This document shows, piece after piece, positions 1 through 64,000 of a stretch of DNA of 64,000 bases. Below the pieces are notes generated by a model. That model was not told the DNA's origin. It saw nothing but the letters and a program-made list of their open reading frames with translations, and made no database searches. Numbering within the stretch: position 1 is the stretch's first letter; each line of letters begins with the position of its first letter. The stretch is from a virus. Taxonomy: Duplodnaviria; Heunggongvirae; Uroviricota; Caudoviricetes. The stretch is from the IMG/VR virus record IMGVR_UViG_3300031740_000001; one strand, given 5' to 3'. The translations under genes and the position numbers were made by a program.

Positions 1-194
1 AGCTGGTGGACACTGCACCAACCGGCACGCTGGTGGTCACAGGATTCGATGATCATGACCCAGATGCGTTTCATCGTGACATTGGTCAGATTGGGCTCAA
101 TGCGCCGGTCTTCCCGGAAGTATTAGATCGTCGGCACGCGTGGAGCGCGCCTGCTGTTATTGAAAACCTGAAAGATAGGGGATTTGGCAAATGA
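1..194 (+). CDS. 3' end of a gene that begins upstream of the window (partial); hypothetical protein
   Basis: The open frame continues to position 1 without a stop. It ends at 192-194 and overlaps the next ATG (ATGA). Confidence 0.3.
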   Translation, partial: LVDTAPTGTLVVTGFDDHDPDAFHRDIGQIGLNAPVFPEVLDRRHAWSAPAVIENLKDRGFGK

Positions 195-1033
195 AGATTG
201 CAGTCACAGGTGGCGGTGGCTTCCTAGGACAAGCCGTCATGATGGCTGGTTCGATGGCAGGACATACCATGCTCTCTTTCGATAAGGCAAATGGCTTTGA
301 CGTGCTCGGCCAGCTGGACCAGCTCCACGACTTCAAGCCGGACAGCATCATCCACATGGCTGGAGTGCTTGGCACCCATGAGCTTTTCGACACTCCAGCA
401 ATGGCCATCGACGTGAACATCCATGGCACGTTGAGGATTCTGGAGAGCTGCCGCGTTCTCGGCGCTGGCTACGTAGGCATGAGTTTGCCGCCTGTCTTCC
501 CCTCCATCTACACGGCCACCAAGCTCTGCACGGACCACCTGGCCACGGCGTATCACCACACTTACGGTGTCCCAACGGCAAAGGTGCGCGCCTTCAACGC
601 TTTTGGGCCTGGCCAGAAGTTCGGCGCTGGCCATCCGCAGAAGATCATCCCGACTTTCTCGGTCTACAGCTGGGCGCGTAAGCCTATCCCGATCTGGGGC
701 GATGGCGAGCAGTGCGTGGACTTGATCGACGCTGCGCAGGTCGCTCGCGTGCTCATCGAGGCGACTGGCGTCGAGGATGACACGATGATTGACGCTGGTT
801 CTGGTGTCAGCGCAACCGTCAACGAGGTCGCAAATTACGTCAACGCTGTCACCGGATCACTGGTTGGAGTGGAATACTTGCCGATGCGCCGTGGTGAAAT
901 CCCCACGGAAATCGTTGCACTGGGCCAGGGGTGGGATCGGCTGTCATTTCGTCCCTCGTTCAACGATGACTTCTTGAAACAGACGATTTGGTCCTACCAA
1001 AGCCATCCAGCAGTCACCAGCGGTGAGCTGTGA
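191..1033 (+). CDS. NAD-dependent epimerase/dehydratase (SDR family nucleotide-sugar enzyme)
   Basis: N-terminal Rossmann motif VTGGGGFLGQAV. Length is 280 aa. It sits in an operon with glycosyltransferases. Confidence 0.7.
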   Translation: MKIAVTGGGGFLGQAVMMAGSMAGHTMLSFDKANGFDVLGQLDQLHDFKPDSIIHMAGVLGTHELFDTPAMAIDVNIHGTLRILESCRVLGAGYVGMSLPPVFPSIYTATKLCTDHLATAYHHTYGVPTAKVRAFNAFGPGQKFGAGHPQKIIPTFSVYSWARKPIPIWGDGEQCVDLIDAAQVARVLIEATGVEDDTMIDAGSGVSATVNEVANYVNAVTGSLVGVEYLPMRRGEIPTEIVALGQGWDRLSFRPSFNDDFLKQTIWSYQSHPAVTSGEL

Positions 1034-1719
1034 AAGTAGCCATTGTTACCGCTATTTACGGCGAATACGAGCACCCGAAAGCGCTTCCTGAAGAGCTAGC
1101 CAGCGGGAACTATGACCTCCCCTGCTATCTCTATACGGATAGCGAACGTGTCCAGTATGAAGCCTTGGACTTGGGGTATACAGCCATCTTGGACGAGATG
1201 GAAGATATTGCTACGCCGATGCTCAAGGCCAAGTACTGGAAGACCCATCCGACCAGCGCGGCACCGTTCCGTGACGCGTCAATCTGGCTGGATGGGTCAA
1301 TGATTATCACGTTATCAGGATCGGATTTCATCGCCAAGTGCGAGGCTGCATTGGGCGAAGATGACATTTCGTTTACCCCGCACCCGTTGCGCACCTGTAT
1401 CATGCCCGAGGCCAGCGTGACTGCCGCGCTCGCGCGCTACAGCGACTGCAAGCCGATCGAGCAGGTCGAGTTTTATCGTAACGTCGTTGGCCACCCGATG
1501 AACTGGGGGCTCATGGCCAGCGGGGCGTTCACGGTTCGCCATGGCGACAACACAGAGCAGTGGGGCAAGCTCTGGTGGGACGAGTGCAATAACTGGACCT
1601 ACCAGGACCAGCTCTCTTTGCCGGTGATTACCCGGCTCATGACGATGGAGGGGAAACTGAAGTGGAATTTGGGGATGCCGTGGGCTCAATGGTGGGGGAT
1701 AGCGGAGCACGGTCGCTAG
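1030..1719 (+). CDS. hypothetical protein, possibly a nucleotide-sugar transferase-like glycosylation accessory protein
   Basis: Its start overlaps the stop of the upstream gene (ATGA). It is co-oriented inside the glycosylation cassette. No confident motif was found. Confidence 0.45.
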   Translation: MKVAIVTAIYGEYEHPKALPEELASGNYDLPCYLYTDSERVQYEALDLGYTAILDEMEDIATPMLKAKYWKTHPTSAAPFRDASIWLDGSMIITLSGSDFIAKCEAALGEDDISFTPHPLRTCIMPEASVTAALARYSDCKPIEQVEFYRNVVGHPMNWGLMASGAFTVRHGDNTEQWGKLWWDECNNWTYQDQLSLPVITRLMTMEGKLKWNLGMPWAQWWGIAEHGR

Positions 1720-1836
1720 GAGAAACTTGGTGCAGCCATCCAGGTGGCAATACCGTGCATTACTTCGGCAACGGTATGGAGCTACCGTGCGAATGTGGTG
1801 AGCGTCCGTATTTTCAGAGCCTGTACATCGATCTAG

Positions 1837-2430
1837 ATGACGAAGGACCCGAAGATGGAATTTGATCCGGGCATCACCGTAGTCATCCCGAGCATTCCGC
1901 CACGGCGCGAGCTGCTCAAGCGCGCCATAGCGTCAGCCGTAGATCAGATCTACCCAGCGGCAGCCATTTCCGTTGCCGTGGATACGGAGCGGAAAGGTGC
2001 CTGGCACACGCGTAATCGTGCTCTTTCAGCTGCTAGAACCGAATGGACAGCCTTCCTTGACGACGATGATGAGTTCCTACCAGAACACCTCAACGTCCTT
2101 CATAATCATGTTGTCAACTTCGGTGCGGACATGGCGTACTCGTGGTTCAACACCGTTCCTTTCGGTGGTGACCCGTTCCCGGCTTGGTTCGCCGATGCGC
2201 CCTGGAATCCGGAAGAGCCTCGTCACACAACGATCGTCATGCTTGTTAGGACTCGACTTGCGCAAGAGATCAGCTTTACATCACCTGTCGAGGGAGATCC
2301 TTTCGGCAACGAAGATTGGCGCTTCATTCTTGAGTTGAACCAGCGCGGTAAGATCGTGCATGCACCTCACCGTACGTGGTTGTGGCATCACGATTCTGCA
2401 AATACCTCTGGAAGGCCGGACAGGTGGTGA
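1837..2430 (+). CDS. glycosyltransferase family 2 (GT-A fold)
   Basis: Carries ITVVIPSIPPRRELLKRAIASAVDQ followed by an acidic DXD-type motif (FLDDDDEF). Confidence 0.65.
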   Translation: MTKDPKMEFDPGITVVIPSIPPRRELLKRAIASAVDQIYPAAAISVAVDTERKGAWHTRNRALSAARTEWTAFLDDDDEFLPEHLNVLHNHVVNFGADMAYSWFNTVPFGGDPFPAWFADAPWNPEEPRHTTIVMLVRTRLAQEISFTSPVEGDPFGNEDWRFILELNQRGKIVHAPHRTWLWHHDSANTSGRPDRW

Positions 2431-2915
2431 ACTGTCTTCATTGCCTAAAAGAAATCCAAATAGTGCGAAGTAGAGACAGAAAAAAACGTTTCTGCACTCG
2501 ATGGTGTTGGACGCAATACCGGGGTGATCAGATCGAGACTAAAACAACACGTTTTTCGGGTGATACGTATAACGTATACGCGTTATCCCTTGATGGAGCT
2601 ACTTACCGATATGTAGGCGCAACAAATTACATAAACATTGATCAAAGACGTGTTCAATGGTTCGCGCAAAGATTCAGGTTCACGACACCTGTTTCTCGAT
2701 GGGTAACAGAGTTCTGCGCTCAAAACTCTGATTTGAAGATTGAGTTTCTTGGTTCGGATAATGACAAAGATCGTTTGCTCGAACGCCGATGGATTGAACA
2801 ACTTCAAGCATTAGGATTTGATCTCTTAAACCGGCAAACAGGTGGCGATCGTGGTTTCACCCAACCATCTTGGAGCAAAGGTCTGAAGACTGGACCTCGA
2901 AAGGGAAATAGATGA
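2427..2915 (+). CDS. putative GIY-YIG-like homing endonuclease with an N-terminal Cys-rich zinc-finger segment
   Basis: It sits in a locally AT-rich stretch (2440-2900) inside a GC-rich operon. The GTGA start overlaps the upstream stop. The motif YNVYALSLDGATYRYVGATNYIN...R...W resembles the GIY-YIG core. The N-terminal segment CLHCLKE...CTRWCW is Cys-rich. Confidence 0.45.
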   Translation: MNCLHCLKEIQIVRSRDRKKRFCTRWCWTQYRGDQIETKTTRFSGDTYNVYALSLDGATYRYVGATNYINIDQRRVQWFAQRFRFTTPVSRWVTEFCAQNSDLKIEFLGSDNDKDRLLERRWIEQLQALGFDLLNRQTGGDRGFTQPSWSKGLKTGPRKGNR

Positions 2916-3994
2916 AGGTATATGTATTTCCTGCCGATATGACTGGTTGTGGGATGTATCGCTTAATATGGCCATCCGAAGAGCTGATCCGGCGCGGCCA
3001 TGATGTTGTCGTGGTGCCGCCTCAACAGCGTGACAACATGATGCAGGCGACCTTGCGCAACGGCGTCGTGACTAGCGTGAAGATCCCCACTGACGCGGAT
3101 GTCATCGTTCTTCAGCGCGTCACTCACCGGTACCTGGCGCAGGCCATCAAGGTGATTCGGCAGTCTGGCGTAGCCGTTGTCGTGGACATGGACGACGATC
3201 TGACTTGCATCCATCCGTCAAATCCAGCGTTCAACGCGCTGCACCCGGTCAACGGCAACGTTGATCACAACTGGCAGAACACCTTGGCAGCCTGCGATAA
3301 CGCGACTATGGTCACGGTCTCCACGCCTGCGCTGGTCGGTCGTTACGGCAAGAAGACTCCAGCGCACGTTTTGTACAACATGGTTCCCGAACGCATGTTG
3401 GACGTTCCGCACGAAGACTCAGACGTTGTCGGATGGGGTGGAGCGGTCTTCAGCCACCCGACGGACCTCCAAGAGCTAGGACCGTCCATTGCCGGGGTTC
3501 TACGGGACGGTGGGGCGTTTAAAATCGCTGGCCCTATAGATGGGGTGCATCGGGCGCTCGGACTACCTAGCGACGCTCCTGTGGCGACTACGGGCATAAT
3601 TGCGGATATCCGGGCGTGGCCATTAGCGATCAACTCGATTGGTATCGGCGTGGCACCACTGGCGGATTCTCGTTTCAATAATGCCAAGAGCTGGCTGAAG
3701 CTGGCCGAATACGCGGCTGTAGGCGTGCCTTGTGTCGGCTCACCGCGTGAAGAGTACCGGCGTCTGCATCGTCTAGGCGTTGGCCTTATGGCTAAGAATC
3801 CGACCGAATGGGCCAAGCAGTTGCGCAGGTTGCGCGGCTCGGAGAGCTTGCGCGAAGAGCTGTCGTACAAGGGCCGTGCCGTCATGGAAACGTTGACGAT
3901 CGAAGACAATGCTGAGCTGTGGGTCGAGGCCTGGACCGAAGCGCTGATCCGTGATCGCGCTGGCCGTAACCCGCTGGTCCGTAGCGGAATCTAG
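2912..3994 (+). CDS. glycosyltransferase (GT-B / GT1-GT4-like, putative)
   Basis: 360 aa with an ATGA overlap with the upstream gene. The N-terminal segment MKVYVFPADMTGCGMYRLIWPSEEL is typical of GT-B enzymes. It lies in the glycosylation cassette. Confidence 0.5.
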   Translation: MKVYVFPADMTGCGMYRLIWPSEELIRRGHDVVVVPPQQRDNMMQATLRNGVVTSVKIPTDADVIVLQRVTHRYLAQAIKVIRQSGVAVVVDMDDDLTCIHPSNPAFNALHPVNGNVDHNWQNTLAACDNATMVTVSTPALVGRYGKKTPAHVLYNMVPERMLDVPHEDSDVVGWGGAVFSHPTDLQELGPSIAGVLRDGGAFKIAGPIDGVHRALGLPSDAPVATTGIIADIRAWPLAINSIGIGVAPLADSRFNNAKSWLKLAEYAAVGVPCVGSPREEYRRLHRLGVGLMAKNPTEWAKQLRRLRGSESLREELSYKGRAVMETLTIEDNAELWVEAWTEALIRDRAGRNPLVRSGI

Positions 3995-4308
3995 CCCCAC
4001 GACATACCGCAGGACAAACAAATCTGCACGTCATTGCCCTGGAAAAGGCTTTGAGCACCACACGCAGGACATGAGGCGCGTTGTCCGCCACGGCGGGCAG
4101 CGCGTCTGTCTGCTTCGCTGGTACCGCCCCATACGCCTGCCTCTTCGTTCTTGATGGCCCATTCTCGGCACGTGTTGATCACTGGACACTGATAGCAGTA
4201 GGCCTTGGCGGTCTCCTCATTGCCCTCTTCGTAAAAGATATCGGGGTTGGCCTGCATGATGGAGCAGTAGCCTCGGAGCATCCATTTAAGTTGCTGTAGA
4301 TCAATCAT
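3991..4308 (-). CDS. WhiB-family transcription factor with an extra C-terminal Cys4 zinc-ribbon
   Basis: It carries the four-Cys pattern plus the hallmark GVWGG turn (CYQCPVINTCREWA...GVWGGTSE...RR). A C-terminal CPACG...CLSCG segment adds a second Cys4 set. Confidence 0.7.
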   Translation of the reverse strand: MIDLQQLKWMLRGYCSIMQANPDIFYEEGNEETAKAYCYQCPVINTCREWAIKNEEAGVWGGTSEADRRAARRGGQRASCPACGAQSLFQGNDVQICLSCGMSWG

Positions 4309-4382
4309 CTCATCCTCATTTTCTGCATTCTAAAGCAATTAGGGCACCTGACCAAAGTCAGATGCCCTAATTGAACAGCTGT

Positions 4383-5324
4383 TCAGCTAGCCCGTGCAAG
4401 CACTTGAGCGGCTACATCGTTGATCGCCTTGTGGGTGTTGCCCGCAAGTGCGCCGAGGAAGCGGGACTCTGGCGTACCACCTTGGCGGTACCAGTCGAAC
4501 TGCTCGCTCACCGCGTTGACCAGTCCCCATCCGGTACCGGCGTAGCCGACCGTGGGGGACGACGTCCAAAGGCTCATGATCTGGTCGAGGCGTTCAGCAT
4601 ACTGACGCTCGACGCGCTCTGTCTTGCCCTTGGGCTGCGGAATCACAATCTTCAAGATGTCGTGCGCCGTGTCCTTCTCGATCTTCGTCGCTGCCATCTT
4701 GTCGACCAGCTCCACGAACCGGTCGCTGTACTTGCTCATCCGGGCAACCGTGTTGGTGGCCTCGGCAAGCCGCTCCTTCATGCTCTTCAGGTGCTTGATG
4801 CTCCAGCGCTGCTCCACGCCCTTCATGAAGGACTTGAGCGTGAGCTGGTTCATGCATTTGCCTCGGAGCATCATCACTGACAGCTCCACGGCCCTGGTGC
4901 AATCGTGGCTGGTGCGAAGTACCGCGTACATCTGGTGCGGGTCCTCACCGCCGAGCACGTCTACCGTTTGGCCGGTCTCCACAACCATGAAGCCCTGCCT
5001 GCGGTTGTACAGGTTGCCAGCGGCAACGAAGTGCGGGTTGATGGAGTCCATGAACCCGAACGCCTCGCCGTAGTTCAGGATGTTGTATCGGTCGCCCGAT
5101 GCAAAACCCATGAACTGGAAGTTGTCATCCGCCACCACAGCGCGCCGGTTATCGATGACAACATCTTCACCGTTCGGCTTAGTGAACTTGGTCGGAAGAA
5201 GTGAAACCGTGAAGTTCATTCCCCCCAGCTCAGCAGCCTCAGCAGCAGTTTGTGGGCGGTCCACCAGCTCGCCAAGCTTCATCCACTGGGCGGTGCGGGT
5301 GGTGAACATCTGGTCCTGTGACAT
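4383..5324 (-). CDS. DUF932 / phage-plasmid-like protein (TIGR03299-like), replication-associated
   Basis: It is 313 aa. Its composition and position next to the replication genes are typical of actinophage DUF932 proteins. The family assignment comes from memory, not from a search. Confidence 0.45.
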   Translation of the reverse strand: MSQDQMFTTRTAQWMKLGELVDRPQTAAEAAELGGMNFTVSLLPTKFTKPNGEDVVIDNRRAVVADDNFQFMGFASGDRYNILNYGEAFGFMDSINPHFVAAGNLYNRRQGFMVVETGQTVDVLGGEDPHQMYAVLRTSHDCTRAVELSVMMLRGKCMNQLTLKSFMKGVEQRWSIKHLKSMKERLAEATNTVARMSKYSDRFVELVDKMAATKIEKDTAHDILKIVIPQPKGKTERVERQYAERLDQIMSLWTSSPTVGYAGTGWGLVNAVSEQFDWYRQGGTPESRFLGALAGNTHKAINDVAAQVLARAS

Positions 5325-5428
5325 CTCATTCTCCTTCTCGTTGTTTCCTTATGATGACAGCCTAGCACACGTCGTCACCATAATGCAAATCCGGCTTCCT
5401 GTCGGGGCAGGAAGCCGGAAGTCCCTGG

Positions 5429-5710
5429 TCAAAGCTTGCCCGCATTTGACGGTGGGAACAGCCTGCGCGCAATGTAGGCCGTAGCCGACTGTAGCACCGT
5501 CTTGACGAGTAGCAGGCCGAGCGCACGCCAGTAGTTGGCGGTCCATTCGATGCTGGTAAAGGCAGTGGTCAGGACCACGATCACGAAAGCGGAGACGTCC
5601 AAGAACAGTCCCCACATGAACGAACGAATTGCCCGGATACGTGCATCTTTACCGGTAATTCGCTCGTTTTGCAGCTTGAGAAATTCGTTAGTGGGGGTCA
5701 CCCATACCAC
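5429..5710 (-). CDS. small membrane protein (2 predicted TM helices)
   Basis: A GTG start lies 2 nt after the upstream stop and has a GGAG Shine-Dalgarno. Hydrophobic stretches are LFLDVSAFVIVVLTTAF and ALGLLLVKTVL. Confidence 0.4.
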   Translation of the reverse strand: MVWVTPTNEFLKLQNERITGKDARIRAIRSFMWGLFLDVSAFVIVVLTTAFTSIEWTANYWRALGLLLVKTVLQSATAYIARRLFPPSNAGKL

Positions 5711-5711
5711 G

Positions 5712-6428
5712 CTACTTAACTCCAGCGTCCGCGAAAATGCTCCGAACGACGGACTCGATCTTCGGGCCGAGCTTCTCGACGATACGATCAATGTCCGCGT
5801 CGCTGATCTCGACGACGTCTGGCTTCTCGACGCTGGTCAGAATTTTATGCAGATTTTCCTTTAGCTTGTTGGGCTCTGTGATCGGAACACCACCGTTGTA
5901 CTGGGGCGTGTAGATCGCAGCGTCCTTCATGCCTAGCGCAGCGTCTAGCCGATAGGTATCGGCTAGCGCAGTGTCTTTGTCGTTGGCGTCCAACTCCATC
6001 GCCTCCAAGTTCGGCAAAATCCACGGTGAGACGTTCTCGTCCGCGTCGGCTTCACCAGAAGCATGCACATGATCGGTGTGCGGATCATCGCTGTTGTCGA
6101 CTGGTAGCCAGTTGTTCTTTCGATGCCACTGCTGATACATGTAGTTGACGTAGATCAGGCGTTTTTGGTTAGCGATTTGACTGGTCAGATCTTTAACCAA
6201 GGCCCACCCATGATCGACGGTAAAATCTGGACCGATCATGAAATCGAGTGCGCGATGCTCCGGCGTGCTATCCGCGTCCTGATCTTCGGCTTTTACGCCT
6301 GCCGTGTCGTCTTCGTTGTGGCCGGACGTGGATTGCTGGTGGTCCTTGTCGCCGATGCCGTAAATGACGGTTTTCGAGCGCACTGCCAGGACGTTATCAG
6401 TAAGAACCTGCATGCCATGGGCGCGCAT
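5712..6428 (-). CDS. hypothetical protein
   Basis: It is a 238-aa ORF. Its start is coupled to the upstream small ORF by a TAATG overlap. Confidence 0.5.
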   Translation of the reverse strand: MRAHGMQVLTDNVLAVRSKTVIYGIGDKDHQQSTSGHNEDDTAGVKAEDQDADSTPEHRALDFMIGPDFTVDHGWALVKDLTSQIANQKRLIYVNYMYQQWHRKNNWLPVDNSDDPHTDHVHASGEADADENVSPWILPNLEAMELDANDKDTALADTYRLDAALGMKDAAIYTPQYNGGVPITEPNKLKENLHKILTSVEKPDVVEISDADIDRIVEKLGPKIESVVRSIFADAGVK

Positions 6429-6547
6429 TAGTCCTCCTCTGCCGTCTGCTCAGCGTCGTCCAGTTCACCCTCGTCAAAATCAGGCTCTTCGTAGTCGCCT
6501 GGCATGAAGATGATCTGCATTTCAGGATCGGTGTCAAATCCGCTCAT
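6428..6547 (-). CDS. small acidic protein (39 aa)
   Basis: It is not in the ORF track because it is under 60 aa. It translates as MSGFDTDPEMQIIFMPGDYEEPDFDEGELDDAEQTAEED. A strong GGAGGG Shine-Dalgarno sits 6 nt upstream. Its stop overlaps the next start (TAATG). Confidence 0.45.
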   Translation of the reverse strand: MSGFDTDPEMQIIFMPGDYEEPDFDEGELDDAEQTAEED

Positions 6548-6569
6548 GGTTCCCTCCTTCCACCAGTGT

Positions 6570-6899
6570 CTAGGGTTGGAGCACGTTAATCAACACGTTG
6601 ATGATAGCCGTGAACACGCCTAATGCAGCGACGCTTGCGCCGATGGCGGTCCAGACAGCCTTGGGCTCCACGTAACGACGTTGCTCAAGAAGCCGGATTC
6701 GGTCCTCATGATCTCGTTCGCGCTGAATCATTTCTTCGCGCAGGCGCTGCGTCTCCAGCCGCTGGGTTTCCTCGCGGATAGTGGCCACCTGAATGAAGCT
6801 GTCCATGCGTCCGCGCAGGTCAGCAAGGGTGAAATATAATTGATCGTAATTAGAAGAATAGCCGGGGGATCCCCGGCTATCTGCCGCGTGTGAGGTCAT
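6570..6899 (-). CDS. hypothetical protein with a coiled-coil and a C-terminal TM anchor
   Basis: 109 aa. It has Q/R/E-rich heptads and a C-terminal hydrophobic helix, AIGASVAALGVFTAIINVLINVL. Confidence 0.5.
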   Translation of the reverse strand: MTSHAADSRGSPGYSSNYDQLYFTLADLRGRMDSFIQVATIREETQRLETQRLREEMIQRERDHEDRIRLLEQRRYVEPKAVWTAIGASVAALGVFTAIINVLINVLQP

Positions 6900-6904
6900 G
6901 TCGG

Positions 6905-7213
6905 CTACTCAGGCGAGCTGAATACCGCTGCAGGAATGAGGGCTGGCTGCTCGTCAGCTGGTGCAGGCTTGTCCAGCAGGCGATCGGACCAGTAGTGCTG
7001 CTTGCTGACGATATAGACACGAGAGATCCGGTGAGCTAGCGACAACCGGCGCAGACTGGTGTAAACCTTGTGCGCCGGAACACCAGTGCCAGCGGCAATC
7101 TCGTATTTGGTGACGGCTCGATCTGATCCGGCGATCGCCTGGAAAATCTGCTCGTCCCGGTCGATGACCTCTTGTGTGCGCGGCCTACCGCGAGAGCGCT
7201 TGGTGGCATCCAT
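6905..7213 (-). CDS. HTH DNA-binding protein with an N-terminal AT-hook (putative transcriptional regulator)
   Basis: It has an RGRPR AT-hook followed by a winged-helix-like segment (TKYEIAAGTGVPAHKVYTSLRRL). Confidence 0.5.
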   Translation of the reverse strand: MDATKRSRGRPRTQEVIDRDEQIFQAIAGSDRAVTKYEIAAGTGVPAHKVYTSLRRLSLAHRISRVYIVSKQHYWSDRLLDKPAPADEQPALIPAAVFSSPE

Positions 7214-7335
7214 GATCTTTCCTTACCTCTTTGAATACACGAATAACGTGCCTGTTTAGCATATAGTACGGCCCGCCACGGGCTAGTCGTGACGGGCCGT
7301 TCGCCGTGCTCAGCGCCTTTGCGAGGCACCACTCC

Positions 7336-7995
7336 CTAAAAGGCGGGCACTGGCGGGGGTGCTGTCATCGGTTCCGCGCCAACGGACTCCGGGACAGCTT
7401 CAGAAGTACTTGCAGGAGCATCAAGAACCGGAGTCGGAACGATGCCGTTGGTCGGAGTAGTTGTCATGCCAGGGCCAATGGGGTTACTGGTATATGCGCT
7501 CGGAGAAGGGTTTCCAAGCGGGCTGCTGGTTACTGCACCGCCAATGCTGGTACCGAGGCCAGCCACGAAGCTGCCGCCACCATGACCGCCGAGCGCAGGT
7601 TTGTAGCTCTTGATCTCTTCGCGTTCTGCGCCCTGCCAGACACCCTTACCAACGATGGCGACAGCCTTGCGACCGTCCAGGGCCTGCGCGATAGCCGCTG
7701 GCGGCTGGCCCGCGATGCTGGCGAAGAATGCGGCATCCAGGCCGAACACGGCGAGCTGGGTGAAGAACATGCGCATTGCGCCGGGAGACTCCGGACTGAT
7801 CACGAAGTTCGAGAAGAGCGCGCGGCCCGCGTGGGTGCCGGACTCAATCTTGAACTTAGCCTTGATCATGTCCTTGCCGTTGGACGACTTCACCGCCTCG
7901 GACTTGACCACGACGATGGGAAACTCACCCTCAAGAACGATGGTGGCTTCCTTCTGCATATCCGCCCAGTTATAGGTGGAATCATCCCAGCTCAT
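7336..7995 (-). CDS. putative ssDNA-binding / DUF669-like partner of the Sak4-like ATPase, with a disordered Gly/Pro/Ser-rich C-terminal tail
   Basis: The N-terminal ~140 aa are globular. The C-terminal ~80 aa are G/P/S/T-rich and end in PVPAF, an SSB-tail-like tip. It lies immediately upstream of the AAA ATPase. Confidence 0.4.
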   Translation of the reverse strand: MSWDDSTYNWADMQKEATIVLEGEFPIVVVKSEAVKSSNGKDMIKAKFKIESGTHAGRALFSNFVISPESPGAMRMFFTQLAVFGLDAAFFASIAGQPPAAIAQALDGRKAVAIVGKGVWQGAEREEIKSYKPALGGHGGGSFVAGLGTSIGGAVTSSPLGNPSPSAYTSNPIGPGMTTTPTNGIVPTPVLDAPASTSEAVPESVGAEPMTAPPPVPAF

Positions 7996-7996
7996 G

Positions 7997-8818
7997 CTAG
8001 TTCTCCTGAGTGTTTTGTGAGATCGTGTTAGGGAAGATGTGGTTCATGATGTTCGCAAAGTGCGGGTTGTCGATGATGTCTGGTAGTCGGCCCTGCACGC
8101 GCTCGCCCACAATATGCGAAGGAGAAACGCCAGCGCCAATCAGAAGCTTTTTCGTTTTGATTGGTGTCTGGTCACCGTTGGGCTTCATCTCCGTAAAGAG
8201 GAAACCGCAGATGTCCACCCAGTAAGGCAAGGTGTCGCGGATGGCTCCCTGCATGTTCGGACGCCAGCGGCCGTCCTTCATCACGGTCTCCGCGTTGAAC
8301 AGGACGAAGCGCACGGAGTTCGGCAGCAGCGTGAGGTCACGGAATCCCCGAATCACGCCATCCATCCTTTCGAGCAGGTCGCCCCACTGCTGATACTCCA
8401 TTTTGGCTGTCGCGCCACGGATGTTGGCCTTGCAGCGACGTTGAATTTCCGTAATGGAGTCGAGAACGATGGAGGTGAAGTCATGCGGGCTTTCGCGAAG
8501 ATGGCGATAGCAGGACTCCATGGTCTCCCAGCGGTCGATGTGCACCCGGCACACCTCCCAGGTGCCGTCCCATCGTGGCGGTGGTCCCTGTAGCGGATCC
8601 CAGCGGGGAGTGGACCGGAGAGGCACGCCTGATCGGTAACCGGCCTGGTCAATGAACTTCCAGGACCCTTCCGCATCAATCACGAGGATGGGCGGCGGAG
8701 CCGTGCTGGAGAGTGTGCTTTTACCCTCCTTGGAGTCCGAATGCACCAGGGCGGACAGGACGCTGTCCGTTTCAATGATCATTTTGCCCCCATCTGCACG
8801 AATGCGGCAAACGCGCAT
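7997..8818 (-). CDS. RecA-fold AAA_24 / Sak4-like ATPase
   Basis: It has a Walker A-like SKEGKST and a Walker B ILVIDAEG. It is about 270 aa and sits in the replication module. Confidence 0.5.
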   Translation of the reverse strand: MRVCRIRADGGKMIIETDSVLSALVHSDSKEGKSTLSSTAPPPILVIDAEGSWKFIDQAGYRSGVPLRSTPRWDPLQGPPPRWDGTWEVCRVHIDRWETMESCYRHLRESPHDFTSIVLDSITEIQRRCKANIRGATAKMEYQQWGDLLERMDGVIRGFRDLTLLPNSVRFVLFNAETVMKDGRWRPNMQGAIRDTLPYWVDICGFLFTEMKPNGDQTPIKTKKLLIGAGVSPSHIVGERVQGRLPDIIDNPHFANIMNHIFPNTISQNTQEN

Positions 8819-8866
8819 ATCAAAAGCCCAATGCCAAGCAAGAGCATGAATATGAACCGGTCAACC

Positions 8867-9883
8867 CTATTGTGTTTGCTCATACTCACCTTCCTTTTCC
8901 CTTGCACCATAATAGCTCAGCGGGTCCTGGACCTGGTAGAGGTCATCCAGGGCAGCTTCCACGCGGCTACCGTCGTCGAACATGGTGCACACTTTCATGA
9001 ACGGGCACCAGGTGCAGTGTCGTCCGACGTTGGCGGGCATGATTTCCGTTGCCCTGCTTGGGATTTCGGCCAGTGCGTAGTGGGCGTGCAGAATCTCGCC
9101 AATCAGCGTGTCCAGCTGGCGCTGGTAGCTCAGAATTTGGTGCCGGTTATGGTCAATGGGCACGCGAGCGTAGTACGGCGGCTTGGATGCTCTGGTGCGC
9201 TTGACTTTCCGCAGCATGTTGTAGAGTGCACCATCGCTGCGCGGCTCGCCTTCGGGAGTGGTCAGTTCTTCCAGCAGGTGATAGTGCAGCATCTGCCGGT
9301 TCATGTTCAGGGTCGCGTCACGCACGCTTTGCACGGTCTTGTGGTCGATGAACTTGCGGCGTCCGGTGATACGGCTACGCACGCGGGAGTCGATCTTACC
9401 GATCAACTTCACCTTCTCGATGTTGCTGTACGCGTAGTCGATCTCTAAGTACTGCTCAACGCCTATGACCTCTAGATCCCGGTCAATGCCGGTGTCCTGG
9501 ATCCAATCCAGATAACCCTCCAGCATGATTCGCTCAAGATCGAAGTCACTGAGGAGTTTTGCCTCTCGCATAGAAAGATCTTCATCAAATTCGTATTGGG
9601 CTCGAAGATTATTCATGTCTTCGTGTTGTGCGTCACTGAGAACCTTTTGGGCATAGGCACCTGGAGCGATGAGACGTTCAAAGACAGCGATGTCATACAG
9701 CGCGCCAAGCGCTAGGTGTATACGGGTACCGGTGGACCGCGGCCCCTGCACCTCGTGCAGTCGTGGTGTCAAGCCCCGATACCAGGCCAGCCACCACTTA
9801 CGCGGGCACGTCTGAAAAGTTGTTATCTCCGAGTTGGAGAAAAGGTAAGTGTCTTCTACACGAGTCATCGTGCACACGGACAT
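8867..9883 (-). CDS. PD-(D/E)XK Cas4/RecB-family exonuclease with a 4-Cys Fe-S/Zn cluster
   Basis: An N-terminal Cys (TFQTCPRKWWL) plus a C-terminal CTWCPFMKVC arrangement is typical of Cas4-like phage exonucleases. Length is 338 aa. Confidence 0.6.
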   Translation of the reverse strand: MSVCTMTRVEDTYLFSNSEITTFQTCPRKWWLAWYRGLTPRLHEVQGPRSTGTRIHLALGALYDIAVFERLIAPGAYAQKVLSDAQHEDMNNLRAQYEFDEDLSMREAKLLSDFDLERIMLEGYLDWIQDTGIDRDLEVIGVEQYLEIDYAYSNIEKVKLIGKIDSRVRSRITGRRKFIDHKTVQSVRDATLNMNRQMLHYHLLEELTTPEGEPRSDGALYNMLRKVKRTRASKPPYYARVPIDHNRHQILSYQRQLDTLIGEILHAHYALAEIPSRATEIMPANVGRHCTWCPFMKVCTMFDDGSRVEAALDDLYQVQDPLSYYGAREKEGEYEQTQ

Positions 9884-10041
9884 TCTTCGTAGTGTTCAGC
9901 TGCATAATCGTATGGGCATCCGTCCAGAAATTCGCGAAGACCCCCGATAACCTGCATAGCCACTTGGAGTCGTTCTTCCAACGGCACAGCGCGGTTACAT
10001 GCCCATCCTTCAAGGGCGGCTAGCTCTTCTCTCTTGTCCAT
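9865..10041 (-). CDS. small Cys-containing protein (58 aa)
   Basis: It fills the 160-nt gap between the helicase stop and the exonuclease start. It begins with ATG 2 nt after the helicase TAG and overlaps the exonuclease start by about 19 nt. Translation: MDKREELAALEGWACNRAVPLEERLQVAMQVIGGLREFLDGCPYDYAAEHYEECPCAR. Confidence 0.35.
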   Translation of the reverse strand: MDKREELAALEGWACNRAVPLEERLQVAMQVIGGLREFLDGCPYDYAAEHYEECPCAR

Positions 10042-10043
10042 TC

Positions 10044-11903
10044 CTAATCCTTATCTGCTCGTAATGCCTGGCCAGCGCCAGCGAGATCACTGGCGAGGAT
10101 TTGAGACTGCAAAATGTCCAGGTGACTCGTGTCCAGGCCAGCGGCCCGCAATTTCGCGATGTCCCGGGCGATCTCTTCCAGCCGTGCGGACTTCTCCAGC
10201 AGCGTGATGAGCTGCGGCTCTTCCACCGTATCGCGCGTCACGATGTCAATGACGTGCACGGACTCGTGAACCTCTGAGCCGATGCGATGCACCCGGTCCT
10301 CGGTCTGCTTGTTGTCGATCATTGACCAGGAGCGTTGCATACGGACGATGGTGTTCGCGGCGGTCAGCGTGATGCCAGTACCGCCCGTAGCCATGGTGAA
10401 GGCGATAACCTGCAGCTTACCGGCCTGGAAGTCGCGGATAGCCAGCTCGCGTTCGAAGTCCTTCTGGTCTCCGGTCACCAGGCCGTAGGTGATCTTCTCC
10501 TTGTCCATGCGCGCGGCGAGCAGGTTGATCAGCTGCTTGTGGTACGCGGCGACAGCTAGCGGCCGTCCGCCCATTTCTTCAATGATGTCGAGGACTTCGT
10601 CAACCTTAGGGGATGGATCGTGCATTCGCCAGCCTTCGGACGTTTCTTCGAGCGCGGCGCTGGAGAGCTGCAGTAAACGGAGACGCGCTTCCAGATCGTT
10701 CGGGGCAACGAGCAGGCTGCCGTCCGGCTGGAATACCGCCATTTCCTCTTCGAAGACCTTATACGCCTTCATTTGCTTGGGTGCCAGCTCGACATAGCGC
10801 GTGCTCTGCTGCTTGGGCGGAAGCTGGGGCAGGACAAGAGCTTTCGGCATACGCCGGAATCGGGGATCGAAGAACTTATAGAACTCCGCCTTGGTATCTG
10901 GGTGCAGGCCCTTGATTTCCAGTCCGCCATAGGTGCCGTAAGCGGCCAAACAATACCGCCCGATGAACTTGGACTTTACCGGATATTCAATATGGTCGAC
11001 AAAATGCATGATGGCCCACAGATCGCTCGGGTTATTGGCGATCGGGGTACCGGTGAGCGCGTAGCGCCTGGCTACGGTGTTTTGCTGGCCTAGCGCCCAG
11101 ACAGCACGAGTCTGCTTAGCGTTAGGATCCTTGATGTGATGTGCTTCGTCGCAAACGACAGTGCGCCACGGGATCCGGTTCAGTTCCTTGGTGTGCGCTT
11201 CGCAGCTCGCGACCTTGATCTTTGGGTCTTTCCCGCCGCATGATGTGCATCGGCGAAGCGCCTGGCTTCCAAACCCAGCAAGGCGAGAGAGAATTCGAGT
11301 TGCCTCAAGGTTGACAATAACGAGGGCAAATGGATCTCCAGCAGCCTTTTCGAGAATTCTTCTACGCTCTGTTGCGCTTCCGTAGACGACGTAGGGCTGA
11401 GCTGTGGGACACCATTCGGCAGCTTCCCGTTCCCAGTTGAATTTAACGGAGTTGGGGCAGATGACGAGAGCGGGGAATCCTTGCTCACCAAGAGTCTCCA
11501 ATACGGTTAAGGTCTGAATTGTCTTGCCGCCGCCCATTTCATCAGCAAGTAGAGCGCTTTTTGAAATCATCATCCACTCCACGCCTACCCGCTGAAACGG
11601 GAAAAGACGTGAATCAAAATGTGCTCGGTGAAGTTCACGATGTTCAGTGAGATCACGAAGATTGAGTGATGGAGAAATTCTTTCAATGTGTTCTCGCTGG
11701 GACCAAGCAGCCAGCGACGCACCAACCGTCAACCGGTCGCCAAAGATGCCTCTGAGCTGGATACACGCGGTCCAGTTGACCGGGCAGCGCCACACTCGGC
11801 GCTCTTCGTGCCAGCGGATCCCCGGAACCTGGCCAATCAGCTCGGACTCATTCCAGTGGGTCTGGACCAGGATTTCCCCGTCTACCAGTTCAGCATGTGG
11901 CAT
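10044..11903 (-). CDS. SNF2-family DEAD/DEAH helicase
   Basis: It has the SNF2_N Walker A LADEMGGGKT and a DEAH-like VVCDEAHHIK. The C-terminal helicase domain carries ...GGTGITLTAANTIV. Confidence 0.8.
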   Translation of the reverse strand: MPHAELVDGEILVQTHWNESELIGQVPGIRWHEERRVWRCPVNWTACIQLRGIFGDRLTVGASLAAWSQREHIERISPSLNLRDLTEHRELHRAHFDSRLFPFQRVGVEWMMISKSALLADEMGGGKTIQTLTVLETLGEQGFPALVICPNSVKFNWEREAAEWCPTAQPYVVYGSATERRRILEKAAGDPFALVIVNLEATRILSRLAGFGSQALRRCTSCGGKDPKIKVASCEAHTKELNRIPWRTVVCDEAHHIKDPNAKQTRAVWALGQQNTVARRYALTGTPIANNPSDLWAIMHFVDHIEYPVKSKFIGRYCLAAYGTYGGLEIKGLHPDTKAEFYKFFDPRFRRMPKALVLPQLPPKQQSTRYVELAPKQMKAYKVFEEEMAVFQPDGSLLVAPNDLEARLRLLQLSSAALEETSEGWRMHDPSPKVDEVLDIIEEMGGRPLAVAAYHKQLINLLAARMDKEKITYGLVTGDQKDFERELAIRDFQAGKLQVIAFTMATGGTGITLTAANTIVRMQRSWSMIDNKQTEDRVHRIGSEVHESVHVIDIVTRDTVEEPQLITLLEKSARLEEIARDIAKLRAAGLDTSHLDILQSQILASDLAGAGQALRADKD

Positions 11904-12429
11904 TTTCGTGTTCCTCGTCCTTGATGATGTCCCTGAACAGATCCTTGTGAAACCTTGCTGCCGTAATGAGAATCTGCCTGCGTGCGTCTGTCTCGTGCCC
12001 GTTCTTCGTGTACTTGTACCAGCCGATCCTACGCATCCGGTCGTTGTTTGCCAACTTCTTAGCCGGGCTCGCGCCGTTGGTGGTGAGAGAACAGTTCATC
12101 TCGTCTGCGATCGTGCGCAACACACCGATCACGCGGAGTGCGTCTGGCTGATTGGTGAGCGGCTGACCACCTTTAGCCTGCGTAAAATTCTCGGTAGCGA
12201 TTAAACACGGATTAACAGGTGTCTGCTGGATGAGCGACACCCGCATGATCTGAGTCATCATCCAAGACTTGATTTCGTCACGCATTAGCTCAGCGGACGC
12301 GAAGACCGTGAGGTGAGTAATGGAGGGCACCCAAAGTGCTACGCCGCTTACCTTTCCGGGATCCACGCCGAAGATGGCGTGGTCTTCTAGACTGCCAAAA
12401 GGCTTGAAGTGGCTCATGCGTACACCCAC
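11890..12429 (-). CDS. RuvC-like Holliday junction resolvase
   Basis: It carries GVDPGKVSGVALW, the RuvC/YqgF catalytic D-containing motif. An alternative ATG at 12417 overlaps the polymerase stop (ATGA). Confidence 0.55.
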   Translation of the reverse strand: MGVRMSHFKPFGSLEDHAIFGVDPGKVSGVALWVPSITHLTVFASAELMRDEIKSWMMTQIMRVSLIQQTPVNPCLIATENFTQAKGGQPLTNQPDALRVIGVLRTIADEMNCSLTTNGASPAKKLANNDRMRRIGWYKYTKNGHETDARRQILITAARFHKDLFRDIIKDEEHENATC

Positions 12430-14177
12430 TCAGACTTCTCGCCCCAACGTGGGCCGAAGGACACACTGGCCGTGATCGGCACAGGGTACTCGTTGCTGTT
12501 CATGACCTGCTGGAGGGTGTGCGCCGCGTCCTTCATCAGCTCTTGGGGAATGTCCAGGATGATCTCATCGTGAACGGGAAGGATCATGTACGGGCCGAGG
12601 CCAGCGGCGTGAAGCTCAAGCTGCTTCTGCTTGAACATGCTCGCGGCCCATCCGGAGATCAGGTAGTTGATGAGCGCGTACTCCTTGCCGGGGTCGGCAA
12701 TGTGATGCCGTCCAGTGAGCGGGCACTGGATGAAACCTTGCTGCATACCTAGTCTGTAGACGTAATTGATGTATTGCTCGATCTTCGGGTATGCCGCGTT
12801 CAGCTGGTTGTTGATGAACAGCATTTGCTCGAACGAGACACCAGCGGTGACCGCTTGACGGGCGATACCCGCGCCATAAACCTTGGCGTACATGGCGCTC
12901 TTGGTGGGGGAGCGCCGTGGATCTGACTTCATCAGGTGTGGATCCTGGAAAATCTGACGCGCGATGGTAACGAAGAAATCGTCTGGTCCATGGAATGCGG
13001 ATCGCAGGCCTTCATCACCCGAGAGGATGGCTAGCCCGCGCATCTCGATCTGGTCGAAGTCGCAAAACATCATGATGTTGCCAGGACGTGCCGTGATGCT
13101 GTTGCGGACCACCTTCACACCAGGCGTGTCTGTGTTGGTGCGGGGGAGGTTCTGGAAGTTCGGCTCACTCATGCTGCAGCGACCATGCCGCGCGCCGAGC
13201 GTGTTCAAGCTGGGGCGGATGATCGAATTTGAATCTGCGTTATTGAGATAGAATTGTAGGTAGGTGCTGGCCATCTTCTGCAACTGGCGACGGGAGAGAA
13301 CGGCCTTGGCCAGCGGGTGGTCGATGCCTTCCAGAACGTCAGCGTCCAGGCTCAGCGCACCCTTCTCGGTTTGCTTGTCGAACTGGAAGCCAGCGCGTTG
13401 CAGCACCTCGATCACTTTCTGGTTGGAACCAGGCGTGATTCCGTACTCAGCCTTGACCCACTTCTCGACCGAAACGCAGTACTCGCGAAACTGCTTCAGA
13501 TAGGTCTCCACGTGCGGAATGTCCACGTGAACGCCGTTTTGCATCATGTCGCGCGCTACCCACTGGTAGGCAGTCTCCAGCTCCACGGCGAACTGCGCGC
13601 CGTGCTGGGCGACGATAGGCTCGTGGTGCTCACGAAGCTGGTAGGTCAAGACAGGGTCCAGCGCGCCATATCGCCAGTACCAGGGGTAATCCCACGGCAC
13701 AGTCGCCCACGTCCAGCCGTTCTGCTCCATCGCTTCGTCCAGGTACTTCTGACCTGCATAAGCGGTAGGGTCCACGTGCCGGGAAGCCTGCGCCTTGAGC
13801 GCGCGGGACATATGCGGCTCAATGACGTGGCTCATTACACCAACGTCTTTGATCCGGTGCTTTTCCAGCGTGACGCCCGCCTTTTCCAACATGGAGTAGT
13901 CGAAAATGGCGTTCATCAGGTCTATCGGGCCTTCGTGCTGGCGCACGATGTCGAGAAATAGTCCCCACCAGAGGTCTTTGGGCAGCAACCAGCCGTGCTC
14001 AGCGTTTCCTATCTGAACGGTGCGGACGTAATCGTCTCCCTGCCACTTCAGCCCGGTTGTTTCAGTATCTATAGCTATCGATCCATTAAGGCCTACATCC
14101 TGCCGAAACCAGTCACACATGTTTTTTGCGTCATCAAAATTTCGGACAAGATGTAATTGCACATTATCAAGACTCAT
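12414..14177 (-). CDS. family A DNA polymerase (Pol I-like) with a 3'-5' exonuclease domain
   Basis: Exo I motif is IAIDTETTGL. Pol motif B is RRSPTKSAMYAKVYGAG and motif C is LPVHDEIILD. Confidence 0.85.
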   Translation of the reverse strand: MSLDNVQLHLVRNFDDAKNMCDWFRQDVGLNGSIAIDTETTGLKWQGDDYVRTVQIGNAEHGWLLPKDLWWGLFLDIVRQHEGPIDLMNAIFDYSMLEKAGVTLEKHRIKDVGVMSHVIEPHMSRALKAQASRHVDPTAYAGQKYLDEAMEQNGWTWATVPWDYPWYWRYGALDPVLTYQLREHHEPIVAQHGAQFAVELETAYQWVARDMMQNGVHVDIPHVETYLKQFREYCVSVEKWVKAEYGITPGSNQKVIEVLQRAGFQFDKQTEKGALSLDADVLEGIDHPLAKAVLSRRQLQKMASTYLQFYLNNADSNSIIRPSLNTLGARHGRCSMSEPNFQNLPRTNTDTPGVKVVRNSITARPGNIMMFCDFDQIEMRGLAILSGDEGLRSAFHGPDDFFVTIARQIFQDPHLMKSDPRRSPTKSAMYAKVYGAGIARQAVTAGVSFEQMLFINNQLNAAYPKIEQYINYVYRLGMQQGFIQCPLTGRHHIADPGKEYALINYLISGWAASMFKQKQLELHAAGLGPYMILPVHDEIILDIPQELMKDAAHTLQQVMNSNEYPVPITASVSFGPRWGEKSEWVYA

Positions 14178-14599
14178 GATCTGCTCCGTGCTGCTTTAGA
14201 CATTTTTTCACGAGCTTCAGGAGAATGTTTCTTACCAAAAAATGGGTTCTTTTCACCATTCAAATCTGGACGAGTGCGTTTTCCCTCTGCGTAGCTTTTT
14301 CGTAGACTTGCACTTATTCTTTGTTTTATTTCTTCAGAATGAGGTTTATTTAATCGTGGCGGGTGAATACGTTGGTGACAACTGCGACAAAGCCAGATCA
14401 AATCGAGGATGTGTTCATCGCTGTAGCCATTATGGTGATGCCCATCTAGATCTCTATCCGGAGAACTTCCTCCACAATGATCGCAACAAGAACTTCTGAT
14501 CAGGGCACCGTCTCGGAGAGCTTTTTGCACAGCAGCATGAACTTTCCGGCGACGATAACGGCTAATCGGAGCAGGTGGGTTGACGTTTTCCAGTCCCAT
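14174..14599 (-). CDS. HNH endonuclease (free-standing, likely homing)
   Basis: It has CCDHCGGS...DGHHHNGY...LCRSCHQRIH. Base composition is locally AT-rich. It is inserted between the polymerase and the dCMP deaminase with ATGA/stop coupling. Confidence 0.75.
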   Translation of the reverse strand: MGLENVNPPAPISRYRRRKVHAAVQKALRDGALIRSSCCDHCGGSSPDRDLDGHHHNGYSDEHILDLIWLCRSCHQRIHPPRLNKPHSEEIKQRISASLRKSYAEGKRTRPDLNGEKNPFFGKKHSPEAREKMSKAARSRS

Positions 14600-14607
14600 T
14601 CGTACTC

Positions 14608-15186
14608 CTAGTCACAAGACGTGGTGCTGGGGTCACAACCGTGTGCACACGGAGCTATCCATCCCCTTGCTGCGGTAATGAGGGGCTCGCTGAAGTGGCG
14701 GTTGTCCTCGAACGATACCCAGAAACCTAGCTTGCGCACAGTCCAGTAATCGTCTTCTTGATAACGGTATTCGTGCTTACCATCCACGCCGATGTGTATC
14801 CGGCGCAGGCCGGAATTCGAAATAAGCTTCAGGCAACCAGTACACGGAAAGCTGGTCACGTAGATCGTGCCCTGTAACCGCTGAGTGCGGTCAGACATCA
14901 TCAGCGCGTTGGCCTCTGCGTGCAGGGATGGGCAGTCCGAATAGTCAATCATTTGACTATGTTTTCCGCCTGTCGTCGCCATCTTCACGCGTTTACACCA
15001 TTCGGTGCACGGTTCGTCGTTGTGCTGAAAGCCAGCGGGCGGCCCGTTGTAGCCCTCCCCGATGATCCGGTTTCGGGCATCGGTGATGACCGCGCCTACC
15101 TGGTCGCGAACGCACAAGCTGCGCTTGGCGATCTCGCGGGCCATGGATAGGCGCGTTTGGTCCCAGTTAGGCCGTTCTAGCTGCAC
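14608..15186 (-). CDS. dCMP deaminase (cytidine/deoxycytidylate deaminase fold)
   Basis: Zinc motifs are HAEANAL and PCTGCLKLI. Confidence 0.8.
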   Translation of the reverse strand: MQLERPNWDQTRLSMAREIAKRSLCVRDQVGAVITDARNRIIGEGYNGPPAGFQHNDEPCTEWCKRVKMATTGGKHSQMIDYSDCPSLHAEANALMMSDRTQRLQGTIYVTSFPCTGCLKLISNSGLRRIHIGVDGKHEYRYQEDDYWTVRKLGFWVSFEDNRHFSEPLITAARGWIAPCAHGCDPSTTSCD

Positions 15187-15749
15187 TCCCAGTGCCTTCC
15201 CGTGCTCGGGTGAAAGATGCTGTGCTCATCACGAATGACCTGGATCAGGCCAGCCATGTGGCTGACCCAATACTCAGGCAGAGGGAAGTAGCTTGATAAG
15301 ACACCCTCCTTGGTGCGGCTGGTCTGCTGAGCGCGCATACGCCGCTCACGCGTGATGACTACTGCTGAGGCCGTGGAGCGCTGGCGACCGTACCAGGCTG
15401 AGGCTGTGTGGTGCTTGCCCTTGTAACCGAAGAACCGGTTCCGGAAGCGGGTGATGAGCTTCGGGTTCGGGATCTCGCTGAAGAGCCACGCCGTGGCCTC
15501 CCTGACGGTCGCTACGGCCTTGGCAATGCTTACCTTGACTCGGCTTAGGGTACGGCGGAAAAGTCCGCGAGAACGGCGTACAGCGGGCTTAACAGGTGTC
15601 TTGGGCCATGCCTTGACGATGGCGTACTCACCAGTCGCGTCCTGCTTCTTGGCAAGCATCGTGACGAGCAGCTCCATCCCGCCCGTCTCATCCGGCAGAA
15701 GCGCGTGGCGCTGGATGACTTCGGTGTCGTCGATTTCCATGATGGTCAT
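15177..15749 (-). CDS. hypothetical protein
   Basis: 190-aa ORF with good GC3 codon usage, tightly coupled to its neighbours. Confidence 0.5.
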   Translation of the reverse strand: MTIMEIDDTEVIQRHALLPDETGGMELLVTMLAKKQDATGEYAIVKAWPKTPVKPAVRRSRGLFRRTLSRVKVSIAKAVATVREATAWLFSEIPNPKLITRFRNRFFGYKGKHHTASAWYGRQRSTASAVVITRERRMRAQQTSRTKEGVLSSYFPLPEYWVSHMAGLIQVIRDEHSIFHPSTGRHWECS

Positions 15750-15862
15750 GGGATCCTTCTCCTTTTCGATGATTATGGTTGATGGTTCAACAAAGAAGGC
15801 CAGCTGAGGATCTCCCTACGGGGTAGGAGTGGAGAGAGATCTCAGCTGGCCATAAGTGGATC

Positions 15863-16552
15863 CTAACGTGTTTTCCGGGTGTCCGGGCCGATGAGCCCTT
15901 GCAATGCGTCCCAACGGGCAGCCTTGTCCGCGAGAACAGGATCCACGACCGGACCAGCGTTGGAGAGGTCTTCAAGTGCTCCGACCGCGTTCTCGACGGT
16001 TTTCCTGATGTTGTCGAGGACAGTACCGATACGGTCCAGGCCTTCAGCTGCGCCTTCCAGTGAAGTCTGAACGTTGTCGATCTTCTGCTGCTGGTCCTTG
16101 ACTGTCACGACCGTCGCTCCATTTCCGTTCTCAGTACCGTTTGAGTTTGAATTTGCGGCTGCAGCAGCGGCATTTGCGCGCCGAACTGCTGCGGCCTTGA
16201 GAGCGCCAAGCTTGTGGTTTTGCTTGCGTTGCGCTTCCTTGAGCCGCAGTTCATCACGTTCCGCGATGATCGCGGCCGTTTCCTGCTCCTTCTTGGCGTT
16301 GGTGTGTAGACGCAGGTGAGAGCGCACGCTCACTCCTTCTAGATGCCAGTAGGTGCAGGTCGGCGGATCCGGATGCACGCACTGGTGGACCACGCGGCCA
16401 TCATCGAGAACGCACTTGTCCACGCCGTAGGTGGGTGAAAGCCCATCTGAGTACTTGGACAAGGGGGTGAAGATCTTCGCGGTTTCACGATGAACCACCC
16501 TGCATCCGTCAATCACGTCCTTGTCTGTGACGGGTGTTGCAGCTTCCGTCAT
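15863..16552 (-). CDS. hypothetical protein with an N-terminal Cys/His cluster and a C-terminal coiled-coil
   Basis: It has CRVVHRE...CVLDDGRVVHQCVHPDPPTC, then an Ala/Gln-rich coiled coil. Confidence 0.5.
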   Translation of the reverse strand: MTEAATPVTDKDVIDGCRVVHRETAKIFTPLSKYSDGLSPTYGVDKCVLDDGRVVHQCVHPDPPTCTYWHLEGVSVRSHLRLHTNAKKEQETAAIIAERDELRLKEAQRKQNHKLGALKAAAVRRANAAAAAANSNSNGTENGNGATVVTVKDQQQKIDNVQTSLEGAAEGLDRIGTVLDNIRKTVENAVGALEDLSNAGPVVDPVLADKAARWDALQGLIGPDTRKTR

Positions 16553-16965
16553 GTTCTTTCTCCTTTTGGTTCTTGGGTTGTTCCTTATTTGATAATCAGG
16601 AGGTTAGCATATTCTGGCACGCCTGCAAGTCAGCCACAACCACAGCAGGTGCATATTGCCATTACCAGGGCAAACACGGCGTACAAGAAACGATCAAGGT
16701 TGCCTTGCTGTCCTCTTCTCATTCCTTCTCCTTCCGGAATTGATGTTGGGCCGCAGGGTAAATCCGGAAACCCCTGCGGCCCGCACCAGCCTGTACGTCG
16801 GCTGTCCACCGTCCAGATCTTTCTGTCCTAGGAAACAGGGCAACTGGAGTCCCAGTCAGAATCCCATCTGACCAGCGGGGATGTTACTTTTGTTTTAACC
16901 ATCTCCCCCTGTTGAGAGTTTGATGGGCTGGAAGTCGTCATCGCACATCCAATATTTCGACCTCG

Positions 16966-17051
16966 GGCGAACGGGAGGACTCGAACCTCCAACCAACGGT
17001 GACTTCTCGCGCGATCCCTCACCGCTGCTCTGCCAATTGAGCTACCTTCAC
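16966..17051 (-). ncRNA. tRNA-like element (Leu-type acceptor and D-arm, canonical T-arm, aberrant 16-nt anticodon-region loop); possible pseudo-tRNA
   Basis: The minus-strand RNA has a 6/7-bp acceptor, then a D-arm GCTC-AATTGGCA-GAGC. A CGGTGA/TCACCG stem encloses 16 nt. The T-arm is GGAGG-TTCGAGT-CCTCC. No 7-nt anticodon loop can be formed. Confidence 0.35.
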
Positions 17052-17225
17052 CATTGAGTGAGTTTCTGTGTTTAGCGTCGTAAAACCCAGCTCCGGAAAA
17101 TCCGACGTTGCCCACCTGTTAAGGCGTCGTAACCCCGGTGGCCCGAGTTACGCCGTGCGACGCTCTGCCAAGCTGAGCTACAGGATAGTACCGGACTAGC
17201 TCTCATTCGAGCGTGGCGGGTATTT

Positions 17226-17253
17226 TATCCAGCCTGGATTTGAACCAGGGACC
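17226..17253 (-). ncRNA. orphan tRNA 3'-half-like module (T-arm CCTGG-TTCAAAT-CCAGG plus a 7-nt acceptor-like tail)
   Basis: It has a perfect canonical T-loop. No matching 5' acceptor lies within 100 nt. Confidence 0.3.
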
Positions 17254-17262
17254 TTCGCAACG

Positions 17263-17338
17263 TGGGAAGGACAGGATTCGAACCTGCATTACGCCATGCT
17301 TTTGCCCGGAGCTGTTGCCTGATCAGCTACTTCTTCCC
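17263..17338 (-). ncRNA. tRNA-like element (6/7-bp acceptor and canonical T-arm GCAGG-TTCGAAT-CCTGT; no anticodon stem-loop)
   Basis: The body is of tRNA length (76 nt). Only a GCTG-loop-CAGC hairpin is formed in place of the D and anticodon arms. Confidence 0.3.
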
Positions 17339-17659
17339 TTGAAGATGAGTTCTTGTTATTTTACGTCGTTGAAACCCATCCCCACAAACTTCGACGTTTG
17401 CCCAGAGTTATACAGATGTGGGCGTCTCTGCCTGGATTGATACTCGCCAAATGATGCCACATACCAGGTAAGGCGGCGTGAAGATGAGAGGGCTCGCACC
17501 TCCATTACCACCCTTGCGAGTGGCGTCCTGCATGTGGCTTTGGGATTGGTTACCTACCGGCACTTTTAAACGACATCTTCTCCGCCACGGGAGCCTATAC
17601 GGCTGAGCTGCCGAAGCCCTCTAGCACGATCGTGTTCCGTGACTTGCACTGCAGTACCG

Positions 17660-17733
17660 TAGCGGAGGCTGGATTTGAACCAGCGACCTACAGGTTATGA
17701 GCCTGGCGGGCTACCGAGCTGCCCTACTCCGCT
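17660..17733 (-). tRNA. tRNA-Met (anticodon CAU; elongator type, could be Ile2 if lysidinylated)
   Basis: It forms a canonical cloverleaf: AGCGGAG-TA-GGGC-AGCTCGGTA-GCCC-G-CCAGG-CTCATAA-CCTGT-AGGTC-GCTGG-TTCAAAT-CCAGC-CTCCGCT-A. It is 74 nt with no encoded CCA. Confidence 0.75.
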
Positions 17734-17746
17734 TTGGCGGGCTTGC

Positions 17747-17760
17747 GGTGGATACTCACC
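17747..17760. repeat. conserved hairpin GGTG-GATACT-CACC, one member of the GGYG-GATACT-CRCC family. Other copies lie at 17862-17875 and, degenerate, at 17424-17438.
   Basis: It has an identical 6-nt loop with compensatory stem changes (GGTG/CACC versus GGCG/CGCC). It occupies the T-arm position of a degenerate repeat unit. Confidence 0.4.
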
Positions 17761-17824
17761 CGTTGCCCAATTCGAACACCTTAACCCTAGTATCAGGGAG
17801 AGGTAGACCTCCAAGGTATTCGAC

Positions 17825-17847
17825 ACCAGGGTATCTCTCCCCGGTCG
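17825..17847. repeat. 23-nt direct repeat ACCAGGGTATCTCTCCCCGGTCG (copy 1; copy 2 at 18045-18067)
   Basis: The two copies are exact. On the minus strand it folds into a 6-bp stem with a G·U pair and a 7-nt loop. Each copy follows a CACCAAG linker downstream of a tRNA-like or hairpin module. Confidence 0.5.
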
Positions 17848-18066
17848 CTTTGGTGGATCGCGGCGGATACTCGCCTTGACCCTTGCACCACCGTTAACCA
17901 GTATCGGTTGGCCCTTTCGGGCGGGCAATGGTGCCTTCAGGTACCACGCACTAGGTGCCGTACCCTCTGGGTCGCCTGAGGCGGCTTCCCAGGTCCTGCT
18001 CACGCGGTGCTGTTGCCAGTCCGTAGCGAGCAGTACCAGGGTATCTCTCCCCGGTCGTTCTTGGTG

Positions 18067-18153
18067 TCTAGACGGTCCGACTCGAACGGACTGTACACCC
18101 CGGAGGACCCTTCTACGGGACTGCCCTTGGATCCGGTTTTGAGTAGCGTCTAG
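18067..18153 (-). ncRNA. tRNA-like element (perfect 7-bp acceptor CTAGACG/CGTCTAG within a palindromic GTCTAGAC pair, canonical T-arm GTCCG-TTCGAGT-CGGAC, 52-nt non-canonical body)
   Basis: It is 87 nt. No anticodon stem-loop with U33 can be formed. Confidence 0.3.
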
Positions 18154-18266
18154 ACAGGTCTTCATCATCCAAGCATCACAGGATTGTCGCCCCGCACTGC
18201 CCAGGTCGTACTGCTTTTTGTTGCTCCGTGGCCTTGCTAACCACTTGGTTCCACTAGATTAGCGAA

Positions 18267-18548
18267 TTAGAACTTCGCTGTCAACTTGCGGCGTTTGTCC
18301 TGGTCAGGCGCGAATGGGCTTTTCTTGATCTCTGCCGGTTTGTCGATCTTGTGGCTGGAAATGACCGTGTTGCTGGTTTCCAGCCCTTCGAGCATGCGCG
18401 CCACTTCGGCGCGTTGCCTGCGTGGCCCAGTGATCATGTCGTATCCGAGCCACACCAGGAAACCGACGAAGGCAAGGATAATAGCCCAAATCAGACCATT
18501 CGCAACGTTACCAAACCATTCAACGTCAGAGGTGTAGAAAACGTTCAT
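18267..18548 (-). CDS. small membrane protein
   Basis: It has a TM helix LIWAIILAFVGFLVWLGY. Its ATGA start overlaps the upstream stop. Confidence 0.5.
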   Translation of the reverse strand: MNVFYTSDVEWFGNVANGLIWAIILAFVGFLVWLGYDMITGPRRQRAEVARMLEGLETSNTVISSHKIDKPAEIKKSPFAPDQDKRRKLTAKF

Positions 18549-19078
18549 CAGGCAACCACCGTCCGGTAGACCTCGCGCAGTTTGTCGTCGTGGCTGGCTG
18601 CTTGGGCCAGCGCGCGAGCATGCTGCGGAGGAAGGAACGTGCTCTGCGTGCCGCGAGTCTTGCGCACGGTGAGTAGCTCTACCACTTCGTACTCAGACTC
18701 CGTAAAGGAGATCTTCTCGTAGTCGCGCTCACCCTCGCAGATGCTCGGGCCACGCGTCACCACGATGTACGTTTGTGGGTCTTCGTCTATACGCCGGTAG
18801 ATCTCCACCTCAAGCCACCTGCATGCAGAGCACTTGACGCCTTTCGGCGCGGTGTCCGTGTCCGGGTGATCACGGTGGGTATCGGCCTGGCTGCTGCCTT
18901 CTGCCAGCAAGACACCGGCAAACTCGTAGTCGATATTCTCGATTTTGAGCTGCATGATGTACGGCTGCGCGATGTCGGGCAGTTCCTTGTCCACGTTGAT
19001 GACTTCGAGATCGCTCACGTCGAGTTCACTCGCGTCAGAAGATGGGTGTTTCACCTTTTTCGTTATCGTCATCCTCAT
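18548..19078 (-). CDS. hypothetical protein
   Basis: 176-aa ORF. It is the first gene of the leftward transcription unit that starts in the 19.1-kb divergent region. Confidence 0.5.
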   Translation of the reverse strand: MRMTITKKVKHPSSDASELDVSDLEVINVDKELPDIAQPYIMQLKIENIDYEFAGVLLAEGSSQADTHRDHPDTDTAPKGVKCSACRWLEVEIYRRIDEDPQTYIVVTRGPSICEGERDYEKISFTESEYEVVELLTVRKTRGTQSTFLPPQHARALAQAASHDDKLREVYRTVVA

Positions 19079-19259
19079 TTTCCCTTTCTTCGGGGTTGTT
19101 TTTCTTGCGTGTGGCTAGTGTAGCGCATCTGCCGTAAGTGGCTAGACTGCTGTCACACCTTGTGTTCGGCTATCGCCTTTTGTGTTTTGATGATCAAAAT
19201 GGTGGCCGAACGTCTGAGGGATTCTCAACCTTTTTAGCTACACGCGAGGAGAATCGAAT
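19079..19259. promoter_or_regulatory. divergent intergenic control region with duplicated GTGGCTAG(T/A) boxes
   Basis: A 180-bp non-coding gap lies between the divergent genes. The boxes are GTGGCTAGTGTAG and GTGGCTAGACTG, 25 bp apart. An AGGAG Shine-Dalgarno precedes ATG 19260. Confidence 0.4.
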
Positions 19260-22109
19260 ATGACGGTATCACAATTTAACAACGAAGGTGGATCAAAAGG
19301 CTCTGACCAGGGGATTCCCTCGGTAGAAGATCACTTGGAACAAGGCCGGAAGATCCTTTCCACGGCGCTGGATCTGGCTGGTCGCGGATTTCGCGTGTTC
19401 CCGGTGCACGGTCTGCGGTGGGTCAAGTCGATCGTTCCGGTCGGCTCGGCCACTGCTGTGCCGGGTGGAGATTTGGGGGGTGGTCGTGGGGGAGGCAGCG
19501 GTGATCAGGGAGAAGGAGCGGGAGCAGGACGAGAGGAAGAGCTGGAGGTCGCGCAAAGGATAGAGCTGCGGTGCACGTGCGGGGTGGTTTCGTGCGCGAA
19601 CATCGGCAAGCACCCGGTAGGCGGGCTGGTGCCACACGGCTCCAAGGACGCGAGCAAAGACCAGCTGCAGGTGGGCAGCTGGTTCGCAGTGCCGAACCTG
19701 GAAGCGGCCCGAGAGCGTTCGTGGGTGCCGTGGAATCTGGCTGTCGCCACGGGCGAAGGCCTCGTTGTCATCGACGCGGAAGCGCGCCAGATTAACGCGG
19801 CAATGCCCACGGGCTTGGACGTGCTGGACGACTGGGAGAACTGGACGCGAGGCACCTCGTTGCCGCCAGCCGCTGGTGTCGTGAATTCCGTTATCGTAAT
19901 AGCGGAAGATGGCTCGATCGCTGTGCAGAGCAGCGGGGATCTGAAGCCTTCCGCCATAGAGGGAGAGGTGGAACGGGAGGCCTACTGGCCAGGCACGTTG
20001 CGGGTCAGAACAGGATCAGGCGGTTTGCATGTCTACGTGCGGGTGAGCCCGGAATTGCGGGTGAAGTCGCGAAATCGCGTACTGCCAGCGGTGGACATCA
20101 AGGCAGATGGCGGATATGTGCTGGCACCACCCAGTAGGCACGCCTCGGGCGGGGTGTACTCCATCGCAGAAGGTAAATGGAGTGGGATCGCTGCAGCTGC
20201 GGAAGACTTGGTGGGATGGCTTCTCACGGTAAAGGGCGGCCGGTATGCGACTAGGCGGCTGCAGGATACCGGCGCTGGTGCCAGCGAGCCTGTGGACTAT
20301 GACTTTCACAGAATCGTTGCTGGTAGCGGCTGTCCGGCAGGGTTCCGGGACTACTTCATCAATGACTTGTGCTTCCGGTTGCGTCGTGCCGGGACGCGGC
20401 TGGAAGACGCCAGTGCCGCACTCCGCAAGGAGTGGACGAAGATGGAGCAGCCCAAGGACGAGTTCTATGACTGGAACACGTGTCTCTACAAGCTGCGGCG
20501 GGTGTGGGAAGAGGTCACCCCGGAAGACGTGACGGAGTTGCCCGCGTGGCGTCCGCCTGGTGTAGGAGAAGTCCCTCATGTCGTTAACGTCCCGATGCCC
20601 GCTATTGCGGCGGCAAGTGGTGCAGGGGAAGTCATCGTCATGCGTGCTACGGGCGCGCCAGCTGGAGACCTGGTGGAGGTCGCAGAAGACGGTGGGGTGA
20701 GCATCGGTCCCGGCAGCACGTGGGAGCTGCTGGGCCGTCGTGACCTCACCATGCAGCTTTCAGACACTGGAAATGCGAAAAGATATGCACAGCGTATGCG
20801 CGAAACTGTGCGTTTCTGTGCAGATGAGGGCAAATGGTACGTGTGGGACGGCAGTAGGTGGGCCGTGGACACACTCAACCGAGCGCTCCAGCTAACAGAA
20901 GAGATCATCAAGGATCTGTACGCGGAAGCACAAAATCCAGCCATCACAGAAGACGAGCAAACAGCCGTCCTGCGGTGGGCTGCACAAAGTGAGGCTGCCG
21001 CCAAGCGCAAAAACATGCTTGAGCTGGCAGAAGTGGAAAAGGGCATTGCTATTGCCGCAGACAAGCTGGACGCAGACCCGTGGACGCTGGTCGTGGAGAA
21101 CGGGACACTGGACCTGAGATCAGGCATGATTCGCGAATCACGTGCAGAGGATCTGAACACCAAGAGCGCGGCTGTTGCCTACAACCCTGCCGCCACGTGC
21201 CCGAACTGGATAAGGCACATCGAGTTTGTGACGGGTGGAGACCAGGTCCTCGCGAGGTATTTGCAGCGGGCTGTGGGCTACTCGCTGACCGGTTCGATCG
21301 TAGAGCAAAAGGTGCTTTTTCTGCACGGAGATGGCGCAAACGGAAAAAACACCTTTATGGATGTCATTGCGGCCATGTTGGGTGATTACGCGATGGCTGC
21401 AGACGAGAATTTCCTCAGTGGGGACCACCACGAACACCCGACGCAACTCGCGGTTCTACGAGGCAAGCGTCTGGTATATGCGGACGAAACGGACGAAGGA
21501 AAGAAGATCAAAGAGAGCCGGATCAAGCACTTGACCGGCTCGAAGACCATTCGCGCGAGGTTTATGCGGCAGGACAGCTTCGAGTTCCCAGCCCAGTTCA
21601 AGATCTGGATCATGGGCAATCACAAACCGCAGATTGCGGGCAATGATCAGGGGATCTGGCGAAGGCTGAAGCTTGTGCCCTTTTCGCAAACGCTTACAGA
21701 TGATCAAAAGATCCTCGGCTATGACGAGATTCTCATGCAAGAGCTTTCGGGGATTTTGGTGTGGGCGCTGGAGGGGTTGAAGGCCTGGCACCAGCTCGGC
21801 GGGCTGGGTGAAGCGGAACAGGTCACCAAGGCCACCAAGGAGTATCGGGAAGAGGAAGACCTGCTGGGGCAGTGTTTCCAGGAGCTGACGGTGGCAGGGG
21901 AAGAGGAGTTCTTCGAGCCGCAGACGTTTTACGACGGCTATGCATCCTGGTGTCATCGTAATGGAATTAAGGACATCAAGACCAAGAACATGATTGGGCG
22001 TGAGCTGGCGAAGCCAGCGTTCGGCCTGCGCAAGGGGCAGAAGTGGCCCCACGGGCGCGTGTGGTTCGGAGCGCGGATGCGGTTGTCGCAGGAAGAAATG
22101 GTTTCTTGA
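19260..22109 (+). CDS. bifunctional DNA primase-polymerase (prim-pol) N-terminal domain fused to a D5/P4-alpha-type SF3 helicase
   Basis: The N-terminal motif is GFRVFPVHG.... The central region resembles a D5_N domain. The Walker A is FLHGDGANGKNTF. A low-complexity Gly-rich insert (GGDLGGGRGGGSGDQGEGAGAG) lies near residues 60-85. Confidence 0.75.
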   Translation: MTVSQFNNEGGSKGSDQGIPSVEDHLEQGRKILSTALDLAGRGFRVFPVHGLRWVKSIVPVGSATAVPGGDLGGGRGGGSGDQGEGAGAGREEELEVAQRIELRCTCGVVSCANIGKHPVGGLVPHGSKDASKDQLQVGSWFAVPNLEAARERSWVPWNLAVATGEGLVVIDAEARQINAAMPTGLDVLDDWENWTRGTSLPPAAGVVNSVIVIAEDGSIAVQSSGDLKPSAIEGEVEREAYWPGTLRVRTGSGGLHVYVRVSPELRVKSRNRVLPAVDIKADGGYVLAPPSRHASGGVYSIAEGKWSGIAAAAEDLVGWLLTVKGGRYATRRLQDTGAGASEPVDYDFHRIVAGSGCPAGFRDYFINDLCFRLRRAGTRLEDASAALRKEWTKMEQPKDEFYDWNTCLYKLRRVWEEVTPEDVTELPAWRPPGVGEVPHVVNVPMPAIAAASGAGEVIVMRATGAPAGDLVEVAEDGGVSIGPGSTWELLGRRDLTMQLSDTGNAKRYAQRMRETVRFCADEGKWYVWDGSRWAVDTLNRALQLTEEIIKDLYAEAQNPAITEDEQTAVLRWAAQSEAAAKRKNMLELAEVEKGIAIAADKLDADPWTLVVENGTLDLRSGMIRESRAEDLNTKSAAVAYNPAATCPNWIRHIEFVTGGDQVLARYLQRAVGYSLTGSIVEQKVLFLHGDGANGKNTFMDVIAAMLGDYAMAADENFLSGDHHEHPTQLAVLRGKRLVYADETDEGKKIKESRIKHLTGSKTIRARFMRQDSFEFPAQFKIWIMGNHKPQIAGNDQGIWRRLKLVPFSQTLTDDQKILGYDEILMQELSGILVWALEGLKAWHQLGGLGEAEQVTKATKEYREEEDLLGQCFQELTVAGEEEFFEPQTFYDGYASWCHRNGIKDIKTKNMIGRELAKPAFGLRKGQKWPHGRVWFGARMRLSQEEMVS

Positions 22110-22120
22110 TGTAGAAAAAT

Positions 22121-22156
22121 CCGCCCTGCTCTGGAAAGAGCGGGGCGGATTTTCGT
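22121..22156. terminator. bidirectional rho-independent terminator
   Basis: The sequence CCGCCCTGCTCT-GGAA-AGAGCGGGGCGG has a T-run on the + strand (ATTTTCGTTGTCGTTTTT) and an A-run upstream. It therefore works for the convergent genes on both strands. Confidence 0.6.
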
Positions 22157-22179
22157 TGTCGTTTTTGTGTTTCTAGAGG

Positions 22180-22500
22180 TTAGAGGTCATCTGCCAGCTG
22201 GACCATGGATCGATAGAGGGACCACGGCGTGTCGATGATCGTGGAATAGCGCACCACGTGGAGGACGCCAGGTGGAATGGTGTGTTGTGGAGCTACCTCA
22301 AAGGTCTCCACGATAAAGCTGGCGTCAGTATGGTCGATGCTGTTTCCGACCTTCTCGACAATTCGCCCAGAAAAGCGCTCTCCAGTTTCGTCGACGTAGG
22401 TGAACCACATGCCGACCAAGGGCGAGAGCGCCTTGCGGTCAGGTGAGATCTCGTAGAAACCCATCAGGTCGTCGCCAGAGGGTTCGAAGTTCGTCGTCAT
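22180..22500 (-). CDS. hypothetical protein
   Basis: 106-aa ORF that ends at the bidirectional terminator. Confidence 0.5.
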   Translation of the reverse strand: MTTNFEPSGDDLMGFYEISPDRKALSPLVGMWFTYVDETGERFSGRIVEKVGNSIDHTDASFIVETFEVAPQHTIPPGVLHVVRYSTIIDTPWSLYRSMVQLADDL

Positions 22501-23060
22501 GAGCTAAATGGTAGCGCGTGGGCGGGGTACGCGTGGGATAGAAGGATGAAGATGAGTAGGAATAGGAGGAGCTGGATACGGGGAGGTAGGGATTTTGCAA
22601 ACGAATCTCGCTGAGAATGTGTTAGAAACGCGTTAGGGCAGAGATTTGTTAGGTTCGATGCATATCGGATTTCTAACGGATTCCTAGCGGATTTCCTAAC
22701 GGAATTTTTGGTAGGTTGAGTAAGTTGACGAACCATAGTTTATTAGGAGTTATTCTTATGTAGTATTTATGTTTTTATATGTCCTAACAAATATATCAGA
22801 TATTTATACTCTGATACTCTAAGAGAAGAGAGGGAGAAAAGAGAGAGAGATAAAGGGGCAATTAAATAGAATAGGAGTTCTGCCCTAATATAGGTATGGT
22901 TTGTCCGTTTCTTCTCGACAAACGCAAGGGGGGTCCCTTATAGGGGAATGGGGGGTCAAAAATGCGATATTCCGTTAGGCCAGAGATGGGAGTCAACCTC
23001 TACCGTCTCGGTTTGGGCCTTCGGTACGCTTGTTTTTGAGGTAGGGATCAAGAGAAGGGG
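22501..23060. promoter_or_regulatory. AT-rich iteron/operator region, a candidate origin of replication and/or divergent immunity-control region
   Basis: Three 11-bp-phased repeats CTAACGGAtt / CTAGCGGAtt / CTAACGGAat lie at 22673-22706, with an inverted copy TCCGTTAGG at 22969. GTTAGGGCAGAG occurs at 22633, inverted at 22878, and as GTTAGGCCAGAG at 22970. GTTAG occurs three times at 22620-22660. A 38-nt polypurine tract (GA repeats) lies at 22821-22858. The region is far more AT-rich than its flanks. Confidence 0.5.
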
Positions 23061-23066
23061 ACCGAT

Positions 23067-23861
23067 GTGGAACCGGTGGAGCCTCCGTTTGACCAGTCAC
23101 TTTATGAGCTGCTTGGAGGGCAAGAGTACAGGAGGGTCCAGGAGCGGATCAAGCGGGCCTGGAGTCCTTGGGTGACGACGGGGATGGTTCCGCTGGTCAA
23201 GGTGGGGGAGGATCAGGCGGGTCCGTGGTGGGAAGTGGTGCTCAAGGGTGGGGATGCACTCACCTGCTTGGCACCGATAAGGCCTGGTCAGGTGGGGTGG
23301 GGAACGACCAAGACAGTGGGGGTGTGCGATAAGCGCGCGGGGTGGGGAACGGTGCACGAGGGTGCGGGGTACTGCCGCTGGCATGAGAAACTGGTAGATG
23401 GGAAAATGGCTGGTGGGGATGGTTATCGAGGAAGAACGGGAGCGTGGGTGATGGCACACGGTTTTGCTCGGGCGCTGGACGTGTCGCCGTGGGAGGCGCT
23501 GCTCACGGCGGTGAAGATTGCCGCTGGTCGAGTGGCGTTTATCGAGGCCAAGCTGGGTGAGGCGAACCGGGACGAGGACTTGATGCCCGAAGGTGAGCTG
23601 GCCTGGTGGGTCCGGCAGGCGGAGATGTGGCACGACCGGATGGCGAAGGTCGCGAAGATGGCGATCGACGCCGGGGTAGCTGAGCGCATGGTTCGGCAGG
23701 TGGAGCTTGAGGCGGAGATGATGCTCAAGGCCACGCAGTTGACGTTTGCCGAGCTGGGGCTCGATGATGTGACGCGCGAGCGTGCGTTGGGTATGATGGG
23801 TAAACACCTGCTGGAGCTGGAGTCCGCTGAAGCGGTGGACGCGCTTGAGGTGCTGAAATAA
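23067..23861 (+). CDS. hypothetical protein with an internal Cys/His cluster
   Basis: It has a GTG start with a GAAGGGGA Shine-Dalgarno. It is the first gene of the rightward arm. Cys/His motif: CDKRAGWGTVHEGAGYCRWHE. Confidence 0.5.
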   Translation: MEPVEPPFDQSLYELLGGQEYRRVQERIKRAWSPWVTTGMVPLVKVGEDQAGPWWEVVLKGGDALTCLAPIRPGQVGWGTTKTVGVCDKRAGWGTVHEGAGYCRWHEKLVDGKMAGGDGYRGRTGAWVMAHGFARALDVSPWEALLTAVKIAAGRVAFIEAKLGEANRDEDLMPEGELAWWVRQAEMWHDRMAKVAKMAIDAGVAERMVRQVELEAEMMLKATQLTFAELGLDDVTRERALGMMGKHLLELESAEAVDALEVLK

Positions 23862-23877
23862 CGACATCGAGAGGAAA

Positions 23878-24483
23878 ATGAACATGGTAGGAAAGAGCGA
23901 GCAGCTGCGCAGGCAGGCGGCTGAGGACATGGGCAAAGTGGCGTCGCTGGACGACAAGGCGTTTGCGCTGGCTGGCTTGGCGACGATCGTTGCTGTGCTG
24001 ATCGGCTACGCGGGTTTCGTAGCGTTTGCTGGCGAGTGGATCGATCTCGCGTGGACCGAGACCAGCAGGCCTGCGGCCGTGGAGATCACGTACAACGTGC
24101 TGGTCATCGTGGGTGGCTTCATCTGGGCCATGCTGGCTGCTTCCGCGTGGATGCTGTACAGGGTGACCAAACTTCGCAAGGGTGCTAAGGCGCTGTTGAT
24201 GCAGGCTGCCGAAGTCGAGACGCAGGAAAAGGCGCTCGCGGCCAAGAAGGCGGAAACGGCCAAGGCGGCAGAAGTCTCCGAAGTGCAGCGAATTACACAA
24301 AAGCGTCTTGAAGAGCAGCGCCAGCTCGAAGAGGCTGAGCTGGCGGATCACGCTTTCCGGAAGGCCGAGCAAGCACAGCGCGTGGCCAAGGCTGTGCAGG
24401 ACACCCGCGTAGAGCGCCAGGGGCGAGATTCTGGCGGCTCGAACAAGCCGGGGGGTACCTCAACCCAGGGCAAGGGGCGTTAG
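23878..24483 (+). CDS. membrane protein with a long coiled-coil
   Basis: Two TM helices near the N-terminus, then an A/E/K/Q-rich coiled coil. Confidence 0.5.
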   Translation: MNMVGKSEQLRRQAAEDMGKVASLDDKAFALAGLATIVAVLIGYAGFVAFAGEWIDLAWTETSRPAAVEITYNVLVIVGGFIWAMLAASAWMLYRVTKLRKGAKALLMQAAEVETQEKALAAKKAETAKAAEVSEVQRITQKRLEEQRQLEEAELADHAFRKAEQAQRVAKAVQDTRVERQGRDSGGSNKPGGTSTQGKGR

Positions 24484-24512
24484 ACGCTCTACGGACTGCT
24501 GACGGGCTCCGT

Positions 24513-24827
24513 TTGACGGCTCCAGTGCTTGTGCTAGGCTGGAGCCACGAAGACGAAGAGAAGGGGAGGCAAGTGAGCAGACGACGTTGGGTACTGCCGT
24601 TCTGGTCTGAGGTCGCGAGTTGGGTGGCGCAAAGGCTGCCCAACCGCGTCAAGGCGCATATCTGGCTTCAGGCGTACGAAGAGCTTGAGCTGCACTACCG
24701 TTCTGTTATGGAGAAGGAAGAAGACGGCTATACAATCCTGGACACTGTTTCGGCGGTACAGGTCGAGAATTTGCGCCGTTGGCTTTTCCGGGATCAGCTC
24801 AAGGGCGAATTAAAAGAGGTATCATGA
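24513..24827 (+). CDS. hypothetical protein
   Basis: 104-aa ORF. Confidence 0.4.
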   Translation: MTAPVLVLGWSHEDEEKGRQVSRRRWVLPFWSEVASWVAQRLPNRVKAHIWLQAYEELELHYRSVMEKEEDGYTILDTVSAVQVENLRRWLFRDQLKGELKEVS

Positions 24828-25018
24828 ACGTAAACGTTGAGGCACCTGCGCAAGCGGGTGCCCCTTCTATTGCAGTCATCATTACTAAGAATGGGGTGCA
24901 ATATGCTCTTGAACAGGACATTCCTGTTTGGATGATCGCAGAAAGTGATATTGCAGGAGTTGCTTATGAACTTGCAGTTTCACTCGCTGTGATGATTGAA
25001 AACGAAGAGGAGGGCTGA
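24824..25018 (+). CDS. hypothetical protein (64 aa)
   Basis: ATG with an AAAGAGG Shine-Dalgarno. The start overlaps the upstream stop. Confidence 0.45.
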   Translation: MNVNVEAPAQAGAPSIAVIITKNGVQYALEQDIPVWMIAESDIAGVAYELAVSLAVMIENEEEG

Positions 25019-25261
25019 TGAACCAATCACTGGAGGACTGGCTAGCTGATCGACCGCAGATCATCAAGGATCTCGCGAGGAGTCACCCGCCAGACGGTGA
25101 GTATCAGCCTGGCCAACGGCCTAGACGATGACCTCTATGCGGTCTACAGCTACCACGAGGACGGCACCTTGACGGTTTCTCGATACTCACGCCCGACGCT
25201 GCTTTTCATGTGGAACGTTTTCGGAATGAAGCCAGAGGATCTAGTGAGAATCGATGAATGA
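25018..25261 (+). CDS. small gene with a possible +1 frameshift or disruption. An ATG-initiated frame (25018-25131) and a higher-GC3 downstream frame (25097-25261) overlap.
   Basis: The ATG overlaps the upstream TGA. Frame A stops at 25129-25131. Frame A+1 encodes ...YAVYSYHEDGTLTVSRYSRPTLLFMWNVFGMKPEDLVRIDE and ends in an ATGAATGA overlap with the next gene. Confidence 0.3.
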
Positions 25262-25535
25262 AACGTTGCAAGAGCGCAAACTCCAGCATGGCTGCTCGCG
25301 CTGCTCAGAGCGCTGGAATGGGAAGAAAACTGCACATTGCGGATCATGTCATGAAACGTTCAGCGGACCGAGCGCTTTCGACCAGCACCGGGTAGGCGGC
25401 ATGTGCGTGCAGGCAGACGCGACGACGATGCTGCGGTATCTGCTCGCGCGCCAAGAACGTGCCGGGTACGTGGTGTGGGGGTATGCTGGCGCGGACGAAC
25501 GCTGGGACAACGAAGATGGGGATGAAGACGAATGA
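25254..25535 (+). CDS. zinc-finger-like small protein
   Basis: CSRCSERW...HCGSCHE motif. Confidence 0.5.
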   Translation: MNETLQERKLQHGCSRCSERWNGKKTAHCGSCHETFSGPSAFDQHRVGGMCVQADATTMLRYLLARQERAGYVVWGYAGADERWDNEDGDEDE

Positions 25536-25765
25536 CAAACGAAAAGGCATATGCAGTTGTATTTACCGAATTAGTTGACGGACAAATGGTCAACAGCCAG
25601 TGGCACTTCAGCGAAGATGATTTCCGTGAAATCATGAGACACGTGAAAGTGCACTACGGTTCACCCGATCGCGCCTGGATGGTATCCATGGATGACGTGC
25701 TCATGGTGCGGAACGAAATGGAGGGCAGAGTTTCCTCCATGGTGGTAGTGGACAAAGAGGACTAA
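25532..25765 (+). CDS. hypothetical protein
   Basis: 77 aa, ATGA coupling. Confidence 0.5.
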   Translation: MTNEKAYAVVFTELVDGQMVNSQWHFSEDDFREIMRHVKVHYGSPDRAWMVSMDDVLMVRNEMEGRVSSMVVVDKED

Positions 25766-25993
25766 ATGGCAACGGGCGTCGACCAGTGCATCCTATGTCT
25801 AGCAGGGCATATGCAGCACGTCGCTGCCCTTTGCCGTGAAACACATACGCCGTGGAAGAATTGCGGGGTAGACTGTTGCGTAGAGGAGGAAATGGAAAAT
25901 GATGACGATAATGTGGATTCTGCTCATTTTGCTCGCACGGCTGATCTTTGCGGTGATCATGCAACTGGTGGTTATCCGGATCGCGCTTCATGA
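25766..25993 (+). CDS. Cys-rich small protein (uncertain 3' end)
   Basis: It has CILCLAGH...C...C..CC. Its last ~95 nt overlap the next ORF and have poor GC3, so the true end or extent is uncertain. Confidence 0.35.
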   Translation: MATGVDQCILCLAGHMQHVAALCRETHTPWKNCGVDCCVEEEMENDDDNVDSAHFARTADLCGDHATGGYPDRAS

Positions 25994-26123
25994 TGCGAAA
26001 GAGCCGTACTGGAGTGAGATTCGTGATGCGCTGTGGGAAGTGCACGCGGCAGTGGGGCTGAAATGGCTAGCCAGGGGCACGATGTGGATTGGCGTACGGC
26101 TGTGGCCAGCGGTGAAGGAATGA
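25899..26123 (+). CDS. small membrane protein
   Basis: It has a hydrophobic N-terminus, MWILLILLARLIFAVIMQLVVI, and good GC3. The start may be downstream, at 25911 or 25959. Confidence 0.45.
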   Translation: MMTIMWILLILLARLIFAVIMQLVVIRIALHDAKEPYWSEIRDALWEVHAAVGLKWLARGTMWIGVRLWPAVKE

Positions 26124-26305
26124 AAATTCCTGTTTTATGCATGTGTCCGGAATTTGTATGCTGGTACTACGATTCCGAACAAGATCCGCTTTGGGATGTT
26201 TGCGAATGCGGGCATCCTCGCCATGAGCATCTTCTTCAACAGGGATCTTGCCTAGGAGGAAGTGAAATATCTTTTGAAAAAGGAGAAGGAAATGAGTCTT
26301 GCTGA
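26120..26305 (+). CDS. Cys/His-rich small protein (61 aa)
   Basis: ATGA overlap with the upstream gene. Motif: MKIPVLCMCPEFVCWYY...CECGHPRHEH. Confidence 0.45.
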   Translation: MKIPVLCMCPEFVCWYYDSEQDPLWDVCECGHPRHEHLLQQGSCLGGSEISFEKGEGNESC

Positions 26306-26768
26306 TTTGCAGGCTTGCCCGTGGTGCGCGTTCGTCGGCACGCCCCATATGTTCGATATCCATATGGATAAATACCACAACGAAGGTGAGCTGCGGCGCA
26401 ATCACGACCAGGACATCTTGGACGAGATCTTCGCGGAGCGTCTGCGTCAGGATGACAAATGGGGTGAACAGAATCATCCGAGCGGCACAGGTGATCAATG
26501 GACCAGGCATCTTGAGCCGTTCGAATGGCGTGAGGACAGAGCGGCACATATTGCTTATCTAGCCAAAGCGCACTGCGAGCGTAAAGCCCGTGGCGAGAAT
26601 TTGACCTTCTTGGACATTGCGCTGGAAGAGATCGCAGAAGCCTTCGCCGAGACGGACGAACATTTGCTCAGGGCGGAGCTTTTGCAGTCTGCTGCTGTGC
26701 TTGTGAATTGGATTGGCGCGATTGACCGGCGTGCTACAATGAACCGGAAGCAATCAACAGGAGAATGA
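26292..26768 (+). CDS. putative MazG-like nucleotide pyrophosphohydrolase (all-alpha NTP-PPase), low confidence
   Basis: ATG with a GGAGAAGGAAATG Shine-Dalgarno. It has the acidic helix motifs DEIFAERLRQDDKWGEQ and LEEIAEAFAETDE. Confidence 0.4.
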   Translation: MSLADLQACPWCAFVGTPHMFDIHMDKYHNEGELRRNHDQDILDEIFAERLRQDDKWGEQNHPSGTGDQWTRHLEPFEWREDRAAHIAYLAKAHCERKARGENLTFLDIALEEIAEAFAETDEHLLRAELLQSAAVLVNWIGAIDRRATMNRKQSTGE

Positions 26769-26771
26769 AAA

Positions 26772-27005
26772 ATGATAACGAAGATGTGGCGGTGGTTGAC
26801 CCTAGCTGATCTACCAGTACCGAAACCTGAAACGGTCGTCTCGATATACTGGGAAGACCGATCCCGAGAGCAGAAGCGTATTACCGCGCCGTATGCTCTC
26901 GGTTGGGAGGAAGGCTTCCAGGCAGCGTATCGGCTGTTTCTCGTAACAGGTCAAGTACCAAAACTCACTACAAGAAGGGAAAATGACAGTGAACCCAAAG
27001 GATGA
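26772..27005 (+). CDS. hypothetical protein
   Basis: 77-aa ORF. Confidence 0.45.
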   Translation: MITKMWRWLTLADLPVPKPETVVSIYWEDRSREQKRITAPYALGWEEGFQAAYRLFLVTGQVPKLTTRRENDSEPKG

Positions 27006-27165
27006 ACTGATCCTCGCAGTGCTCGCTTGGGCGGACTTCGAACAGGCTATGTTCGACGCGGAGACGGGACCTGAACTTATGCACGCGATGGCCGATTCCG
27101 TCCAGGCGGACGCGGATCTTCGCGCGGCGGTCGACAAGTATCGCACTGAGGTCATGGGCGTATGA
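26983..27165 (+). CDS. hypothetical protein
   Basis: 60-aa ORF with an AAGGGAAAATG Shine-Dalgarno. Confidence 0.4.
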   Translation: MTVNPKDELILAVLAWADFEQAMFDAETGPELMHAMADSVQADADLRAAVDKYRTEVMGV

Positions 27166-27440
27166 ACCCTACATGCTTCTACTGCGGAACGGAGGACGGT
27201 TTGAGGCCATACGGCCCGGATCGTTCTCCGGTCTGCCACCCATGCGTGAGCAGCGATCCTGAACGTAATCGTGCAGCTGAGAAGATGTTTCACGAGGAAG
27301 TTTTCGGCGTGCTGGAGAGCATGCCGGAAGGTGGAATCCTTCTTCTTAATTCCGTGACTGGCGAGATGATGGTAATGTCTGCGGAAGAGCTGGAAGAGAT
27401 CGGCGGAATGCCGACAACGGACAAGGAGAACGACGAATGA
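27162..27440 (+). CDS. Cys4 zinc-ribbon protein
   Basis: CFYCGTE...CHPC motif. Confidence 0.5.
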   Translation: MNPTCFYCGTEDGLRPYGPDRSPVCHPCVSSDPERNRAAEKMFHEEVFGVLESMPEGGILLLNSVTGEMMVMSAEELEEIGGMPTTDKENDE

Positions 27441-27868
27441 TCGAGTACAACAGCAAGTACGATGGCCTCACGTTTTTTCCGGAGCCACGACTTCTGATCA
27501 AGCCAGGTACCTTCAAAGGCTCTACGCAGGAGCTTCGTGAGCTGGTGCTTAAGCAGATCGAAGAGTACCCAGAGAGCTTCCACATGGATTCTTGGATCCA
27601 TAATGAAAAAGGCGATGAATCGTTGTTCGCAGAGCCTAGCGTTTCGTGGCTTGAAAACGTAGGCGAAGGCACTTCTCATTGCGGTACGACAATGTGTATC
27701 GCGGGCTACGTGCAGACGTTTGTCGAAGGCAAGATTGACAACGATGTGGAGAAGGTAGCCAAGGATGCTCTCGGCCTGGAAAGTACGGCTCTGTTCTACA
27801 TGAGCAATGAGGACGCACGGCGTGAGCTGGAGCGTCTGGTTAATGAAGGTACAGACGCCAACGCGTAA
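27437..27868 (+). CDS. hypothetical protein
   Basis: 143-aa ORF, followed by a terminator. Confidence 0.55.
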   Translation: MIEYNSKYDGLTFFPEPRLLIKPGTFKGSTQELRELVLKQIEEYPESFHMDSWIHNEKGDESLFAEPSVSWLENVGEGTSHCGTTMCIAGYVQTFVEGKIDNDVEKVAKDALGLESTALFYMSNEDARRELERLVNEGTDANA

Positions 27869-27879
27869 ATAAGATCGGT

Positions 27880-27915
27880 CCATGCCTTTCGGAAGGAGGC
27901 ATGGGCCGTTTTTCG
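27880..27915 (+). terminator. rho-independent terminator
   Basis: CCATGCC-loop-GGCATGG, followed by GCCGTTTTTCG. Confidence 0.55.
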
Positions 27916-27936
27916 TTATGGGTAGGAAAAACTGAA

Positions 27937-28101
27937 ATGACTGAGCACGAGGTGCTTCCAGAGCACGAGCATGATTTCGACGACTGCAAGTGTTGCGGCC
28001 AGAACAGCTACTGTCTGATCTGCGGAAGGACAGAATACGAGCTTGAGCTGATCGACGCGCTCGCTGAGATGACCTGGCGAATTGCTGGGCTCGAAAAGTA
28101 G
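27937..28101 (+). CDS. zinc-ribbon small protein (54 aa)
   Basis: MTEHEV... CKCCGQNSYCLICG. Confidence 0.45.
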   Translation: MTEHEVLPEHEHDFDDCKCCGQNSYCLICGRTEYELELIDALAEMTWRIAGLEK

Positions 28102-28111
28102 GAGGTGTTCG

Positions 28112-28213
28112 ATGGACCCGAAAGACGAAAACGGCCTGATTCTTATTTCCCTGGTGATTCTTGCTGGACTCATTGCTGGAATCATTCAATTCTTCAAGCC
28201 GAAAGGCAAATGA
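28112..28213 (+). CDS. membrane peptide (33 aa)
   Basis: AGGAGG Shine-Dalgarno 6 nt upstream. Translation: MDPKDENGLILISLVILAGLIAGIIQFFKPKGK. Confidence 0.45.
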   Translation: MDPKDENGLILISLVILAGLIAGIIQFFKPKGK

Positions 28214-28299
28214 CCAGGGCGTTTGCAACTAGGTTGTTGATCTGGTAAAGTAGACATCAGCAACGAGGAAGACGGAAAGGGAACAGAAGGGAAGAAAGT

Positions 28300-28497
28300 A
28301 TGAGTAATGGGGTAGCAGTCCTGCTCACTATGGGGCTCACCGCCGTTTTCATATTCATGTTCAGGCCGATCACGCTGCCCAAGGTCGCGGGGTTCGTCCT
28401 GTTCATCGCCGCAATCTGGCTTATTCGCCAGGTGATCGACTTCGGGTACAACCCTCTTGAGGGAAAAGTCCCGGACGTTCAGATCAACAAGAGATAG
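28300..28497 (+). CDS. small membrane protein (65 aa, 2 TM)
   Basis: GGGAAGAAAGT Shine-Dalgarno. Two hydrophobic helices. Confidence 0.5.
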   Translation: MSNGVAVLLTMGLTAVFIFMFRPITLPKVAGFVLFIAAIWLIRQVIDFGYNPLEGKVPDVQINKR

Positions 28498-28500
28498 CTC

Positions 28501-28620
28501 GATGGGAGACAACGGCGTCCAGTCTTGGGACTGCATCGGGTTGGCAATACTCGTTTTATGTTGCATCGGGTTGATGTATCTCAACCGGAAGTGGCGCGAT
28601 TTTATCAACAAGAAGAAATA
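28501..28620 (+). CDS. membrane peptide (39 aa)
   Basis: MGDNGVQSWDCIGLAILVLCCIGLMYLNRKWRDFINKKK. Confidence 0.35.
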
Positions 28621-28630
28621 GGAGAAGAAA

Positions 28631-28723
28631 ATGAAGGCTCTCAAGGAGATCTTCTACGCTGTCTGCGGCATCGCTCTTGCGGCCGGGCTCATCTACGTGG
28701 GCGTGCAGCTCGGATGGTGGTAA
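28631..28723 (+). CDS. membrane peptide (30 aa)
   Basis: AATAGGAGAAGAAAATG Shine-Dalgarno. Translation: MKALKEIFYAVCGIALAAGLIYVGVQLGWW. Confidence 0.4.
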   Translation: MKALKEIFYAVCGIALAAGLIYVGVQLGWW

Positions 28724-28857
28724 CCGGCGTAGCGGAACACTGGATGGACGGTCCAGACCGGCTTATTGGTCTGAACGGCTTCCAGTACATAGCTTTGCTG
28801 GTCGGCCTGGCCTGTTTGGGTTGGGCGATTAGCGGCTGGTTCCGGAGGAAGAAATGA
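28714..28857 (+). CDS. membrane peptide (47 aa)
   Basis: Its ATG overlaps the end of the previous peptide gene. Translation: MVVTGVAEHWMDGPDRLIGLNGFQYIALLVGLACLGWAISGWFRRKK. Confidence 0.4.
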   Translation: MVVTGVAEHWMDGPDRLIGLNGFQYIALLVGLACLGWAISGWFRRKK

Positions 28858-29044
28858 GACCGGTGATTTGGGTGCTCGTGGGGTTGGTGTGTTTTATTCT
28901 TACCACCCTCTATACCAGATCTTTTCCGTGAGCTTAGGCAAGGTGGTAGCGGTCATCGTTGCGGTGGCCGCTATCACCATTTGTGTGGGAAAGTGGATTG
29001 CCATGATTGTGTCAGGAAGTTGACACTTTGCCGTCTTGCGGAAT

Positions 29045-29100
29045 CTCTGTAATCGTGTTAGGATTTAGGTACAAGCAAGAACGAAGACAGGGAGAACGAG
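29045..29100 (+). promoter_or_regulatory. conserved promoter/leader cassette, copy 1 (extended -10 TGtTAGGAT, then TTTAGGTAC, then purine-rich leader, then ATG)
   Basis: ATCGTGTTAGGATTTAGGTACAAGCAAGAACGAAGACAGGGAGAACGAG-ATG. It is one of at least 10 related copies. Confidence 0.55.
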
Positions 29101-29310
29101 ATGAACATCGAGGCTAGCAAGATTCGTCCCGGAATGATCCTCAGCATCTACGGAAACAAAGAGCGGTTCGATGTCGAGGCGGTTCAGGCGAACGAGTTCG
29201 GCGCAGTGATCATCACGAACTGGTCCAACAAGAGCCGCGGACTGAGCAAGGACGAGACGGTCGAGGTCCTCGGATACTTCAACCCCTCCGGAGTTGGGGT
29301 CTACGCTTAA
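29101..29310 (+). CDS. hypothetical protein
   Basis: 69 aa, directly after cassette copy 1. Confidence 0.5.
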   Translation: MNIEASKIRPGMILSIYGNKERFDVEAVQANEFGAVIITNWSNKSRGLSKDETVEVLGYFNPSGVGVYA

Positions 29311-29354
29311 GGGATTCGTCAAATGCCCAGGTAACTGGGCATTTGCCAAATCTG

Positions 29355-29400
29355 CTTAATCGTGATACGATTTAGCTAGACAACGAGAAGGAGAACGAAA
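29355..29400 (+). promoter_or_regulatory. conserved promoter/leader cassette, copy 2
   Basis: ATCGTGATACGATTTAGCTAGACAACGAGAAGGAGAACGAAA-ATG. Confidence 0.55.
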
Positions 29401-29601
29401 ATGACAAAGGACCAGGTAGCCACTGCCGGATCGTTCCTCGTGCTAGTGCGCAACTTTCCCGGAACCGCGCTTCTGCTGGGCAAGGAGCTGTTCGATCTGA
29501 TTGCGATCGCGCAGAAAGTTTACAGCGGCAAGGCTGCGAGCAACACGGATATGATCAAGGTCGCGAAAGCGACCACCCAAATGTGTGACATGCTCGGCTG
29601 A
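29401..29601 (+). CDS. hypothetical protein
   Basis: 66 aa, after cassette copy 2. Confidence 0.5.
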   Translation: MTKDQVATAGSFLVLVRNFPGTALLLGKELFDLIAIAQKVYSGKAASNTDMIKVAKATTQMCDMLG

Positions 29602-29617
29602 GCGCCACCCGTGCTCT

Positions 29618-29637
29618 ACCCGCGAAAGCGGGTAGGG
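29618..29637 (+). terminator. GAAA-tetraloop hairpin (CTACCCGC-GAAA-GCGGGTAG) without a U-tract. It may be an I-shaped terminator or an RNA processing site.
   Basis: It has a perfect 8-bp GC-rich stem. It lies 16 nt after a stop codon and is followed by the conserved GAGGTTCAG. Confidence 0.4.
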
Positions 29638-29673
29638 TGCGGCAGAGGTTCAGACGATGAAGAGGAGAAGGAA

Positions 29674-29886
29674 ATGCATTTGAACATGAGTACCCTGATT
29701 GCCTGGCTTTGTGAGACCTACGATGCGAAGAATATCGTAGGTGGGCGGATCGGCGCGAAGGAGTGGCGTAACGCAGCCTTCGACACGCTGGTGCAGGCCG
29801 CAATGCAGAGCGAGGGATGCACCAAGGAATACGCCGAAACGTGGCTGGCCGAAGAGGTCACGGAGTACTACGCAAGCAAGGGTTAG
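29674..29886 (+). CDS. hypothetical protein (70 aa)
   Basis: GAGGAGAAGGAAATG leader. Confidence 0.5.
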   Translation: MHLNMSTLIAWLCETYDAKNIVGGRIGAKEWRNAAFDTLVQAAMQSEGCTKEYAETWLAEEVTEYYASKG

Positions 29887-29920
29887 CTCGGGTGCAACAC
29901 GATAACGAGGATTTGACAGA

Positions 29921-29975
29921 ATCTCCGTTATCGTGTTAGACTTTAGCTACAAGCAACGAGGACAAGGAGAAGGAA
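29921..29975 (+). promoter_or_regulatory. conserved promoter/leader cassette, copy 3 (with -35 TTGACA at 29913-29918)
   Basis: TTGACA-18-TAGACT, inside CCGTTATCGTGTTAGACTTTAGCTACAAGCAACGAGGACAAGGAGAAGGAA-ATG. A 12-bp inverted repeat, AACACGATAACG...CGTTATCGTGTT, flanks the -35 element. Confidence 0.55.
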
Positions 29976-30125
29976 ATGGAACTGAGCATCAAGGACCTGT
30001 GGAAGATCAAGGAAGCGTTGGGAGTCTTGGATTCTGAATACACGGACGAAGCGGCAGTTGAGCTGATGGGCCGCGTGACCGAAGCGATTACCCGGCGCGT
30101 CGAGGAAGCACGGAACATGTTCTGA
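29976..30125 (+). CDS. small protein (49 aa)
   Basis: Not in the ORF track. Translation: MELSIKDLWKIKEALGVLDSEYTDEAAVELMGRVTEAITRRVEEARNMF. It lies right after cassette copy 3. Confidence 0.5.
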   Translation: MELSIKDLWKIKEALGVLDSEYTDEAAVELMGRVTEAITRRVEEARNMF

Positions 30126-30140
30126 ACGGCTCCCCTAGAT

Positions 30141-30158
30141 GTCCCCCGAAAGGGGGAC
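30141..30158 (+). terminator. GAAA-tetraloop hairpin (GTCCCCC-GAAA-GGGGGAC), followed by GAAGAGGTTCAG
   Basis: Same architecture as the hairpin at 29618. Confidence 0.4.
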
Positions 30159-30184
30159 AAACTGGGAAGAGGTTCAGCACGAAC

Positions 30185-30270
30185 GAACTTCGATTAGGGT
30201 TTCCGCCGAATCAGGATAGGGCTAATCGCCGAAACACGAATAGGGAATCCCGCCGAAACTAGGGAGGCCA
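30185..30270. repeat. three tandem ~23-bp iteron-like repeats (tAGGGnnTCCGCCGAAnC)
   Basis: The copies are ATTAGGGTTTCCGCCGAATC, AGGATAGGGCTAATCGCCGAAAC and ACGAATAGGGAATCCCGCCGAAAC, followed by TAGGGAGGCC. They sit inside a 300-bp non-coding gap. Confidence 0.5.
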
Positions 30271-30345
30271 GCGCGCGGCGAGTATTGCGCGACCGAGAGT
30301 GCCACTGGGGAAAAAGGCAGCGTGTGCAGGGCGTGAATCCTGTGG

Positions 30346-30397
30346 GGAGTGGAGCTGAGTAACGGCAGCCTGTCAGGTTCGAGTCCTGGCCACTCAC
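30346..30397 (+). ncRNA. tRNA-like minihelix (acceptor stem, a short hairpin, canonical T-arm TCAGG-TTCGAGT-CCTGG), no anticodon arm
   Basis: GGAGTGG-AG-GCTG AGTAACGG CAGC-CTG-TCAGGTTCGAGTCCTGG-CCACTCA. The acceptor has 6/7 bp. It is 52 nt long and lies in a non-coding region, 35 nt upstream of gene 30431. Confidence 0.35.
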
Positions 30398-30430
30398 GTA
30401 AGATAAAGACAACGAGGAAGGAAGACGGAA

Positions 30431-30844
30431 ATGGGTTATTCCAGCTCAGTGACAGGCGAGATCTATGTCAGCCCTGTTCCAGCGCCGAATCTGCTCGACC
30501 TGGTGGCGCTGCGGAAAGACCGCAACGTTAGCCGAGCGCTGGAGTGTCTGAAGGTTGAGTTCGAGTTCGATACCACGACGGAGATCGAGACGGACGGAAC
30601 TGAGGTGACACGACGCAAGGTGACTGCCGCAAAGCTGATGACTCGCTGTGAGGGCGTGGAGCATTCTCACTATTACCTGCAAGAAGGTCTGCAAGCACTG
30701 GTAAACAGCCTTGGCAAGAACCGGAAGTACAGCGGCTGGTTCGACTTCCGAGGCGAGGCTGGAGATCTTATGCGATACGCCATCGTCGATGGTGTCGCGC
30801 GCGAGTTCGAGCCGACGATCACGTGGCCAGCGGAGGTGAACTGA
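30431..30844 (+). CDS. hypothetical protein
   Basis: 137-aa ORF with a GAGGAAGGAAGACGGAAATG leader. Confidence 0.55.
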   Translation: MGYSSSVTGEIYVSPVPAPNLLDLVALRKDRNVSRALECLKVEFEFDTTTEIETDGTEVTRRKVTAAKLMTRCEGVEHSHYYLQEGLQALVNSLGKNRKYSGWFDFRGEAGDLMRYAIVDGVAREFEPTITWPAEVN

Positions 30845-30846
30845 CA

Positions 30847-30951
30847 TGCACCTTCCAGGCTGGTTCACCTCGTACATCCTAGGATGGGTGTGCGGCTGGA
30901 TAGCCGCGTCGGTGTTCGTGCTCTATCTGGCGCGAAAGCGTAAGCGCTGAA
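30847..30951 (+). CDS. membrane peptide (34 aa)
   Basis: MHLPGWFTSYILGWVCGWIAASVFVLYLARKRKR. Confidence 0.4.
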
Positions 30952-30964
30952 CAGTTCCCTTGAG

Positions 30965-30984
30965 CCACCTGCGAAAGCAGGTGG
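30965..30984 (+). terminator. GAAA-tetraloop hairpin (CCACCTGC-GAAA-GCAGGTGG), followed by GGAAAAGGTTCAG
   Basis: Third member of the hairpin + GGTTCAG family. It is followed by the promoter TTGACT-16-TGtTATGAT (31009-31036). Confidence 0.4.
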
Positions 30985-31065
30985 TGATAGGAAAAGGTTC
31001 AGATCAATTTGACTGAATCGAAATCTCTGTTATGATGGAGATACGGAAATGACAAGGGAGGGAAA

Positions 31066-31446
31066 GTGGCAACAGGAACTAAATCAAGTGCAGGCAGCAA
31101 ACTTGCTGGTTTCGTCGCGCTAATCGTGCTTCTCGGGTTCGGATACGGACTGGTCAAGCGCATTCCGAGCGATGAGCGATCGGGAGCGTTGTTTTCGGTT
31201 GTTTTCGAATCGAAAACGCGTGTTATTGCAGTGAATATCGTCATTCTTGTGGATGGCGTTCTTGTTCACTCGGCTAAGCCCAGAAAGTCTCCGTGGGAGC
31301 AACTCGTATTGCTCAATAGGGGGCAGACGGCAGTGCTCACCGCAGAGCAAAAGATACCAGCTAGGCTGTCTTGTGCCGTCAACGGTGAGGTTCAGGAGAT
31401 TCGGGAGTTTCCGGGGATCGTGACCTGTGCGTATAGGCGGGCGTGA
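31066..31446 (+). CDS. hypothetical membrane-associated protein
   Basis: GTG start after a GGGAGGGAAA Shine-Dalgarno. Hydrophobic N-terminus: AGFVALIVLLGFGYGLV. Confidence 0.45.
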   Translation: MATGTKSSAGSKLAGFVALIVLLGFGYGLVKRIPSDERSGALFSVVFESKTRVIAVNIVILVDGVLVHSAKPRKSPWEQLVLLNRGQTAVLTAEQKIPARLSCAVNGEVQEIREFPGIVTCAYRRA

Positions 31447-31543
31447 TCTGCTGAACAGAACCCTTGCGCCATCGCGCTAAGCTCGGTGGCGTCTAGGAAG
31501 CGGTTCAGCCGAATCGTGAAATGAAGACAACGAAAGGGAAGAA

Positions 31544-32485
31544 ATGGGAATTCTGATCGGGCTCATCATCTTGACGTTGATCGGGCTTGTTGCGGCAGTG
31601 TTCGTAGCTGCACCTACTCCGGCGAAACCGGAACGCAGGGACGGCTATGGCCGAACGTCTGCAGCAGTTCCCGCTAGCCGGGTGTACTGGGAGCGTGGCG
31701 TTGCTGTTCTGCTGGCAATCGCTGCTTTGTGGTTCGTGTGCTCGATTTCGATCGTGGACGCTCGGGCGCAGAAGGTGCAAACCAGCTTTGGCAAGGTGAC
31801 GGGCGTCAACGGTTCAGGGTTCAACCTGGTCGCTCCGTGGTCCAGCGGTACTCAGTTCTCGACCAGCAAGCAGTGGATCGAGTTCGAGGCCGATGGCAAG
31901 GACGACAAAGAGCCACAGATCAAGGTACGGCTTGCAGGCCAGGCGACGGCTGTTGTCTGGGGCACTGTGTACTACGAGCAGCCTGCAAGTGAGATCGATG
32001 ATCTGTACCTGGACTGGAAGGAAGAGGCTCGTATCCGCGAGAAGTTCGTTTTCCCGCTGGTCCAGCAGGCGCTGAATGAGGCCTTCGGAGTTTATGACCC
32101 GCTGGCTGCCGCAAAGCAGGACGCTGAGGTGCTTTCCACCTATAGCAAGACGGCAACCGAGGCTCTGAGGTCGAAGATCGGCGGCAAGCTTGCTGACGTA
32201 CAGATTCAGCTTCGTGACATCGACTATGACGATGATACGGAGAGGCGTCTGCGGGACATTCAGACCGCTATCGCAGACTTCCGTGTAGCCACACAGAAGG
32301 CCGCGACAGCAGAGCAGATCGCCTTGGCAAATACCCGGATCGCCGCGTCATTGAGCAACGATCCGGTGACTGCGTTCTACCAGTGTTCGCAGATGTGGGC
32401 GGACGTCATCAAGGAGACCAAGCCCGGCACGCTGAACCTAGCGAGCATCTGCAGTCAGTACATCCCGCTAACTGCAACACGGTAA
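31544..32485 (+). CDS. SPFH/band-7 (prohibitin/stomatin-like) domain membrane protein
   Basis: An N-terminal TM helix is followed by QKVQTSFGKVTG...VWGTVYY... and a coiled-coil, AEQIALANTRIAAS, typical of the SPFH family. Confidence 0.6.
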   Translation: MGILIGLIILTLIGLVAAVFVAAPTPAKPERRDGYGRTSAAVPASRVYWERGVAVLLAIAALWFVCSISIVDARAQKVQTSFGKVTGVNGSGFNLVAPWSSGTQFSTSKQWIEFEADGKDDKEPQIKVRLAGQATAVVWGTVYYEQPASEIDDLYLDWKEEARIREKFVFPLVQQALNEAFGVYDPLAAAKQDAEVLSTYSKTATEALRSKIGGKLADVQIQLRDIDYDDDTERRLRDIQTAIADFRVATQKAATAEQIALANTRIAASLSNDPVTAFYQCSQMWADVIKETKPGTLNLASICSQYIPLTATR

Positions 32486-32528
32486 CAAGGAGCGCGCAGG
32501 GCACCTCAGAGACGGCCCTGCGTGCACT

Positions 32529-32575
32529 CAGAAATTGTGTTATGATTTAGGCAACGACAACGGAAGGAGCAAGAA
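32529..32575 (+). promoter_or_regulatory. conserved promoter/leader cassette, copy 4
   Basis: ATTGTGTTATGATTTAGGCAACGACAACGGAAGGAGCAAGAA-ATG (extended -10 TGtTATGAT). Confidence 0.55.
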
Positions 32576-32941
32576 ATGAGCACTGCACCGACGCGTGAGG
32601 AAGGCCGCTGGAACGAGGTCTACATTGACCTCTACGCACTTACTCCGGACCAGCGCGAAGAGTTGCTTCGTAGCCGCGTTGCGGCAGGGATTGCTCTGCT
32701 CAACGAGCGGGAGTGGTCTGCGCCGTGGTACTTCCAGGTGAACGTGAACACGTTGGACATTGAGGATCCGTATTACTGCGTTCTTGGCCAGCTGTTCACT
32801 GAGGACGGCTATATGGAGGGTTTGCGGGCGCTCAATTTGATGATGGGCATCCTGTACGGGTTCTCAGGTGCCTACCCGCAGGCGCTCACGAGCATCTGGT
32901 GTGAAGAAATCCTCAAGCTTCGCGAAAATCACGTACAATAA
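32576..32941 (+). CDS. hypothetical protein
   Basis: 121 aa. Confidence 0.5.
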   Translation: MSTAPTREEGRWNEVYIDLYALTPDQREELLRSRVAAGIALLNEREWSAPWYFQVNVNTLDIEDPYYCVLGQLFTEDGYMEGLRALNLMMGILYGFSGAYPQALTSIWCEEILKLRENHVQ

Positions 32942-33020
32942 GCACAGCTTCAACGGCCTGCTCTCGTTTAGGGACGACAGCGGACCGTTGGAGAAGTTCT
33001 TATCGTAAAGGAGAACGAGA

Positions 33021-33248
33021 ATGGGCATGACGTGGGGTGAATTCGCTGCGCTGATAGGGTTTCCGCCCCAAGAGATCGAGGGGGACTGGGACTACTACGG
33101 CAGGGAGTGGGTAGAATTTCGCCAGTGGGCAGGGTTCCGCTGGGATGATGACCATGTCGCACCGGACAAGCCGATAGGCACCGACAAGGCGTTTCAGCTG
33201 CTTTTGCTTCGTATGGGGCAGCTCGGAATGTTCAAGGAAAAGGAGTAG
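33021..33248 (+). CDS. hypothetical protein
   Basis: 75 aa with a TATCGTAAAGGAGAACGAGA-ATG leader. Confidence 0.5.
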   Translation: MGMTWGEFAALIGFPPQEIEGDWDYYGREWVEFRQWAGFRWDDDHVAPDKPIGTDKAFQLLLLRMGQLGMFKEKE

Positions 33249-33252
33249 GAGA

Positions 33253-33465
33253 TTGGGAAATCTTCCGCCAGCTGGTTCCTGGGAAGGTAATTGGGGCGCG
33301 AATCAGCCTTATCAGTCCAAGGGTCCGGAGGGTAATTGGTCAACCAACAACAAACCGCCGAAAAAAGGCGGGCGCGGTGGTTGCCGAAACCTTATCTTTT
33401 GGGTGATCGCGATCCTCGCGGTCATCATCTGCTTGGCGAATCTCGCTAGTCACAGCCACTTCTAG
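33253..33465 (+). CDS. small membrane protein (non-ATG start)
   Basis: C-terminal TM helix LIFWVIAILAVIICLANL. A TTG start follows AAGGAG. Confidence 0.4.
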   Translation: MGNLPPAGSWEGNWGANQPYQSKGPEGNWSTNNKPPKKGGRGGCRNLIFWVIAILAVIICLANLASHSHF

Positions 33466-33473
33466 GAGGAAAA

Positions 33474-33560
33474 ATGAGTTGGATTGAGGGATTAGTGCAG
33501 GTAGTTGCCATTATTGTAGGCGGCGTTATTGCATTAGCATTGATTTACAAGCTTCTCTAG
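33474..33560 (+). CDS. membrane peptide (28 aa)
   Basis: TAGGAGGAAAAATG Shine-Dalgarno. Translation: MSWIEGLVQVVAIIVGGVIALALIYKLL. Confidence 0.4.
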   Translation: MSWIEGLVQVVAIIVGGVIALALIYKLL

Positions 33561-33566
33561 CAAGGC

Positions 33567-33639
33567 GCGGGCGTAGCTCAGCTGGCAGAGCTTCCGACTT
33601 TTACTCGGAATGTCGCAGGTTCGATCCCTGCCGCCCGTA
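33567..33639 (+). tRNA. tRNA-Lys (anticodon UUU)
   Basis: GCGGGCG-TA-GCTC-AGCTGGCA-GAGC-T-TCCGA-CTTTTAC-TCGGA-ATGTC-GCAGG-TTCGATC-CCTGC-CGCCCGT-A. It is 73 nt with no encoded CCA. Confidence 0.8.
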
Positions 33640-33675
33640 CGTAAGGACATCATCGAAACAGAAAAGGAGAGCACC

Positions 33676-34215
33676 ATGGGTCTTGACCACGGTTTGCGGT
33701 ACGGACAGCCTGCACCCAACGAGGACGGTGTTGACTGGAGCGATGACGCAGCGTCTCGGGCGTATTTCGAGGCGTACCGGACCTGGCGCGAGGCTGTCGA
33801 GATCATCGACTGGCGCAAGGAAAATCACATCCATGCCTGGTTTGTACACAATGTGCAGGCTGACGTGGATCAGTGCGAGGACGCGATCGTCTCGAAGGAG
33901 AAACTTGCGGAGTTCGTTCGCCTCTGTGAAGAGATGATTGCGGGCTGCGAGCTAGTCCCTGGTGACGTCTACAACGGAGAGACCTTTACACCTGCTACGG
34001 GGTGGGTCACGAACTATGAATCGGGCAACGTGCTCAGTGCAGACTCACAGGCGCTTTGCGAGCGTCTCATGCCCACGCAGAGCGGTTTTTTCTTCGGGAG
34101 TACTCAGTACAACGAGTGGTACCTGAAATCGCTCCAGAATGCCGTACAGGCCGTTAAACCGGTACTGGAGAAGATGGCAGACGACGACACCGTCATCTAC
34201 TGGTCCAGCTGGTGA
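33676..34215 (+). CDS. hypothetical protein
   Basis: 179 aa from ATG after a GAAAAGGAGAGCACC Shine-Dalgarno. Confidence 0.5.
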   Translation: MGLDHGLRYGQPAPNEDGVDWSDDAASRAYFEAYRTWREAVEIIDWRKENHIHAWFVHNVQADVDQCEDAIVSKEKLAEFVRLCEEMIAGCELVPGDVYNGETFTPATGWVTNYESGNVLSADSQALCERLMPTQSGFFFGSTQYNEWYLKSLQNAVQAVKPVLEKMADDDTVIYWSSW

Positions 34216-34295
34216 TTTTTGGCCGCGTGAACCGCGATGCTCACCGCCTCTATGGGAACTGGCCCGAGGCAACGAGCAGGGATGTGGGAGGCCAT

Positions 34296-34333
34296 AAGAA
34301 AGGGAGCCCGTTAACGGCGGGCTCCCTTTCTTA
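34296..34333. terminator. rho-independent (bidirectional) terminator
   Basis: AAGAAAGGGAGCCCG-TTAACGG-CGGGCTCCCTTTCTT. Confidence 0.6.
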
Positions 34334-34371
34334 TGCTATACTGGTGTTACGATAACGAAAAGGAGGAAGAA

Positions 34372-34737
34372 ATGGACATCGAAAGTACTCAGTGTCCTGA
34401 ATGCGGTCGACTCAATACACTTCGTATTGAAAATGTGTTAGACGCTAAGCCGATTGGCGATTTTTCGCTTGCAGGTGCAGCGATGAAGTTTTCAGCACGT
34501 AGCAGACCTAAACTAGTATGCGCGGAATGTCCATATCAGAACCTCGGCGAGTATGACGGCAGATACGCGGTTTTCCAGCCAGAGGTGAAGGAAGTTAGCT
34601 TTCCAGCGCCACTGCCGATCAAGGAATCACAGCACTGCACGTCCAAGGAGTGCCCTTATACGATCAGCCACACGGCAACTTGGTGCGGTTACGAACAGCC
34701 GCGTAGGTGCGGCTGTCCGTACTGCTACCCGAAGTAG
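34372..34737 (+). CDS. Cys-rich protein with multiple zinc-ribbon motifs
   Basis: CPECG...CAECPY...CTSKECPY...CGCPYCYPK. It is preceded by a GTGTTACGATAACGAAAAGGAGGAAGAA leader (cassette-like). Confidence 0.5.
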   Translation: MDIESTQCPECGRLNTLRIENVLDAKPIGDFSLAGAAMKFSARSRPKLVCAECPYQNLGEYDGRYAVFQPEVKEVSFPAPLPIKESQHCTSKECPYTISHTATWCGYEQPRRCGCPYCYPK

Positions 34738-34750
34738 GAGAAGGAGAAAC

Positions 34751-35051
34751 GATGTTAGTTGATCTACCAGAGAATTGGTCGAGTTGGGAGCCGGAAACTG
34801 AGGACTACTTCCGATCTCTTCGGCTGCTCACTTTGGGCGGAAGGATTGAGAACCCTGTCCGGCTCTCAAAAGGCGTCTATATGTCTCATTTCAACTTTGA
34901 TCATGAGATCGAGCATCTGACCTGGGACAAGGATCACTACGAGCTTGACTACGCTAGCGCGGTATGTCGGCTGTGGGTTCACGAGATATATGGAGGTGTT
35001 GAGGACGAGTATGAGGGGTGGATTTACCCTCAAATCGTTCAAAACGCCTAA
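34751..35051 (+). CDS. hypothetical protein
   Basis: 100 aa with a GAAGGAGAAACG-ATG leader. Confidence 0.5.
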
Positions 35052-35117
35052 GAGAACTACGGCGTCTGCGATCACTGGTCGCAGATCCTGGTCAAGTTTC
35101 CGCACATTCAGACCAGC

Positions 35118-35321
35118 ATGATCCCGTACCTGATTCGGGTTGCTCCGGTCCGTAAGGCTGAGCAGCCTGCGTATGGCGGCTGGCGCTGGCACAAGTGGGG
35201 TCCGTACATCGGAGCCTTCAAGGATCACGCCAAGCGTAGCGAATACCTTTATGACACGTTAGAAGTCGAAGAGGTCTTCGTTTACGAGGTGCACGAGATG
35301 CGGTACCCGTGGCCTAAGTGA
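35118..35321 (+). CDS. hypothetical protein
   Basis: 67 aa. Confidence 0.5.
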   Translation: MIPYLIRVAPVRKAEQPAYGGWRWHKWGPYIGAFKDHAKRSEYLYDTLEVEEVFVYEVHEMRYPWPK

Positions 35322-35399
35322 TCAAAGGGGGAGTTCGGATTTCCGGGCTCCCCTTCGTCGTGCTAGGATTAACGCAGGATCAAGAAAGGAGCAAGATAT

Positions 35400-36215
35400 A
35401 TGGGGCGCAGTATCGTGATAGTCCCCAATCAAGCGCATATCGAGGAAGAAATTTACGCGGGAGTGCAGCGTTTTCGCTGGAGTTGCCGCTGTAAGCTGGA
35501 TAAACCTTGGTCAATACGTGAAGGTACGCGTGATGCCTCGGCAGCTCTAGAAGCTTTTCGGCAGCACTGGGCCTCTGTGCACATTGGCTTCCGACCAGTG
35601 ATCGACTGGTACGGGGTTCATAAGAAAATTCCGTGGCTGATTACCGGTGATGAAGAGCATTCTGAGCTTGAGACTCTGCATAGGATTTATGGTGAGCATG
35701 CGACTGTTCGCGTCACCAATTTGAAAACAGGGGCATCGTCCACGGTTTCAGGTGCAGCAATGTCAATCAACATGGAAGAGGAGAAGGTAGGTATGTCCCG
35801 ATTCGAGGACATCCAGGCGCGCTTGCGCGAGCTGGAGAAGGAAGCGGCCAAGTACGCGCGCTTTGAGCGCGTGGACCCGTGGCCGAGCGGTACGGTCGTT
35901 GTCTATGACCAGGAATCGACCACCGGTGAGAAGTACACCTACGGCGTGCTCAAGTGCGCTAATGATAAGTGGTACTGGACCGGGCACGGCGTCTTCACGA
36001 AGTCTGGCGCGAGCTATGACCACCTGGTAGAGCACCTGGCGCATGATCGGACCAGCAACATCCGGGTTGCTGTGCCGGACGACTTCAAGCCGCTCTTCCC
36101 GGAGACGCTGGTTGAGGCTGTCGGCCCGGAGATCGCGGCCAAGGCTGAGCAGGGTCTGAAAGACATCGAAGACGGCAAGGGCGTTTACGCGGTCCGTCCG
36201 GGGAAGTCTGGCTAG
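35400..36215 (+). CDS. hypothetical protein
   Basis: 271 aa with an AAAGGAGCAAGATAT-ATG leader. Confidence 0.55.
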   Translation: MGRSIVIVPNQAHIEEEIYAGVQRFRWSCRCKLDKPWSIREGTRDASAALEAFRQHWASVHIGFRPVIDWYGVHKKIPWLITGDEEHSELETLHRIYGEHATVRVTNLKTGASSTVSGAAMSINMEEEKVGMSRFEDIQARLRELEKEAAKYARFERVDPWPSGTVVVYDQESTTGEKYTYGVLKCANDKWYWTGHGVFTKSGASYDHLVEHLAHDRTSNIRVAVPDDFKPLFPETLVEAVGPEIAAKAEQGLKDIEDGKGVYAVRPGKSG

Positions 36216-36228
36216 GTCCGGTGCTTCC

Positions 36229-36514
36229 GTGGAGATCAACTTCATAGAGGAAGCGGCCAAGGCGCTTGACGCACTTAGCGTTGAGCGCCTTGTTCGTTCA
36301 TCAGCACCCGGTGCTGTGCGCTGTAGGCCGTGCGACAAAAGGCTGTACACCTACACGCAGGCGCGTTTTGTGGTTATCCGTATGAGAATGAACGAAGAAA
36401 CGTATACGGAAGAGTATCCATGCGCTGAGCAGGAAGGAGAGCTTTTCCACATCACCAATATCGATAAACATCTTGAAAAAGCTAGGGTTAAGTACCCATG
36501 GGAGGTGAAAAGAC
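36229..36514 (+). CDS. hypothetical protein (extent uncertain). The frame stays open to 36981 but is probably not coding beyond about 36510.
   Basis: GTG start. It lies in a locally lower-GC region. GC3 is only moderate, so this should be treated with caution. Confidence 0.3.
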
Positions 36515-36781
36515 TTGAAAGGTCTAAAAAATACTTGGACGGACTTACAAGCCGTTCGTTTGTGGCTGGAGCATCACGAAATCTCGTGGTTGTGGATGGC
36601 CGTACTGGGGATAACACTTACCCCAAAGCTCTACGTCTTAAAATCAGGCGGGCACTGGTGGTTCCTGTGCAAGGCCTGCGCAAACCAAGACCGCACCTTG
36701 TGCGTCGCGGCCTCCGGCCATTCCGAAGCACTCCACGCCGCGATACTGCACGCTTTGATCTTCCACGGGGTGAGACTATGA
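36515..36781 (+). CDS. hypothetical protein (88 aa, TTG start)
   Basis: It is embedded in the +1 frame of the long 36229 ORF, but it has the higher GC3. A GGGAGGTGA Shine-Dalgarno precedes the TTG. Confidence 0.4.
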   Translation: MKGLKNTWTDLQAVRLWLEHHEISWLWMAVLGITLTPKLYVLKSGGHWWFLCKACANQDRTLCVAASGHSEALHAAILHALIFHGVRL

Positions 36782-36981
36782 CGAAGATGCTGAGCTGGGC
36801 GAACGGAAAGCACGTTGGCTTCAATCGGCGGTTGATTGGCTATCTGCAGCTTCAAGAGCTGAAGCGCGGGCGCTCCCACGCGATGCGCAGACGCAACCGG
36901 GCTCGGGAAGCCGAGGCGGTGCGTCAGGAGATTAGAGCGGAGGTGATCTACATGGGAGATGGAGGTGATTCTCGTGGGTGA
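36778..36981 (+). CDS. hypothetical basic protein (67 aa)
   Basis: ATGA overlap with the stop of the 36515 ORF. Translation: MTKMLSWANGKHVGFNRRLIGYLQLQELKRGRSH... Confidence 0.4.
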   Translation: MTKMLSWANGKHVGFNRRLIGYLQLQELKRGRSHAMRRRNRAREAEAVRQEIRAEVIYMGDGGDSRG

Positions 36982-37092
36982 GGACGGCGGCTAACTCAAC
37001 GCGCTGGCTGGGGAAACCTGGCCAGCGCGATTTTCGTAGTGTCGTGTATAATGGGGTTATTCGAATATACGAAAAAGGAAAGGATAAAGAAA

Positions 37093-37308
37093 ATGACCAA
37101 GATAGGGCGTGCACCAGGCTCTCCAATCCAGCTCAAGGATTCACGCGAGACACTATCGTCTCAAGAAATTCCCATGACGGTAAAGAAATCTGCTCAGCTG
37201 GTCGTGTGCGAATACGTCCAGGCCTGGCACGCAGGAGACTCCGAAGAGGATCGGATTGCAGTCGCTAACGAACTTCTTGAAATTCTCGGGCTGCTGGAGC
37301 GGCGGTGA
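37093..37308 (+). CDS. hypothetical protein (71 aa)
   Basis: GAAAGGATAAAGAAA-ATG leader. Confidence 0.45.
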   Translation: MTKIGRAPGSPIQLKDSRETLSSQEIPMTVKKSAQLVVCEYVQAWHAGDSEEDRIAVANELLEILGLLERR

Positions 37309-37577
37309 GCCGTCGCGGTCCTGGACCTCATACCGTGTGGGCTGGTGTCGTCATTAAATTGGATGACGGCACCACTCATGCAGTGGAATTTCGGGCCGGT
37401 CTGGATAATGTGGTGTTTGCTGATATCGTCCTGGCGCGGCGGATTGATACTCCCACGATCGTGAAAATCGAAGGGAAAGGCCGTTACTGGACCGAAGGTG
37501 CGAATATGGGGCCGGATGTGTTCAAACAAAAAGAATTGCCCGAAGGGCAAAAATCTATTGAAGGGAAAGTTTTATGA
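37305..37577 (+). CDS. hypothetical protein
   Basis: 90 aa with GTGA start coupling. Confidence 0.45.
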   Translation: MSRRGPGPHTVWAGVVIKLDDGTTHAVEFRAGLDNVVFADIVLARRIDTPTIVKIEGKGRYWTEGANMGPDVFKQKELPEGQKSIEGKVL

Positions 37578-37813
37578 AGCAGGCCGGTGGCTGTGAATCG
37601 CTGAACTGCATTCAGGTTGACGTGTACACGGGGGAATATCTGGCTGAGCCTGTGGTGCGTGTTCGCTCCACAGAAACTCATACGGTCATGCAGGCCAGGA
37701 TCTCGGAGTGGCGCATGTTCGTCGAACAGGTCAGAGCAGGCGACTGGAACCACGTGAGTACGGATTTCGAGTTCTTGCTTTCAGGAATTGCGGCGGTTTC
37801 CGGTGATAAGTAG
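37574..37813 (+). CDS. hypothetical protein
   Basis: 79 aa with ATGA coupling. Confidence 0.5.
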   Translation: MKQAGGCESLNCIQVDVYTGEYLAEPVVRVRSTETHTVMQARISEWRMFVEQVRAGDWNHVSTDFEFLLSGIAAVSGDK

Positions 37814-38108
37814 TAAAACCTATACGGAGTACGGCGTTTTCGAGGACGCGGACTTCTGGGAGCCTATCTTCGCTAGCGGCGAGCTTCCTGAGTCTATGCG
37901 CAACATCGTTGATGAGCCCAAGGATGGTAGTACCGGGCTCTCGCTATGGCGCAGTTACAAGTGGGCTGAGCTGCAGAACGGAGAGCGGGCCAAGGACGTT
38001 CTCAAGGTCGACAAATACGGCCTGATGATCGTTCAAAAGCGAGTAATCACCGAGAATCCGTGGACTCGTGTCACCATTGAAGAAATTGAGGCGGCAAGAC
38101 GATCATGA
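37788..38108 (+). CDS. hypothetical protein (a small terminase subunit candidate by position only)
   Basis: 106 aa, two genes upstream of the large terminase. No motif supports the call. Confidence 0.4.
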   Translation: MRRFPVISSKTYTEYGVFEDADFWEPIFASGELPESMRNIVDEPKDGSTGLSLWRSYKWAELQNGERAKDVLKVDKYGLMIVQKRVITENPWTRVTIEEIEAARRS

Positions 38109-38299
38109 AAAAGTTCTCGATCAAGCTAGATTCGTTCGTCGCGAGCGATGTTGCCGCGACAGGTGATTTGGCATCTTACGAACGTCGTGCGCATGACGGA
38201 CCCGTGGATTACGTGGTAAAGCGCGATGGAAAAGAAGTCCTTCGTGTCACGGCGAGCCACATTCTCTATGTGGAAATCGCTGAAGTGTCAACTATCTGA
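38105..38299 (+). CDS. hypothetical protein
   Basis: 64 aa with ATGA coupling. Confidence 0.45.
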   Translation: MKKFSIKLDSFVASDVAATGDLASYERRAHDGPVDYVVKRDGKEVLRVTASHILYVEIAEVSTI

Positions 38300-38367
38300 T
38301 CATGCCAACTTGACATCTGTGCTATCCTATTTATCAAATTTCGATTTGATAGATGGGAGTGAGTACT

Positions 38368-38562
38368 ATGTCAAGGAAAATGCAGCTCAAGGTGATGAGC
38401 GCGGGCGTGCTCGCTTTCATCGTCATCGGAGTGACTACGGTGGCCGTGGCGCTCGATCGTTGGGACATCTACACCCAGTACGACCAGACGATTTACTACG
38501 GCGCGGCCTTCGTGATCTTCGTGGTTGGCCAGCTGATGAGACGCCTTGTATCGCGGAAATGA
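38368..38562 (+). CDS. small membrane protein
   Basis: MSRKMQLKVMSAGVLAFIVIGVTTVAVAL... and a second hydrophobic helix. Confidence 0.45.
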   Translation: MSRKMQLKVMSAGVLAFIVIGVTTVAVALDRWDIYTQYDQTIYYGAAFVIFVVGQLMRRLVSRK

Positions 38563-38625
38563 TTCATTACCGTAAAGTGAGGGTTAGACCTGGTCTAGCC
38601 CTCATTTTCTATTACGGAGATAGCG

Positions 38626-40212
38626 TTGGCACGATCCCAGCTTGAAGCGTCGTCCATGGCCGGAAAGACCAGGGCGCAGATTTTCGCTGAGCGGGCCACC
38701 CCACCGGAGATGCGCTGGCGCAGGGATCCTGTCGCGTGGGCCGAGGAAAGGGCAGGGCTGGAGCTGTGGAGCAAGCAGAAAGAGATTCTTCGCTCATTGG
38801 TGGACAATCGGAACACAGCGGTCAAGAGCTGCCACAGTGCGGGGAAGAGCTTCATATCTTCCGTGGCTACGTGCTGGTGGCTGGACGTTCATTTGCCTGG
38901 TACAGCACGTGTGGTTACGACTGCGCCCACGTCGGCCCAGGTAGATGCCGTTTTGTGGTACGAGATCAACAAAATGCACCGAAAGCTGGGGCTGCAGGGT
39001 CAATGCAATCTTCGTGAGTGGTACATCGGATCTCAGCTGGTCGCGCTCGGCCGAAAGCCTCCGGACCACCAGCAAGCCGCTTTCCAGGGGCTGCACGCTG
39101 AGTTTCTGCTGGTCGTTTATGATGAGGCGTACGGAATCCCGCGTAATCTCTGGACAGAGGGCAGCTCACTGGCGTCAAACGCCAAGGCACGTCAGCTTGC
39201 AATCGGCAACCCGGACGGGCCAGGGGCATTTCAGGAGAACTGCGGCGATGGCGGATGGAATGTCATCCACATCAGCTACCGGAACACGCCCAACTTCACT
39301 GGTGAGACAATTTCGCTGGAGTTGTCCGACATGCTCATTCACCCGGATTGGGTTGATGAGCGGAGGAAAAAATGGGGCGAATCGAGCGCTCTCTTCGTCA
39401 GCAAGTGCGAAGGGGACTTCCCTGCTGTAGGTGGTGACCCCTGGCAAGTCATTCCGCGTGCGTGGCTGGACCAGTGCCTGTTTCTCGACTACCCAGCAGG
39501 TCAGCAGCCAATTGAGGCCGGAATTGACGTCGGCAAGACGCATGACCGGACCGTGGTTACGGTGCGCGAAGGCAAGAAAATCACTCATATCGAAACCTTC
39601 GTCAATCCCGACCCGATGCAGACGGTTGCCCAGCTCGCGAACGTTTTGCGTGATCATAACGTTCAAACCGCCAAGGTGGATAGCATCGGCATCGGGTGGG
39701 GCATCTACGGGCGCTTGCGCGAGCTGTCCAGCGTGGACAATACGACGTCAGCCTTCACCACGCACAGCGCGAATGTGGTGCCGATCAACGTCTCGCTTAG
39801 CCCGACCTACGGCAATGAGCACCTCTACTACAACCGGCGATCGGAAATGTGGTGGCTTGGCCGCGAACTGTCCCGCGTCAAGGCGTGGGACTTGTCCGCC
39901 TTGCCGATGGACCAGCAGACCGACTTGCTGCATGAGCTGACCATGGCGCGGTTTGAGATCGTGGACAGCCAGGGCAAGGTGAAGGTCGAGAGCAATGAGC
40001 TGATCATCAAGCGCCTCGGCAACTCACCCGACATCGCGACAGCCGCATTGCTGGCGTTCGTGCCTGCAAGCTGGGCTGGCGACACGTCTACGTCTACAAT
40101 GCTGGAGACGCCTTCCTTGATCGGGTCGTTCAGCGCGTTCGATGCGATGGTTCCGGCCAGTGGAGCGATGGGCGGGCTCGGCATCGGGGGGAGCAAGGCG
40201 TGGTACGAGTGA
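38626..40212 (+). CDS. terminase large subunit
   Basis: 528 aa. An N-terminal ATPase-like segment (VKSCHSAGKSF..., Walker-A-like, and LLVVYDEAYGIP, Walker-B-like) plus an acidic C-terminal nuclease-like region. It is located upstream of the portal and capsid module. The TTG start has a GGAGA Shine-Dalgarno. Confidence 0.65.
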   Translation: MARSQLEASSMAGKTRAQIFAERATPPEMRWRRDPVAWAEERAGLELWSKQKEILRSLVDNRNTAVKSCHSAGKSFISSVATCWWLDVHLPGTARVVTTAPTSAQVDAVLWYEINKMHRKLGLQGQCNLREWYIGSQLVALGRKPPDHQQAAFQGLHAEFLLVVYDEAYGIPRNLWTEGSSLASNAKARQLAIGNPDGPGAFQENCGDGGWNVIHISYRNTPNFTGETISLELSDMLIHPDWVDERRKKWGESSALFVSKCEGDFPAVGGDPWQVIPRAWLDQCLFLDYPAGQQPIEAGIDVGKTHDRTVVTVREGKKITHIETFVNPDPMQTVAQLANVLRDHNVQTAKVDSIGIGWGIYGRLRELSSVDNTTSAFTTHSANVVPINVSLSPTYGNEHLYYNRRSEMWWLGRELSRVKAWDLSALPMDQQTDLLHELTMARFEIVDSQGKVKVESNELIIKRLGNSPDIATAALLAFVPASWAGDTSTSTMLETPSLIGSFSAFDAMVPASGAMGGLGIGGSKAWYE

Positions 40213-40279
40213 TTCAGGAAACTCTGAACAACCGCAGGTGAGTTCAGGTTTGTGCCAAGTTTCCTGAATTCCTTGCAAT

Positions 40280-40327
40280 CTTCGTTATGGTGATGTAGAG
40301 TAGAGATTAGACGAAGGGAGAACGGCA
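40280..40327 (+). promoter_or_regulatory. conserved promoter/leader cassette, copy 5
   Basis: GTTATGGTGATGTAGAGTAGAGATTAGACGAAGGGAGAACGGCA-ATG. Confidence 0.5.
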
Positions 40328-40507
40328 ATGAGGCTTCAAACGCTAAGGGTGAACTGCGACGACTACTGCAGCGATTGCGGAAGGTGTCACGACTTCGCAT
40401 CTCGCGCGATCAACTGGGGCGAGATCGCTCCGAAGTGCCAGATTGGTAGTCTTGACGACAACGATCTCATGGTCGAGTGCCAAGGCGGACACAGCGACTA
40501 TGATTAG
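40328..40507 (+). CDS. Cys-rich small protein (59 aa)
   Basis: MRLQTLRVNCDDYCSDCGRCHDF...CQIGSLDDNDLMVECQGGH. Confidence 0.45.
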   Translation: MRLQTLRVNCDDYCSDCGRCHDFASRAINWGEIAPKCQIGSLDDNDLMVECQGGHSDYD

Positions 40508-40547
40508 CAGCGAGTTTCTTTCATGGTGATGGGGGTTTGACATTCCC

Positions 40548-40594
40548 ATCACGGTGATGTAGACTTTAGGCAGACGAGGAAGAGGGGGAAGAAA
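40548..40594 (+). promoter_or_regulatory. conserved promoter/leader cassette, copy 6
   Basis: CACGGTGATGTAGACTTTAGGCAGACGAGGAAGAGGGGGAAGAAA-ATG. Confidence 0.5.
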
Positions 40595-40735
40595 ATGACA
40601 ACTCGATGGGATGTCGTCATCTGGATGTGGGAGCACCCCTGGTCAATCGCACTTAACGCGCTGATCTGGTTCGGAGCTACCATATGGCTCTACTTTTCAG
40701 GGAAAAAGCGGTTCAATCGCAGGAACGGACGCTGA
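40595..40735 (+). CDS. membrane peptide (46 aa)
   Basis: MTTRWDVVIWMWEHPWSIALNALIWFGATIWLYFSGKKRFNRRNGR. Confidence 0.4.
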   Translation: MTTRWDVVIWMWEHPWSIALNALIWFGATIWLYFSGKKRFNRRNGR

Positions 40736-40806
40736 GCAGCTTCAGGACGAGCCCAGAAATGGGCTCGGCTGTGGAAGTTCAGATGACAAGGAAAAGGAGC
40801 AAGAAA

Positions 40807-41223
40807 ATGCCGTACACAGGATACTCCAGCTATCTGACCAGCGCTTTCGAGACTACTGAGGAAATGGTCTCCAAGGCAAAAAATGTTCTTGATGGTGTCG
40901 ATTTCGATACCATGGTTGGTACTGGACTTTCTGGCGGGCTCGTGGTTCCGTTGCTCGCACGGATGCTCGATAAGAAATTTGCATTGATCCGTAAGTCTGG
41001 CGACAGCAGCCACCGAGAGCGTGAGGTGGAAGGTAGCGTGGGGGAGCGATGGATCTTTGTGGACGACTTCGTTTCCACTGGTGCGACGCTCGAAAGAGTG
41101 CAACTGACAATGAAGGACGTTCAGAAGGGTCAGCCTTACGGTTGGGAAGCGTTCACCACGGAGTACGCAGGCACCTATCAGTACGCGCGATCCAATTTTG
41201 TCCGTCCTGGTTGTCAGTTCTAG
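40807..41223 (+). CDS. phosphoribosyltransferase (PRT type I)-like protein
   Basis: It has the PRPP-binding signature IFVDDFVSTGATLERV (hydrophobic-DD-x-x-TG-x-T). An AAGGAGCAAGAAA-ATG leader precedes it. Confidence 0.5.
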   Translation: MPYTGYSSYLTSAFETTEEMVSKAKNVLDGVDFDTMVGTGLSGGLVVPLLARMLDKKFALIRKSGDSSHREREVEGSVGERWIFVDDFVSTGATLERVQLTMKDVQKGQPYGWEAFTTEYAGTYQYARSNFVRPGCQF

Positions 41224-41259
41224 TCTTCATTATCGAGACGAGGTTGATTTGACAATCTC

Positions 41260-41306
41260 GTCTCGGTAATGTAAACTTGAATCAAGCGAAGAGAAGGAGC
41301 AAGAAA
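41260..41306 (+). promoter_or_regulatory. conserved promoter/leader cassette, copy 7
   Basis: CTCGGTAATGTAAACTTGAATCAAGCGAAGAGAAGGAGCAAGAAA-ATG. Confidence 0.5.
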
Positions 41307-41507
41307 ATGGACATCAAGTACCCGAACGTCACGGTTAAGCTGGTCGGTACAGACGGCAATGCGTTCGCTCTTATGACGCTGGTGCGCAAAGCTATTGCGA
41401 GTGAGGTCAGCTACGAAGCAGCTAACGATTACGCCGAGGAAGCGATCAACGCGGAATCGTATGATGCTTTCCTCGCGCTGAACATGCGCACCGTGAACGT
41501 GATCTGA
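41307..41507 (+). CDS. hypothetical protein
   Basis: 66 aa. Confidence 0.5.
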   Translation: MDIKYPNVTVKLVGTDGNAFALMTLVRKAIASEVSYEAANDYAEEAINAESYDAFLALNMRTVNVI

Positions 41508-41519
41508 AAGGAAAAAGAA

Positions 41520-41747
41520 ATGGTTGAACTAGTCAGGTTCGGAGCGTACGAAGTCGAGGTCAAGGAGCTTCTGGGAGGCGTTCAGGCGATTTTCCAGTTT
41601 GAAAATGGCTACGGCGCTTCAGTCGTTCAGAGCAGACTGTCCTACGGCGGTGATAGCGGTCTCTGGGAGCTAGCAGTGTTGAAGTGGGACGGCGGAAAAT
41701 CGTCGCTCTGCTACAGCACGGAGATCGCGAATGACGTGATCGGCTAG
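41520..41747 (+). CDS. hypothetical protein
   Basis: 75 aa with a GAAAGGAAAAAGAA-ATG leader. Confidence 0.5.
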   Translation: MVELVRFGAYEVEVKELLGGVQAIFQFENGYGASVVQSRLSYGGDSGLWELAVLKWDGGKSSLCYSTEIANDVIG

Positions 41748-41975
41748 CAGACTCCACAGCAAATCGATGCGCTTCTGCAGCGTATCCAGGCACTATAAGG
41801 CCGAAACCGATCGCCGGGAGGCAGAGCGGTCTACGGGTAAAGCCCGTGCTGACGATGGCCAAACATCGAAAGGAATTACTATCGAAGGATGTGCTAAAAT
41901 GGAAAACGGTTTTGATACCGACCCCGAGTTCGTGATCATCTCAATGCCCCCTGTCAAGAAAAACGAAGACAAGGA

Positions 41976-42149
41976 GAAGGTAGCGGATGGGGAAAAGCAA
42001 AAAGCCACCGAACATCGGGAAAGTGATCAAGGCCGATGACGGCTACGGCATCATCGGCAAGATAGGCCGGAAGTTGTTCGGCCGAAAGACCGGCTGGGAC
42101 GACCCAGGCCAATACAACGGCCCGCGTACGGACCGGCGAGGCAAGGGAC
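41976..42149 (+). CDS. small basic protein (57 aa)
   Basis: CAAGGAGAAGGTAGCGG-ATG Shine-Dalgarno. Translation: MGKSKKPPNIGKVIKADDGYGIIGKIGRKLFGRKTGWDDPGQYNGPRTDRRGKGQNN. It overlaps an alternative ORF at 41767-42039. Confidence 0.35.
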
Positions 42150-42440
42150 AAAACAACTGAACAAAAGCCCGGGTGCGAGCGTTCAACGATCTCCCCCGGG
42201 CCTTATACAACTCGATAAGATGGATTCCCGAGCTTTAAGGATCCTGATGGGACGCTGAAAGCCGCGTAGTCTTGGCCCGAGCTGCGCGTGAGAAGACACA
42301 AGGGACGCTGAGCGCGAGTTCCAACCTTGTGCGAGGACGCGGAACACGGCATGTTGGATGCCGATCGGGCCTTCAAACTTGCTTCACACGGGAAACCGTG
42401 TTACGATAAAGGAAGAAGAAAACGACACGAGGAGGAAGCC

Positions 42441-42605
42441 ATGAACGAGGTTTCTCGCACCGCAAACCAAGGCGAACTGGAGCGTTGTGCAGATGGCTGT
42501 GGCCAGGTTGTGGCTGCTACCCTGATGATGCCCGTGATGGTGGACGGCAAGGAGATCGTGACCTGCCTGTTCTGCCACGTTGAGGCCAAGCGGATCTTCA
42601 TGTGA
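42441..42605 (+). CDS. zinc-ribbon small protein (54 aa)
   Basis: CADGCGQ...CLFCH motif. A GTGTTACGATAAAGGAAGAAGAAAACGACACGAGGAGGAAGCC-ATG cassette-like leader precedes it. Confidence 0.45.
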   Translation: MNEVSRTANQGELERCADGCGQVVAATLMMPVMVDGKEIVTCLFCHVEAKRIFM

Positions 42606-43084
42606 TCGAGGAATGGGAGAACGAAGCAATGGAAAATCTCTCAATCGCGGATTACGCCACGGGGACTCTGTTCCCCGTGCGTAACGTCTGTGGAGATTCA
42701 CGCTGCATGGTTGACCACGGAAGGTCGATTCTGCAGCTGCGCTGGTACTACAGCGAGCCGACTACGGTGTTTGCGCTGGCTGGCGAGGATGCGGAGACAA
42801 GCACGCCGCAGGATTTCATCGTAGGCAGAGAACTACTGCTCACAGCCCTTCGATCAGGTACTGGAACTGGATTTCCGGTCGTGGGCGAAGGCAACGTGAT
42901 GTGTCAGGTGATCAAGAACAATCGGAGCGCAATTGCGATCGGGTTCAACGAGGGTTTCATCATCCTTGCCGACCGAAACGCTCTCACGGAGTGGTTGATG
43001 GGCACTTATGTCCACGTTCCGCCTGACAAAGAAGAGGCCATCCTCGACCTGGACCGCGTGATCGCTGAACTGCTCTACAGGTAA
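42602..43084 (+). CDS. hypothetical protein
   Basis: 160 aa with ATGA coupling. Confidence 0.5.
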   Translation: MIEEWENEAMENLSIADYATGTLFPVRNVCGDSRCMVDHGRSILQLRWYYSEPTTVFALAGEDAETSTPQDFIVGRELLLTALRSGTGTGFPVVGEGNVMCQVIKNNRSAIAIGFNEGFIILADRNALTEWLMGTYVHVPPDKEEAILDLDRVIAELLYR

Positions 43085-43103
43085 ACATCACGATAAAAGA
43101 GAA

Positions 43104-43137
43104 CCGCTCATCCCGAAAACGGGGTGGGCGGTTTTTC
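43104..43137 (+). terminator. rho-independent terminator
   Basis: CCGCTCATCCC-GAAAAC-GGGGTGGGCGG, followed by TTTTTCTG. Confidence 0.55.
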
Positions 43138-43162
43138 TGTCTTCATATCGTATGATCCTCGC

Positions 43163-43567
43163 ATGTCGTACGAGAGCTTCAGTCTGGGCCAGCTGATTCT
43201 CATTACCGTGTTTTATTTCGGTGCCGTGCACCGGGTGACACGGCTATGGACGCGGGACGGCCTACCGCTTATTAAGGTCCCGCGTGAAGCGTTTATCCAG
43301 CGTTGGGGCGTTTACGATGACGACGAAGATAAGTCGACATCGATAAACGGAAAAAACACTAACATCGTCATGTCGAGTCTGGCCTACCTCTGGGAATGTG
43401 ATTGGTGCAGCTCGGTTTGGGTCGCCGCTGGGCTGGGATGGCTTACGTGGACGTGGCCTCACGTCATGTTCTGGCTGCTCGCGGGACTTTTCGCATCGTC
43501 CCTCACCGGTACGTGGGCGATCGCAGAAAAACTCATCACCGTAATGACGAAAAAGCACGAGGAGTAA
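43163..43567 (+). CDS. membrane protein (3-4 TM)
   Basis: MSYESFSLGQLILITVFYFGAV... and WVAAGLGWLTWTWPHVMFWLLAGLFASSL. Confidence 0.5.
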   Translation: MSYESFSLGQLILITVFYFGAVHRVTRLWTRDGLPLIKVPREAFIQRWGVYDDDEDKSTSINGKNTNIVMSSLAYLWECDWCSSVWVAAGLGWLTWTWPHVMFWLLAGLFASSLTGTWAIAEKLITVMTKKHEE

Positions 43568-43570
43568 GCC

Positions 43571-45184
43571 GTGGATCGTGCAGTAGCGCGTCGTCGCCCT
43601 AAGACTTTGCTTCAGGGCGAAATCATGCTGCCCGATCACGTGAAGGAAGACTTGCTTACCGCATCCGCGCAGATGCTGGGCGGCTCAGCGCGCGAGCAGT
43701 ATGCGGTCCAGTACAGGACCTGGCAGGACGAGCTTTGGGCTTATTCGCGCGCCGTAGGCGAGTATAGCAACGTCATGAACTGGTACGCCTCGGGAATCAG
43801 CCGGATGCACCTGGTTGCGGCGCTGGTGCGCCCTGGCCAACGTGAGCCTGAGATCATCGAAGACGAAGAGGATCCGGCCGTTCAGCTGGTCCACCGACTG
43901 GTAACGCACGCGAAGAACGGTGAAACGCAGTACCTCTACAAATGGGGTCGCCAGCTCGGGATTCCGGGCGTTGGTTTCTTTCTTGGTTATGAAGATGAGC
44001 GTAGCGGCGCAGAGATTTTCGACGTCAAAAGCGCAAAACAGATCCGCCGCTCTACTATTCCGTTCAAAGACGCCGGTGGCGTGATGCGCGACCAGTACGG
44101 CGAGGTGCTGACCGGATACGACCTGCGCACAGGCCCGCTGGAGTGGATGAAACTTCCCTTCAACCAGCTGGTAAGCCGGATTTTCCAACCAGACGACGAA
44201 TTGGATTATGAAGTTACGAGTTGGTCTCGCGGTGCGCTCACCACGCTACGTGAAATCGACTTGATGAACCGGCACATCGTGGCGACGTTGCTATCTCGTC
44301 TCGTATTTAACGGCATACTCTTCATCCCTCAAGAGGTCACGTTTCCGGTTAATCCCCAGTTCAAGGACGCGCCGGACCCATTCATCGCCGAGCTGATTGC
44401 CATCGCTTCGCGCGGCATCAAGGACCCCGGCAGTCCTGCTAGCGCTGTCCCGGTCCCCCTGCGTGTCCCCGCTGAATTCATTGACAAGTTCGTTCACTTG
44501 ATCCTCGCTAACGGTGTGGACCCCAAGCTGGTTGAAGCCCGCCAAGCAGCCATCACCAACCTATCGCAGATGCTCCCGAGCCCGCCAGAAGCGCTCAAGG
44601 GCAAGAGCGACATGAACCACTGGAACGCGTGGAAGGACTCCGAAGACAACGTCAAGATGTACTTCGGGCCGACCATGGAGATCCTGTGCGGCGGCCACAA
44701 CGACGCGTATCTGTGGCCGATGCTCAAGGCCGCTGGCGAGAAGATCGACGTTGATGGTGCACGCCGGGTGGTGTGGTACGACCCGAGTGACCTCGTTGTT
44801 CAGCCAGATAACTCCGCGAATGCCGAATTGCTGCACGCTGCCGGTGGAATCGATGATGACACTTGGCGCGAAGCGATGGGCTTTAGCATGGAAAACAAGC
44901 CTACTAAAAAGGAGAAGCGGGAGATCATTCTCACCCGCTTGGCGGTTCAGGGTCTGCCCACTCCTGATTCCTTCTACCTGCTGTATCCCGAAGACAAGCC
45001 AGATCCGATGGACACGGCTGTCGAAGGCGCAGAAGCGCAGGCAGAAGCGAACAAGATCCTCATAAACTCGATGCCGGAAGGTGCTGTCGCTGGCCCGTCC
45101 GCAACTTCCGGCATCGCTAAATCTGGTATGCCAGCTCAACCCGCGCGCGGGCCAGAGCGTAAGCCTATTGCCGCGGGGGGTTAA
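43571..45184 (+). CDS. portal protein (putative)
   Basis: 537 aa. It lies downstream of the large terminase and upstream of the MuF-like gene. The acidic composition and size fit a portal. No motif-level proof. Confidence 0.55.
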   Translation: MDRAVARRRPKTLLQGEIMLPDHVKEDLLTASAQMLGGSAREQYAVQYRTWQDELWAYSRAVGEYSNVMNWYASGISRMHLVAALVRPGQREPEIIEDEEDPAVQLVHRLVTHAKNGETQYLYKWGRQLGIPGVGFFLGYEDERSGAEIFDVKSAKQIRRSTIPFKDAGGVMRDQYGEVLTGYDLRTGPLEWMKLPFNQLVSRIFQPDDELDYEVTSWSRGALTTLREIDLMNRHIVATLLSRLVFNGILFIPQEVTFPVNPQFKDAPDPFIAELIAIASRGIKDPGSPASAVPVPLRVPAEFIDKFVHLILANGVDPKLVEARQAAITNLSQMLPSPPEALKGKSDMNHWNAWKDSEDNVKMYFGPTMEILCGGHNDAYLWPMLKAAGEKIDVDGARRVVWYDPSDLVVQPDNSANAELLHAAGGIDDDTWREAMGFSMENKPTKKEKREIILTRLAVQGLPTPDSFYLLYPEDKPDPMDTAVEGAEAQAEANKILINSMPEGAVAGPSATSGIAKSGMPAQPARGPERKPIAAGG

Positions 45185-45186
45185 CG

Positions 45187-46992
45187 ATGCGCACTGCCCG
45201 AACGCTGCGTCCGTGGAGTCTGGAAGCTTTGATTCAGCGGGAGAAGACCTTTGACGGTCTGATCGAAAAAGCCGTCAAGATGACGTTGCGTCCGCTGGCG
45301 ATGAACGTTGACGGGCTGCTGACTGCTGCTGTGGAAGCGGAGATGAGCCTGTCCTCTTCGCTAGCCGCAACGATGATTGGCCCTACGGTCAGCATGGATA
45401 GCGCTGGTGCATTGTCTGTGACCTGGGATCGATTCGTCGATGGTGAACTGCTGCCATTTCTCGCGGATACGTTTATGCATGGTGTGGTACAGGCTCATGT
45501 GGGTCTTCCAGCTGACACACCGATTGTCGCTGACTTCATTGCCCAGGATTACCTACTGACTGCGGCTAATAACCTGAAGAACATTGGTGATCTCGTCTGG
45601 ATGGCGATTCAGGCCGAACTTCAGGAAGGCGTCAATGCCGGAGAGGACATGCGGCAGCTCGCTGGAAGGGTCCGTGCGGCCTCTCAGGTGACCGCTGGGC
45701 GTGCAATGACGATTGCCCGTACCGAAGTGCACCGTGCGGCAGAAGCGGGCTCTCTGACGCAAATGAGGCTGTCCGGCTTTACCAACTTCGAATGCCAGAA
45801 GCGCTGGCTTGCGACCGAAGACGAGCGCACCAGACTTTGGCACATCCAGGCTGATGGCCAGACGGTGGGCCTGAACGAGGTCTTCGACGTAGGCGGGGAA
45901 GGGTTGCAGTTTCCTGGCGATCCGCACGGACGTGCGGATAACGTCATCAACTGCCGATGCACTATGGAGTATCTTTTCCCGGATGATGACGAGGACGACG
46001 CTCTGACCAGCTCTGGAGCGCCTAGCCAGATTACCTATGCGTTTTGGACCGAAGAGGACGAGCAGGCGCACCCGCGCGATCGTGCGGGTCGCTTCCGGCG
46101 CAAGGACGAGCACGTTGGCAAGGTGCTCAAGGACATCGAAGAGAAGGTGTCTGTTGCGTCCGAGCCTGAGATTTCGCTTCGGGACATCTTGCCGCTGGTC
46201 AACAAGGACACGATCAAACCCCCAAAGATTCCCGATGACATTGTCGATCAGCTGCATAGTGTATTCACCGGTACTTTTGGTGGATTTCGGGCAGAGGTGT
46301 CGAACGTCGAATGGGGCAAGGGCAATCATCGGATGATGGTGTCTGGCAACATTCTCAATGCTAAGGGCCAATCAGTCGGTAGTTTCGAGCGAGTTTTTAA
46401 GATCAACTATCAAGGTGTTTTCATGGTTGATCACACTGGTTTGTACATGGATCGAGACGTACAGGGCCAGGGGTTTGCTAAGGCGTTCAACAAGAATGCT
46501 TTCAAGAACTACAAGAAGATGGGCATCGAACGGGTACAGCTGCAGGCTGACATCGACGTAGGCGGCTACGCGTGGGCTCGCGAAGGGTATGACTGGGCAC
46601 CCGACGATGCTCCATCGCTTGCAGAAACTCTTTCTAGAATTGATGATGCCCGCGCGCCACAAATGACGGAACCTCCGCCAAGGACCCAAAAACAAATTGA
46701 TGATGTTTACTTCCCGATGTCACATCATCTTTATCGGATACCGGAAGAGCGTCGAGAAGAACAGGCCGCACTAGTTCGTAAGCTCTGGCTTGATGTTGGT
46801 GGCACAGTCGACATGGATACACCAGACGACGAAGTTCCTGACATCGTGGAAATGTGGCCGACCCCGTATGAGCTGAGTCAGCTCGGCCGCTGGGAAGGCG
46901 CTGGCAAAGATGACTGGTGGATCGGCAAGGCCATCATGATGGGCTCGAACTGGATCGGGGTGAGGTATCTTGACGATCTCGTTGACGCGTAG
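45187..46992 (+). CDS. MuF-like (SPP1 gp7 family) minor capsid protein with a ~340-aa C-terminal extension of unknown function
   Basis: Phage_Mu_F signatures are present: ...AMTIARTEVHRAAEAG... and the hallmark VINCRCTMEY (N-C-R-C). They end near residue 260. About 340 residues follow. Confidence 0.6.
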   Translation: MRTARTLRPWSLEALIQREKTFDGLIEKAVKMTLRPLAMNVDGLLTAAVEAEMSLSSSLAATMIGPTVSMDSAGALSVTWDRFVDGELLPFLADTFMHGVVQAHVGLPADTPIVADFIAQDYLLTAANNLKNIGDLVWMAIQAELQEGVNAGEDMRQLAGRVRAASQVTAGRAMTIARTEVHRAAEAGSLTQMRLSGFTNFECQKRWLATEDERTRLWHIQADGQTVGLNEVFDVGGEGLQFPGDPHGRADNVINCRCTMEYLFPDDDEDDALTSSGAPSQITYAFWTEEDEQAHPRDRAGRFRRKDEHVGKVLKDIEEKVSVASEPEISLRDILPLVNKDTIKPPKIPDDIVDQLHSVFTGTFGGFRAEVSNVEWGKGNHRMMVSGNILNAKGQSVGSFERVFKINYQGVFMVDHTGLYMDRDVQGQGFAKAFNKNAFKNYKKMGIERVQLQADIDVGGYAWAREGYDWAPDDAPSLAETLSRIDDARAPQMTEPPPRTQKQIDDVYFPMSHHLYRIPEERREEQAALVRKLWLDVGGTVDMDTPDDEVPDIVEMWPTPYELSQLGRWEGAGKDDWWIGKAIMMGSNWIGVRYLDDLVDA

Positions 46993-49900
46993 GCAGCGTT
47001 TGGCGGCTGTCGCCAAGGCTCACGACGCATGGGTTGAGCAGAATTTGTCTGCTGTAGCAGGTGAATTCGATCCTGCCGCGCACCCGAAGGACGGTTCGGA
47101 CTACAACCAGCACAATTTGGACGTTGACGCGACGGGTGGGATGGAAGACGAACTTGCGCAGCTGCTGGCGGGCGTATTTGACGACCCACTGACTGCCGCT
47201 GGGGATCCCGATTGGGATCCGTCCGAGCATCCGCGCGGCCCAGACGGCAAGTTCATTGAGAGCGTCGGCGCTGCTGACGCGGCAATAAAAGAGCTGGAGC
47301 AAGCTCAAGCAGTTGCTTCGCTGGCCAAGAGTGTTGCTTATCTTAAGGGTGAAAACTACAAGGCTCTTGAAATCCAAGCAGACTTGTTGAACATCCAGAA
47401 GGATATTGATACTTACGAGAAGGGGAAAAAGGCCCTCCTCAAAAAGGGGAAGACTGGCCCTAGCCCAGCTGGGGCTACTACCAAGGTCACGCCGAAAAAC
47501 CTTCAGGTGGGTCAGTACGTCAATAGTCAGAGCAGAGATTATCTCAAGGAGTCGCCCAAACAGATCAAATCGATTAGCAAAAAGGGCGATCATCACTATC
47601 TTCTTGATTTTGAAGATGGCTCCAACCTTTATGTGACGAATAACGAAAAGGTTGTTCTGCACTCGCAGCCTGCTGCGAAGGAACCTCTTACAGCGGTTAA
47701 AGCAGACGATCCGGATGTCAAAAATAAGGTCCTTATCGGTCTCCCAGATGGCCGTGGCGCGTATGTCGAGCGCGATGATCCTGCTGCGCCGAAGGTGCGC
47801 GACATCGAGACGGACGAAATTCTTTTCACCGGAAAGAATGACGCTGATCTTTATCAGCAAATGGCAGATCACTTTGGTGTTGAGCTGAAGTATACCGAAG
47901 ATCTCACCAGTAAGATGAAGATCTTTACGCCCAAGAAAAAGGGTGCAGCTAAGCCGATTACCGCTTGGACCAAGACGATCTTCAGTGGAAAATACGGAGA
48001 TGGTGAGGTAGTTGCTGTCAAGGATGATGGCAGCGCGCGGCTGACCTGGGACGAAGGCAGCAAAAAATTCCAGTGGGAAAAGAAGACTCCTGGCGGCTGG
48101 AAGCTCGCCGGGCTGCTCACCAAAAAGGACGCTTACGCGAAGTTCAAAGACGAGAAGACCAGCTGGCAGTATCCTGTGCCTGGCGCGGCAGTCACGGAGG
48201 ATGCACCACCTTCACCTTTGGAAAACTTGCAGTCGCATAGCCTTATCGATAGTGCAATAGCTAAAGGAGATTTCTCCCAGCTTAAGCAGATAGGTGGAAA
48301 CGCTGGCACGACACCAGGCGGCTTCTTTGAGGCACCAGACGGCTCACGCTGGTACGTGAAAGGACAGAAGACACAAGAACATGCTAATAATGAGGCTCTC
48401 GCTTCAGCTCTATACCGCGCAGCTGGCATCGATGTACCCGAAGTAATTCGGGGTAGTGGTACGCCAGGACTTCCAGGCACGGCGCATACGGCTACACGAA
48501 TAGTCGAAGGTGCGAATCAAAATCTGCCAGAAGCATTAAATGATCAAGATTATGTCGATAAGATACGAGAAGGATTCGCTCTTGATGCATGGCTTGCCAA
48601 CTGGGATGTCGTTGGTGAAGGCGATGAAAATCCTTGGGGCAATATTATTGAAGGATCAGACGGAAAGCCGCATCGAATTGATGTTGGCGGAGCATTACTT
48701 TTCCGTGGGCTAGGAACGTATAAAGGCTCAGCTTTCGGTAAAGAAGTTACTGAATTCGAGCGTATGCGTGATACCAGCAAGCCTTCACGCCATGTCAAAA
48801 TTTTCTCGGGCATGAGTCAAGAGCAGATTGACGCATCTGTTGCACGAGTTAAAGCGATTTCTCCTGATCAAATCCGGGAGCTTACATCAAAATATGGTAT
48901 GGATCCGGAACTCGCAGATCTTCTTATTGATCGTCGCGAAAACCTTATTATGAAGGTACCTGCTCCTGATCCCGTCAAAATTCCTGCGCCTACACCAGTT
49001 ATTTCTCCTACCTCTAGCGCAAAGAAGACTGTCTGGACCAAGGGTAAGTTCAACACGACACTTGCGTACAAGAGCAATTACCAACATCGTGAAATTGTTG
49101 GTATGACGGAATCTGCTGGAGAGACGAAACTTATCCTGTGGGAAAGCGGAAAGTTTCGTTCATACCGCCATGTCTTCGGCAGCGGATGGCAGTACGAAGG
49201 CACTTGGACGAGCAAGAAAGCTGCTCTTGAGGCGCTTAAAGATGCGCCACTTTATCGGCCCCCAGCGGGCACGATGGCGGACACGAACAAGGACTTCATT
49301 CATGCGGATCTCTTGAATCATGGCGGTCCGACCATTACGGCGACGGATAGCACTGATCTTTTTCAAGAGCTATACGACGCTGTTCCGCCCATAAGCACTG
49401 AAACTACCATAGTAGACGGTATCGGCATTATTAAGTCACTTGATGGTGACAAGGCAATTGCCTACAACAACGGCGGCGACAACCTAGGTGGCATTCACCA
49501 GAACTCAAAGGGTGAGTGGGTTGTTACCCCAAAGAATTACCTACATCCGTTTATGTCAACTAGCAAAACTTACGCATCGAAAGAAGCAGCGCTCAAGGCA
49601 CTTGTACAGGCAGATAACGCCTACATGGGCTCTATCGGAGCGCGTTCTGACGTTCCTGCCGCGCCTGCCGCGCCTGACATTGAAGAAATCCCGCTGACCA
49701 AGAAAATGCCGAAACTGACTGCTGCTCAAATCGAGAAGCAGAACGGCGCTATTCCGAAGAGCCTAAAACAGGCCCAGCGGACGGATTTCTTGAAAAACTT
49801 CAAGGAAAACAGTTCGGTCGGCTTTGTGCACTCTGGTGAAGACGATGCGCAAAAGGTCTTCACAGCAGTGGTGTACGCGGTAAAGAAGCACAACGCTACC

Positions 49901-50704
49901 GAGTCGCCAAAGCTGAACTACCTACAGGGCCTTAATCTTCTGGACAGCGTCTATGGGACAGGGCAAAAAGCTAGGGTCGTCAGCTGGCTTCAAACGAGTG
50001 AAGGTAAAGCACTCGCGCCTGTGCTCACTAGTGGGCTTGACAGCGGGCATGGGTTGGTCATTCCTGCCGACGCACACGTTGGTGTGCCTTCTCCATACTC
50101 CATCGGCAAGCCTAAAAAGGTAGCTCAAAATGCTTTCCAGAAAATGTCACTTGCAGACATGCTGGAAATGCACGAGAAGATGTACGCGAAAAAGCCCATG
50201 ACCTCCGGCCAACGGTCAAGAATTAGCCAGTACAAGGACGGTTCGAACGAATTTAACCAACCACTTCGCGGACACGCGTACTCACCTCTGGATGAGTACA
50301 GTCTTCCTAAAATTCAAGAGCTTCAGGAAGCTATGCGACCCGTGACACGTTCATTCGTCGTATTTCGGGGAACGGATGGTTTAGGTTCTGCCATTAATAA
50401 AGATACGATCAAAACTTTGGATGATTTGAAAAAATTCGAAGGATCAGTAATTGGTGATCCTGCGTTTCTTTCAACATCATTCGATCCAAATTCAGCCTTT
50501 ACAGGCAAAAAGTTCAAGTTGTTCATTAGTATTCCAGAGGGAACACCAGGAACTTTTGCATATGCAGCTGACAGCAGTTTCCACAACGAGAAAGAGTTCA
50601 CGTTAGCGGCTGGACTGCATTACCGCATCGATCGAGTAGAAGAAACACCTTATTCTGGGTTCAATGTCTACATGACAGTAGTACCGGAGGTGAAGAAGAA
50701 ATGA
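46970..50704 (+). CDS. 1244-aa virion-module protein with a C-terminal ADP-ribosyltransferase toxin-like domain (R / S-T-S / E-x-E)
   Basis: The last ~200 aa carry VVFRGTD (catalytic Arg), AFLSTSFD (STS motif) and FHNEKEFTLAAG (ExE in the ARTT loop), with spacing typical of C3/iota/Alt-type ARTs. A central domain has a kinase-like DAWLANWDVVG...IDVGGAL segment. The start overlaps the MuF gene by 23 nt. Confidence 0.6.
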   Translation: MTISLTRRQRLAAVAKAHDAWVEQNLSAVAGEFDPAAHPKDGSDYNQHNLDVDATGGMEDELAQLLAGVFDDPLTAAGDPDWDPSEHPRGPDGKFIESVGAADAAIKELEQAQAVASLAKSVAYLKGENYKALEIQADLLNIQKDIDTYEKGKKALLKKGKTGPSPAGATTKVTPKNLQVGQYVNSQSRDYLKESPKQIKSISKKGDHHYLLDFEDGSNLYVTNNEKVVLHSQPAAKEPLTAVKADDPDVKNKVLIGLPDGRGAYVERDDPAAPKVRDIETDEILFTGKNDADLYQQMADHFGVELKYTEDLTSKMKIFTPKKKGAAKPITAWTKTIFSGKYGDGEVVAVKDDGSARLTWDEGSKKFQWEKKTPGGWKLAGLLTKKDAYAKFKDEKTSWQYPVPGAAVTEDAPPSPLENLQSHSLIDSAIAKGDFSQLKQIGGNAGTTPGGFFEAPDGSRWYVKGQKTQEHANNEALASALYRAAGIDVPEVIRGSGTPGLPGTAHTATRIVEGANQNLPEALNDQDYVDKIREGFALDAWLANWDVVGEGDENPWGNIIEGSDGKPHRIDVGGALLFRGLGTYKGSAFGKEVTEFERMRDTSKPSRHVKIFSGMSQEQIDASVARVKAISPDQIRELTSKYGMDPELADLLIDRRENLIMKVPAPDPVKIPAPTPVISPTSSAKKTVWTKGKFNTTLAYKSNYQHREIVGMTESAGETKLILWESGKFRSYRHVFGSGWQYEGTWTSKKAALEALKDAPLYRPPAGTMADTNKDFIHADLLNHGGPTITATDSTDLFQELYDAVPPISTETTIVDGIGIIKSLDGDKAIAYNNGGDNLGGIHQNSKGEWVVTPKNYLHPFMSTSKTYASKEAALKALVQADNAYMGSIGARSDVPAAPAAPDIEEIPLTKKMPKLTAAQIEKQNGAIPKSLKQAQRTDFLKNFKENSSVGFVHSGEDDAQKVFTAVVYAVKKHNATESPKLNYLQGLNLLDSVYGTGQKARVVSWLQTSEGKALAPVLTSGLDSGHGLVIPADAHVGVPSPYSIGKPKKVAQNAFQKMSLADMLEMHEKMYAKKPMTSGQRSRISQYKDGSNEFNQPLRGHAYSPLDEYSLPKIQELQEAMRPVTRSFVVFRGTDGLGSAINKDTIKTLDDLKKFEGSVIGDPAFLSTSFDPNSAFTGKKFKLFISIPEGTPGTFAYAADSSFHNEKEFTLAAGLHYRIDRVEETPYSGFNVYMTVVPEVKKK

Positions 50705-52950
50705 GTGGATTCAGTAGTGATCCTAGCTTCTACGTCGTCTCCGGCCATGGCGCTGACCAGGGGTTTACCGAAGATGAAGCGTACGCGCTGCTCGCTGGTC
50801 TTGATGACACCAGCTCCACAGCCGTCATGCCGATGGTTGCTGCCGTGGATTCGGACGGGGAAGAGCACACGGGTGCGATGGTCGCGCTGGTGCCTACGGA
50901 TGCGGATATCGAGCGGCTGCTAGTCGAGGATGGGGAACCAGCTGATCAATTGCACCTCACGCTTATGTTTCTCGGTGAAGCGGCGGACATTTCCGAGAAC
51001 AGCCGTGCACAGATCATCGCTGCTGTGGAGCGTTATGCCGATGCTCAGCTGAGCGCGAATGGCTTCAGCGTCAACGTTTTCAACCCGATGGCGAGCAACT
51101 CGTGCATCGTGATGGGCGTTGGCAACGACGACGGAAGCCTGCAAGAGCTGCAGATGAACGTCGCGTCATCGCTGCGCGGGCTCGCTGGTCTGATGATCCC
51201 AGACCAGCACACTCCTTGGGTTCCGCATGTCACGTTGGCGTACACGGATGAGTTTGGCAAGGTAGAAGAGCTGGGTACGCGTACTGGACCCATCACTTTC
51301 GACAAGATTCGCGTTGCCTTCGGCGGCGAAGTACACGACATCCCGCTAGGAGGGACGATGACGGCATCTATTGAGGAGTTCGCAGAACGCGACGTTAACG
51401 CCCCCGGCGGAGGGCATGATCTACGTAATTACTGGACTAAAGGCGAGGGCGCAGCCAAGATCGGATGGGGTACGGACGGATCTTTCGCGCGCTGCGTGGC
51501 GCAGCTCGGGAAACACGTTCGTGACCCGCAAGGCCTGTGCGCGGAATATCATCATGCTGCGACAGGCGAATGGCCTGCGGAAAAAGGCGTGAAGAGCGGC
51601 GGCACCATGACGGAGTTCACGACTGAGGGTGTCATCCTCACAGCAGCTCAAGCAGCGAAGCAGGCGGAAGATGAGCCGTGGGAGGGTGTGCTCACCGTCG
51701 AGGGCGAAGAGTCCGGAGACGGGCGTCTCTTCGGCCATGGCTCCTTGGACTGGGCCGAACTGCCAATGCCCCTTATGTACCAGCCTGCGAGTGTGGGCGG
51801 CCATGACGCAAGCGTTCTCGCGGGTGCGATAACTTTTGCCGCGCGCAAGGGCAGCCAGATCTTTGGCCGTGGTCACGTCTTCGGCAACATGCTGGACAGC
51901 GAGCACGGTGACGGAATTCGCAACATGATGTCAACAGGCGGCGTTTCCGTTGATGTGGACAAGGTCAAGGATGTGGACGTGGAGATGGTCTTCGCCGATG
52001 GTGAAGCTGGGCTCATGTCCAAGCCTGAACTGACCGTGTTCCACCGTGGCCGGATCCGTGGCGCGACGCTGGTTGCCTTCCCGGCATTCGTGGAAGCCAA
52101 ACTTGCCTTCACCAATGAGGCGATGCTGACTGCTGCAGCTGGCGAAAGTTGTGACTGTTCAATGGGCGGGGATTCGTACGTTCTGAACGCCGCTAGCCAC
52201 ACGATCACCATTCCGGATGTTCCCCCGGCGGAGTGGTTTCAAGAGCCGACCGACGTGCAGGCAAAGGGCGCGCTGACCATCACGGACGAAGGCCGCGTGT
52301 TCGGCTGGCTGGCACCAGCGGGCGTCACCCATCGTTCGGTCCGTAAGACCGTACCTATGGGCGCGAACGTGGATTACAGCCGCTTCATGAAGAGCGAAAC
52401 CATTGTCGCTGGCGGTGGGCGCGTGGTGTCTGGAGTCATCACGGGCAATTGCGGTCACGCGGACACGGAGAACTACGGCACGCTAGCGAATCGGAAAAAG
52501 CATTATGATGATTCGTGTTCGGTCTTCGCGAATATTGCAGTTGGCCAGCGCCCTGGAAAAGGCGTCTGGGTCGCTGGTGCGCTCCGCCATGGCGTCACAG
52601 CAGAGCAGGTTGCGACGGCAATGGGATGCACGCTCTCAGGTGACTGGCAGCCACACCCGGACCGTCCTGGGGTGCAGGAGTTCATCGCGGCGTTGCTTGT
52701 ACCTGTGCCGGGATTTGCCATGGCTCGTACGCAGGCCTCGGTAACTACAGCATCGGCATCTGTCCTTTATCAAGATGGAGTTCTGACCGCTGCGGCGATT
52801 CCGGTCCAGTTCGGAGAGGCAATTCCGCGTAGCGAAATCGAAATTGCACAAGACATCATCACGGAGTACAAGGATCTGCTGCTGGCAAGCCTTGACCTCG
52901 ATCCTCAGAGCCGCAAAGATGCGGTTATGGCAGAACTAGAAATGGAGTAG
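50701..52950 (+). CDS. fusion protein: N-terminal 2H phosphoesterase (LigT/2',5'-RNA-ligase-like) domain plus a putative prohead protease/scaffold-like C-terminal region
   Basis: Two H-x-T-x motifs are present, LHLTLMFLGE and VPHVTLAYTD, about 100 aa apart as in LigT/CPDase. The downstream region has HD...VSVD segments that weakly resemble the S78 prohead protease. It lies between the ART gene and the major capsid gene with an ATGA overlap. Confidence 0.5.
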   Translation: MSGFSSDPSFYVVSGHGADQGFTEDEAYALLAGLDDTSSTAVMPMVAAVDSDGEEHTGAMVALVPTDADIERLLVEDGEPADQLHLTLMFLGEAADISENSRAQIIAAVERYADAQLSANGFSVNVFNPMASNSCIVMGVGNDDGSLQELQMNVASSLRGLAGLMIPDQHTPWVPHVTLAYTDEFGKVEELGTRTGPITFDKIRVAFGGEVHDIPLGGTMTASIEEFAERDVNAPGGGHDLRNYWTKGEGAAKIGWGTDGSFARCVAQLGKHVRDPQGLCAEYHHAATGEWPAEKGVKSGGTMTEFTTEGVILTAAQAAKQAEDEPWEGVLTVEGEESGDGRLFGHGSLDWAELPMPLMYQPASVGGHDASVLAGAITFAARKGSQIFGRGHVFGNMLDSEHGDGIRNMMSTGGVSVDVDKVKDVDVEMVFADGEAGLMSKPELTVFHRGRIRGATLVAFPAFVEAKLAFTNEAMLTAAAGESCDCSMGGDSYVLNAASHTITIPDVPPAEWFQEPTDVQAKGALTITDEGRVFGWLAPAGVTHRSVRKTVPMGANVDYSRFMKSETIVAGGGRVVSGVITGNCGHADTENYGTLANRKKHYDDSCSVFANIAVGQRPGKGVWVAGALRHGVTAEQVATAMGCTLSGDWQPHPDRPGVQEFIAALLVPVPGFAMARTQASVTTASASVLYQDGVLTAAAIPVQFGEAIPRSEIEIAQDIITEYKDLLLASLDLDPQSRKDAVMAELEME

Positions 52951-52953
52951 GGC

Positions 52954-53121
52954 ATGTGTGGATGTGGGCGGAGTCGTAATCGCGAAGTGGTCACCACGGC
53001 GCAGGCGCAGGGCGACGCGGAAGCGCGGGCACTCATGAATCAGCTAGAGCAGCAGACTGTTTCTGCAGCTGAGGCCATGCTGAAGTCGGCAACGAACGCA
53101 GTAGGCAACGCGCGTTCATAG
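52954..53121 (+). CDS. small protein (55 aa)
   Basis: GAAATGGAGTAGGGC-ATG Shine-Dalgarno. Translation: MCGCGRSRNREVVTTAQAQGDAEARALMNQLEQQTVSAAEAMLKSATNAVGNARS. It is followed by a terminator. Confidence 0.4.
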   Translation: MCGCGRSRNREVVTTAQAQGDAEARALMNQLEQQTVSAAEAMLKSATNAVGNARS

Positions 53122-53140
53122 TCCGAATTAACGCGAAATC

Positions 53141-53170
53141 AGGAGGCATTTGCTTATGCCTCCTTTTTTC
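53141..53170 (+). terminator. rho-independent terminator
   Basis: GGAGGCAT-TTGCTT-ATGCCTCC, followed by TTTTTTC. Confidence 0.6.
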
Positions 53171-53231
53171 TCTATCATCACGCTTAGACGGGCCGGTCTA
53201 GCAAAACACATACCCATGAAGGGGTTGACCG

Positions 53232-54923
53232 GTGTCTAAGGACGAAAAACTGAGTCTCCCAGAGGACATCACAACCCTCAGTGGAGCAGACCTTGATGCT
53301 TTCGTAGCGCAGGCTAGCGAGCGTGTGAAGCAGCTGCACAGCAGCGGCAGCACCGAATTCGCGCAGCAGACCGCCGAGGCAGACGAGATGGCCAGCTTGG
53401 CTGGCGACGTGCGCAAGGTGCGGCTTGAGAAGGCTCGCCGTAACGACCAATTCGCGAAGAACGACAGCGCGAAGGCCGATGCACAGGCGCTTCTGGATGA
53501 GCTGGCGGCTGAAGAGGCTGCAGCGGCCGAGGCCGTACAGGCTGAAGCACCGGCTGTGGAGACCGTTACCGCGTCAGCTCGGCCGCACGGTGGCGCGATC
53601 ACCAATCCCGTGCAGCGGGGCACTTTCAAGAACCCGAGTCTTGCCGATGCGCAGCAGACGGTAAAGCAGCAGCCTGCAGAGCGTCGTGAGAGCGTGCTTA
53701 CCGCTAGTGCTGACATTCCGGGCTTCGGCGCTGGCGTCAAGATGGACGGCATGGAGGACCTCACCCGCGCGTTGACCGCTCGGGCGAAAAGCCTCCCGAT
53801 CACGCACCGTGGCGACGACGCTCCGCGTTATCCGATTGCTTCGCTCAATCGCGAGTTCAAGTACTCGCTAGACATGCAGTCCACCCCGGAGCAGATCAAC
53901 GAGGTTCTCACGGCGGCGATGAACCCGGAGATCCTGATCGCGGCCGGTGGCTGGTGTTCGCCGAGTGAGATCTCTTACGACTTTTTCAACCTCGTCTGTG
54001 ATGACGGTGCGCTCGATCTCCCCACGGTTGGTATCAACCGGGGTGGTATCCGCTGGCCGATTTCGCCGAGCTTCGCAGATGTCACCAGCTCGACTGCACT
54101 ATGGTCCTGGACCGAGACTCAGGACATCGCGGCCGTCACCGGTACCGCTCAGTCAGGCACCAAGACCTGCGGCCGTGTGCCGTGTGTGACCTTCGACGAA
54201 GAGCGTCTGCACTGCGATGGTATCTGCCTCACGGTCGGTAACCTGACCGAGGACAGCTACCCGGAGTTGATCTCCAACTTCACGAAGCTGCTCTTCGCAG
54301 CCCACTTCCACAAGATGAACCGTGCACGGATCAACGAGCTGCGTACCTTGTCGGCTTCGTTCACCGTGACCAACGGCGACGCTGGTTCTGGTGTTGTGGC
54401 ACCGGTTCTCGGCGCGCTGGAGCTTCAGGCGATCGACTACCGCTCGCGTTATGCGATGTGCGAAAACGCTCTCCTTGAGGTTATTGCGCCCCGCTGGCTG
54501 CGTGGCGCAATGCGCTCTGACCTGCGCAAGCGTATGGGTTCCGGCACTGACATGCTCAGCGCCTCGGACGCCTACCTCATGCAGCTCTTCGATGCGATCA
54601 ACATCCGCATTCAGTGGGTTTCGGACTACCAGGAGCGGACTACCGGCTTCCCGGGTATGCCGAGCACGCTGATGACCGCGTGGCCGACCACGGTTGAGTT
54701 CATGATGATGGCTCCCGGCACTGCGGTGCTTGGCCAGGGTCTTCGCCTGGACTTGGGTATCATCCGCGACTCTGTCCTCAACGCCACGAACGACCACACG
54801 GCGGAGTGGATGGAAGAGTGCTGGTTGATCTTCAACCCGGGCCACGAGATCCGGCGTCTGACTGTCAACATCTGCCCGGACGGCACGACCGGCGCGGCCG
54901 ACCTGACCGCGTGCGGCGTCTAA
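53232..54923 (+). CDS. major capsid protein (HK97-fold) with an N-terminal scaffolding-like delta domain
   Basis: 563 aa. The N-terminal ~150 aa form an A/E/Q-rich coiled coil. The remainder has a capsid-like composition. It sits after the protease-like gene. Confidence 0.65.
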   Translation: MSKDEKLSLPEDITTLSGADLDAFVAQASERVKQLHSSGSTEFAQQTAEADEMASLAGDVRKVRLEKARRNDQFAKNDSAKADAQALLDELAAEEAAAAEAVQAEAPAVETVTASARPHGGAITNPVQRGTFKNPSLADAQQTVKQQPAERRESVLTASADIPGFGAGVKMDGMEDLTRALTARAKSLPITHRGDDAPRYPIASLNREFKYSLDMQSTPEQINEVLTAAMNPEILIAAGGWCSPSEISYDFFNLVCDDGALDLPTVGINRGGIRWPISPSFADVTSSTALWSWTETQDIAAVTGTAQSGTKTCGRVPCVTFDEERLHCDGICLTVGNLTEDSYPELISNFTKLLFAAHFHKMNRARINELRTLSASFTVTNGDAGSGVVAPVLGALELQAIDYRSRYAMCENALLEVIAPRWLRGAMRSDLRKRMGSGTDMLSASDAYLMQLFDAINIRIQWVSDYQERTTGFPGMPSTLMTAWPTTVEFMMMAPGTAVLGQGLRLDLGIIRDSVLNATNDHTAEWMEECWLIFNPGHEIRRLTVNICPDGTTGAADLTACGV

Positions 54924-54965
54924 TCCTTACCCGATAACAGATTTCGGATACACGAAAGGGTGTGA

Positions 54966-55874
54966 GTGTCAATGGTTAGTCCACGTGACTGGGCGTCACC
55001 ACCGACGTTCACCCCTTTCCCGTACCGTCTCAAGACTGTCGCGACGGAAGTTGAGCAGTTCACGGGACATCAGAAGCTCGGAATCATGTACCAGTCCGAT
55101 GCTTGTGTGCGTCCGCTGGAGACGAGCACGCAATGCCTGACAGGTGTTGGTGCAGTGAAGACTCCGCTGTCCGGTGCGAACTGGCGCGGCGCGAATCCGT
55201 TCGTCGTCTACACCTGGCTTGACTGCGATCTGGTCGGCGTTGGTGAGGAGGAGCTTCGTTCTCGTACGCTTCGCGCACATCAGAACAACGTGCAGTGGCA
55301 GGTGGAGAACATCTTCTGGACGGGTGGGCTCTACAACACCTATCCACACCTTGCCTACACCGGCGCTGATGTGGTGGAGATTTCAGGTGGTTCTGAGGTT
55401 CTGCTTCAGACCTCTGCAATCACTCCTGTCACCGGCGCGTACGACATCGTTGAAGGCCTTGGGCTGCTGGAGTACTACATGGGCAACTGCTACGGCGGGC
55501 GTCCAGTAATCCACATGGCGCAGATGGGCCTAGCTCATCTGGCGGCAAACCATCTTCTCGTGGAAAAGAACGGCAAGCTCTACACACCAGGCGGCAGCTT
55601 GGTAGTAGCTGCGCCGGGCTATGGGCGCACCGGTCCTAATGGGATTGCTCCCGCAAGCGGTGGGTTCTGGATGTATGGAACTGGCGCTATCAAAATGTGG
55701 CAGAGCGATGTCCAGCTTATGGCGCGGGACACCAAAGAAATGCTTTTGCGTACGAACAATGACACCGTCCTTATCGCGGAGCAATGGTTCGCGGTGGGTT
55801 GGGATTGTTGCCACTACGCAGTTCAAATCTCATCTGGTGGCGTGATCACCGGTACCCCGATTTCTGCGACGTAG
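54966..55874 (+). CDS. virion structural protein (head-tail connector or adaptor candidate)
   Basis: 302 aa, immediately downstream of the capsid gene. Confidence 0.4.
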   Translation: MSMVSPRDWASPPTFTPFPYRLKTVATEVEQFTGHQKLGIMYQSDACVRPLETSTQCLTGVGAVKTPLSGANWRGANPFVVYTWLDCDLVGVGEEELRSRTLRAHQNNVQWQVENIFWTGGLYNTYPHLAYTGADVVEISGGSEVLLQTSAITPVTGAYDIVEGLGLLEYYMGNCYGGRPVIHMAQMGLAHLAANHLLVEKNGKLYTPGGSLVVAAPGYGRTGPNGIAPASGGFWMYGTGAIKMWQSDVQLMARDTKEMLLRTNNDTVLIAEQWFAVGWDCCHYAVQISSGGVITGTPISAT

Positions 55875-55885
55875 GAGGAGTTCAG

Positions 55886-56569
55886 ATGGTTGCCTACTGC
55901 GGTCCCGCAGCTCAGGGAACAGTTATCCGAGTGGTCAAGCTCAACGTCTGTGGTGCTCCGGTCACCGGCGCATCCAGTGCGGTTGTGGTGACCGATGGCT
56001 ACACGCAGGTGAGCCCGGAACCTCAATATGAAGATGGCGATACCTTCCGCACCAAGAACGCGGCTGGTGAGCTGTGTGGCAACAAGGTGGGGCCGAACAT
56101 CTACGTCAACTCCAACATCACAGTAAACATGTGTGTGGCGGATCCTGACGTGAGTGCACTCATCACCGGTAGCCGACTGCTGCTTACTAACAGCGTGACT
56201 GGTACGGGCGCGGCCTACGGGTACAACAACCCAGAGGCTCACTTCTCCCTAGAGACGTGGCAGCCTATCACCGGCCGTGGTCGCTGCGATCCGGTCACCG
56301 GGCTCCAGCGGTATCTGTACTGGGCCTGGATGCACGTGTGGAACGCGAAGGTCTCCAGCTTCAATATCGGCAATGAGGCTCTGATCCTCGGCTTCGAGGC
56401 GATGACGGAATACCCGTCAGCGTTGTGGGGTCGCGGTCCTGGTTCTGCGCCGTACTGGATTGACAGTGCGATCGACACCACGAACTACATCGACGACTTC
56501 CTGTGGAACATCACCACGACCCCGCCTCCCACCGTGCCGACCAACTGCGGCGCATTCCTGCTGACGTAA
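55886..56569 (+). CDS. virion structural protein (major tail or decoration candidate)
   Basis: AGGAGGAG Shine-Dalgarno 6 nt upstream of the ATG. 227 aa, Gly/Thr/Asn-rich. Confidence 0.45.
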   Translation: MVAYCGPAAQGTVIRVVKLNVCGAPVTGASSAVVVTDGYTQVSPEPQYEDGDTFRTKNAAGELCGNKVGPNIYVNSNITVNMCVADPDVSALITGSRLLLTNSVTGTGAAYGYNNPEAHFSLETWQPITGRGRCDPVTGLQRYLYWAWMHVWNAKVSSFNIGNEALILGFEAMTEYPSALWGRGPGSAPYWIDSAIDTTNYIDDFLWNITTTPPPTVPTNCGAFLLT

Positions 56570-56579
56570 GATCAAAGCC

Positions 56580-56858
56580 ATGCTGATGTCGTGTCCAGAG
56601 TGCCCAAAAAAGCTGATGGTCCCTAATGGGAAATCAGTGCTTCACAACTGCTCTGGACACGGCGGCCTGCTGGTCCCGATGGTCCCAGACGGCACGCGGG
56701 CAAAGGTCACGATCGTCGAGCGTGAAGACTACGTGGGCGATCAGCTGGTAAGACTGCACGAAGGTCGTCCAGTCATGGCGGTTGTAGTAACACGAGAAGA
56801 GGGCGAAGACCGAGTGGTCTTCGCGCCCACGGCAGTAGGCGGAGGAGGTACGTCATGA
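56580..56858 (+). CDS. hypothetical structural-module protein
   Basis: 92 aa. Confidence 0.45.
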   Translation: MLMSCPECPKKLMVPNGKSVLHNCSGHGGLLVPMVPDGTRAKVTIVEREDYVGDQLVRLHEGRPVMAVVVTREEGEDRVVFAPTAVGGGGTS

Positions 56859-57328
56859 GCTGGTCAGCTGGCAAGATTTTCCGGCCGTTCCTCGCTGATG
56901 TCCTGGGTAACGTTGCGGCATTCGACTTGGACGCGGACTCCATCAAGGTTGCGCTGTACAACAACAGCATCACACCTGACTCCAACGTGAGCAGCGCAAA
57001 CAGCGCCTACAATGCAGGGCAATGGGCGCTGGCGAACGAGGTTTCGCAGGCGGTGCAGTGGCCTGCTGGTGGAGTGGCGCTGGCTGGACAGGTCGTCAAT
57101 TCTGCGACTTCTGACGTGGTCTTCTTTGATGCTAACGACACAGCATCTGGTGCTGCAGCAACGCTTTCCAACGTTTTCGGGTGCCTGGTCTATGACGACA
57201 CCCTTGCCGCACCAGTGGCGGATCAGGGTATCTGCTTCAACTACTTTGGTGGGACCAACTCGGTCGTCAACGGCACTCTCACGGTCGTCTGGAACGTACT
57301 AGGTATCTTCCGGTACACCCATACGTAG
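56855..57328 (+). CDS. virion structural protein (putative)
   Basis: 157 aa, Ala/Ser/Asn-rich, ATGA coupling. Confidence 0.45.
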   Translation: MSWSAGKIFRPFLADVLGNVAAFDLDADSIKVALYNNSITPDSNVSSANSAYNAGQWALANEVSQAVQWPAGGVALAGQVVNSATSDVVFFDANDTASGAAATLSNVFGCLVYDDTLAAPVADQGICFNYFGGTNSVVNGTLTVVWNVLGIFRYTHT

Positions 57329-57339
57329 GAGGGTGAGCC

Positions 57340-59037
57340 GTGGCGGGTACGTTCCTCTTCAACAACGGTAACGCTGGTCATCTTTGCGATATGGGTGTCG
57401 CTCCAGCTGTGGGCGAAACCACTGTTTTGTGCATCAACTCTGATACCGTCGTTACAGCGGTAACTTCGTCAGCTGGTGCTGCTTGGGTGTTGGCTGAGTC
57501 TTCAGTGGCTGCTCAAGGCTCATATATCTATTATCGTAAAGCAACTGGTGGCGAGCCCAGTACCTTTACCGTGACGACAACCGGTAATTTCAACACTCAC
57601 GTCGGCTGGAGTGGCTGGCCCAGTCTCAATGCACTGGACACGTCTACCAACACACAAGCATCCAGCGCAAATGTCATTACCCCCATACACTCCACTGGTG
57701 TGATGGCCGAAAACACTGAGCTAGTCATTGCCTTCGGTGCGCTGCATGCAATTGGTATTGCAGATCAAAACACTCCTATCTGGTCCACCGGTTTTACTGA
57801 GCTGACCTCTTCGGCTGCTCAGGGTACCGGTGGCTCTGGCGTGCGCGGGTATGTCGGTTACAAGCAGAACGCTGGCACAGCAGCAGAAGCACCACGGGTT
57901 CAGTGGTCCGGCGACAACGTCACCGACCGATACATGCTCACCGTGTCATTCACGACGATCGGTGCCAACGTCAACGTTCCGGCGAGCAACGCCGCTGGAA
58001 CCGGAACCGCAAGCAACCCGAAAATGGCCGTCAGCCCCTCTGTGGGCGTAGATCTCGGTACAGGGGTAGCCAACCCTGCATCTATACTCATTAGCCCGTC
58101 TGTGGGCGTCTCAGCGGGCTCTGGGGCTGCCCTAGACGCTAGTACTACCATTGCCACGTCAGGCGTTGGAACCGCCGCTGGAATCGGGGCAGCGCCTAAC
58201 CCCTCGATTTCTATCGAAATGGGGGGAGATGTGCATCTCTACAAGTTTGGGCCGTGCGAGCCCTGGGATCCGATCTGGACATGCAATATCTCACTGATTA
58301 CCGGTGCGGCCGAGGTCACCGGGGTAGCGGTACAAGCAGCGTCCGAGATACTTTATCAGCTTAGTGCACAACGTTTCGGACTGTGCTCTGTCCAGCTGCG
58401 GCCCTGCCGGAAGTCCTGCCAGAGCAGCTTCCCGTGGTACAGCTGGTGGCAGTACGGCACCTATCCGCAGCCTTACTGGTGGAACGGCACCTGGTACAAC
58501 CTAGCCTGCAATAGCTGCCCGGAGAACAGCTGCTCTTGTATCGGCCTGGCCGAGACTGAGCTTCCCGGACCAGTGCACAGCATCGTGGAAGTCAAGCTGA
58601 ACGGTGAAGTCCTGGTTGAAGGCGTGGACTACCGCGTGGACGACTACCGGAAGCTGGTGCGTCTCGGCGGGGACCAATGGCCTTATTGCCAGGACATGCG
58701 GCTGGCGGACACCGAAGATAACACCTGGTCAGTAACGGCTGAGTACGGCGAAGTGGTGCCGACCATCGGCCGGATGGCTGTGGGTGAGCTGGCGCTGGAA
58801 TTCGTCAAGTACCTGTTGTGCGATGACAACTGCCAATTCCCTTACGGAGTTGTCGACATCTCGCGGCAGGGCGTTTCCATGTCCATCCAGAGCATCGCTG
58901 ACCTGATCAAGACCGGTATGCTCAATTTGCGGATGTGCGACATGTTCATTATGGCGACCAATCCGCAGCACATGACCGCGCGTGCAGCCGTATATGACCT
59001 GGATGCGCCTACGTATCGGGCGGTGGGTACGACATGA
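57340..59037 (+). CDS. large structural protein with a Cys-rich C-terminal domain
   Basis: 565 aa. An internal imperfect repeat reads SPSVGVDLGTGVANPASILISPSVGVSAGSGAAL. The C-terminus has at least 14 Cys. Confidence 0.45.
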   Translation: MAGTFLFNNGNAGHLCDMGVAPAVGETTVLCINSDTVVTAVTSSAGAAWVLAESSVAAQGSYIYYRKATGGEPSTFTVTTTGNFNTHVGWSGWPSLNALDTSTNTQASSANVITPIHSTGVMAENTELVIAFGALHAIGIADQNTPIWSTGFTELTSSAAQGTGGSGVRGYVGYKQNAGTAAEAPRVQWSGDNVTDRYMLTVSFTTIGANVNVPASNAAGTGTASNPKMAVSPSVGVDLGTGVANPASILISPSVGVSAGSGAALDASTTIATSGVGTAAGIGAAPNPSISIEMGGDVHLYKFGPCEPWDPIWTCNISLITGAAEVTGVAVQAASEILYQLSAQRFGLCSVQLRPCRKSCQSSFPWYSWWQYGTYPQPYWWNGTWYNLACNSCPENSCSCIGLAETELPGPVHSIVEVKLNGEVLVEGVDYRVDDYRKLVRLGGDQWPYCQDMRLADTEDNTWSVTAEYGEVVPTIGRMAVGELALEFVKYLLCDDNCQFPYGVVDISRQGVSMSIQSIADLIKTGMLNLRMCDMFIMATNPQHMTARAAVYDLDAPTYRAVGTT

Positions 59038-59558
59038 TCGAAGCGTGGACCGCTGCAGCGATCGTTACCGGCGTGGGTATGTGCGTGGTGGAGCAGCTCG
59101 GGAACACGCCGGAAACCGGCGCGCTTCCGCAACGCATCATCCTCATGACACCAGGTGAGATCGCTTGGGACGGCTGTGATTGCGGCCAATTCGCTCAGAG
59201 CTTGCAGGCTGATTATCCGTCCAGCATCTTCCCGCAGGACACCAGCCAGCAGCCAGACCGTGGCGCAGGTTGCAATGATCCGCCACTGGCGTATCAGGTG
59301 CTAGCGTCCATCGCGCGTTGTGTGCCGGGAATGACTGGTGGTCAAGTACCGCAACCGCCTCTTCCAGAAAAGCTATTAGCAGCTGCCTTGCGTATGGAAG
59401 GTGACGCGTTCGCCCTACGTACGGGTGTGGAATGTTGCCTATCAGACTATAAGCGAGATCGCCGGATTACCGACTTCCGCGTGGGCCGTGCAGACAAGGC
59501 GGGACCAGAGGGCAATTGTGCGGCCGTGGTGATGCAGTACTGGTTTTCGCTGGTCTAA
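59034..59558 (+). CDS. structural-module protein
   Basis: 174 aa with ATGA coupling. Confidence 0.45.
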   Translation: MIEAWTAAAIVTGVGMCVVEQLGNTPETGALPQRIILMTPGEIAWDGCDCGQFAQSLQADYPSSIFPQDTSQQPDRGAGCNDPPLAYQVLASIARCVPGMTGGQVPQPPLPEKLLAAALRMEGDAFALRTGVECCLSDYKRDRRITDFRVGRADKAGPEGNCAAVVMQYWFSLV

Positions 59559-59623
59559 GGTCTAAAAATGTGGTCCTTAAGTCGCTTAAGGCCCAAGAAA
59601 GTGGACGTTAAGAGAGGAGAGCC

Positions 59624-60082
59624 GTGGCATCGTCGATACACCATAAGCTAGATCTCTCTGTCCTTCAGTACATGTTCCATAGCCCGAACGGCGCAGTAGC
59701 TAAAGACTTGATGAAGCGCGGTGCGCGTGTCGAGTCCCGTGCGAAGAGGAACGTTTCTGGCATTGGTGGGAGTGGTCCCAAGCGTGTGGACACGGGACAC
59801 CTACGCTCTAGCATCAATCACAAGTTGGTCATTCGGCCAGAAGGCTTCAGCGTTCGCGTCGGCACGAACGTTTACTACGCCCGTTGGGTACACGACGGTA
59901 CCGGACTTTATGGTCCAAAACATATGGTGATCAAGCCGAAGCGGGCGAAGGCCATGGTATGGCGGTCAAAGCTTCACGGCCATAAGACCGGAAAGTTCGC
60001 GGGCTTTGTCGTGTCCAAGAGCACCAAGGGCATGCGACCAAACCCGTTTCTAGCTGCGGCGTTGCCTGCGTTCCGGAACTGA
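59624..60082 (+). CDS. HK97 gp10-family head-tail joining protein
   Basis: ...KRVDTGHLRSSINHKL... matches the DTG-x-LR-x-SI signature of the HK97 gp10 family. Confidence 0.5.
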   Translation: MASSIHHKLDLSVLQYMFHSPNGAVAKDLMKRGARVESRAKRNVSGIGGSGPKRVDTGHLRSSINHKLVIRPEGFSVRVGTNVYYARWVHDGTGLYGPKHMVIKPKRAKAMVWRSKLHGHKTGKFAGFVVSKSTKGMRPNPFLAAALPAFRN

Positions 60083-60128
60083 AAACTGTTCGTGCAGGTC
60101 GGCCGTAGCTCTGTCGTAAAGTTAGCTC

Positions 60129-60566
60129 ATGTCCGAAACCGCGATTTTTAGGGATTTCACCAAGAAGCGCCGTGAAATCTTCTTTACCATTGATGAAGAG
60201 CGCTTTGATTGCCGTAAGGCGCTTGGTGCTGCCGATCTTCAACAGGCAATGCTCAAGTTCAAGAGTGCACGTTCTGATGACGAAGACGTTACTGCGGAAA
60301 ATGTGTTGGCAAAGATTTCAGCTGCTCTTGAGCTGCTGCTTTTGCCCGATGCGCACGCTCGTTTCATGGCCGCTGTGCTCGATCGCGACCGTCTAGAGCC
60401 TATCGATCTACCTCAACTGACTGAGATCTTTCAGTGGCTGATTGAGCAGTACACGGTCCGCCCTACACAAGCGTTGTCCGAATCCTCGACTTTATCGAGC
60501 ATAGACAACGCTGGCATCGGTTTTCTGGATGGTGCGCTGCCGCTGGATTCGACCCCCTTACCTTAG
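60129..60566 (+). CDS. tail assembly chaperone (G-like), with a candidate -1 frameshift extension to about 60811
   Basis: 145 aa, acidic, immediately upstream of the tape measure gene. The -1 frame stays open from about 60450 to 60811. A GGTTTTC slippery-like site lies at about 60527. Confidence 0.4.
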   Translation: MSETAIFRDFTKKRREIFFTIDEERFDCRKALGAADLQQAMLKFKSARSDDEDVTAENVLAKISAALELLLLPDAHARFMAAVLDRDRLEPIDLPQLTEIFQWLIEQYTVRPTQALSESSTLSSIDNAGIGFLDGALPLDSTPLP

Positions 60567-60807
60567 CTCTTCCTCGTTTCTTTGACCTGGTCAACTTCTG
60601 GATCGTTGAAGTCTTCATCATCGCCAGTAGTGAAGATCACCAAAGGGAGCGAACTAAACTGAATACGGAGCTTATCGGGCATATGGGCACATGGGTGCAG
60701 GAGCGTTCACCACGTGGAGTCCCTAGGCCGGATTGGTTCCAAGATGTCACCTTTGACGACATTGAACAGATGGCGCGGGTGATGCCTACACGAAGGAGGG
60801 CACAATC

Positions 60808-63066
60808 ATGACGCATCCGATTGACACTGCGTATGTGGACATTGTGCTCGTCGATAAATCGCTGGAAAAGCTGCAGCGTGACATCGACAAGGCAATGAAA
60901 CAGATGGAAAAAGATGCTGAAAAGGATCTTAAAAAGCTTGACAAAGATTTCGATGACGCGTTTGCTGAAATCGATAAGCATTTTGCAGACATGGAGAAAA
61001 CTGCCGAAAAAACTTGGCGCGAACAAGAACATATTGCTCGAAGCGCTTTTGACAATATCAAGCATAAATTTGAGGAAACTTCGCATTTCTTCCGTAACAT
61101 CTTCACGGGTTTTGGTGACGATTCAGACAGATCATTTAGGCGGATCCGTCAGCGATTTCTTGAGCCTCTAGTAGACGGCCTACAAAAAGCAGGATTGACG
61201 TTAGCGGATCTCGGCCGATCTATGGTGCAGCTGGTATCTGGTGTGGGTGGGGCGATTGGTTCCAACCCTCTGGCTGCTCTTATCATCATTCTGATCCCGC
61301 CGATCATTGCGCTTGCTGGTGCACTGAGTCAGCTCATCGGCCTGGTCGCCTTGTTACCAGCGGGCCTTAGCGTTCTGCTCGCGGCGATTTTGCCAGTAGT
61401 TGTCGCCTTCCAAGGGTTTGGAGAAGCAGTAAGCGCACTAGCGAGCGGCGATATCGATAAGATTAATGAAGCGCTCAAAAAGCTCTCACCTTCTGCCGCG
61501 TCTGTCGCGCGAGAAGTGGCGGCTCTGCTGCCTATGCTGAAATCATTTCAGCGAGTAGTGCAAGAAGCCTTCTTTTCCCAGGTCAAGGGTGACTTTACTA
61601 ATGTGGTCCGGACCCTTTTCCCTCTTATGGAGAAGGGTTTTGTTACGGTCGCTTCAGCAGTAGGCAAACTGGTTTCCAGTTTTGCCGACCTGCTGACCAA
61701 AGCAAGCTCTTTGCAGACTTTTCGAGAAATATTCGCGACGACTGGCCGAATCATTGAAAAGCTGACTCCATCCTTCGTAAAGTTTGCAGACATGCTGCTG
61801 GGTACAGTCCACGCTGCGCTGCCGTTTATCGAACGCATTGCAGTGGCCTTCGGCAAGGCACTTGACACGTTTAGCGCATTCGTCAATAAATCGATGGAAA
61901 CCGGGGATTTCAACCAATTCATTGAAGATGCAATTACTACTGTCAAGGAACTGATTGACCTAGGCAAGGCACTCGGGAAAGTGCTTGGCACTCTTTTCGC
62001 TGGCACTGAGGAATCCGGCCATGGACTGATAAAGACGCTTACGGACGTTTTGCTCAAACTTGATGCATTCTTGAAGACTGCTGAAGGACAAGATGCCATC
62101 AAATTACTAGTTATATCCGTCGAGGCGTTCGGTATTGCACTTTTCGCGACTCTCCAGACTCTCATCTTCTTCTGGCGCGTCTTCGAAAATACGCTGACTT
62201 TTCTGGAAAAAGTCGGTCGCGGATTCATCAGCTTTGTCACCACGATCGGCGAATGGCTAGGCAAAATCCCTGGCTTCATTACGGAGTTCATTAGCGGAAT
62301 TCCTGAAATGGTGGCAGGATTTTTCCAGTCAATGATTGATCGCGCACTTCAAGTCATCGGTATCGGTATCGGTCTCATTCTCTTTGCCGTATTCGAGTTG
62401 CCGAAGCAAATTATTAGCGCGATTGAGAATCTACCAGAGCAAATTTACAACGCGCTGGTAACTATTGGTCCTCTTGTTGTTGGAATCTTCAGCGATGCCT
62501 TGACGGCAGCCAAAAACTTTGTGGTTAACGGGTTCAATGAAATCATGGATTTCATTACCTCTGTGCCCGATCGGATCAAGAGCCTTATCCCGAGCTTCGG
62601 AAATGCTGGCCATAACCTGATCGAGTCGTTCATGAACGGATTCCGGTCTGTAGGCAGCTTTATCGGCGATATTGCGGGCGATATCGTCAACTCCGTGAAG
62701 GGATTCTTGAACAAGGCGATCGACAAGATCAACTCAGGCATAGCGATGGTTGACAACATCTTGCCTGGTGATCTAGGCCGTATTCCACGGCTAGCAGAAG
62801 GCGCGCTGATCCGTGCGCGTCCAGGCGGCATCCTCGCTAACGTTGGTGAAGGTAATGAAGATGAAGTTGTCGCGCCGTTGTCCAAGCTCGAAGGCTTGTT
62901 AGGCGGTGGGCCGACAATCACGTTTGGCCCTGGTTCGGTGAGCGTGAACTTCTCCGGGGTGGTGCCAACGATGGAGGAAGCGCGGCAAGTGGGTACCGCC
63001 GTGGGCGAAGGCATCGTAAACTTGATCAGCAGGCGGAACACTCGCGCGCAGGTGAGGGCGATCTGA
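60808..63066 (+). CDS. tape measure protein
   Basis: 752 aa. It has an N-terminal K/D/E-rich coiled coil, multiple central hydrophobic TM-like segments and a Gly-rich C-terminus. It is in the canonical position after the chaperone. Confidence 0.65.
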   Translation: MTHPIDTAYVDIVLVDKSLEKLQRDIDKAMKQMEKDAEKDLKKLDKDFDDAFAEIDKHFADMEKTAEKTWREQEHIARSAFDNIKHKFEETSHFFRNIFTGFGDDSDRSFRRIRQRFLEPLVDGLQKAGLTLADLGRSMVQLVSGVGGAIGSNPLAALIIILIPPIIALAGALSQLIGLVALLPAGLSVLLAAILPVVVAFQGFGEAVSALASGDIDKINEALKKLSPSAASVAREVAALLPMLKSFQRVVQEAFFSQVKGDFTNVVRTLFPLMEKGFVTVASAVGKLVSSFADLLTKASSLQTFREIFATTGRIIEKLTPSFVKFADMLLGTVHAALPFIERIAVAFGKALDTFSAFVNKSMETGDFNQFIEDAITTVKELIDLGKALGKVLGTLFAGTEESGHGLIKTLTDVLLKLDAFLKTAEGQDAIKLLVISVEAFGIALFATLQTLIFFWRVFENTLTFLEKVGRGFISFVTTIGEWLGKIPGFITEFISGIPEMVAGFFQSMIDRALQVIGIGIGLILFAVFELPKQIISAIENLPEQIYNALVTIGPLVVGIFSDALTAAKNFVVNGFNEIMDFITSVPDRIKSLIPSFGNAGHNLIESFMNGFRSVGSFIGDIAGDIVNSVKGFLNKAIDKINSGIAMVDNILPGDLGRIPRLAEGALIRARPGGILANVGEGNEDEVVAPLSKLEGLLGGGPTITFGPGSVSVNFSGVVPTMEEARQVGTAVGEGIVNLISRRNTRAQVRAI

Positions 63067-63506
63067 TGCCGAAAAAAGGACAAATTACAGTTGTCGACGG
63101 AGACACTAAAATTTGTCGTACCTGCGGAAAAGAAAAGACAATTAACAAGTTCCGTTTACGTGCTGACAAAAGGGCTACACGTCCACATTGCAATACTTGT
63201 TTAAATGCACGAGCGAATAGAAGCACTCCCGGCTACGAAGCGCGCACTAAGTATCAAATTCGTAAAAAATATGATATGAGCATGGAAGATTTCAATAATT
63301 TAGTTGAGCAACAACAAGGTACTTGCGCTATTTGTTTAAAATCCTCGAAAATTGAGGATCGACGTTTGTATGTGGATCATTGCCATAAAACTGGAAGAAT
63401 TCGCGGGCTACTTTGTAATACCTGTAATGCAAGATTGGGGCAATTTTCAGATAGTCTAATTTTGCTGGAAGCAGCAGCGGCCTATCTCCGGAAGAATGGC
63501 GGTTAG
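63066..63506 (+). CDS. HNH homing endonuclease
   Basis: CRTCGKEK...HCNTCLN...CAICL...LYVDHCHKTGRIRGLLCNTCN. The gene is strongly AT-rich relative to its neighbours. ATGA coupling to the tape measure gene. Confidence 0.75.
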   Translation: MPKKGQITVVDGDTKICRTCGKEKTINKFRLRADKRATRPHCNTCLNARANRSTPGYEARTKYQIRKKYDMSMEDFNNLVEQQQGTCAICLKSSKIEDRRLYVDHCHKTGRIRGLLCNTCNARLGQFSDSLILLEAAAAYLRKNGG

Positions 63507-64000
63507 GACGTTGGGAAATTACAACCCGCACGCGCCCTACATCATCGGTGAAGAGTGGGTACCGATCCGAGACGCGAGCTACACGCCAGAAGAGTTCGTT
63601 GAACGTGGGTATACGTTCCGAATTGATCATTCAGCTACGCCAGTCACTGGCGCGTACTACGTGGTTGAGGTGCCGCAAAATCGCGTCAACCAAGCATGCG
63701 ACTTGATCTCTGTCTACCCGATCGACCAAGAGCAGCTCAGTGGACCGATCAAAAAGATCAACATTCCCGTGTCGGCAATCTCAGTGAGCGGAACTTCGTT
63801 CAACTCATCGTCTGGTTATCAGGCTCTCTTGAATCCTTCTGATGACACGTCGATCCGCTTCAACGCACCTTCTGACTCCAACTCCTACCTAGCAATCAGT
63901 TTTGACTTTGCTTCATATTCCCAGCAGCTTATGGGAAAACGAATTCTTGATGTTTCGATTCGGTATTCGCTCGCTACAGGTAGTACAACAAGCGGAGGAA
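63496..64000 (+). CDS. tail protein (distal tail protein candidate), 5' portion only; it runs off the window
   Basis: The ORF is open to the window end. It lies in the position after the tape measure protein and the HNH insertion. Confidence 0.4.
   Translation, partial: MAVRTLGNYNPHAPYIIGEEWVPIRDASYTPEEFVERGYTFRIDHSATPVTGAYYVVEVPQNRVNQACDLISVYPIDQEQLSGPIKKINIPVSAISVSGTSFNSSSGYQALLNPSDDTSIRFNAPSDSNSYLAISFDFASYSQQLMGKRILDVSIRYSLATGSTTSGG

Follow-up and report, generated by a model that had tools for sequence, protein, structure and literature searches.

What are the short repeated sequences that stand ahead of one small gene after another between positions 29045 and 43165 of the window, the whole stretch of 64,000 nucleotides that was analysed? 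The likeliest answer is a set of about twelve ordinary promoters of the host type (sigma-70/SigA), each with a short unstructured ribosome-binding leader. The window encodes a large terminase subunit (38626-40212), and Pfam matches were obtained for DNA polymerase A, SNF2 helicase, primase-polymerase/D5, phage Mu F-like protein and an ADP-ribosyltransferase domain; the portal protein and the polymerase showed 25-35% identity to phages of Gordonia, Microbacterium and Arthrobacter. The window probably belongs to a tailed, as yet uncultured phage of Actinomycetota, and the repeats would be promoters for the host RNA polymerase with its housekeeping sigma factor (SigA/HrdB, sigma-70 family).

The sequences described in an earlier note were found at all the coordinates that it listed (12/12), and a mechanical repeat finder recovered the family independently as three groups: D1 (six 38-nt copies, at 29041, 29348, 29919, 32523, 35346 and 42384), D2 (the leader, n = 5) and D3 (AAGGAGAAnGAAAATG, n = 8). 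Its division into full and partial copies had to be revised: 31020 and 42394, given as partial, have the layout of full promoters; 34343 lacks a -35 and has a pair of extended -10 elements that overlap; 43143 has the TATGAT, 6 nt and then ATG, the leader being absent altogether; and 33000 is a leader only, without a promoter, its TATCGT not being retained in the related contig L010. The list also missed 35340 inside the interval, 24513 and 28223 upstream of it, and 5388 (-) and ~16628 (-) in the other arm. The putative elements, with orthologs in related contigs, were:

5325-5388, - strand: putative promoter and leader of the leftward arm, TTGCAT-18-TGC-TAGGCT, then AACAACGAGAAGGAGAATGAG ATG
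16553-16628, - strand: leftward promoter candidate, TTGCAG-16-TGC-TAACCT, with purine leader
24513-24572, + strand: putative promoter and leader outside the flagged interval, TTGACG-16-TGC-TAGGCT; GTG 24573
28223-28299, + strand: putative promoter and long leader outside the flagged interval, TTGCAA-17-TGG-TAAAGT; ATG 28300; ortholog L006 4558
29036-29100, + strand: putative promoter and T-free leader, TTGCGG-17-TGT-TAGGAT; predicted +1 A29071; ATG 29101; ortholog L006 5384
29343-29400, + strand: putative promoter and leader, TTGCCA-17-TGA-TACGAT; predicted +1 A29378; ATG 29401; ortholog L006 6183; upstream hairpin 29330-29353 adjoins the -35
29913-29975, + strand: putative promoter and leader, TTGACA-18-TGT-TAGACT; predicted +1 A29949; ATG 29976; orthologs L006 6908, L010 2415
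31009-31065, + strand: putative promoter with a different leader, TTGACT-16-TGT-TATGAT; predicted +1 A31043; GTG 31066; ortholog L007 1015
32518-32575, + strand: putative extended -10 promoter and leader, TGT-TATGAT, weak -35 CTGCGT; predicted +1 32553; ATG 32576; orthologs L006 10990, L007 4327; hairpin 32493-32524, whose loop is conserved, lies 5' of it
34334-34370, + strand: two overlapping extended -10 elements (TGC-TATACT, TGT-TACGAT), then leader, ATG 34371; a U-tract terminator hairpin lies immediately 5'
35340-35399, + strand: putative extended -10 promoter and leader, TGC-TAGGAT; predicted +1 35376; ATG 35400; orthologs L006 12160, L007 6153; hairpin 35329-35355 covers the -35 position
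40273-40327, + strand: putative promoter and leader, TTGCAA-17-TAGAGT; ATG 40328; orthologs in L006, L007, L010, L012, L015
40537-40594, + strand: putative promoter and leader, TTGACA-17-TAGACT; predicted +1 A40572; ATG 40595
41249-41306, + strand: putative promoter and leader, TTGACA-17-TAAACT; predicted +1 A41284; ATG 41307
42379-42440, + strand: putative promoter, TTGCTT-17-TGT-TACGAT; predicted +1 A42414; ATG 42441; nearly invariant in five genomes; small CACGG-GAAA-CCGTG hairpin in the spacer
43148-43165, + strand: leaderless-mRNA promoter candidate, TATGAT 43151-43156, 6 nt, ATG 43163; layout also in L001 and L010; preceded by a canonical U-tract terminator (about 43100-43140)

The -35 hexamers reported for the third copy (TTGACA at 29913) and for 31009 (TTGACT) were both confirmed.

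The level expected by chance was estimated from 500 dinucleotide-preserving shuffles of the noncoding segments that precede genes (57 segments, 4130 nt in total). TGnTAnnnT occurred 14 times in these segments (1.9 +/- 1.4 expected) and TTGnnn-N16-18-TAnnnT also 14 times (1.0 +/- 1.0 expected), counts that were reached in 0/500 shuffles in both cases, and the antisense strand of the same 57 segments contained neither pattern. A generic sigma-70 consensus scan of the 26-45 kb region gave no excess in number (8 matches vs 8.8 expected); all of its matches lay on the + strand (8/8), and those with 10/12 consensus positions were all intergenic (4/4). The 'TTTAG box', which had been proposed as a distinct element, was weakly enriched as TTAG[GC] (11 vs 5.9 expected, with 16/500 shuffles reaching the count) and corresponds to the discriminator and start-site context, barely above chance.

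Thirty-seven sites, drawn from the window and from three related phage contigs of metagenomic origin (four genomes in all), were anchored on the -10 hexamer to give a position matrix. The pooled sites have the textbook form of a housekeeping-sigma promoter, reading -35 TTGaCa, a 16-18 nt spacer and YGTGn-TAnnnT, followed by a pyrimidine and then an A exactly 7 nt past the hexamer. TTG was present in 30-35 of the 37 sites, and G at -16, T at -15 and G at -14 in 29/37 each, the sites having been selected for TAnnnT together with a score for the -35 or TG, so that the columns concerned are partly circular; independent of this selection are only the unselected columns, the shuffle test and the antisense control. 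An A was found at -4 in 28/37 sites, C or T at -1 in 31/37 and A at +1 in 28/37, T occurred at positions +2 to +22 in only 0-2 of the 37, and the start codon lay 26-48 nt past the hexamer. The perfect-TTGACA sites 40537 and 41249, as well as their orthologs, are without a correctly spaced TGn, whereas TGn sites tolerate TTGCGG, TTGCTT or the absence of any -35, a trade-off typical of this promoter class. The same architecture was present in L006 (n = 12 sites), L007 (n = 7) and L010 (n = 7). In 24 orthologous pairs, TTG was 87% identical, the stretch covering the extended -10 and the hexamer 83-100%, and the +1 75%, as against 29-62% for the sequence 5' of the -35. The reading as extended -10, SigA-type promoters was supported by all the sequence tests applied: the bipartite 16-18 nt geometry, the strand and position specificity, the Y(-1)A(+1) start context, the -35/TGn trade-off and the ortholog footprint all point to predicted promoters of this kind. 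The class-1 spacers (AATCTCyGTTAyCGTGT) of 29036, 29343 and 29913 share 75-80% identity, which exceeds the need of promoter function and could reflect an overlapping regulator site or a recent duplication.

What had been described as a single cassette would in fact be two separable modules, promoter and leader, because the purine leader also occurs behind hairpins without a promoter (29674, 30431, 31544, 40807 and 41987), and some predicted promoters have another leader or none (31009, 42379 and 43151). In the 37-site set the leader is purine, thymine-free and carries the Shine-Dalgarno sequence. Its T content was 4.9% in promoter-driven genes vs 16% in other genes, and the folding energy from -25 to +20 was -2.9 kcal/mol vs -7.35, respectively (p = 6e-4).

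The only unusual feature of these predicted promoters is that several of them are embedded in the terminal RNA hairpin of the gene before. Most adjoin or overlap such a 3'-end hairpin, and in three a covarying hairpin of 12-19 bp, beginning just past the upstream stop codon, has the -35 hexamer as its apical loop and the spacer as its 3' arm:

29896-29937, + strand: hairpin beginning 10 nt past the upstream TAG, -35 in the apical loop, 3' arm as spacer; in the 3 orthologs compared, both sides changed in 4/24 pairs and G.U pairs were retained
40521-40557, + strand: hairpin with the -35 in the apical loop; both sides changed in 5/23 pairs
41228-41271, + strand: hairpin with a 19-bp stem, 5 nt past the upstream TAG, -35 in the loop; 7/24 pairs changed on both sides

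We infer that these hairpins terminate the upstream message or protect its 3' end; those over the -35 could also act as regulators. Neighbouring intergenic regions also contain a new hairpin family with an embedded stop codon and, separately, a hammerhead-like (ribozyme-like) fold.

Long covarying + strand hairpins with conserved G.U pairs over three sites, together with the stop-codon-embedded hairpin and the hammerhead-like fold nearby, are what would be seen if the elements acted mainly as structures of the RNA in read-through transcripts, be it as terminators, processing sites or stabilisers, with an incidental -35/-10 resemblance. We regard this as highly improbable: TTGACA is conserved despite its unpaired loop position, sites with and without hairpins share the TAnnnT, the TGn, the Y(-1)A(+1) and a spacing of 16-18 nt, and genes such as 29976, 40595 and 41307 would sit promoterless behind strong hairpins. 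A phage-encoded or alternative host sigma factor as the reader of the promoters is very unlikely; about 15 kb of the 79.6-kb source contig lies outside the window and the -10 hexamer is TAGRMT-like rather than TATAAT, but the proteins scanned included neither a sigma factor nor an RNA polymerase, and TTGACA-17-TAnnnT with TGn is the housekeeping-sigma consensus. TAnnnT, or TAGRRT, is the usual actinobacterial -10 form.

It is improbable that the conserved blocks are mainly operator- or 'stoperator'-like sites for a phage-encoded regulator, overlapping or mimicking promoters, with the class-1 repeated spacers and CGGTGATG as the recognised element. Conservation of paralogous spacers beyond what a sigma factor needs, and small helix-turn-helix proteins encoded in related contigs, speak for such sites; however, there is no single fixed-length motif, conservation being bipartite with a gap that varies from 16 to 18 nt, the spacers differ wholly between classes (e.g. 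42379 vs 40537), hairpin-borne spacers change together with their partner arm, and the positions just upstream of TGn fit the 'TRTGn' context that is established for extended -10 promoters. It appears unlikely that the copies resemble one another because a promoter-leader segment was recently copied along with gene-sized insertions (accretion as in morons, repeated boundary sequences serving as recombination sites) and not because each copy is under selection of its own. Mean cassette identity was 64% (maximum 80%) vs 53% for downstream coding sequence and shuffled controls; L006 has an extra gene (7307-7444) with its own promoter and leader and a second copy of the flanking hairpin element; and in the window promoter 40537 is separated from a phosphoribosyltransferase gene by an additional gene of 46 codons (40595-40735), while the ortholog of this promoter drives the phosphoribosyltransferase gene directly in L006 and L007. 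Yet copies are retained at orthologous sites although the proteins of the contigs are only 68-77% identical, and the footprint of conservation has the functional hexamers at its centre, which argues for selection. Copying would explain origin and not function, and therefore does not conflict with the reading as promoters.

Virulent phages such as T4, T5 and SPO1 carry early arrays of many strong host-sigma promoters that drive small early genes; as in those, conservation here reaches beyond the two hexamers, but the host phylum and the consensus details are different. The moron of lambdoid and other phages is reportedly an autonomous promoter-gene-terminator unit, and here too small function-unassigned genes have their own predicted sigma-70-type promoter and a flanking hairpin, with presence/absence differences between close relatives that include units between the terminase and portal genes; unlike morons, these units form long tandem arrays, and their downstream hairpins, mostly without a U-tract, are putative terminators only. 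SigA-like promoters have been predicted in actinobacteriophages, e.g. Cluster O mycobacteriophages (PMC4351075), and those of the window resemble them in being multiple, intergenic, of the sigma-70 -35/-10 type, oriented with the genes, identified from sequence, conserved within the phage cluster and, in some cases, predicted to yield leaderless mRNAs. Here, in contrast, they are more numerous (every 0.3-3 kb, ahead of single small genes), have a prominent extended -10, are coupled to a thymine-free leader and lie in several cases inside the hairpin of the preceding gene, in a lineage known only from metagenomes. Kinship with the start-associated sequences (SAS and ESAS) of Cluster K mycobacteriophages was not borne out; the earlier note had pointed to a resemblance to such sequences, though with a different sequence. 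The likeness extends to repeated, oriented, ATG-associated sequences before non-structural gene starts that include a Shine-Dalgarno core; however, the SAS is a fixed 13-mer, GGGATAGGAGCCC, located 3-7 bp from the start codon and not a promoter (PMC3203893), and this consensus, looked for here, was absent. In ESAS, the sequence of the inverted repeats is conserved, with no RNA-type covariation or support for pairing (PMC3203893), whereas the inverted repeats here vary between copies and covary.

In the mechanism that we propose, TTGaCa would be read by sigma region 4, and YGTGn-TAnnnT, 16-18 bp downstream of the -35, by regions 3.0 and 2.4; RNA would start at the conserved A, 7 nt past the hexamer, and the resulting 5' leader of 20-30 nt (up to about 42 nt), nearly U-free and unable to fold, would expose a AGAAGGAG-type Shine-Dalgarno 6-9 nt ahead of the start codon. 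The sigma factor used, the start sites and the promoter strength are here predictions from sequence. With such a promoter and an unfolded leader, each small gene would be transcribed singly and translated efficiently, the strong, independent expression suggested earlier being likewise a prediction, and the genes would probably be expressed early or in the middle of infection.

The repeat family reported in the earlier note was confirmed, since the described sequence was present at every one of its positions, and it was also found independently by an unguided repeat finder as 38-nt repeats (six copies, at 29041, 29348, 29919, 32523, 35346 and 42384), leader repeats (five copies) and AAGGAGAAnGAAAATG repeats (eight copies). 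For motif counts, genes were called crudely and for each the upstream noncoding DNA was taken in gene orientation, to a maximum of 80 nt (57 segments, 4130 nt), with 500 dinucleotide-preserving shuffles as the null model. TGnTAnnnT occurred 14 times in these segments (1.9 +/- 1.4 expected), as did TTGnnn-N16-18-TAnnnT (1.0 +/- 1.0 expected); neither count was matched in any of the 500 shuffles, and the reverse complement of the 57 segments contained neither motif. TTAG[GC] was weakly enriched upstream of genes (11 vs 5.9 expected, 16/500 shuffles). A plain sigma-70 consensus scan of the 26-45 kb region gave no numerical excess (8 matches vs 8.8 expected), so that a generic promoter/terminator scan is uninformative alone; all eight matches pointed rightward and the four with 10/12 consensus positions were all intergenic, indicating that position and strand, rather than the raw count, carry the signal. 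The viral contigs scanned with CGTGTTAGRNTTTAGSTA yielded nothing, and a metagenome scan with GTGTTAGRNTTTAGSTA returned chance matches only, in unrelated low-GC contigs. Mean identity among the cassettes (extended -10, TTTAG box, purine-rich leader and ATG) was 64%, reaching 80%, against 53% in controls, and the sequence comparison thus makes it likely that some copies descend from a common ancestor.

The window is part of a tailed-phage genome (55.5% G+C), with leftward genes between about 4 and 19 kb and rightward genes between 19 and 64 kb. Its main landmarks are the following:

12414-14177, minus strand, DNA polymerase A
19260-22109, primase-polymerase/D5 helicase
31544-32485, SPFH/Band-7 protein
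38626-40212, large terminase subunit (PHROG 2)
40807-41223, phosphoribosyltransferase gene
43571-45184, portal protein

Also encoded are an SNF2 helicase, a PD-(D/E)XK nuclease, a Mu F-like protein, an ADP-ribosyltransferase fusion and a 2'-5' RNA ligase-like protein. The portal protein and DNA polymerase A are 25-29% and 30-35% identical, respectively, to those of Gordonia, Microbacterium and Arthrobacter phages. Pfam and PHROGs assigned the promoter-driven small genes no function beyond the phosphoribosyltransferase and one PHROG family of unknown function. Related metagenomic contigs were fetched as syntenic contigs through the portal protein (L001-L005), the SPFH protein (L006, L007 and L008) or the terminase (L010-L015), the routes being the portal protein, the protein database and exact-protein look-ups. 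Homologues of the terminase protein numbered 2029. L006, L007 and L010 (54-58% G+C, proteins 68-92% identical) have gene order and intergenic architecture in common with the window. The exact SPFH/Band-7 protein is recorded on a 79.6-kb metagenomic contig; a search of the viral contigs with this protein found no relative, and a near-identity DNA search of the 29-33 kb region against 50,697 phage records gave no matches.

A site rule that was not trained on the window (TAnnnT ahead of a called gene, accompanied by TG, a -35 match or both) selected 37 sites, named here by their first coordinate: 11 in the window, 12 in L006 and 7 each in L007 and L010. The -35 element is related to TTGACA, with TTG in 30-35 of the 37 sites and a perfect TTGACA at 29913, 40537 and 41249, and is weak or missing at several promoters (32518, 34334 and 35340). 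Hexamer-anchored columns outside the selection were also constrained, with C/T at -17 (36/37), G at -16 (29/37), no T at -9 or -8, T at -6 (21/37) and A at -4 (28/37). Exactly 7 nt past the hexamer, at +1, 28 of the 37 sites have A, preceded by C/T at -1 in 31/37, and from +2 to +22 each column has T in only 0-2 sites. The start codon lies 26-48 nt past the hexamer, mostly 26-37 nt, which gives a predicted leader of 20-31 nt (maximum about 42 nt). At the perfect-TTGACA sites 40537 and 41249 and their orthologs the TG is shifted by one base, and a correctly placed TGn accompanies TTGCGG, TTGCCA, TTGCTT or no recognisable -35, a trade-off expected of housekeeping-sigma promoters; the variable -35 hexamers at TGn sites are consistent with compensation of a weak -35 by the extended -10. 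The -10 hexamers seen (TAGGAT, TAGACT, TACGAT, TATGAT and TAAGCT) agree with the TAnnnT/TAGRRT form usual in actinobacteria, and the bases before TGn match the 'TRTGn' context of extended -10 promoters.

Identity over 24 orthologous promoter pairs was 87% at TTG and 75% at +1. Across the extended -10 and the hexamer it was 83-100%, the 100% at the T, A and T positions being fixed by the anchoring, so that only the other identities count as evidence. The same pairs were 29-62% identical upstream of the -35 and 45-79% in the leader. The proposal that the repeats are SigA-type extended -10 promoters is thus well supported in silico by the -35, the 16-18-bp spacing, the TGn and the +1, and they are predicted to be sigma-70/SigA-type promoters. 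Two details of the earlier description did not hold. The 'TTTAG box' is not an element of its own but consists of the last hexamer T and the discriminator, and leads into the C/T-A start site. The partial copy at 33000 was ruled out as a promoter, since it lacks a -35 and L010 does not keep its hexamer. The promoters themselves are textbook, and arrays of predicted SigA-like promoters, leaderless ones included, have already been described in actinobacteriophages (PMC4351075).

Promoter and leader proved separable, against the idea of a single cassette, since the leader was found without the promoter and promoters were found with another leader or with none. The same T-poor leader, of the form ACGA..GGAG..AAGAAA-ATG, also stands before promoterless genes that follow a hairpin (29674, 30431, 31544, 40807 and 41987), while promoters 31009 and 42379 have different leaders. 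Leader T content was 4.9% at promoter-driven genes vs 16% at other genes and 22% genome-wide. Folding energy from -25 to +20 was -2.9 kcal/mol for promoter genes and -3.6 kcal/mol for hairpin-leader genes, against -7.35 kcal/mol for the rest (p = 6e-4), and the leader is therefore best read, from these predicted foldings, as an unstructured, strong translation-initiation region. At the 43151 site (in the region 43100-43165) there is no leader: TATGAT, 6 nt and ATG come directly after a canonical U-tract terminator, ahead of a DUF1360-family membrane protein gene. The same layout occurs in L001, and L010 has TATGAT, 6 nt and GTG, so this site is a candidate for a leaderless mRNA. Such mRNAs are common in actinobacteria. 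They have also been predicted for Cluster O mycobacteriophages (PMC4351075). The SigA-consensus fit and this one leaderless candidate together support an actinobacterial host.

The sole non-standard feature of the promoter set is that some promoters are embedded in hairpins. Stretches of 89 nt reaching up to the predicted start site had a mean folding z-score of -2.8 relative to shuffles, and at three sites, as well as at their orthologs, the -35 lies in the apical loop of a hairpin:

29896-29937, plus strand, hairpin with the -35 in its loop
40521-40557, plus strand, hairpin with the -35 in its loop
41228-41271, plus strand, hairpin with the -35 in its loop

The stem of 12-19 bp begins 5-10 nt past the upstream stop codon, its 3' arm is the promoter spacer, and its tail is the -10 and discriminator, UAGACUUUAG-like and moderately U-rich (4-5 U in 10 nt). 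In the ortholog trios, two-sided changes keep the pairing in 4/24 pairs at 29896-29937, 5/23 at 40521-40557 and 7/24 at 41228-41271, and the hairpins keep G.U pairs that the other strand would hold as A.C mismatches, indicating that the structure is selected in the plus-strand RNA from the upstream gene. We infer that these hairpins, as putative terminators or stabilisers, act at the 3' end of the upstream message and overlap the next promoter, an arrangement in which positions free to vary in one element would be used by the other. After termination at a hairpin, bacterial polymerase can remain on the DNA and restart at the nearest promoter (PMC11347151), which would give the overlap a purpose; that it serves re-initiation by the terminated polymerase is speculation.

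Inverted repeats around a -35 might instead reflect a protein operator, an explanation that was rejected because the arms covary and their sequence is not conserved. The same property separates them from the sequences to which the earlier note had likened the repeats. SAS of Cluster K mycobacteriophages is the 13-bp GGGATAGGAGCCC, located 3-7 bp before start codons, and ESAS are imperfect inverted repeats of 17 bp that have a consensus specific to the cluster and lack RNA-type covariation (PMC3203893). The SAS 13-mer had no match in the 64-kb window when up to two mismatches were allowed, and whereas ESAS arms have a conserved sequence, the arms in the window differ between copies, with compensatory changes and plus-strand G.U pairs. 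Neither the SAS analogy nor the single-cassette idea is therefore supported. The units are moron-like in that a promoter of its own precedes a single accessory gene variably present among relatives: L006 7307-7444 is an extra promoter-gene-hairpin unit, the window has an additional gene of 46 codons (40595-40735) that lies between promoter 40537 and the phosphoribosyltransferase gene, and such units cluster between the terminase and portal genes. As to moron-type terminators, stable hairpins follow the genes, most of them without a U-tract, and canonical U-tract terminators occur elsewhere in the window, at some sites only.

In a separate hairpin family, typified by 32493-32524, the stems covary and the 12-nt loop, YACMUCAGAGACGG, is conserved, which suggests a specific binding partner. 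It adjoins TGTGTTATGAT-type promoters at a variable distance upstream, and occurs in L006 (near 8630, 9480 and 10950), L007 (near 1450, 2790 and 4285) and L010 (near 5160).

At the equivalent intergenic position there are two further RNA elements. One is a three-tier hairpin of 51-61 nt, CUGA(A/G)C..CUCCC..(variable GC hairpin)..GGGAAGAG..GGUUCAG, of which 15 copies were found in four genomes (five in the window, four in L006 and three each in L007 and L010). Those in the window are:

29598-29653, plus-strand RNA, three-tier hairpin
30122-30177, plus-strand RNA, three-tier hairpin
30947-31002, plus-strand RNA, three-tier hairpin
31451-31508, plus-strand RNA, three-tier hairpin
40732-40782, plus-strand RNA, three-tier hairpin

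In the alignment 82% of cells were paired (slid controls, 34-50%) and 12 pairs covaried; in 13/15 copies the upstream gene has its stop codon in the outer stem, as the UGA. GGUUCAG has an alternative partner in the GAAUC that opens the spacer of the next promoter. An efficient terminator was considered and rejected for this element, because the genes behind it at 29674, 31544 and 40807 are promoterless; our guess is that it serves in processing (or insulation). An Rfam search found no family for it, and Rfam at gathering thresholds and permissive E-values reported only tRNAs, with no known family for any of the hairpins.

The other element has a type II hammerhead-like fold, with 12 copies in nine loci including the window, 11 of them in eight related loci:

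41797-41862, window, type II hammerhead-like fold
4-69, L001, hammerhead-like copy
18655-18720, L006, hammerhead-like copy
12822-12887, L007, hammerhead-like copy
L002 (two copies), L011 (one or two), L013 (three) and L014 (two), hammerhead-like copies

The layout is GGCC-GAAA-(helix III)-GUC-(helix I)-CUGAnGA-(U)-GGCC, and the element combines CUGAnGA, GAAA, the A15.1-U16.1 pair with C17, a three-helix junction and an open helix II, as in type II hammerheads. The core GAAA, GUC and C-GA-GA are invariant in all 12 aligned copies, whereas a single copy has C at U4 (second base of CUGAnGA); in most copies an additional U follows A9. Paired cells amounted to 91% vs 19-42% in slid controls, with covariation at five of the six helix I pairs, and the element is always intergenic, ahead of a small gene. 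The Rfam hammerhead models did not match it, even at E <= 10 on short stretches, and the canonical-looking L002 copies were likewise unmatched. Judged by its sequence, 41797-41862 is a candidate type II hammerhead-like ribozyme; phage hammerheads flanking single genes are known (PMC3088659).

Several other noncoding stretches of the window were recorded. Directly after the primase-polymerase/helicase gene lies a 566-bp AT-rich region (22501-23066) with repeated TTCTAACGGATT / CCTAGCGGATTTCCTAACGG units, a candidate replication origin, with a repeat-rich equivalent at L006 124-1123. Upstream of the terminase gene, ahead of a small gene, the 38300-38379 stretch includes about 60 nt, TTGACATCTGTGCTATCCTATTTATCAAAT..ATTTGATAGATGGGAG, near-invariant in the window, L006, L007, L010, L012 and L015; it holds TTGACA, a TGnTAnnnT too near to it and an 8-bp palindrome, and may be a late-gene control region. 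At 30185-30400, three or four direct repeats TAGGG-N3-5-CCGCCGAA(A/T)C precede a structured tRNA-like stretch with a GGTTCGAGTCCTGG T-arm and an acceptor-like stem, on which ARAGORN and Rfam made no call; the arrangement is kept in L006 and L007. Long noncoding regions at 16553-18266 (minus strand) and 42161-42380 contain many tRNA-like arms (GGTTCGAATCC and similar), among which ARAGORN called two tRNAs only, one with a 20-nt insertion; comparable clusters lie between the terminase and portal genes at L007 13093-13855, L010 11851-12276 and L013 13463-14385.

An integrated reading, which we consider rather unlikely as a whole, is that the intergenic regions form one designed system, in which a dense array of tiny genes would be expressed as single-gene messages with the same unstructured leader by three routes. 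By one, initiation would occur afresh at a promoter built into the 3' hairpin of the previous gene, the -35 being the loop, the spacer the 3' arm and the -10 plus TTTAG the tail, so that a polymerase terminating at the hairpin could restart there. By another, the transcript would be cleaved at the stop-codon-embedded three-tier hairpin (CUGAAC...GGUUCAG), and by the last, the message would be freed by hammerhead ribozyme cleavage. If this were true, two kinds of regulatory element would be new, namely the hairpin-embedded promoter and the CUGAAC/GGUUCAG element. The comparatively validated promoter and leader set for this uncultured actinobacterial phage group is useful for transcription-unit annotation and as compact expression parts. 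The specialist interest lies in the architecture, with promoters superimposed on the covarying RNA hairpins of the upstream gene, which, together with the two further RNA elements, suggests that termination, processing and re-initiation are jointly organised in these phages.

What the first reader, a model, noticed from the sequence alone, without database searches (positions are those of the whole stretch)
30141..30430. Non-coding gap with three tandem 23-bp iterons and a tRNA-like minihelix on the + strand
There are 290 bp without an ORF. They contain the GAAA hairpin and three tandem tAGGGnnTCCGCCGAAnC repeats (30185-30270). They also contain a 52-nt element (30346-30397) with a 6-bp acceptor-like stem, one internal hairpin and a canonical T-arm (TCAGG-TTCGAGT-CCTGG). 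It is a tRNA-like structure lacking D and anticodon arms, on the same strand as transcription. It echoes the minus-strand tRNA-like modules at 17-18 kb.
Basis: seen in the sequence. Interest (0 to 1): 0.6.

Follow-up and report, generated by a model that had tools for sequence, protein, structure and literature searches.

The report
Conserved phage RNA with tRNA-like end
The 305-base gap holds a strongly conserved, folded RNA element that matches no catalogued RNA family: the "iterons" look like RNA hairpins rather than DNA binding sites, and the element ends in a variable tRNA-shaped module whose job is still unknown.

Summary
The interpretation needs revising. The gap (30126-30430) is conserved in 8 other uncultured actinophage-like contigs (group A). 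An ~85-nt core also occurs in a second, unrelated phage group (group B).

The non-coding core is 78-98% identical between group-A contigs. The gene next to it is only 59-66% identical. No open reading frame with a start codon is conserved.

Several helices keep pairing through changes: H1, repeat 2, Pc, Hx, the acceptor-like stem and the T-stem. Every non-Watson-Crick pair is G-U on the + strand. So this is a + strand structured RNA.

The three "iterons" behave as hairpins with CCGAA-containing loops. Repeat 2's stem covaries, and the copy number falls to 2 or 1 in relatives. That argues against DNA iterons.

The tRNA-like minihelix is real: its closing stem and T-stem covary. Its interior is swapped between relatives, and one lineage has lost the T-loop. 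ARAGORN, Rfam, INPHARED, PLSDB, IMG/VR and GTDB give no match.

Best reading: a new phage RNA family, co-transcribed with its neighbours, whose tRNA-like 3' module probably recruits tRNA-processing enzymes. Function is inferred, not shown.

The parts
30119..30180 (+). H0: a long imperfect stem-loop after the stop codon. Outer stem CTGAAC 30122-27 / GTTCAG 30172-77. Apical hairpin GTCCCCC-GAAA-GGGGGAC 30141-58. No U-tract follows. It is one copy of a repeated intergenic module.
   Evidence: The apical stem covaries in relatives (GCCTCCCC/GGGGAGGC, GGCTCC.C/G.GGAGCC). The same module occurs at 30947-31002 and ~31452-31508 in the window, and in L002 and L010.
30169..30191 (+). H1: a 7-bp helix, GAGGTTC 30169-75 / GAACTTC 30185-91. 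Its 5' strand overlaps the 3' arm of H0, so the two pairings exclude each other.
   Evidence: All 9 sequences are 100% paired. Pair 3 is G-U, A-U or G-C. Pairs 1 and 6 switch between Watson-Crick and G-U.
30195..30216 (+). Repeat 1 (R1): TAGGG, then a candidate hairpin TCC 30202-04 / GGA 30214-16 with loop GCCGAATCA. Invariant in group A.
   Evidence: With no variation, the pairing can be neither supported nor refuted. RNAalifold offers an alternative 8-bp long-range helix, GGGTTTCC / GGGAATCC, between R1 and R3.
30217..30241 (+). Repeat 2 (R2): TAGGG, then hairpin ATCG 30225-28 / CGA(A)T 30237-41 with loop CCGAAACA.
   Evidence: The stem covaries in four forms around the conserved loop C(C/T)GAAA. 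The formal count finds 3 of 4 pairs with changes on both sides. The window-type copy needs one bulged A.
30241..30265 (+). Repeat 3 (R3): TAGGG, then a candidate hairpin TCCC 30248-51 / GGGA 30262-65 with loop GCCGAAACTA. The fourth TAGGG (30260-64) supplies its 3' strand. R3 is the start of the core shared with group B.
   Evidence: Only loop positions vary.
30266..30324 (+). Invariant core. Pc is CGCGC 30272-76 / GCGCG 30287-91 with loop GGCGAGTANN. Next comes ACCGAGAG. Pd is TGCC 30300-03 / GGCA 30316-19 with a 12-nt purine-rich loop.
   Evidence: Nearly identical in all 12 sequences of both groups. Pc pair 2 follows the path G-C, then G-U (L002, L048), then A-U (L051).
30325..30344 (+). 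Hx: a hairpin, TGCAGG / CCTGTG, with conserved loop G(C/G)GTGAAT. A 3-bp pseudoknot with upstream CGT 30321-23 is possible.
   Evidence: The stem covaries: TGCAGG/CCTGTG, TGTAGG/CCTGTG, GCCCGG/CCGGGC, GCCTGG/CCAGGC. Group B has GCCCGG/CCGGGC with a different loop. The pseudoknot is tentative and read by eye from the sequences.
30345..30397 (+). The tRNA-like 3' module. Closing acceptor-like stem 30347-52 / 30390-95, plus G30345-C30397. D-arm-like hairpin 30354-69. T-arm 30373-89 with loop TTCGAGT. There is no anticodon arm.
   Evidence: The closing stem and T-stem covary across relatives. The interior is replaced in relatives by a different hairpin, a 12-nt linker, a 4-arm cloverleaf or a 5-way junction. 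ARAGORN and the Rfam tRNA model do not call it.
30398..30433 (+). A short spacer (conserved CGTAAGATA), the ribosome-binding site GAGGAAGGAAG, and the ATG of the DUF6205 gene. No terminator separates the module from the gene.

Best explanation
The gap encodes a structured RNA made from the + strand. It is co-transcribed with the small early genes on either side.

From 5' to 3' it contains:
- a stem-loop that is a repeated intergenic module (H0);
- a short helix (H1);
- three small hairpins with CCGAA-containing loops (the 'iterons');
- an ~85-nt almost invariant core with two hairpins (Pc, Pd);
- a further hairpin (Hx);
- a tRNA-shaped module: an acceptor-like stem stacked on a T-arm, with no anticodon arm.

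Shown here: conservation well above the neighbouring gene, base-pair covariation, the strand, the absence of coding, and the absence from known RNA families.

Inferred:
(i) The tRNA-like module is recognised by host tRNA-processing enzymes (RNase P at 30346/30347, a 3' endonuclease after 30396-97, possibly the CCA-adding enzyme). Cleavage would release a ~180-220-nt RNA carrying the core, and would give the downstream mRNA a new 5' end about 35 nt before its start codon.
(ii) The invariant core and the repeated CCGAA loops are the working part. They bind a conserved protein or RNA partner sequence-specifically.

The partner and the biological role are unknown.
For: Conservation. Homologous gaps were found in L002 and L003 (via the SPFH neighbour). 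L010 came from a DNA pattern. L046, L048, L049, L051 and L052 came from a DUF6205 profile. The core is 78-98% identical in nucleotides, against 59-66% for the adjacent gene (43-54% in amino acids).

A second phage group (L011, L015, L019) shares only the ~85-nt core plus Hx and a terminal tRNA-like module. It sits in a ~450-nt non-coding stretch behind a TATACT -10 box.

Structure. On 9 sequences and 33 pairs, 95.6% of cells pair, against 26-47% when partners are slid. The covariation score is 0.162 against 0.03-0.06. No shuffle of 500 reaches it.

The manual table shows compensatory changes in R2, Hx, the acceptor stem and the T-stem. Pc shows the path G-C to G-U to A-U. Every non-Watson-Crick pair is G-U on the + strand and none is A-C.

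H1 covaries and overlaps H0, so transcription must enter through H0.

Coding. No conserved ORF with a start codon exists, and repeat 2 carries 1-nt indels.

Precedent. The tRNA-like domain of Mycobacterium smegmatis YrlA is cut by RNase P and receives CCA in vivo (PMC4201824).
Against: - There are no expression or processing data.
- The minihelix folds no better than shuffled sequence (z = +0.5), and the minimum-energy fold of the whole gap is different.
- One lineage (L010, L049) has lost the T-loop signature (AGCGAGC in place of TTCGAGT), which weakens strict tRNA mimicry.
- The window-type acceptor has only 6 contiguous pairs.
- The core's own pairings are almost invariant, so its fold is largely untested.
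- Only about 5 independent lineages exist, so the covariation statistics are modest.
- No promoter or terminator defines an independent RNA gene in group A.
- The element always abuts a ribosome-binding site, which fits a cis-acting leader equally well.
Confidence: 0.6

Rival explanations
1. A cis-acting 5' leader. The folded RNA controls translation or stability of the gene immediately downstream, like a protein-binding or ligand-binding leader. The tRNA-like module would be part of the expression platform next to the ribosome-binding site.
For: In every copy the element ends 30-50 nt before a start codon with no terminator between them. In 8 of 9 group-A copies the gene is DUF6205. An invariant core flanked by covarying stems resembles an aptamer.
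Against: The downstream gene is not constant. L002 has an unrelated 104-aa gene and no DUF6205 homologue among the two candidate genes compared. Group B has a DUF2637 gene. No alternative pairing that would hide the ribosome-binding site is evident in group A. Stems inside the core do not vary as riboswitch stems usually do.
Confidence: 0.25
2. A DNA-level element. The 22-24-bp repeats would be iterons or operators bound by a phage protein, for example an origin recognised by the PrimPol/D5 helicase-primase. The hairpins would be incidental.
For: There are three to four direct repeats with about two-turn spacing. Repeats 1 and 3 are invariant in sequence. The phage encodes a PrimPol-D5 protein 8 kb upstream. 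GAATC also occurs next to the -35 boxes of nearby promoters.
Against: Repeat 2 changes by compensatory substitutions in its flanks while its loop is kept. The repeat number drops to 2 in L051 and to 1 in group B. Conservation is highest outside the repeats. Wobble pairs are all G-T on one strand. There is no A+T-rich unwinding region (G+C 0.51-0.66). There is no local change in GC skew.
Confidence: 0.07
3. A decaying tRNA gene (pseudogene), or an attP core copied from a host tRNA, lying beside an unrelated conserved regulatory region.
For: The T-arm is canonical (GGTTCGAGTCC). The phage carries tRNA genes and other tRNA-like pieces. The interior of the module differs between close relatives.
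Against: The closing stem and T-stem are kept by compensatory changes in all lineages, and a terminal module is also present in group B. Drift would not do that. The module carries its own 5' acceptor strand, which an attP core would not need. No integrase was found among 50 window ORFs scanned against Pfam. The 24-mer GTCAGGTTCGAGTCCTGGCCACTC is absent from IMG/VR.
Confidence: 0.05

Closest known systems
Bacterial and phage Y RNA-like RNAs (YrlA, Rfam RF02553)
   Same: A non-coding RNA that couples a conserved protein-binding part to a tRNA-shaped domain (T-arm, D-arm, acceptor-like stem) with no decoding anticodon. It is found in Actinobacteria and their phages. The M. smegmatis YrlA domain is cut by RNase P and receives CCA (PMC4201824).
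   Different: There is no YrlA match at this locus even at E <= 10. The module order is the normal tRNA order, not the permuted order of YrlA. No Ro60/TROVE gene was found among the ORFs scanned. The core sequence is unrelated. The separate 17.1-17.3 kb region of the same window does give a weak YrlA hit (32 bits).
tmRNA tRNA-like domain
   Same: An acceptor stem plus T-arm without an anticodon arm, attached to a larger structured RNA. Some actinophages encode tmRNA.
   Different: ARAGORN finds no tmRNA, standard or permuted. The two acceptor strands are about 40 nt apart, not at the two ends of the RNA. There is no G3-U70 pair and no conserved tag reading frame.
MALAT1-mascRNA and tRNA punctuation of polycistronic transcripts
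   Same: A tRNA-like structure at the 3' boundary of a longer RNA serves as an RNase P / RNase Z cleavage signal. Cleavage sets the 3' end of the upstream RNA and releases a small tRNA-like RNA.
   Different: These are eukaryotic or organellar systems. Here the cleavage is only inferred. This is a resemblance of mechanism, not of descent.
Iteron-type replication origins (phage lambda ori, plasmids P1, F, R6K, RK2)
   Same: Three to four direct repeats of about 19-23 bp spaced about two helical turns apart in a non-coding region.
   Different: The copy number is not conserved. One repeat evolves by compensatory stem changes. There is no A+T-rich region and no adjacent initiator gene. Conservation peaks outside the repeats.
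Type III toxin-antitoxin antitoxin RNAs (ToxI-like repeat arrays)
   Same: Tandem direct repeats transcribed upstream of a protein gene.
   Different: Here the units are short (22-24 nt) and divergent from one another. The downstream genes are not conserved and match no PADLOC model.

Membership tests
tRNA (Rfam RF00005 / ARAGORN) | A four-arm cloverleaf with a 7-nt anticodon loop, detected by tRNA models | tested here: not met
   ARAGORN calls only the Pro, Met and Lys tRNAs elsewhere in the window. Rfam at gathering threshold reports nothing here. In E-value mode only tRNA-Sec appears, at 16-19 bits and E 0.5-3.4. The anticodon arm is absent. In L003 and L046 it is replaced by an 8-bp stem with a GGCA tetraloop.
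tRNA (Rfam RF00005 / ARAGORN) | A T-arm (5-bp stem, loop TTCRANY) stacked on an acceptor stem | tested here: met
   The window has TCAGG-TTCGAGT-CCTGG next to CCACTC. The stems covary in relatives. The T-loop motif is kept in all copies except L010 and L049.
tmRNA | Detected by ARAGORN, with a tag reading frame and a G3-U70 acceptor pair | tested here: not met
   (no tmRNA). (no conserved frame). Read directly from the sequence, pair 3 of the acceptor is G-C or A-U.
YrlA / Y RNA-like (RF02553) | A match to the covariance model at its gathering score | tested here: not met
   No YrlA hit in 29850-30650 at E <= 10, nor in relatives.
YrlA / Y RNA-like (RF02553) | Encoded next to a Ro60 (TROVE) gene | tested here: inconclusive
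   No TROVE domain was found in the 50 window ORFs scanned against Pfam. Not every ORF was scanned, and the contig extends beyond the window.
Iteron replication origin | Several direct repeats in helical phase | tested here: met
   Copies start at 30195, 30217 and 30241, plus a partial copy at 30260. Spacing is 22, 24 and 19.
Iteron replication origin | The repeat array is kept in relatives, with an adjacent A+T-rich unwinding region | tested here: not met
   Repeat 2 is rebuilt in L051 and absent in L011, and repeat 1 is absent in group B. G+C is 0.51-0.66 throughout.
Iteron replication origin | An initiator protein binds the repeats | not testable with these tools
   This needs a gel-shift or footprinting experiment.
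Intrinsic terminator | A G+C-rich hairpin followed by a U-tract | tested here: not met
   The hairpin at 30141-58 is followed by AAACTGGG. The terminator scan does not list it.
Type III antitoxin repeat array | Near-identical tandem repeats upstream of a ToxN-like endoribonuclease | tested here: not met
   The repeats are only 75-85% alike. The downstream proteins have no PADLOC hit.
attP core derived from a host tRNA | Identity to the 3' end of a host tRNA gene, with an integrase nearby | tested here: inconclusive
   No integrase was found among the scanned ORFs. The minihelix itself was therefore not searched against bacterial genomes.

The most novel reading that the evidence does not exclude
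This may be a new class of phage RNA in which an almost invariant ~85-nt core is fused to a fast-evolving, interchangeable tRNA-shaped module. The module would act as a tRNA decoy or adaptor. It could deliver the core to, or titrate, host enzymes that recognise the tRNA elbow and acceptor (RNase P, the CCA-adding enzyme, tRNA-targeting defence nucleases). The swapping of modules between close relatives would then reflect an arms race or host switching.
Probability: 0.15. Interest if true: 0.8.

Novelty: new variant of a known kind. Interest (0 to 1): 0.6.

Why it matters
Phage non-coding RNAs are poorly catalogued, especially in uncultured actinophages. This element is under much stronger constraint than the protein genes around it. 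It is shared by two otherwise unrelated phage groups. It combines an invariant core with a modular tRNA mimic.

If the tRNA-like end is processed by RNase P, this would be a bacterial-virus counterpart of the MALAT1/mascRNA mechanism for making RNA ends. It would also be a second, independent example, after Y RNAs, of tRNA mimicry in actinobacterial systems.

It is also a caution for annotation: short direct repeats in a phage gap can be RNA hairpins rather than iterons.

Tried and rejected
- DNA and protein searches of INPHARED phages with the region and with the DUF6205 gene found nothing. PLSDB plasmids gave nothing. The group-B RNA gave nothing against phages.
- Five IMG/VR scans (two proteins, three DNA patterns besides the minihelix 24-mer) found nothing.
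- A scan of GTDB genomes with a core 19-mer returned 23 hits. None matched the element profile, so there is no evidence for a host-derived or prophage copy.
- Rfam was searched at permissive thresholds on the window region and on the four loci L010, L011, L015 and L019 whole, on the group-B RNA stretch of L011, and on L051, L052, L047 and L010. Only chance-level hits appeared.
- The tRNA-Sec alignment pairs the core's GAGAGTGCC with the 3' acceptor strand. I rejected it because the 3' strand changes in relatives together with the local 5' strand, not with the invariant core.
- The small-protein hypothesis was rejected. A 30-codon stop-to-stop frame recurs only because the DNA is conserved. It has no start codon, and substitutions are not preferentially synonymous.
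- The tmRNA, type III antitoxin and attP readings were considered and set aside (see the membership table).
- MAFFT mis-registers repeat 2 and Hx, so their helices were also checked by hand.
- A resemblance of the core (GAGUA...ACCGAGAGUG) to the sarcin-ricin loop was recalled from memory only. It was not testable here and carries no weight.

Full report
1. THE OBSERVATION

The window is a phage-like contig of about 56% G+C. It encodes a PrimPol-D5 protein, a family A DNA polymerase, an SNF2 helicase and a Mu-F-like protein.

The finding lies in a long block of small + strand genes. The gap runs from 30126 to 30430. It lies between a 49-aa ORF and a 137-aa DUF6205 gene.

- The hairpin GTCCCCC-GAAA-GGGGGAC is at 30141-58 and is unique in the window.
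- Three TAGGG...CGCCGAAWC units start at 30195, 30217 and 30241, with a fourth TAGGG at 30260.
- A tRNA-shaped element spans 30345-30397. It has a 6-bp closing stem, a GCTG/CAGC hairpin with loop AGTAACGG, and a canonical T-arm TCAGG-TTCGAGT-CCTGG.

Taken alone these are weak. The minihelix folds as drawn but no better than shuffles (z = +0.5). The whole gap has z = -0.3 and a different minimum-energy fold. ARAGORN and Rfam report nothing here.

2. RELATIVES

There are no relatives among cultured phages, plasmids or IMG/VR.

Relatives came from neighbouring proteins.
- The SPFH protein 1.1 kb downstream has 68-72% identical homologues on Logan contigs L002 and L003. Both carry a homologous gap.
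- A 20-mer from the gap found L010 in JGI metagenomes. It also found three contigs of a different phage type: L011, L015 and L019.
- A DUF6205 profile then gave L046, L047, L048, L049, L051 and L052.

The total is 9 distinct group-A copies and 3 group-B copies.

L011 is also a phage. It has a tape-measure protein, and a DUF2637 gene lies downstream of the element.

Group B shares only repeat 3, the core, Hx and a terminal tRNA-like module. These sit inside a ~450-nt non-coding stretch behind a TATACT box. Group B also has a second tRNA-like module upstream.

3. CONSTRAINT

From H1 to Hx the group-A copies are 78-98% identical in nucleotides. The adjacent DUF6205 genes are 59-66% identical in nucleotides and 43-54% in amino acids. 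The upstream coding sequence is barely alignable.

No reading frame has a conserved start. Repeat 2 carries 1-nt indels.

4. RNA, NOT DNA

I defined seven helices upstream of the tRNA-like module. On the 9-sequence alignment, 95.6% of 294 cells pair. When partners are slid by 1-3 columns, 26-47% pair. The covariation score is 0.162 against 0.03-0.06. None of 500 column shuffles reaches the observed pairing or score.

MAFFT mis-registers repeat 2 and Hx in some rows, so I also tabulated the helices by hand.
- H1 (GAGGTTC/GAACTTC): pair 3 is G-U, A-U or G-C.
- R2: four stem versions (ATCG/CGAT with a bulge, ACCC/GGGT, TACC/GGTA, ATCC/GGAT) around a conserved C(C/T)GAAA loop.
- Pc (CGCGC/GCGCG): follows the path G-C, G-U, A-U.
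- Hx: TGCAGG/CCTGTG, GCCCGG/CCGGGC, GCCTGG/CCAGGC.
- Acceptor-like stem: GAGTGG/CCACTC, GAGTAG/CTACTC or CTACTT, GGAGTG/CACTCC, GCAGCG/CGCTGC, and (L051, read) TGGAGCG/CGCTCCA.
- T-stem: TCAGG/CCTGG, GGGAG/CTCC, CCGGG/CCCGG, GGCGG/CCGCC.

Every non-Watson-Crick pair is G-T on the + strand, and none is A-C. The only non-standard cell is a terminal G-G.

This pattern is what an RNA read from the + strand produces. It is not expected for protein-binding sites in double-stranded DNA.

H1 covaries and shares GTTC with the 3' arm of H0. The transcript must therefore already include H0. So the element is co-transcribed from the promoter at 29913-42, and H0 has no U-tract.

5. THE 'ITERONS'

Repeats 1 and 3 are invariant. 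Their small hairpins (TCC/GGA, TCCC/GGGA) cannot be tested, and neither can the alternative 8-bp helix between them.

Repeat 2 is clearly a hairpin. In L051 it is replaced by a longer structure without the CCGAAAC loop. In L011 repeats 1 and 2 are absent. L015 and L019 have an unrelated hairpin in that place.

There is no A+T-rich segment. I therefore rate the iteron/origin reading at about 0.07.

6. THE tRNA-LIKE MODULE

The closing stem and the 3'-most hairpin are always present and covary. The interior is exchanged.
- The window and L052 have a D-arm-like hairpin.
- L002 and L048 have CCTC-GAAGG-GAGG.
- L010 and L049 have a 12-nt single strand, and a loop AGCGAGC instead of TTCGAGT.
- L003 and L046 are full cloverleaves, with an 8-bp GGCA-tetraloop arm where the anticodon arm would be.
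- L051 is a five-way junction.

None is called a tRNA. The variants are combined mosaically with the repeat-2 variants.

The module is thus a maintained but plastic tRNA mimic. It is not a decoding tRNA and not simple debris.

By analogy with M. smegmatis YrlA, which is cut by RNase P and receives CCA (PMC4201824), I infer that it is a handle for tRNA-processing enzymes. This step is inference.

7. WHAT IT IS NOT

It belongs to no Rfam 15 family. It is not tmRNA (ARAGORN). I found no evidence that it is host-derived: the core 19-mer has only chance matches in 185,579 species genomes.

No integrase, reverse transcriptase or Ro60 was seen among 50 window ORFs scanned against Pfam. The neighbouring proteins match no defence models.

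The RNA-based prophage origins of cluster A mycobacteriophages (PMC7157519) are a conceivable analogue. They lie next to parABS, which is absent here.

8. VERDICT

The iteron reading is probably wrong.

The best-supported description is a previously uncatalogued, strongly constrained structured RNA. It occurs in two groups of uncultured, probably actinobacterial phages. The host assignment rests on SsgA, DUF6205 and DUF2637 domains and on a Pseudonocardia-labelled homologue.

The RNA has an invariant core and a modular tRNA-like 3' end. Its function is unknown.

My probabilities are:
- about 0.85 that it is a functional + strand RNA structure;
- about 0.45 that the 3' module is processed by tRNA enzymes;
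- about 0.4 that the core acts in trans, against about 0.3 that it acts as a cis leader.

Noticed in passing
window 16965-17336 (- strand): A cluster of tRNA-like pieces. There is a YrlA (Y RNA-like) hit at 17135-17274 (32 bits, E 6e-5, below the gathering score of 69). There is a sub-threshold tRNA at 17265-17336 (21.6 bits). There is an odd 87-nt tRNA-Pro(AGG) with a 20-nt insertion in the anticodon loop. No Ro60 gene was found among the scanned ORFs. A profile search shows no homology to the 30.2-kb element.
   Followed up: partly
window 30119-30180, 30947-31036, 31446-31510; L002 7185-7275 and 8146-8202; L010 296-395: A repeated intergenic module: a stop codon inside CTGAAC, a G+C-rich hairpin, then (A/G)GAAGAGGTTCAG. 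It is usually followed by a promoter of the form TTGAC(A/T)-GAATC...TAnnAT. It may be a terminator or RNase III-type processing site shared by the small early genes.
   Followed up: partly
window 29896-29942: The promoter-like site TTGACA-18-TAGACT (29913-42) lies between the arms of a perfect 12-bp inverted repeat, AACACGATAACG / CGTTATCGTGTT. This looks like an operator. Similar ATCGTG-containing promoters occur in L002 and L010.
   Followed up: no
window 33567-33640; L002 11536-11608; L003 5448-5520; L007 3399-3472: A tRNA-Lys(UUU) gene is conserved downstream of the SPFH gene in all relatives for which that region is available.
   Followed up: no
window 46970-52950: A 1244-aa protein has a C-terminal ADP-ribosyltransferase domain. 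A 749-aa protein has a 2H / 2'-5' RNA ligase-like domain. Both lie just after the Mu-F-like gene and may be injected or virion-associated enzymes.
   Followed up: no
window 15621-15639 (- strand): An Rfam gathering-threshold hit to the HIV-1 major splice donor (32.4 bits for a 19-nt model). This is certainly spurious.
   Followed up: no
L011 1750-1795 and 1946-2170: The group-B RNA is preceded by a direct repeat GACCTGCGGAAACGTA (two copies) and a TATACT box. It has a second tRNA-like module (1946-2028). It also has a candidate H-type pseudoknot, GGCGG-GG-CCCGG-A-CCGCC-GAUACAA-CCGGG. Group A may have a 3-bp counterpart: CGU, CGC or CCC pairing with the first three loop bases of Hx.
   Followed up: partly
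L003 9745-9984: A gene with an Acb2/Tad1-hairpin domain (anti-CBASS / anti-Thoeris sponge family) sits in the same early-gene block of a relative. This suggests the block carries counter-defence genes.
   Followed up: no
L001 (Logan SRR8558721 contig, 1369 bp): An independent assembly of the same phage is identical across the gap. It breaks exactly in the GAAA loop of the 30141-58 hairpin, probably an assembly artefact of the palindrome.
   Followed up: yes

Follow-up and report, generated by a model that had tools for sequence, protein, structure and literature searches.

The gene at positions 46970-50704 (+ strand) of the window, i.e. of the whole 64,000-nucleotide stretch of DNA analysed here, encodes a protein of 1244 aa in which a protein-kinase-like domain is followed by a C-terminal ADP-ribosyltransferase (ART) domain. 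[quoted passage not shown]

The stretch derives from an uncultured actinobacterial phage, siphovirus-like since a tape-measure gene is present, with capsid proteins matching those of actinophages; the same affiliation had been given in a preliminary description of this DNA made from the sequence alone. The gene was also correctly placed there between MuF and the capsid genes, the order being portal, MuF, the 1244-aa gene, 2H-protease and major capsid protein:

43571..45184, + strand: portal protein gene (phrog_776, E 1.8e-79)
45187..46992, + strand: MuF-like minor head protein of 601 aa, the upstream partner (PF04233, 58.9 bits; phrog_2468)
46970..50704, + strand: whole gene of the multidomain (polyvalent) head-module protein, 1244 aa (ORF and translation)
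50701..52950, + strand: 2H phosphoesterase fused to capsid maturation protease, 749 aa, the downstream partner (PF13563, TIGR02258)
53232..54923, + strand: major capsid protein gene (phrog_777, E 8.6e-122)

The MuF-like protein has an HPR..GRF motif and an extra C-terminal domain, which is possibly GNAT-like; homologues of its gene were found on contigs equal in size to those carrying homologues of the ART. In the translation of the downstream partner, the 2H domain is marked by HLT and HVT motifs, and the C-terminal 476 aa retrieved matches from 844 phage records, nearly all with actinobacterial hosts, the matched genes being annotated for the most part as capsid maturation protease. Similarly, tblastn with the major capsid protein retrieved major capsid proteins from 877 phage records, again with nearly all hosts being Actinobacteria.

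The ORF starts with a TTG codon at 46970, and this start is supported by the preceding Shine-Dalgarno-like site GGGGTGAGG, by an in-frame TGA three codons upstream and by agreement with the N-termini of homologues, which read MTISLARRQ. The start overlaps the end of the MuF ORF (45187-46992), and the stop overlaps the ATG of the 2H-protease gene as ATGA. It is therefore a late-module gene, translationally coupled to MuF upstream and to the 2H-protease downstream. No frameshift route joining the MuF ORF to the 46970-50704 ORF was found at the locus, and the ORF list contained no small ORF between the latter and the 2H-protease gene. The Pfam scan of the 1244-aa protein returned PF03496 alone, PF04233 (MuF) being located in the separate upstream ORF. 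Comparison with homologues (P-numbered sequences, among them metagenomic relatives) and structure modelling resolved the following features:

46970..47269, + strand: conserved N-terminal region, aa 1-100 (phmmer to N-termini of P0002-P0011, E 1e-18 to 1e-49)
47213..47254, + strand: short motif W-x3-EHPRGPDGKF, aa 82-95 (regex scan)
47270..47944, + strand: variable region, aa 101-325 (partial weak matches in homologues; no Pfam match)
47945..48214, + strand: small beta-rich repeat domain 1 (“WTK” domain), aa 326-415 (conserved in P0002-P0011)
48221..48985, + strand: protein-kinase-like domain, aa 418-672, with conserved K464, E475, N544-W545-D546, N558 and D571-x-G573-G574
49016..49294, + strand: small beta-rich repeat domain 2 (“WTK” domain), aa 683-775 (homologue map and structure model)
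49295..49669, + strand: middle region, aa 776-900, a third small beta domain and low-confidence linkers (homologue map and model)
49670..50179, + strand: conserved helical pre-ART region, aa 901-1070, with PKLTAAQIEKQNG...SPKLN.LQ (P0002-P0011, E 1e-22 to 1e-78)
50180..50701, + strand: ART domain of R-S-E type, aa 1071-1244 (PF03496, PDB sequence matches, Foldseek)
50366..50368, + strand: codon of the catalytic Arg R1133 (aligned to the Vip2 Arg; invariant in 11 sequences, as R451)
50471..50479, + strand: codons of S1168-T1169-S1170 (aligned to the Vip2 STS)
50588..50596, + strand: codons of E1207-K1208-E1209, ExE of the ARTT loop (aligned to Vip2 F-A-S-E-K-E)

By sequence and structural model, aa 1071-1244 form an R-S-E mono-ADP-ribosyltransferase of the Vip2/iota/C3/Alt family with intact active-site residues and predicted activity. 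The preliminary description had assigned the C-terminal ~200 residues to such an enzyme; the assignment to the C3/iota/Vip2/Alt family held, while the size had to be reduced to about 175 aa (1071-1244). Its three quoted motifs are present in the order given, VVFRGTD at aa 1130, FLSTSFD at 1166 and NEKEFTLAAG at 1206 (regex scan). PF03496 (ADPrib_exo_Tox) matched aa 1072-1225 with 61.8 bits (E 7.2e-17), above the gathering cut-off of 23.4 bits, and the domain also matched phrog_3895, “ADP-ribosyltransferase exoenzyme toxin”. A phmmer search of PDB sequences identified Vip2 (2.6e-8), iota Ia and CDTa. The R, STS and ExE motifs were in register in these matches, and F1204, three residues before E1207, aligned with the aromatic residue of the Vip2 ARTT loop. 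Across an alignment of 11 sequences with 37-61% identity, R1133, T1169, E1207 and E1209 were invariant (alignment labels R451, E525 and E527 for the Arg and both Glu), and S1168 and S1170 were each at least 90% conserved. The structural check proposed in the preliminary description gave a positive outcome: the AlphaFold2 model, of moderate confidence (mean pLDDT 72.6 over aa 683-1244), matched in Foldseek searches against PDB the structures of CDTa (E 1e-10), Plx2A, Vip2 and C3bot with probability 1.00, TMt values being 0.73 for Plx2A and 0.70-0.73 for C3bot over about 200 residues. It should be mentioned that tblastn with the pre-ART and ART regions produced 0 matches among 50,697 phage genomes (E <= 0.01), the ART domains of the present protein and of annotated actinophage ARTs such as Forza gp80 being too diverged for this search.

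The domain at aa 418-672 exhibits a bilobal kinase fold, and we assign it as a HipA/PI4K-II/CtkA-like protein-kinase-fold domain, a predicted enzyme in which the conserved residues of a putative kinase active site are intact. This agrees with the kinase-like features noted earlier in the central domain, DAWLANWDVVG and IDVGG, which we located at aa 539 and 570, respectively. Residues K464, E475, N544, D546, N558, D571, G573 and G574 are invariant in 16 sequences and fall on the expected secondary-structure elements. They are candidates for the beta3 Lys, the alphaC Glu, the catalytic-loop Asp/Asn and the metal-binding Asp, a putative equivalence drawn from column conservation. The pattern LDxxxxNxD...N presumably corresponds to the catalytic loop of PI4K-II, which it resembles. 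The domain scored below every kinase threshold in Pfam (HipA_C, E 0.069, 13.2 vs 30.5 bits; HipA_2, E 0.3), so that none of the curated families HipA_C, HipA_2 and PI3_PI4_kinase was reached; in a Pfam survey, significance for HipA_C was attained solely by multi-copy relatives. A profile search with this domain against PDB sequences yielded nothing meaningful. The family comprises about 4,300 cluster representatives, is absent from Pfam, and is the least-described feature of the protein. Among its best representatives, 109 of 141 also carry an ART, located C-terminally to the kinase-like domain in 104 of these 109. In a sample of 29 proteins with this domain, ART was present in 20, MuF in nine, 2H in six and NUDIX in five, and BFVD matches to the domain included a portal fusion and “head morphogenesis” proteins.

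The remaining regions show no enzymatic signature. The first 100 residues, with no Pfam match, are common to the close family according to phmmer and represent a candidate head-targeting or docking region. The W-x3-EHPRGPDGKF-type motif within them also occurs in the MuF protein (46069-46095); in 167 related proteins, EHPRGPDGKF-type motifs were encountered 47 times vs 0.15 in shuffles. Residues 101-325 are poorly kept among relatives. The first “WTK” domain also matches the second copy within the same protein, and the latter was modelled as a beta-sheet domain with pLDDT of about 63-83 per ten-residue block. The pre-ART region contains many invariant alignment columns and is helical in the model; its last ~30 residues belong to the stretch matching the ART structures.

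The domain map of 26 homologues revealed that the central slot is occupied by a kinase, a NUDIX or a second ART domain, and that some homologues add 2H and MuF. MuF, 2H, NUDIX, kinase and ART are fused in a single polypeptide of 1887 aa in relative P0017, the gene of which directly follows a 519-aa gene in portal position (putative portal, by position). In P0020, a portal domain (Pfam PF06381) is accompanied by NUDIX and by the kinase-like domain; the C-terminus of this protein appears ART-like by eye, with neither Pfam nor phmmer confirmation. Fusions to ART, NUDIX or 2H also occur in other MuF homologues. Furthermore, a 3289-aa protein is encoded between portal and protease in Actinomycetia phage DSL-LC01.

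If packaged and injected, the protein would be made together with the head proteins and would enter the procapsid near the portal via its N-terminal 100 residues, including the EHPRGPDGKF motif, and/or via the MuF protein; its Pro/Ala-rich linkers may be cut by the capsid protease encoded next door. After ejection with the phage DNA, the ART would use NAD+ for mono-ADP-ribosylation of host proteins in the newly infected cell, and the kinase-like domain would use ATP to act on these or on further host targets. The host might thus be taken over, or a defence inactivated, ahead of the expression of the first phage gene. Signals derived from nucleotides or ADP-ribose may be broken down by further parts of this payload, namely the neighbouring 2H domain and, in relatives, the NUDIX domains. 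Both the target residue and the substrates of the ART are suggested by analogy: an ExE motif, as opposed to QxE, makes arginine the likely acceptor, while targets such as RNA polymerase or a defence component are guesses. T4 Alt, a proven head-packaged and injected ART to which the protein had been likened from the start, belongs to PF03496 as well, and this counts in favour of an injected effector. On the other hand, the protein has no MuF domain of its own (Pfam), which speaks against packaging, and its 1244 aa must cross a siphovirus tail unfolded or after processing, which we count against injection.

Instead of being separate pieces of cargo, the kinase-like domain and the ART may also belong together as an obligate two-enzyme module, a proposal that draws on the size of the kinase-like family and its frequent combination with an ART, and that we regard as doubtful. 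In such a module the kinase-fold domain might activate or restrain the ART, comparable to the control exerted on the SidE ART by the kinase-fold protein SidJ in Legionella, or a single host target might be phosphorylated and ADP-ribosylated in sequence. Were this true, phage heads would serve to deliver the module across Actinobacteria, Proteobacteria and haloarchaeal viruses, and the EHPRxxxGKF motif would be a shared head-docking or processing signal for cargo.

The identity of the ART and kinase-like domains fits equally well an enzyme that is expressed late and stays unpackaged, ADP-ribosylating or phosphorylating host or phage proteins late inside the producing cell, for example by shutting down host functions or regulating assembly. 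T4 ModA and ModB act without being injected. The lack of a MuF or portal domain in the 1244-aa protein itself is in line with this, as is Pseudomonas phage Dolphis gp117 (1222 aa), where a kinase-like domain and an ART occur together with no obvious head module. We nevertheless deem such an enzyme unlikely, since the gene is tightly inserted between MuF and the protease, with translational coupling on both sides, relatives repeatedly fuse MuF or portal to the same domains, and cassettes are swapped in the way that effectors destined for delivery typically show.

A MuF-type polymorphic toxin or a Bxa-like fitness factor, released by lysis or carried by phage particles into competing bacteria or other cells, to the benefit of a lysogen and not of infection, appears very unlikely, although the C-terminal ART of a toxin family, the variable cassettes and the adjoining MuF gene are reminiscent of MuF polymorphic toxins (PMC5576092), and there is likeness to the prophage ART Bxa (PMC11699363). 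The P0016 homologue, moreover, sits in a 10.5-Mb genome record of Dactylosporangium fulvum, where the locus is probably a prophage. Against this stand the position of MuF on another polypeptide, the overlap of the stop with the 2H-protease start, leaving no room for an immunity gene, the fact that no integrase was seen among the scanned ORFs of the window, and the fusion partners of this family, which are enzymes related to infection (NUDIX, 2H, kinase) and not a single toxin tip. It is highly improbable that the protein is mainly a structural, scaffold or ejection-conduit component with accessory or decayed enzyme domains, whose repeated small beta domains and long linkers would form a body inside the head or close to the portal, or else a channel through the actinobacterial envelope. 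About 60% of the protein (N-terminal, WTK repeats, middle and pre-ART regions) does bear no enzymatic signature, and other phages have internal or ejection proteins at this position; however, the catalytic residues of both domains are (near-)invariant in divergent relatives, arguing for selection on activity, and the non-enzymatic parts are the least conserved.

The class of effectors to which the packaged and injected protein would belong has already been described computationally, including MuF-linked or head-module Alt/VIP2 ARTs and polyvalent effectors (PMC5512222, PMC9503650), and large ART genes have been annotated in capsid modules of Gordonia phages. Experimental work covers few of the injected phage ARTs, and T4 Alt is the one that surveys cite; head-packaged ARTs are predicted to be common, yet ARTs occur in about 3% of siphoviruses (PMC9503650). 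The present locus offers a clear siphovirus-like actinophage example with intact catalytic motifs, which fusion relatives tie to MuF and portal. In the searched literature, no experimental characterisation of ART proteins of the Forza/Onyinye type from actinophages was found; cultured relatives among Gordonia and Mycobacterium phages would allow the study of packaging, targets and any anti-defence role. A more useful by-product is the large kinase-fold family, absent from Pfam and mostly travelling with an ART, together with the short conserved motif that marks the beginning of the cargo, as both are handles on how phages load and deploy enzymatic payloads.

T4 Alt and the 1244-aa protein are both members of PF03496 (124 bits for Alt vs 61.8 here); each has an R-S-E active site and extends well beyond the ART, which forms its C-terminal end. 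The two genes are late or virion-associated, the timing here following from gene position, and the mode of action proposed here equals that of Alt, namely ejection with the DNA and subsequent Arg-ADP-ribosylation of host proteins. BLASTP of aa 1001-1244 against T4 Alt gave no pairwise similarity (best E 1.4, STS motif only). Alt is a myovirus protein of 682 aa lacking a kinase-like domain, its gene adjoins baseplate genes, and its packaging and activity are proven; for the protein described here both are predicted, and its gene lies between MuF and the capsid protease of a siphovirus-like actinophage.

The closest solved structures and sequences to the ART domain are those of Vip2, iota Ia, CDTa, C3bot and Plx2A, in which R, STS, ExE and the ARTT-loop aromatic residue are in register. 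These are secreted toxins acting on eukaryotic actin or Rho, with about 20-24% identity to the phage ART, which, unlike the clostridial and Bacillus toxins, has no B-component or secretion signal context. CtkA (H. pylori ICE), CotH, PI4K type II, MavQ and HipA share 9-16% identity with the kinase-like domain and have no ART, whereas the phage domain is usually followed by one. Assignment to the MuF polymorphic toxins (Jamet et al. 2017) was rejected, there being no N-terminal MuF on the same polypeptide and no immunity gene directly downstream, where the stop overlaps the 2H-protease ATG.

Polyvalent proteins and MuF-linked head effectors likewise have at least two unrelated enzyme domains and a virion-gene context (PMC5512222, PMC9503650), and the combination of kinase-fold and ART domains in a single phage polypeptide, with swappable domains in relatives, conforms to the polyvalent proteins of Iyer et al. 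2017. Effectors are found fused to MuF proteins, which are components of the head, and head-packaging contexts account for about 44% of phage ARTs (PMC5512222, PMC9503650); fusions that join MuF, portal or the capsid peptidase to Alt/VIP2 ARTs, Nudix and 2H domains were reported in a 2022 survey (PMC9503650). In contrast to the MuF fusions of Iyer et al., MuF is a separate gene here, and the HipA/PI4K-II/CtkA-like domain does not match the kinase family of these papers, which has no C-lobe, carries an H..D motif and originates from Verrucomicrobia and Bacteroidetes prophages (PMC5512222, PMC9503650). The “ADP-ribosyltransferase” of Mycobacterium phage Onyinye is listed with a kinase-like fold in the BFVD search. 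A similar layout exists in Gordonia phage Forza, with gp75 as MuF, gp77 as portal, gp78 (734 aa) carrying the same kinase-like domain at 39% identity, and gp80 as a 1017-aa PF03496 ART upstream of the major capsid gene; the kinase-like domain and the ART, placed on separate proteins in Forza, are joined in the 1244-aa protein.

The gene encoding the protein with the C-terminal ADP-ribosyltransferase (ART) domain is an uninterrupted open reading frame of 1244 codons, located in the head module of a siphovirus-like phage whose capsid and protease proteins produced matches almost exclusively to actinophages. The head genes are arranged in the order terminase, portal, MuF, ART gene, fusion of 2H phosphoesterase and capsid maturation protease (2H-protease), major capsid protein, head-tail adaptor and tape measure, in agreement with the preliminary description, which had placed the ART gene between MuF and the capsid genes.

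Head-module features in the window
38626-40212, terminase
43571-45184, portal
45187-46992, MuF minor head protein
46970-50704 (+), ART protein, 1244 aa
50701-52950, 2H-protease, 749 aa
53232-54923, major capsid protein
60808-63066, tape measure

The TTG start codon of the ART gene has GGGGTGAGG ahead of it, and since close homologues share the N-terminal start MTISLARRQ, we consider the gene coordinates right; it should be added that the gene call of P0001, the database copy of the identical protein, is 10 codons shorter. The ART gene shares 23 nt with MuF and the tetranucleotide ATGA with the 2H-protease gene, and these overlaps imply co-expression of the three genes. A programmed frameshift joining the MuF and ART frames, modelled on fused relatives, was rejected, since the overlap of 23 nt lacks a slippery heptamer and an in-frame TGA is located three codons 5' of the TTG. 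Over the ART gene the G+C content is 50-53% vs 55-60% in the flanking head genes (window 46000-50000), which fits either a cassette gained from elsewhere or the lysine-rich composition of the gene.

All five motifs quoted in the preliminary description were recovered, namely VVFRGTD (R1133), FLSTSFD (S1168-T1169-S1170) and NEKEFTLAAG (E1207, E1209) of the ART domain, and DAWLANWDVVG (from residue 539) and IDVGG (from residue 570) in the central part. Pfam assigned residues 1072-1225 to PF03496 (ADPrib_exo_Tox; 61.8 bits, gathering score 23.4, E 7e-17), and the PHROGs match was to “ADP-ribosyltransferase exoenzyme toxin”. Sequence matches of this domain in PDB, obtained with phmmer, were Vip2 (2.6e-8), iota Ia and CDTa, and in the alignment the catalytic residues of Vip2 lined up with R1133, the STS and ExE motifs and the ARTT-loop aromatic F1204. 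Among 11 aligned family members sharing 37-61% identity, R1133, T1169, E1207 and E1209 were invariant and both serines were at least 90% conserved. The structural comparison proposed in the preliminary description gave a positive outcome: the AlphaFold2 model of residues 683-1244 (mean pLDDT 72.6; 70-92 in most blocks of the ART domain) retrieved CDTa, Plx2A, Vip2 and C3bot from PDB with Foldseek probability of 1.00, and TM-scores on single-domain C3 and Plx2A chains were 0.70-0.73. The ExE motif is associated with arginine-specific transfer in iota toxin, Vip2 and T4 Alt, and QxE with asparagine-specific transfer in C3; arginine is therefore, by analogy, the likely acceptor residue.

NCBIfam contained no family for the protein, and a megablast search with the gene returned no match in 50,697 deposited phage genomes. 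Furthermore, the conserved helical region preceding the ART domain, searched together with it (window 49670-50701) by tblastn in the same genomes, had no match at E <= 0.01, so that metagenomes are to date the only source of this ART lineage. The kinase-like domain, which matched 20 records, was the sole region of the protein to reach isolates.

The protein is modular, as revealed by segment-by-segment phmmer mapping on 26 homologues.

Module map of the ART protein (residues)
1-100, conserved N-terminal region
101-325, variable stretch
326-415, small beta “WTK” domain 1
418-672, central slot, occupied here by the kinase-like domain
683-775, “WTK” domain 2
776-900, middle region
901-1070, conserved helical region
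1071-1244, ART

The content of the central slot is swapped among homologues: P0008 and P0011 have a NUDIX there, P0004-P0007 combine kinase and NUDIX, and P0010 has a second ART. In the latter protein (1025 aa), the central ART replaces the kinase-like domain and the STS of the C-terminal ART is degenerate (A-T-G), which suggests functional replacement within a cassette system. More distant relatives combine 2H, NUDIX, kinase and ART (P0014, P0015), 2H, kinase and ART (P0016, from a Dactylosporangium genome record) or a peptidoglycan-binding domain, kinase and ART (P0013). P0020 carries a Pfam portal domain (PF06381), NUDIX and kinase; its C-terminus resembled an ART by eye, with no confirmation from Pfam and phmmer mapping. 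P0017 (1887 aa) unites MuF, 2H, NUDIX, kinase and ART in one polypeptide, and its gene is situated directly downstream of a 519-aa gene that, by position alone, takes the portal place, and upstream of a 700-aa gene.

Residues 418-672 had no Pfam family, the best match being HipA_C below threshold (E 0.069), and six sub-segments of the protein searched in Pfam at E <= 10 returned nothing credible, with only sub-threshold HipA_C, aRib and CEP192. As the profile of this domain against PDB sequences gave solely a spurious repeat-motif resemblance to an S-layer protein, a fold comparison was required to place it. The predicted fold was of high confidence (pLDDT 90.3), and K464, E475, N544-W545-D546, N558 and D571-x-G573-G574, invariant across 16 diverse members, sit on the secondary-structure elements that in kinases carry the Lys, Glu, catalytic loop and metal-binding Asp. 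The model thus lends structural support to the “kinase-like” label proposed earlier for the centre of the protein. Its identification as the polyvalent-protein kinase of Iyer et al. 2017 was rejected, since the lost C-lobe and H..D motif described there do not fit. A text search of the 2017 and 2022 papers of Iyer et al. yielded no HipA/PI4K-like kinase in combination with ARTs.

This kinase-like family, which is not in Pfam, is large: clustering at 50% identity left 4289 representatives matched at E <= 1e-3, most of them from proteins of 600-7000 aa. Among 29 sampled members, Pfam domains were PF03496 (20/29), MuF (9/29), 2H (6/29) and NUDIX (5/29). With an iterative local HMM, an ART was detected in 109 of the 141 best representatives, a sample biased to close relatives of the query; in 104 an ART followed the kinase-like domain, and in 92 an ART formed the very C-terminus. 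By these counts, the family usually occurs together with an ART.

The same theme was present in isolated phages. Gordonia phage Forza has, upstream of its capsid gene, MuF (gp75), portal (gp77), the kinase-like domain (gp78) and a 1017-aa PF03496 ART (gp80), and in Actinomycetia phage DSL-LC01 the kinase-like domain is part of a 3289-aa protein whose gene lies between those for portal and protease. In Pseudomonas phage Dolphis, a single protein of 1222 aa (gp117) combines the kinase-like domain with an ART at its C-terminal end. The kinase-like domain was also found in other phages of ~86-95 kb infecting Gram-negative hosts (Pseudomonas, Yersinia, Escherichia, Enterobacter, Aeromonas and Morganella), and some of these genes are annotated as ADP-ribosyltransferase.

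Contigs bearing MuF homologues match in length those bearing ART homologues, so that the two genes appear to have stayed paired in at least seven to ten uncultured relatives. Further MuF homologues are fused directly to ART, NUDIX or 2H. On the other side of the ART gene, the 2H-protease begins with a 2H (LigT-like) phosphoesterase that retains both H-x-T motifs and ends in the capsid maturation protease of actinophages (844 phage records matched); the phosphoesterase would likely be a further enzyme carried into the procapsid. The MuF protein itself has about 300 extra C-terminal residues (aa ~300-601, window 46090-46992), which may form a further enzymatic cargo domain. The string VQGQGFAKAF in this extension resembles a GNAT acetyl-CoA-binding motif; Pfam and PDB searches were empty, and the GNAT assignment, backed by JGI names on two distant homologues alone, was not accepted.

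The ART protein (aa 82-95, window 47213-47254) and the MuF protein (aa ~295-303, 46069-46095) have a short motif in common, W-x3-(E)HPRxxxG(K/R)F. It was counted 47 times in 167 proteins with the kinase-like domain, vs 0.15 in shuffles. Typically it is single and located around residue 260-320 of family proteins, by analogy with the window MuF protein probably after a MuF domain; P0020 has three copies at apparent domain junctions. This pattern would be consistent with a mark of the cargo start, and the motif may represent a putative head-docking or protease-processing signal. It was not found by text search in the MuF-toxin paper (PMC5576092).

Several observations concern the remainder of the window. 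In the 565-aa frame at 57340-59037, residues 323-558 alone match the head-tail adaptor family phrog_783, and the N-terminal ~320 residues, which received no assignment, could be another fused domain. PHROGs matches at the left end revealed nucleotide-sugar epimerase-like and glycosyltransferase-like proteins (191-1033 and 2912-3994), which may modify DNA or the cell surface with sugars. A small DUF1360 (PF07098) gene lies directly upstream of the portal-position gene in two other loci (L004, 6051-6425; L005, 977-1381), and the window frame 43124-43567 occupies, by position alone, the equivalent place. PHROGs found no integrase among 20 further window frames.

The best-supported reading, which we hold to be reasonably probable, is that the ART protein is a head-packaged effector co-ejected with DNA; it draws on the domain identities, conservation of catalytic residues, embedding in the head module and MuF/portal fusions in relatives. 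The protein would enter the procapsid, perhaps by means of its conserved N-terminus and motif and/or the MuF protein, might be trimmed by the adjacent protease, and would be ejected along with the DNA; host targets would then be ADP-ribosylated on arginine and phosphorylated, resulting in takeover or counter-defence.

That the protein instead acts as a late enzyme without being packaged seems unlikely to us. A MuF-type polymorphic toxin or released factor is a rather improbable explanation, as the ART polypeptide has no MuF domain and no immunity gene was found, and a mainly structural role is still harder to credit given catalytic residues so well conserved.

The observation made in the preliminary description is thus confirmed, and its interpretation as an injected effector is supported in substance. 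The system is of an already known kind, since the concept has been published: polyvalent proteins and MuF-fused effectors were defined by Iyer et al. 2017 (PMC5512222), and fusions of MuF, portal or the capsid peptidase with Alt/VIP2 ARTs, Nudix and 2H domains were reported by Iyer et al. 2022 (PMC9503650), according to whom ~44% of phage ARTs occur in head-packaging contexts and only ~3% of siphoviruses have an ART. Related themes are the MuF polymorphic toxins (PMC5576092) and Bxa (PMC11699363). Less described are the large kinase-like family with its ART partner and the candidate cargo-start motif, and the interest of the locus lies in this kinase-ART pairing, the motif and cultured relatives open to direct testing. 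T4 Alt belongs to the same Pfam family, PF03496 (124 bits), but has no pairwise similarity to the ART protein (BLASTP E 1.4), and orthology was rejected on this basis; the ART protein is therefore Alt-like in its predicted working and not an Alt orthologue.
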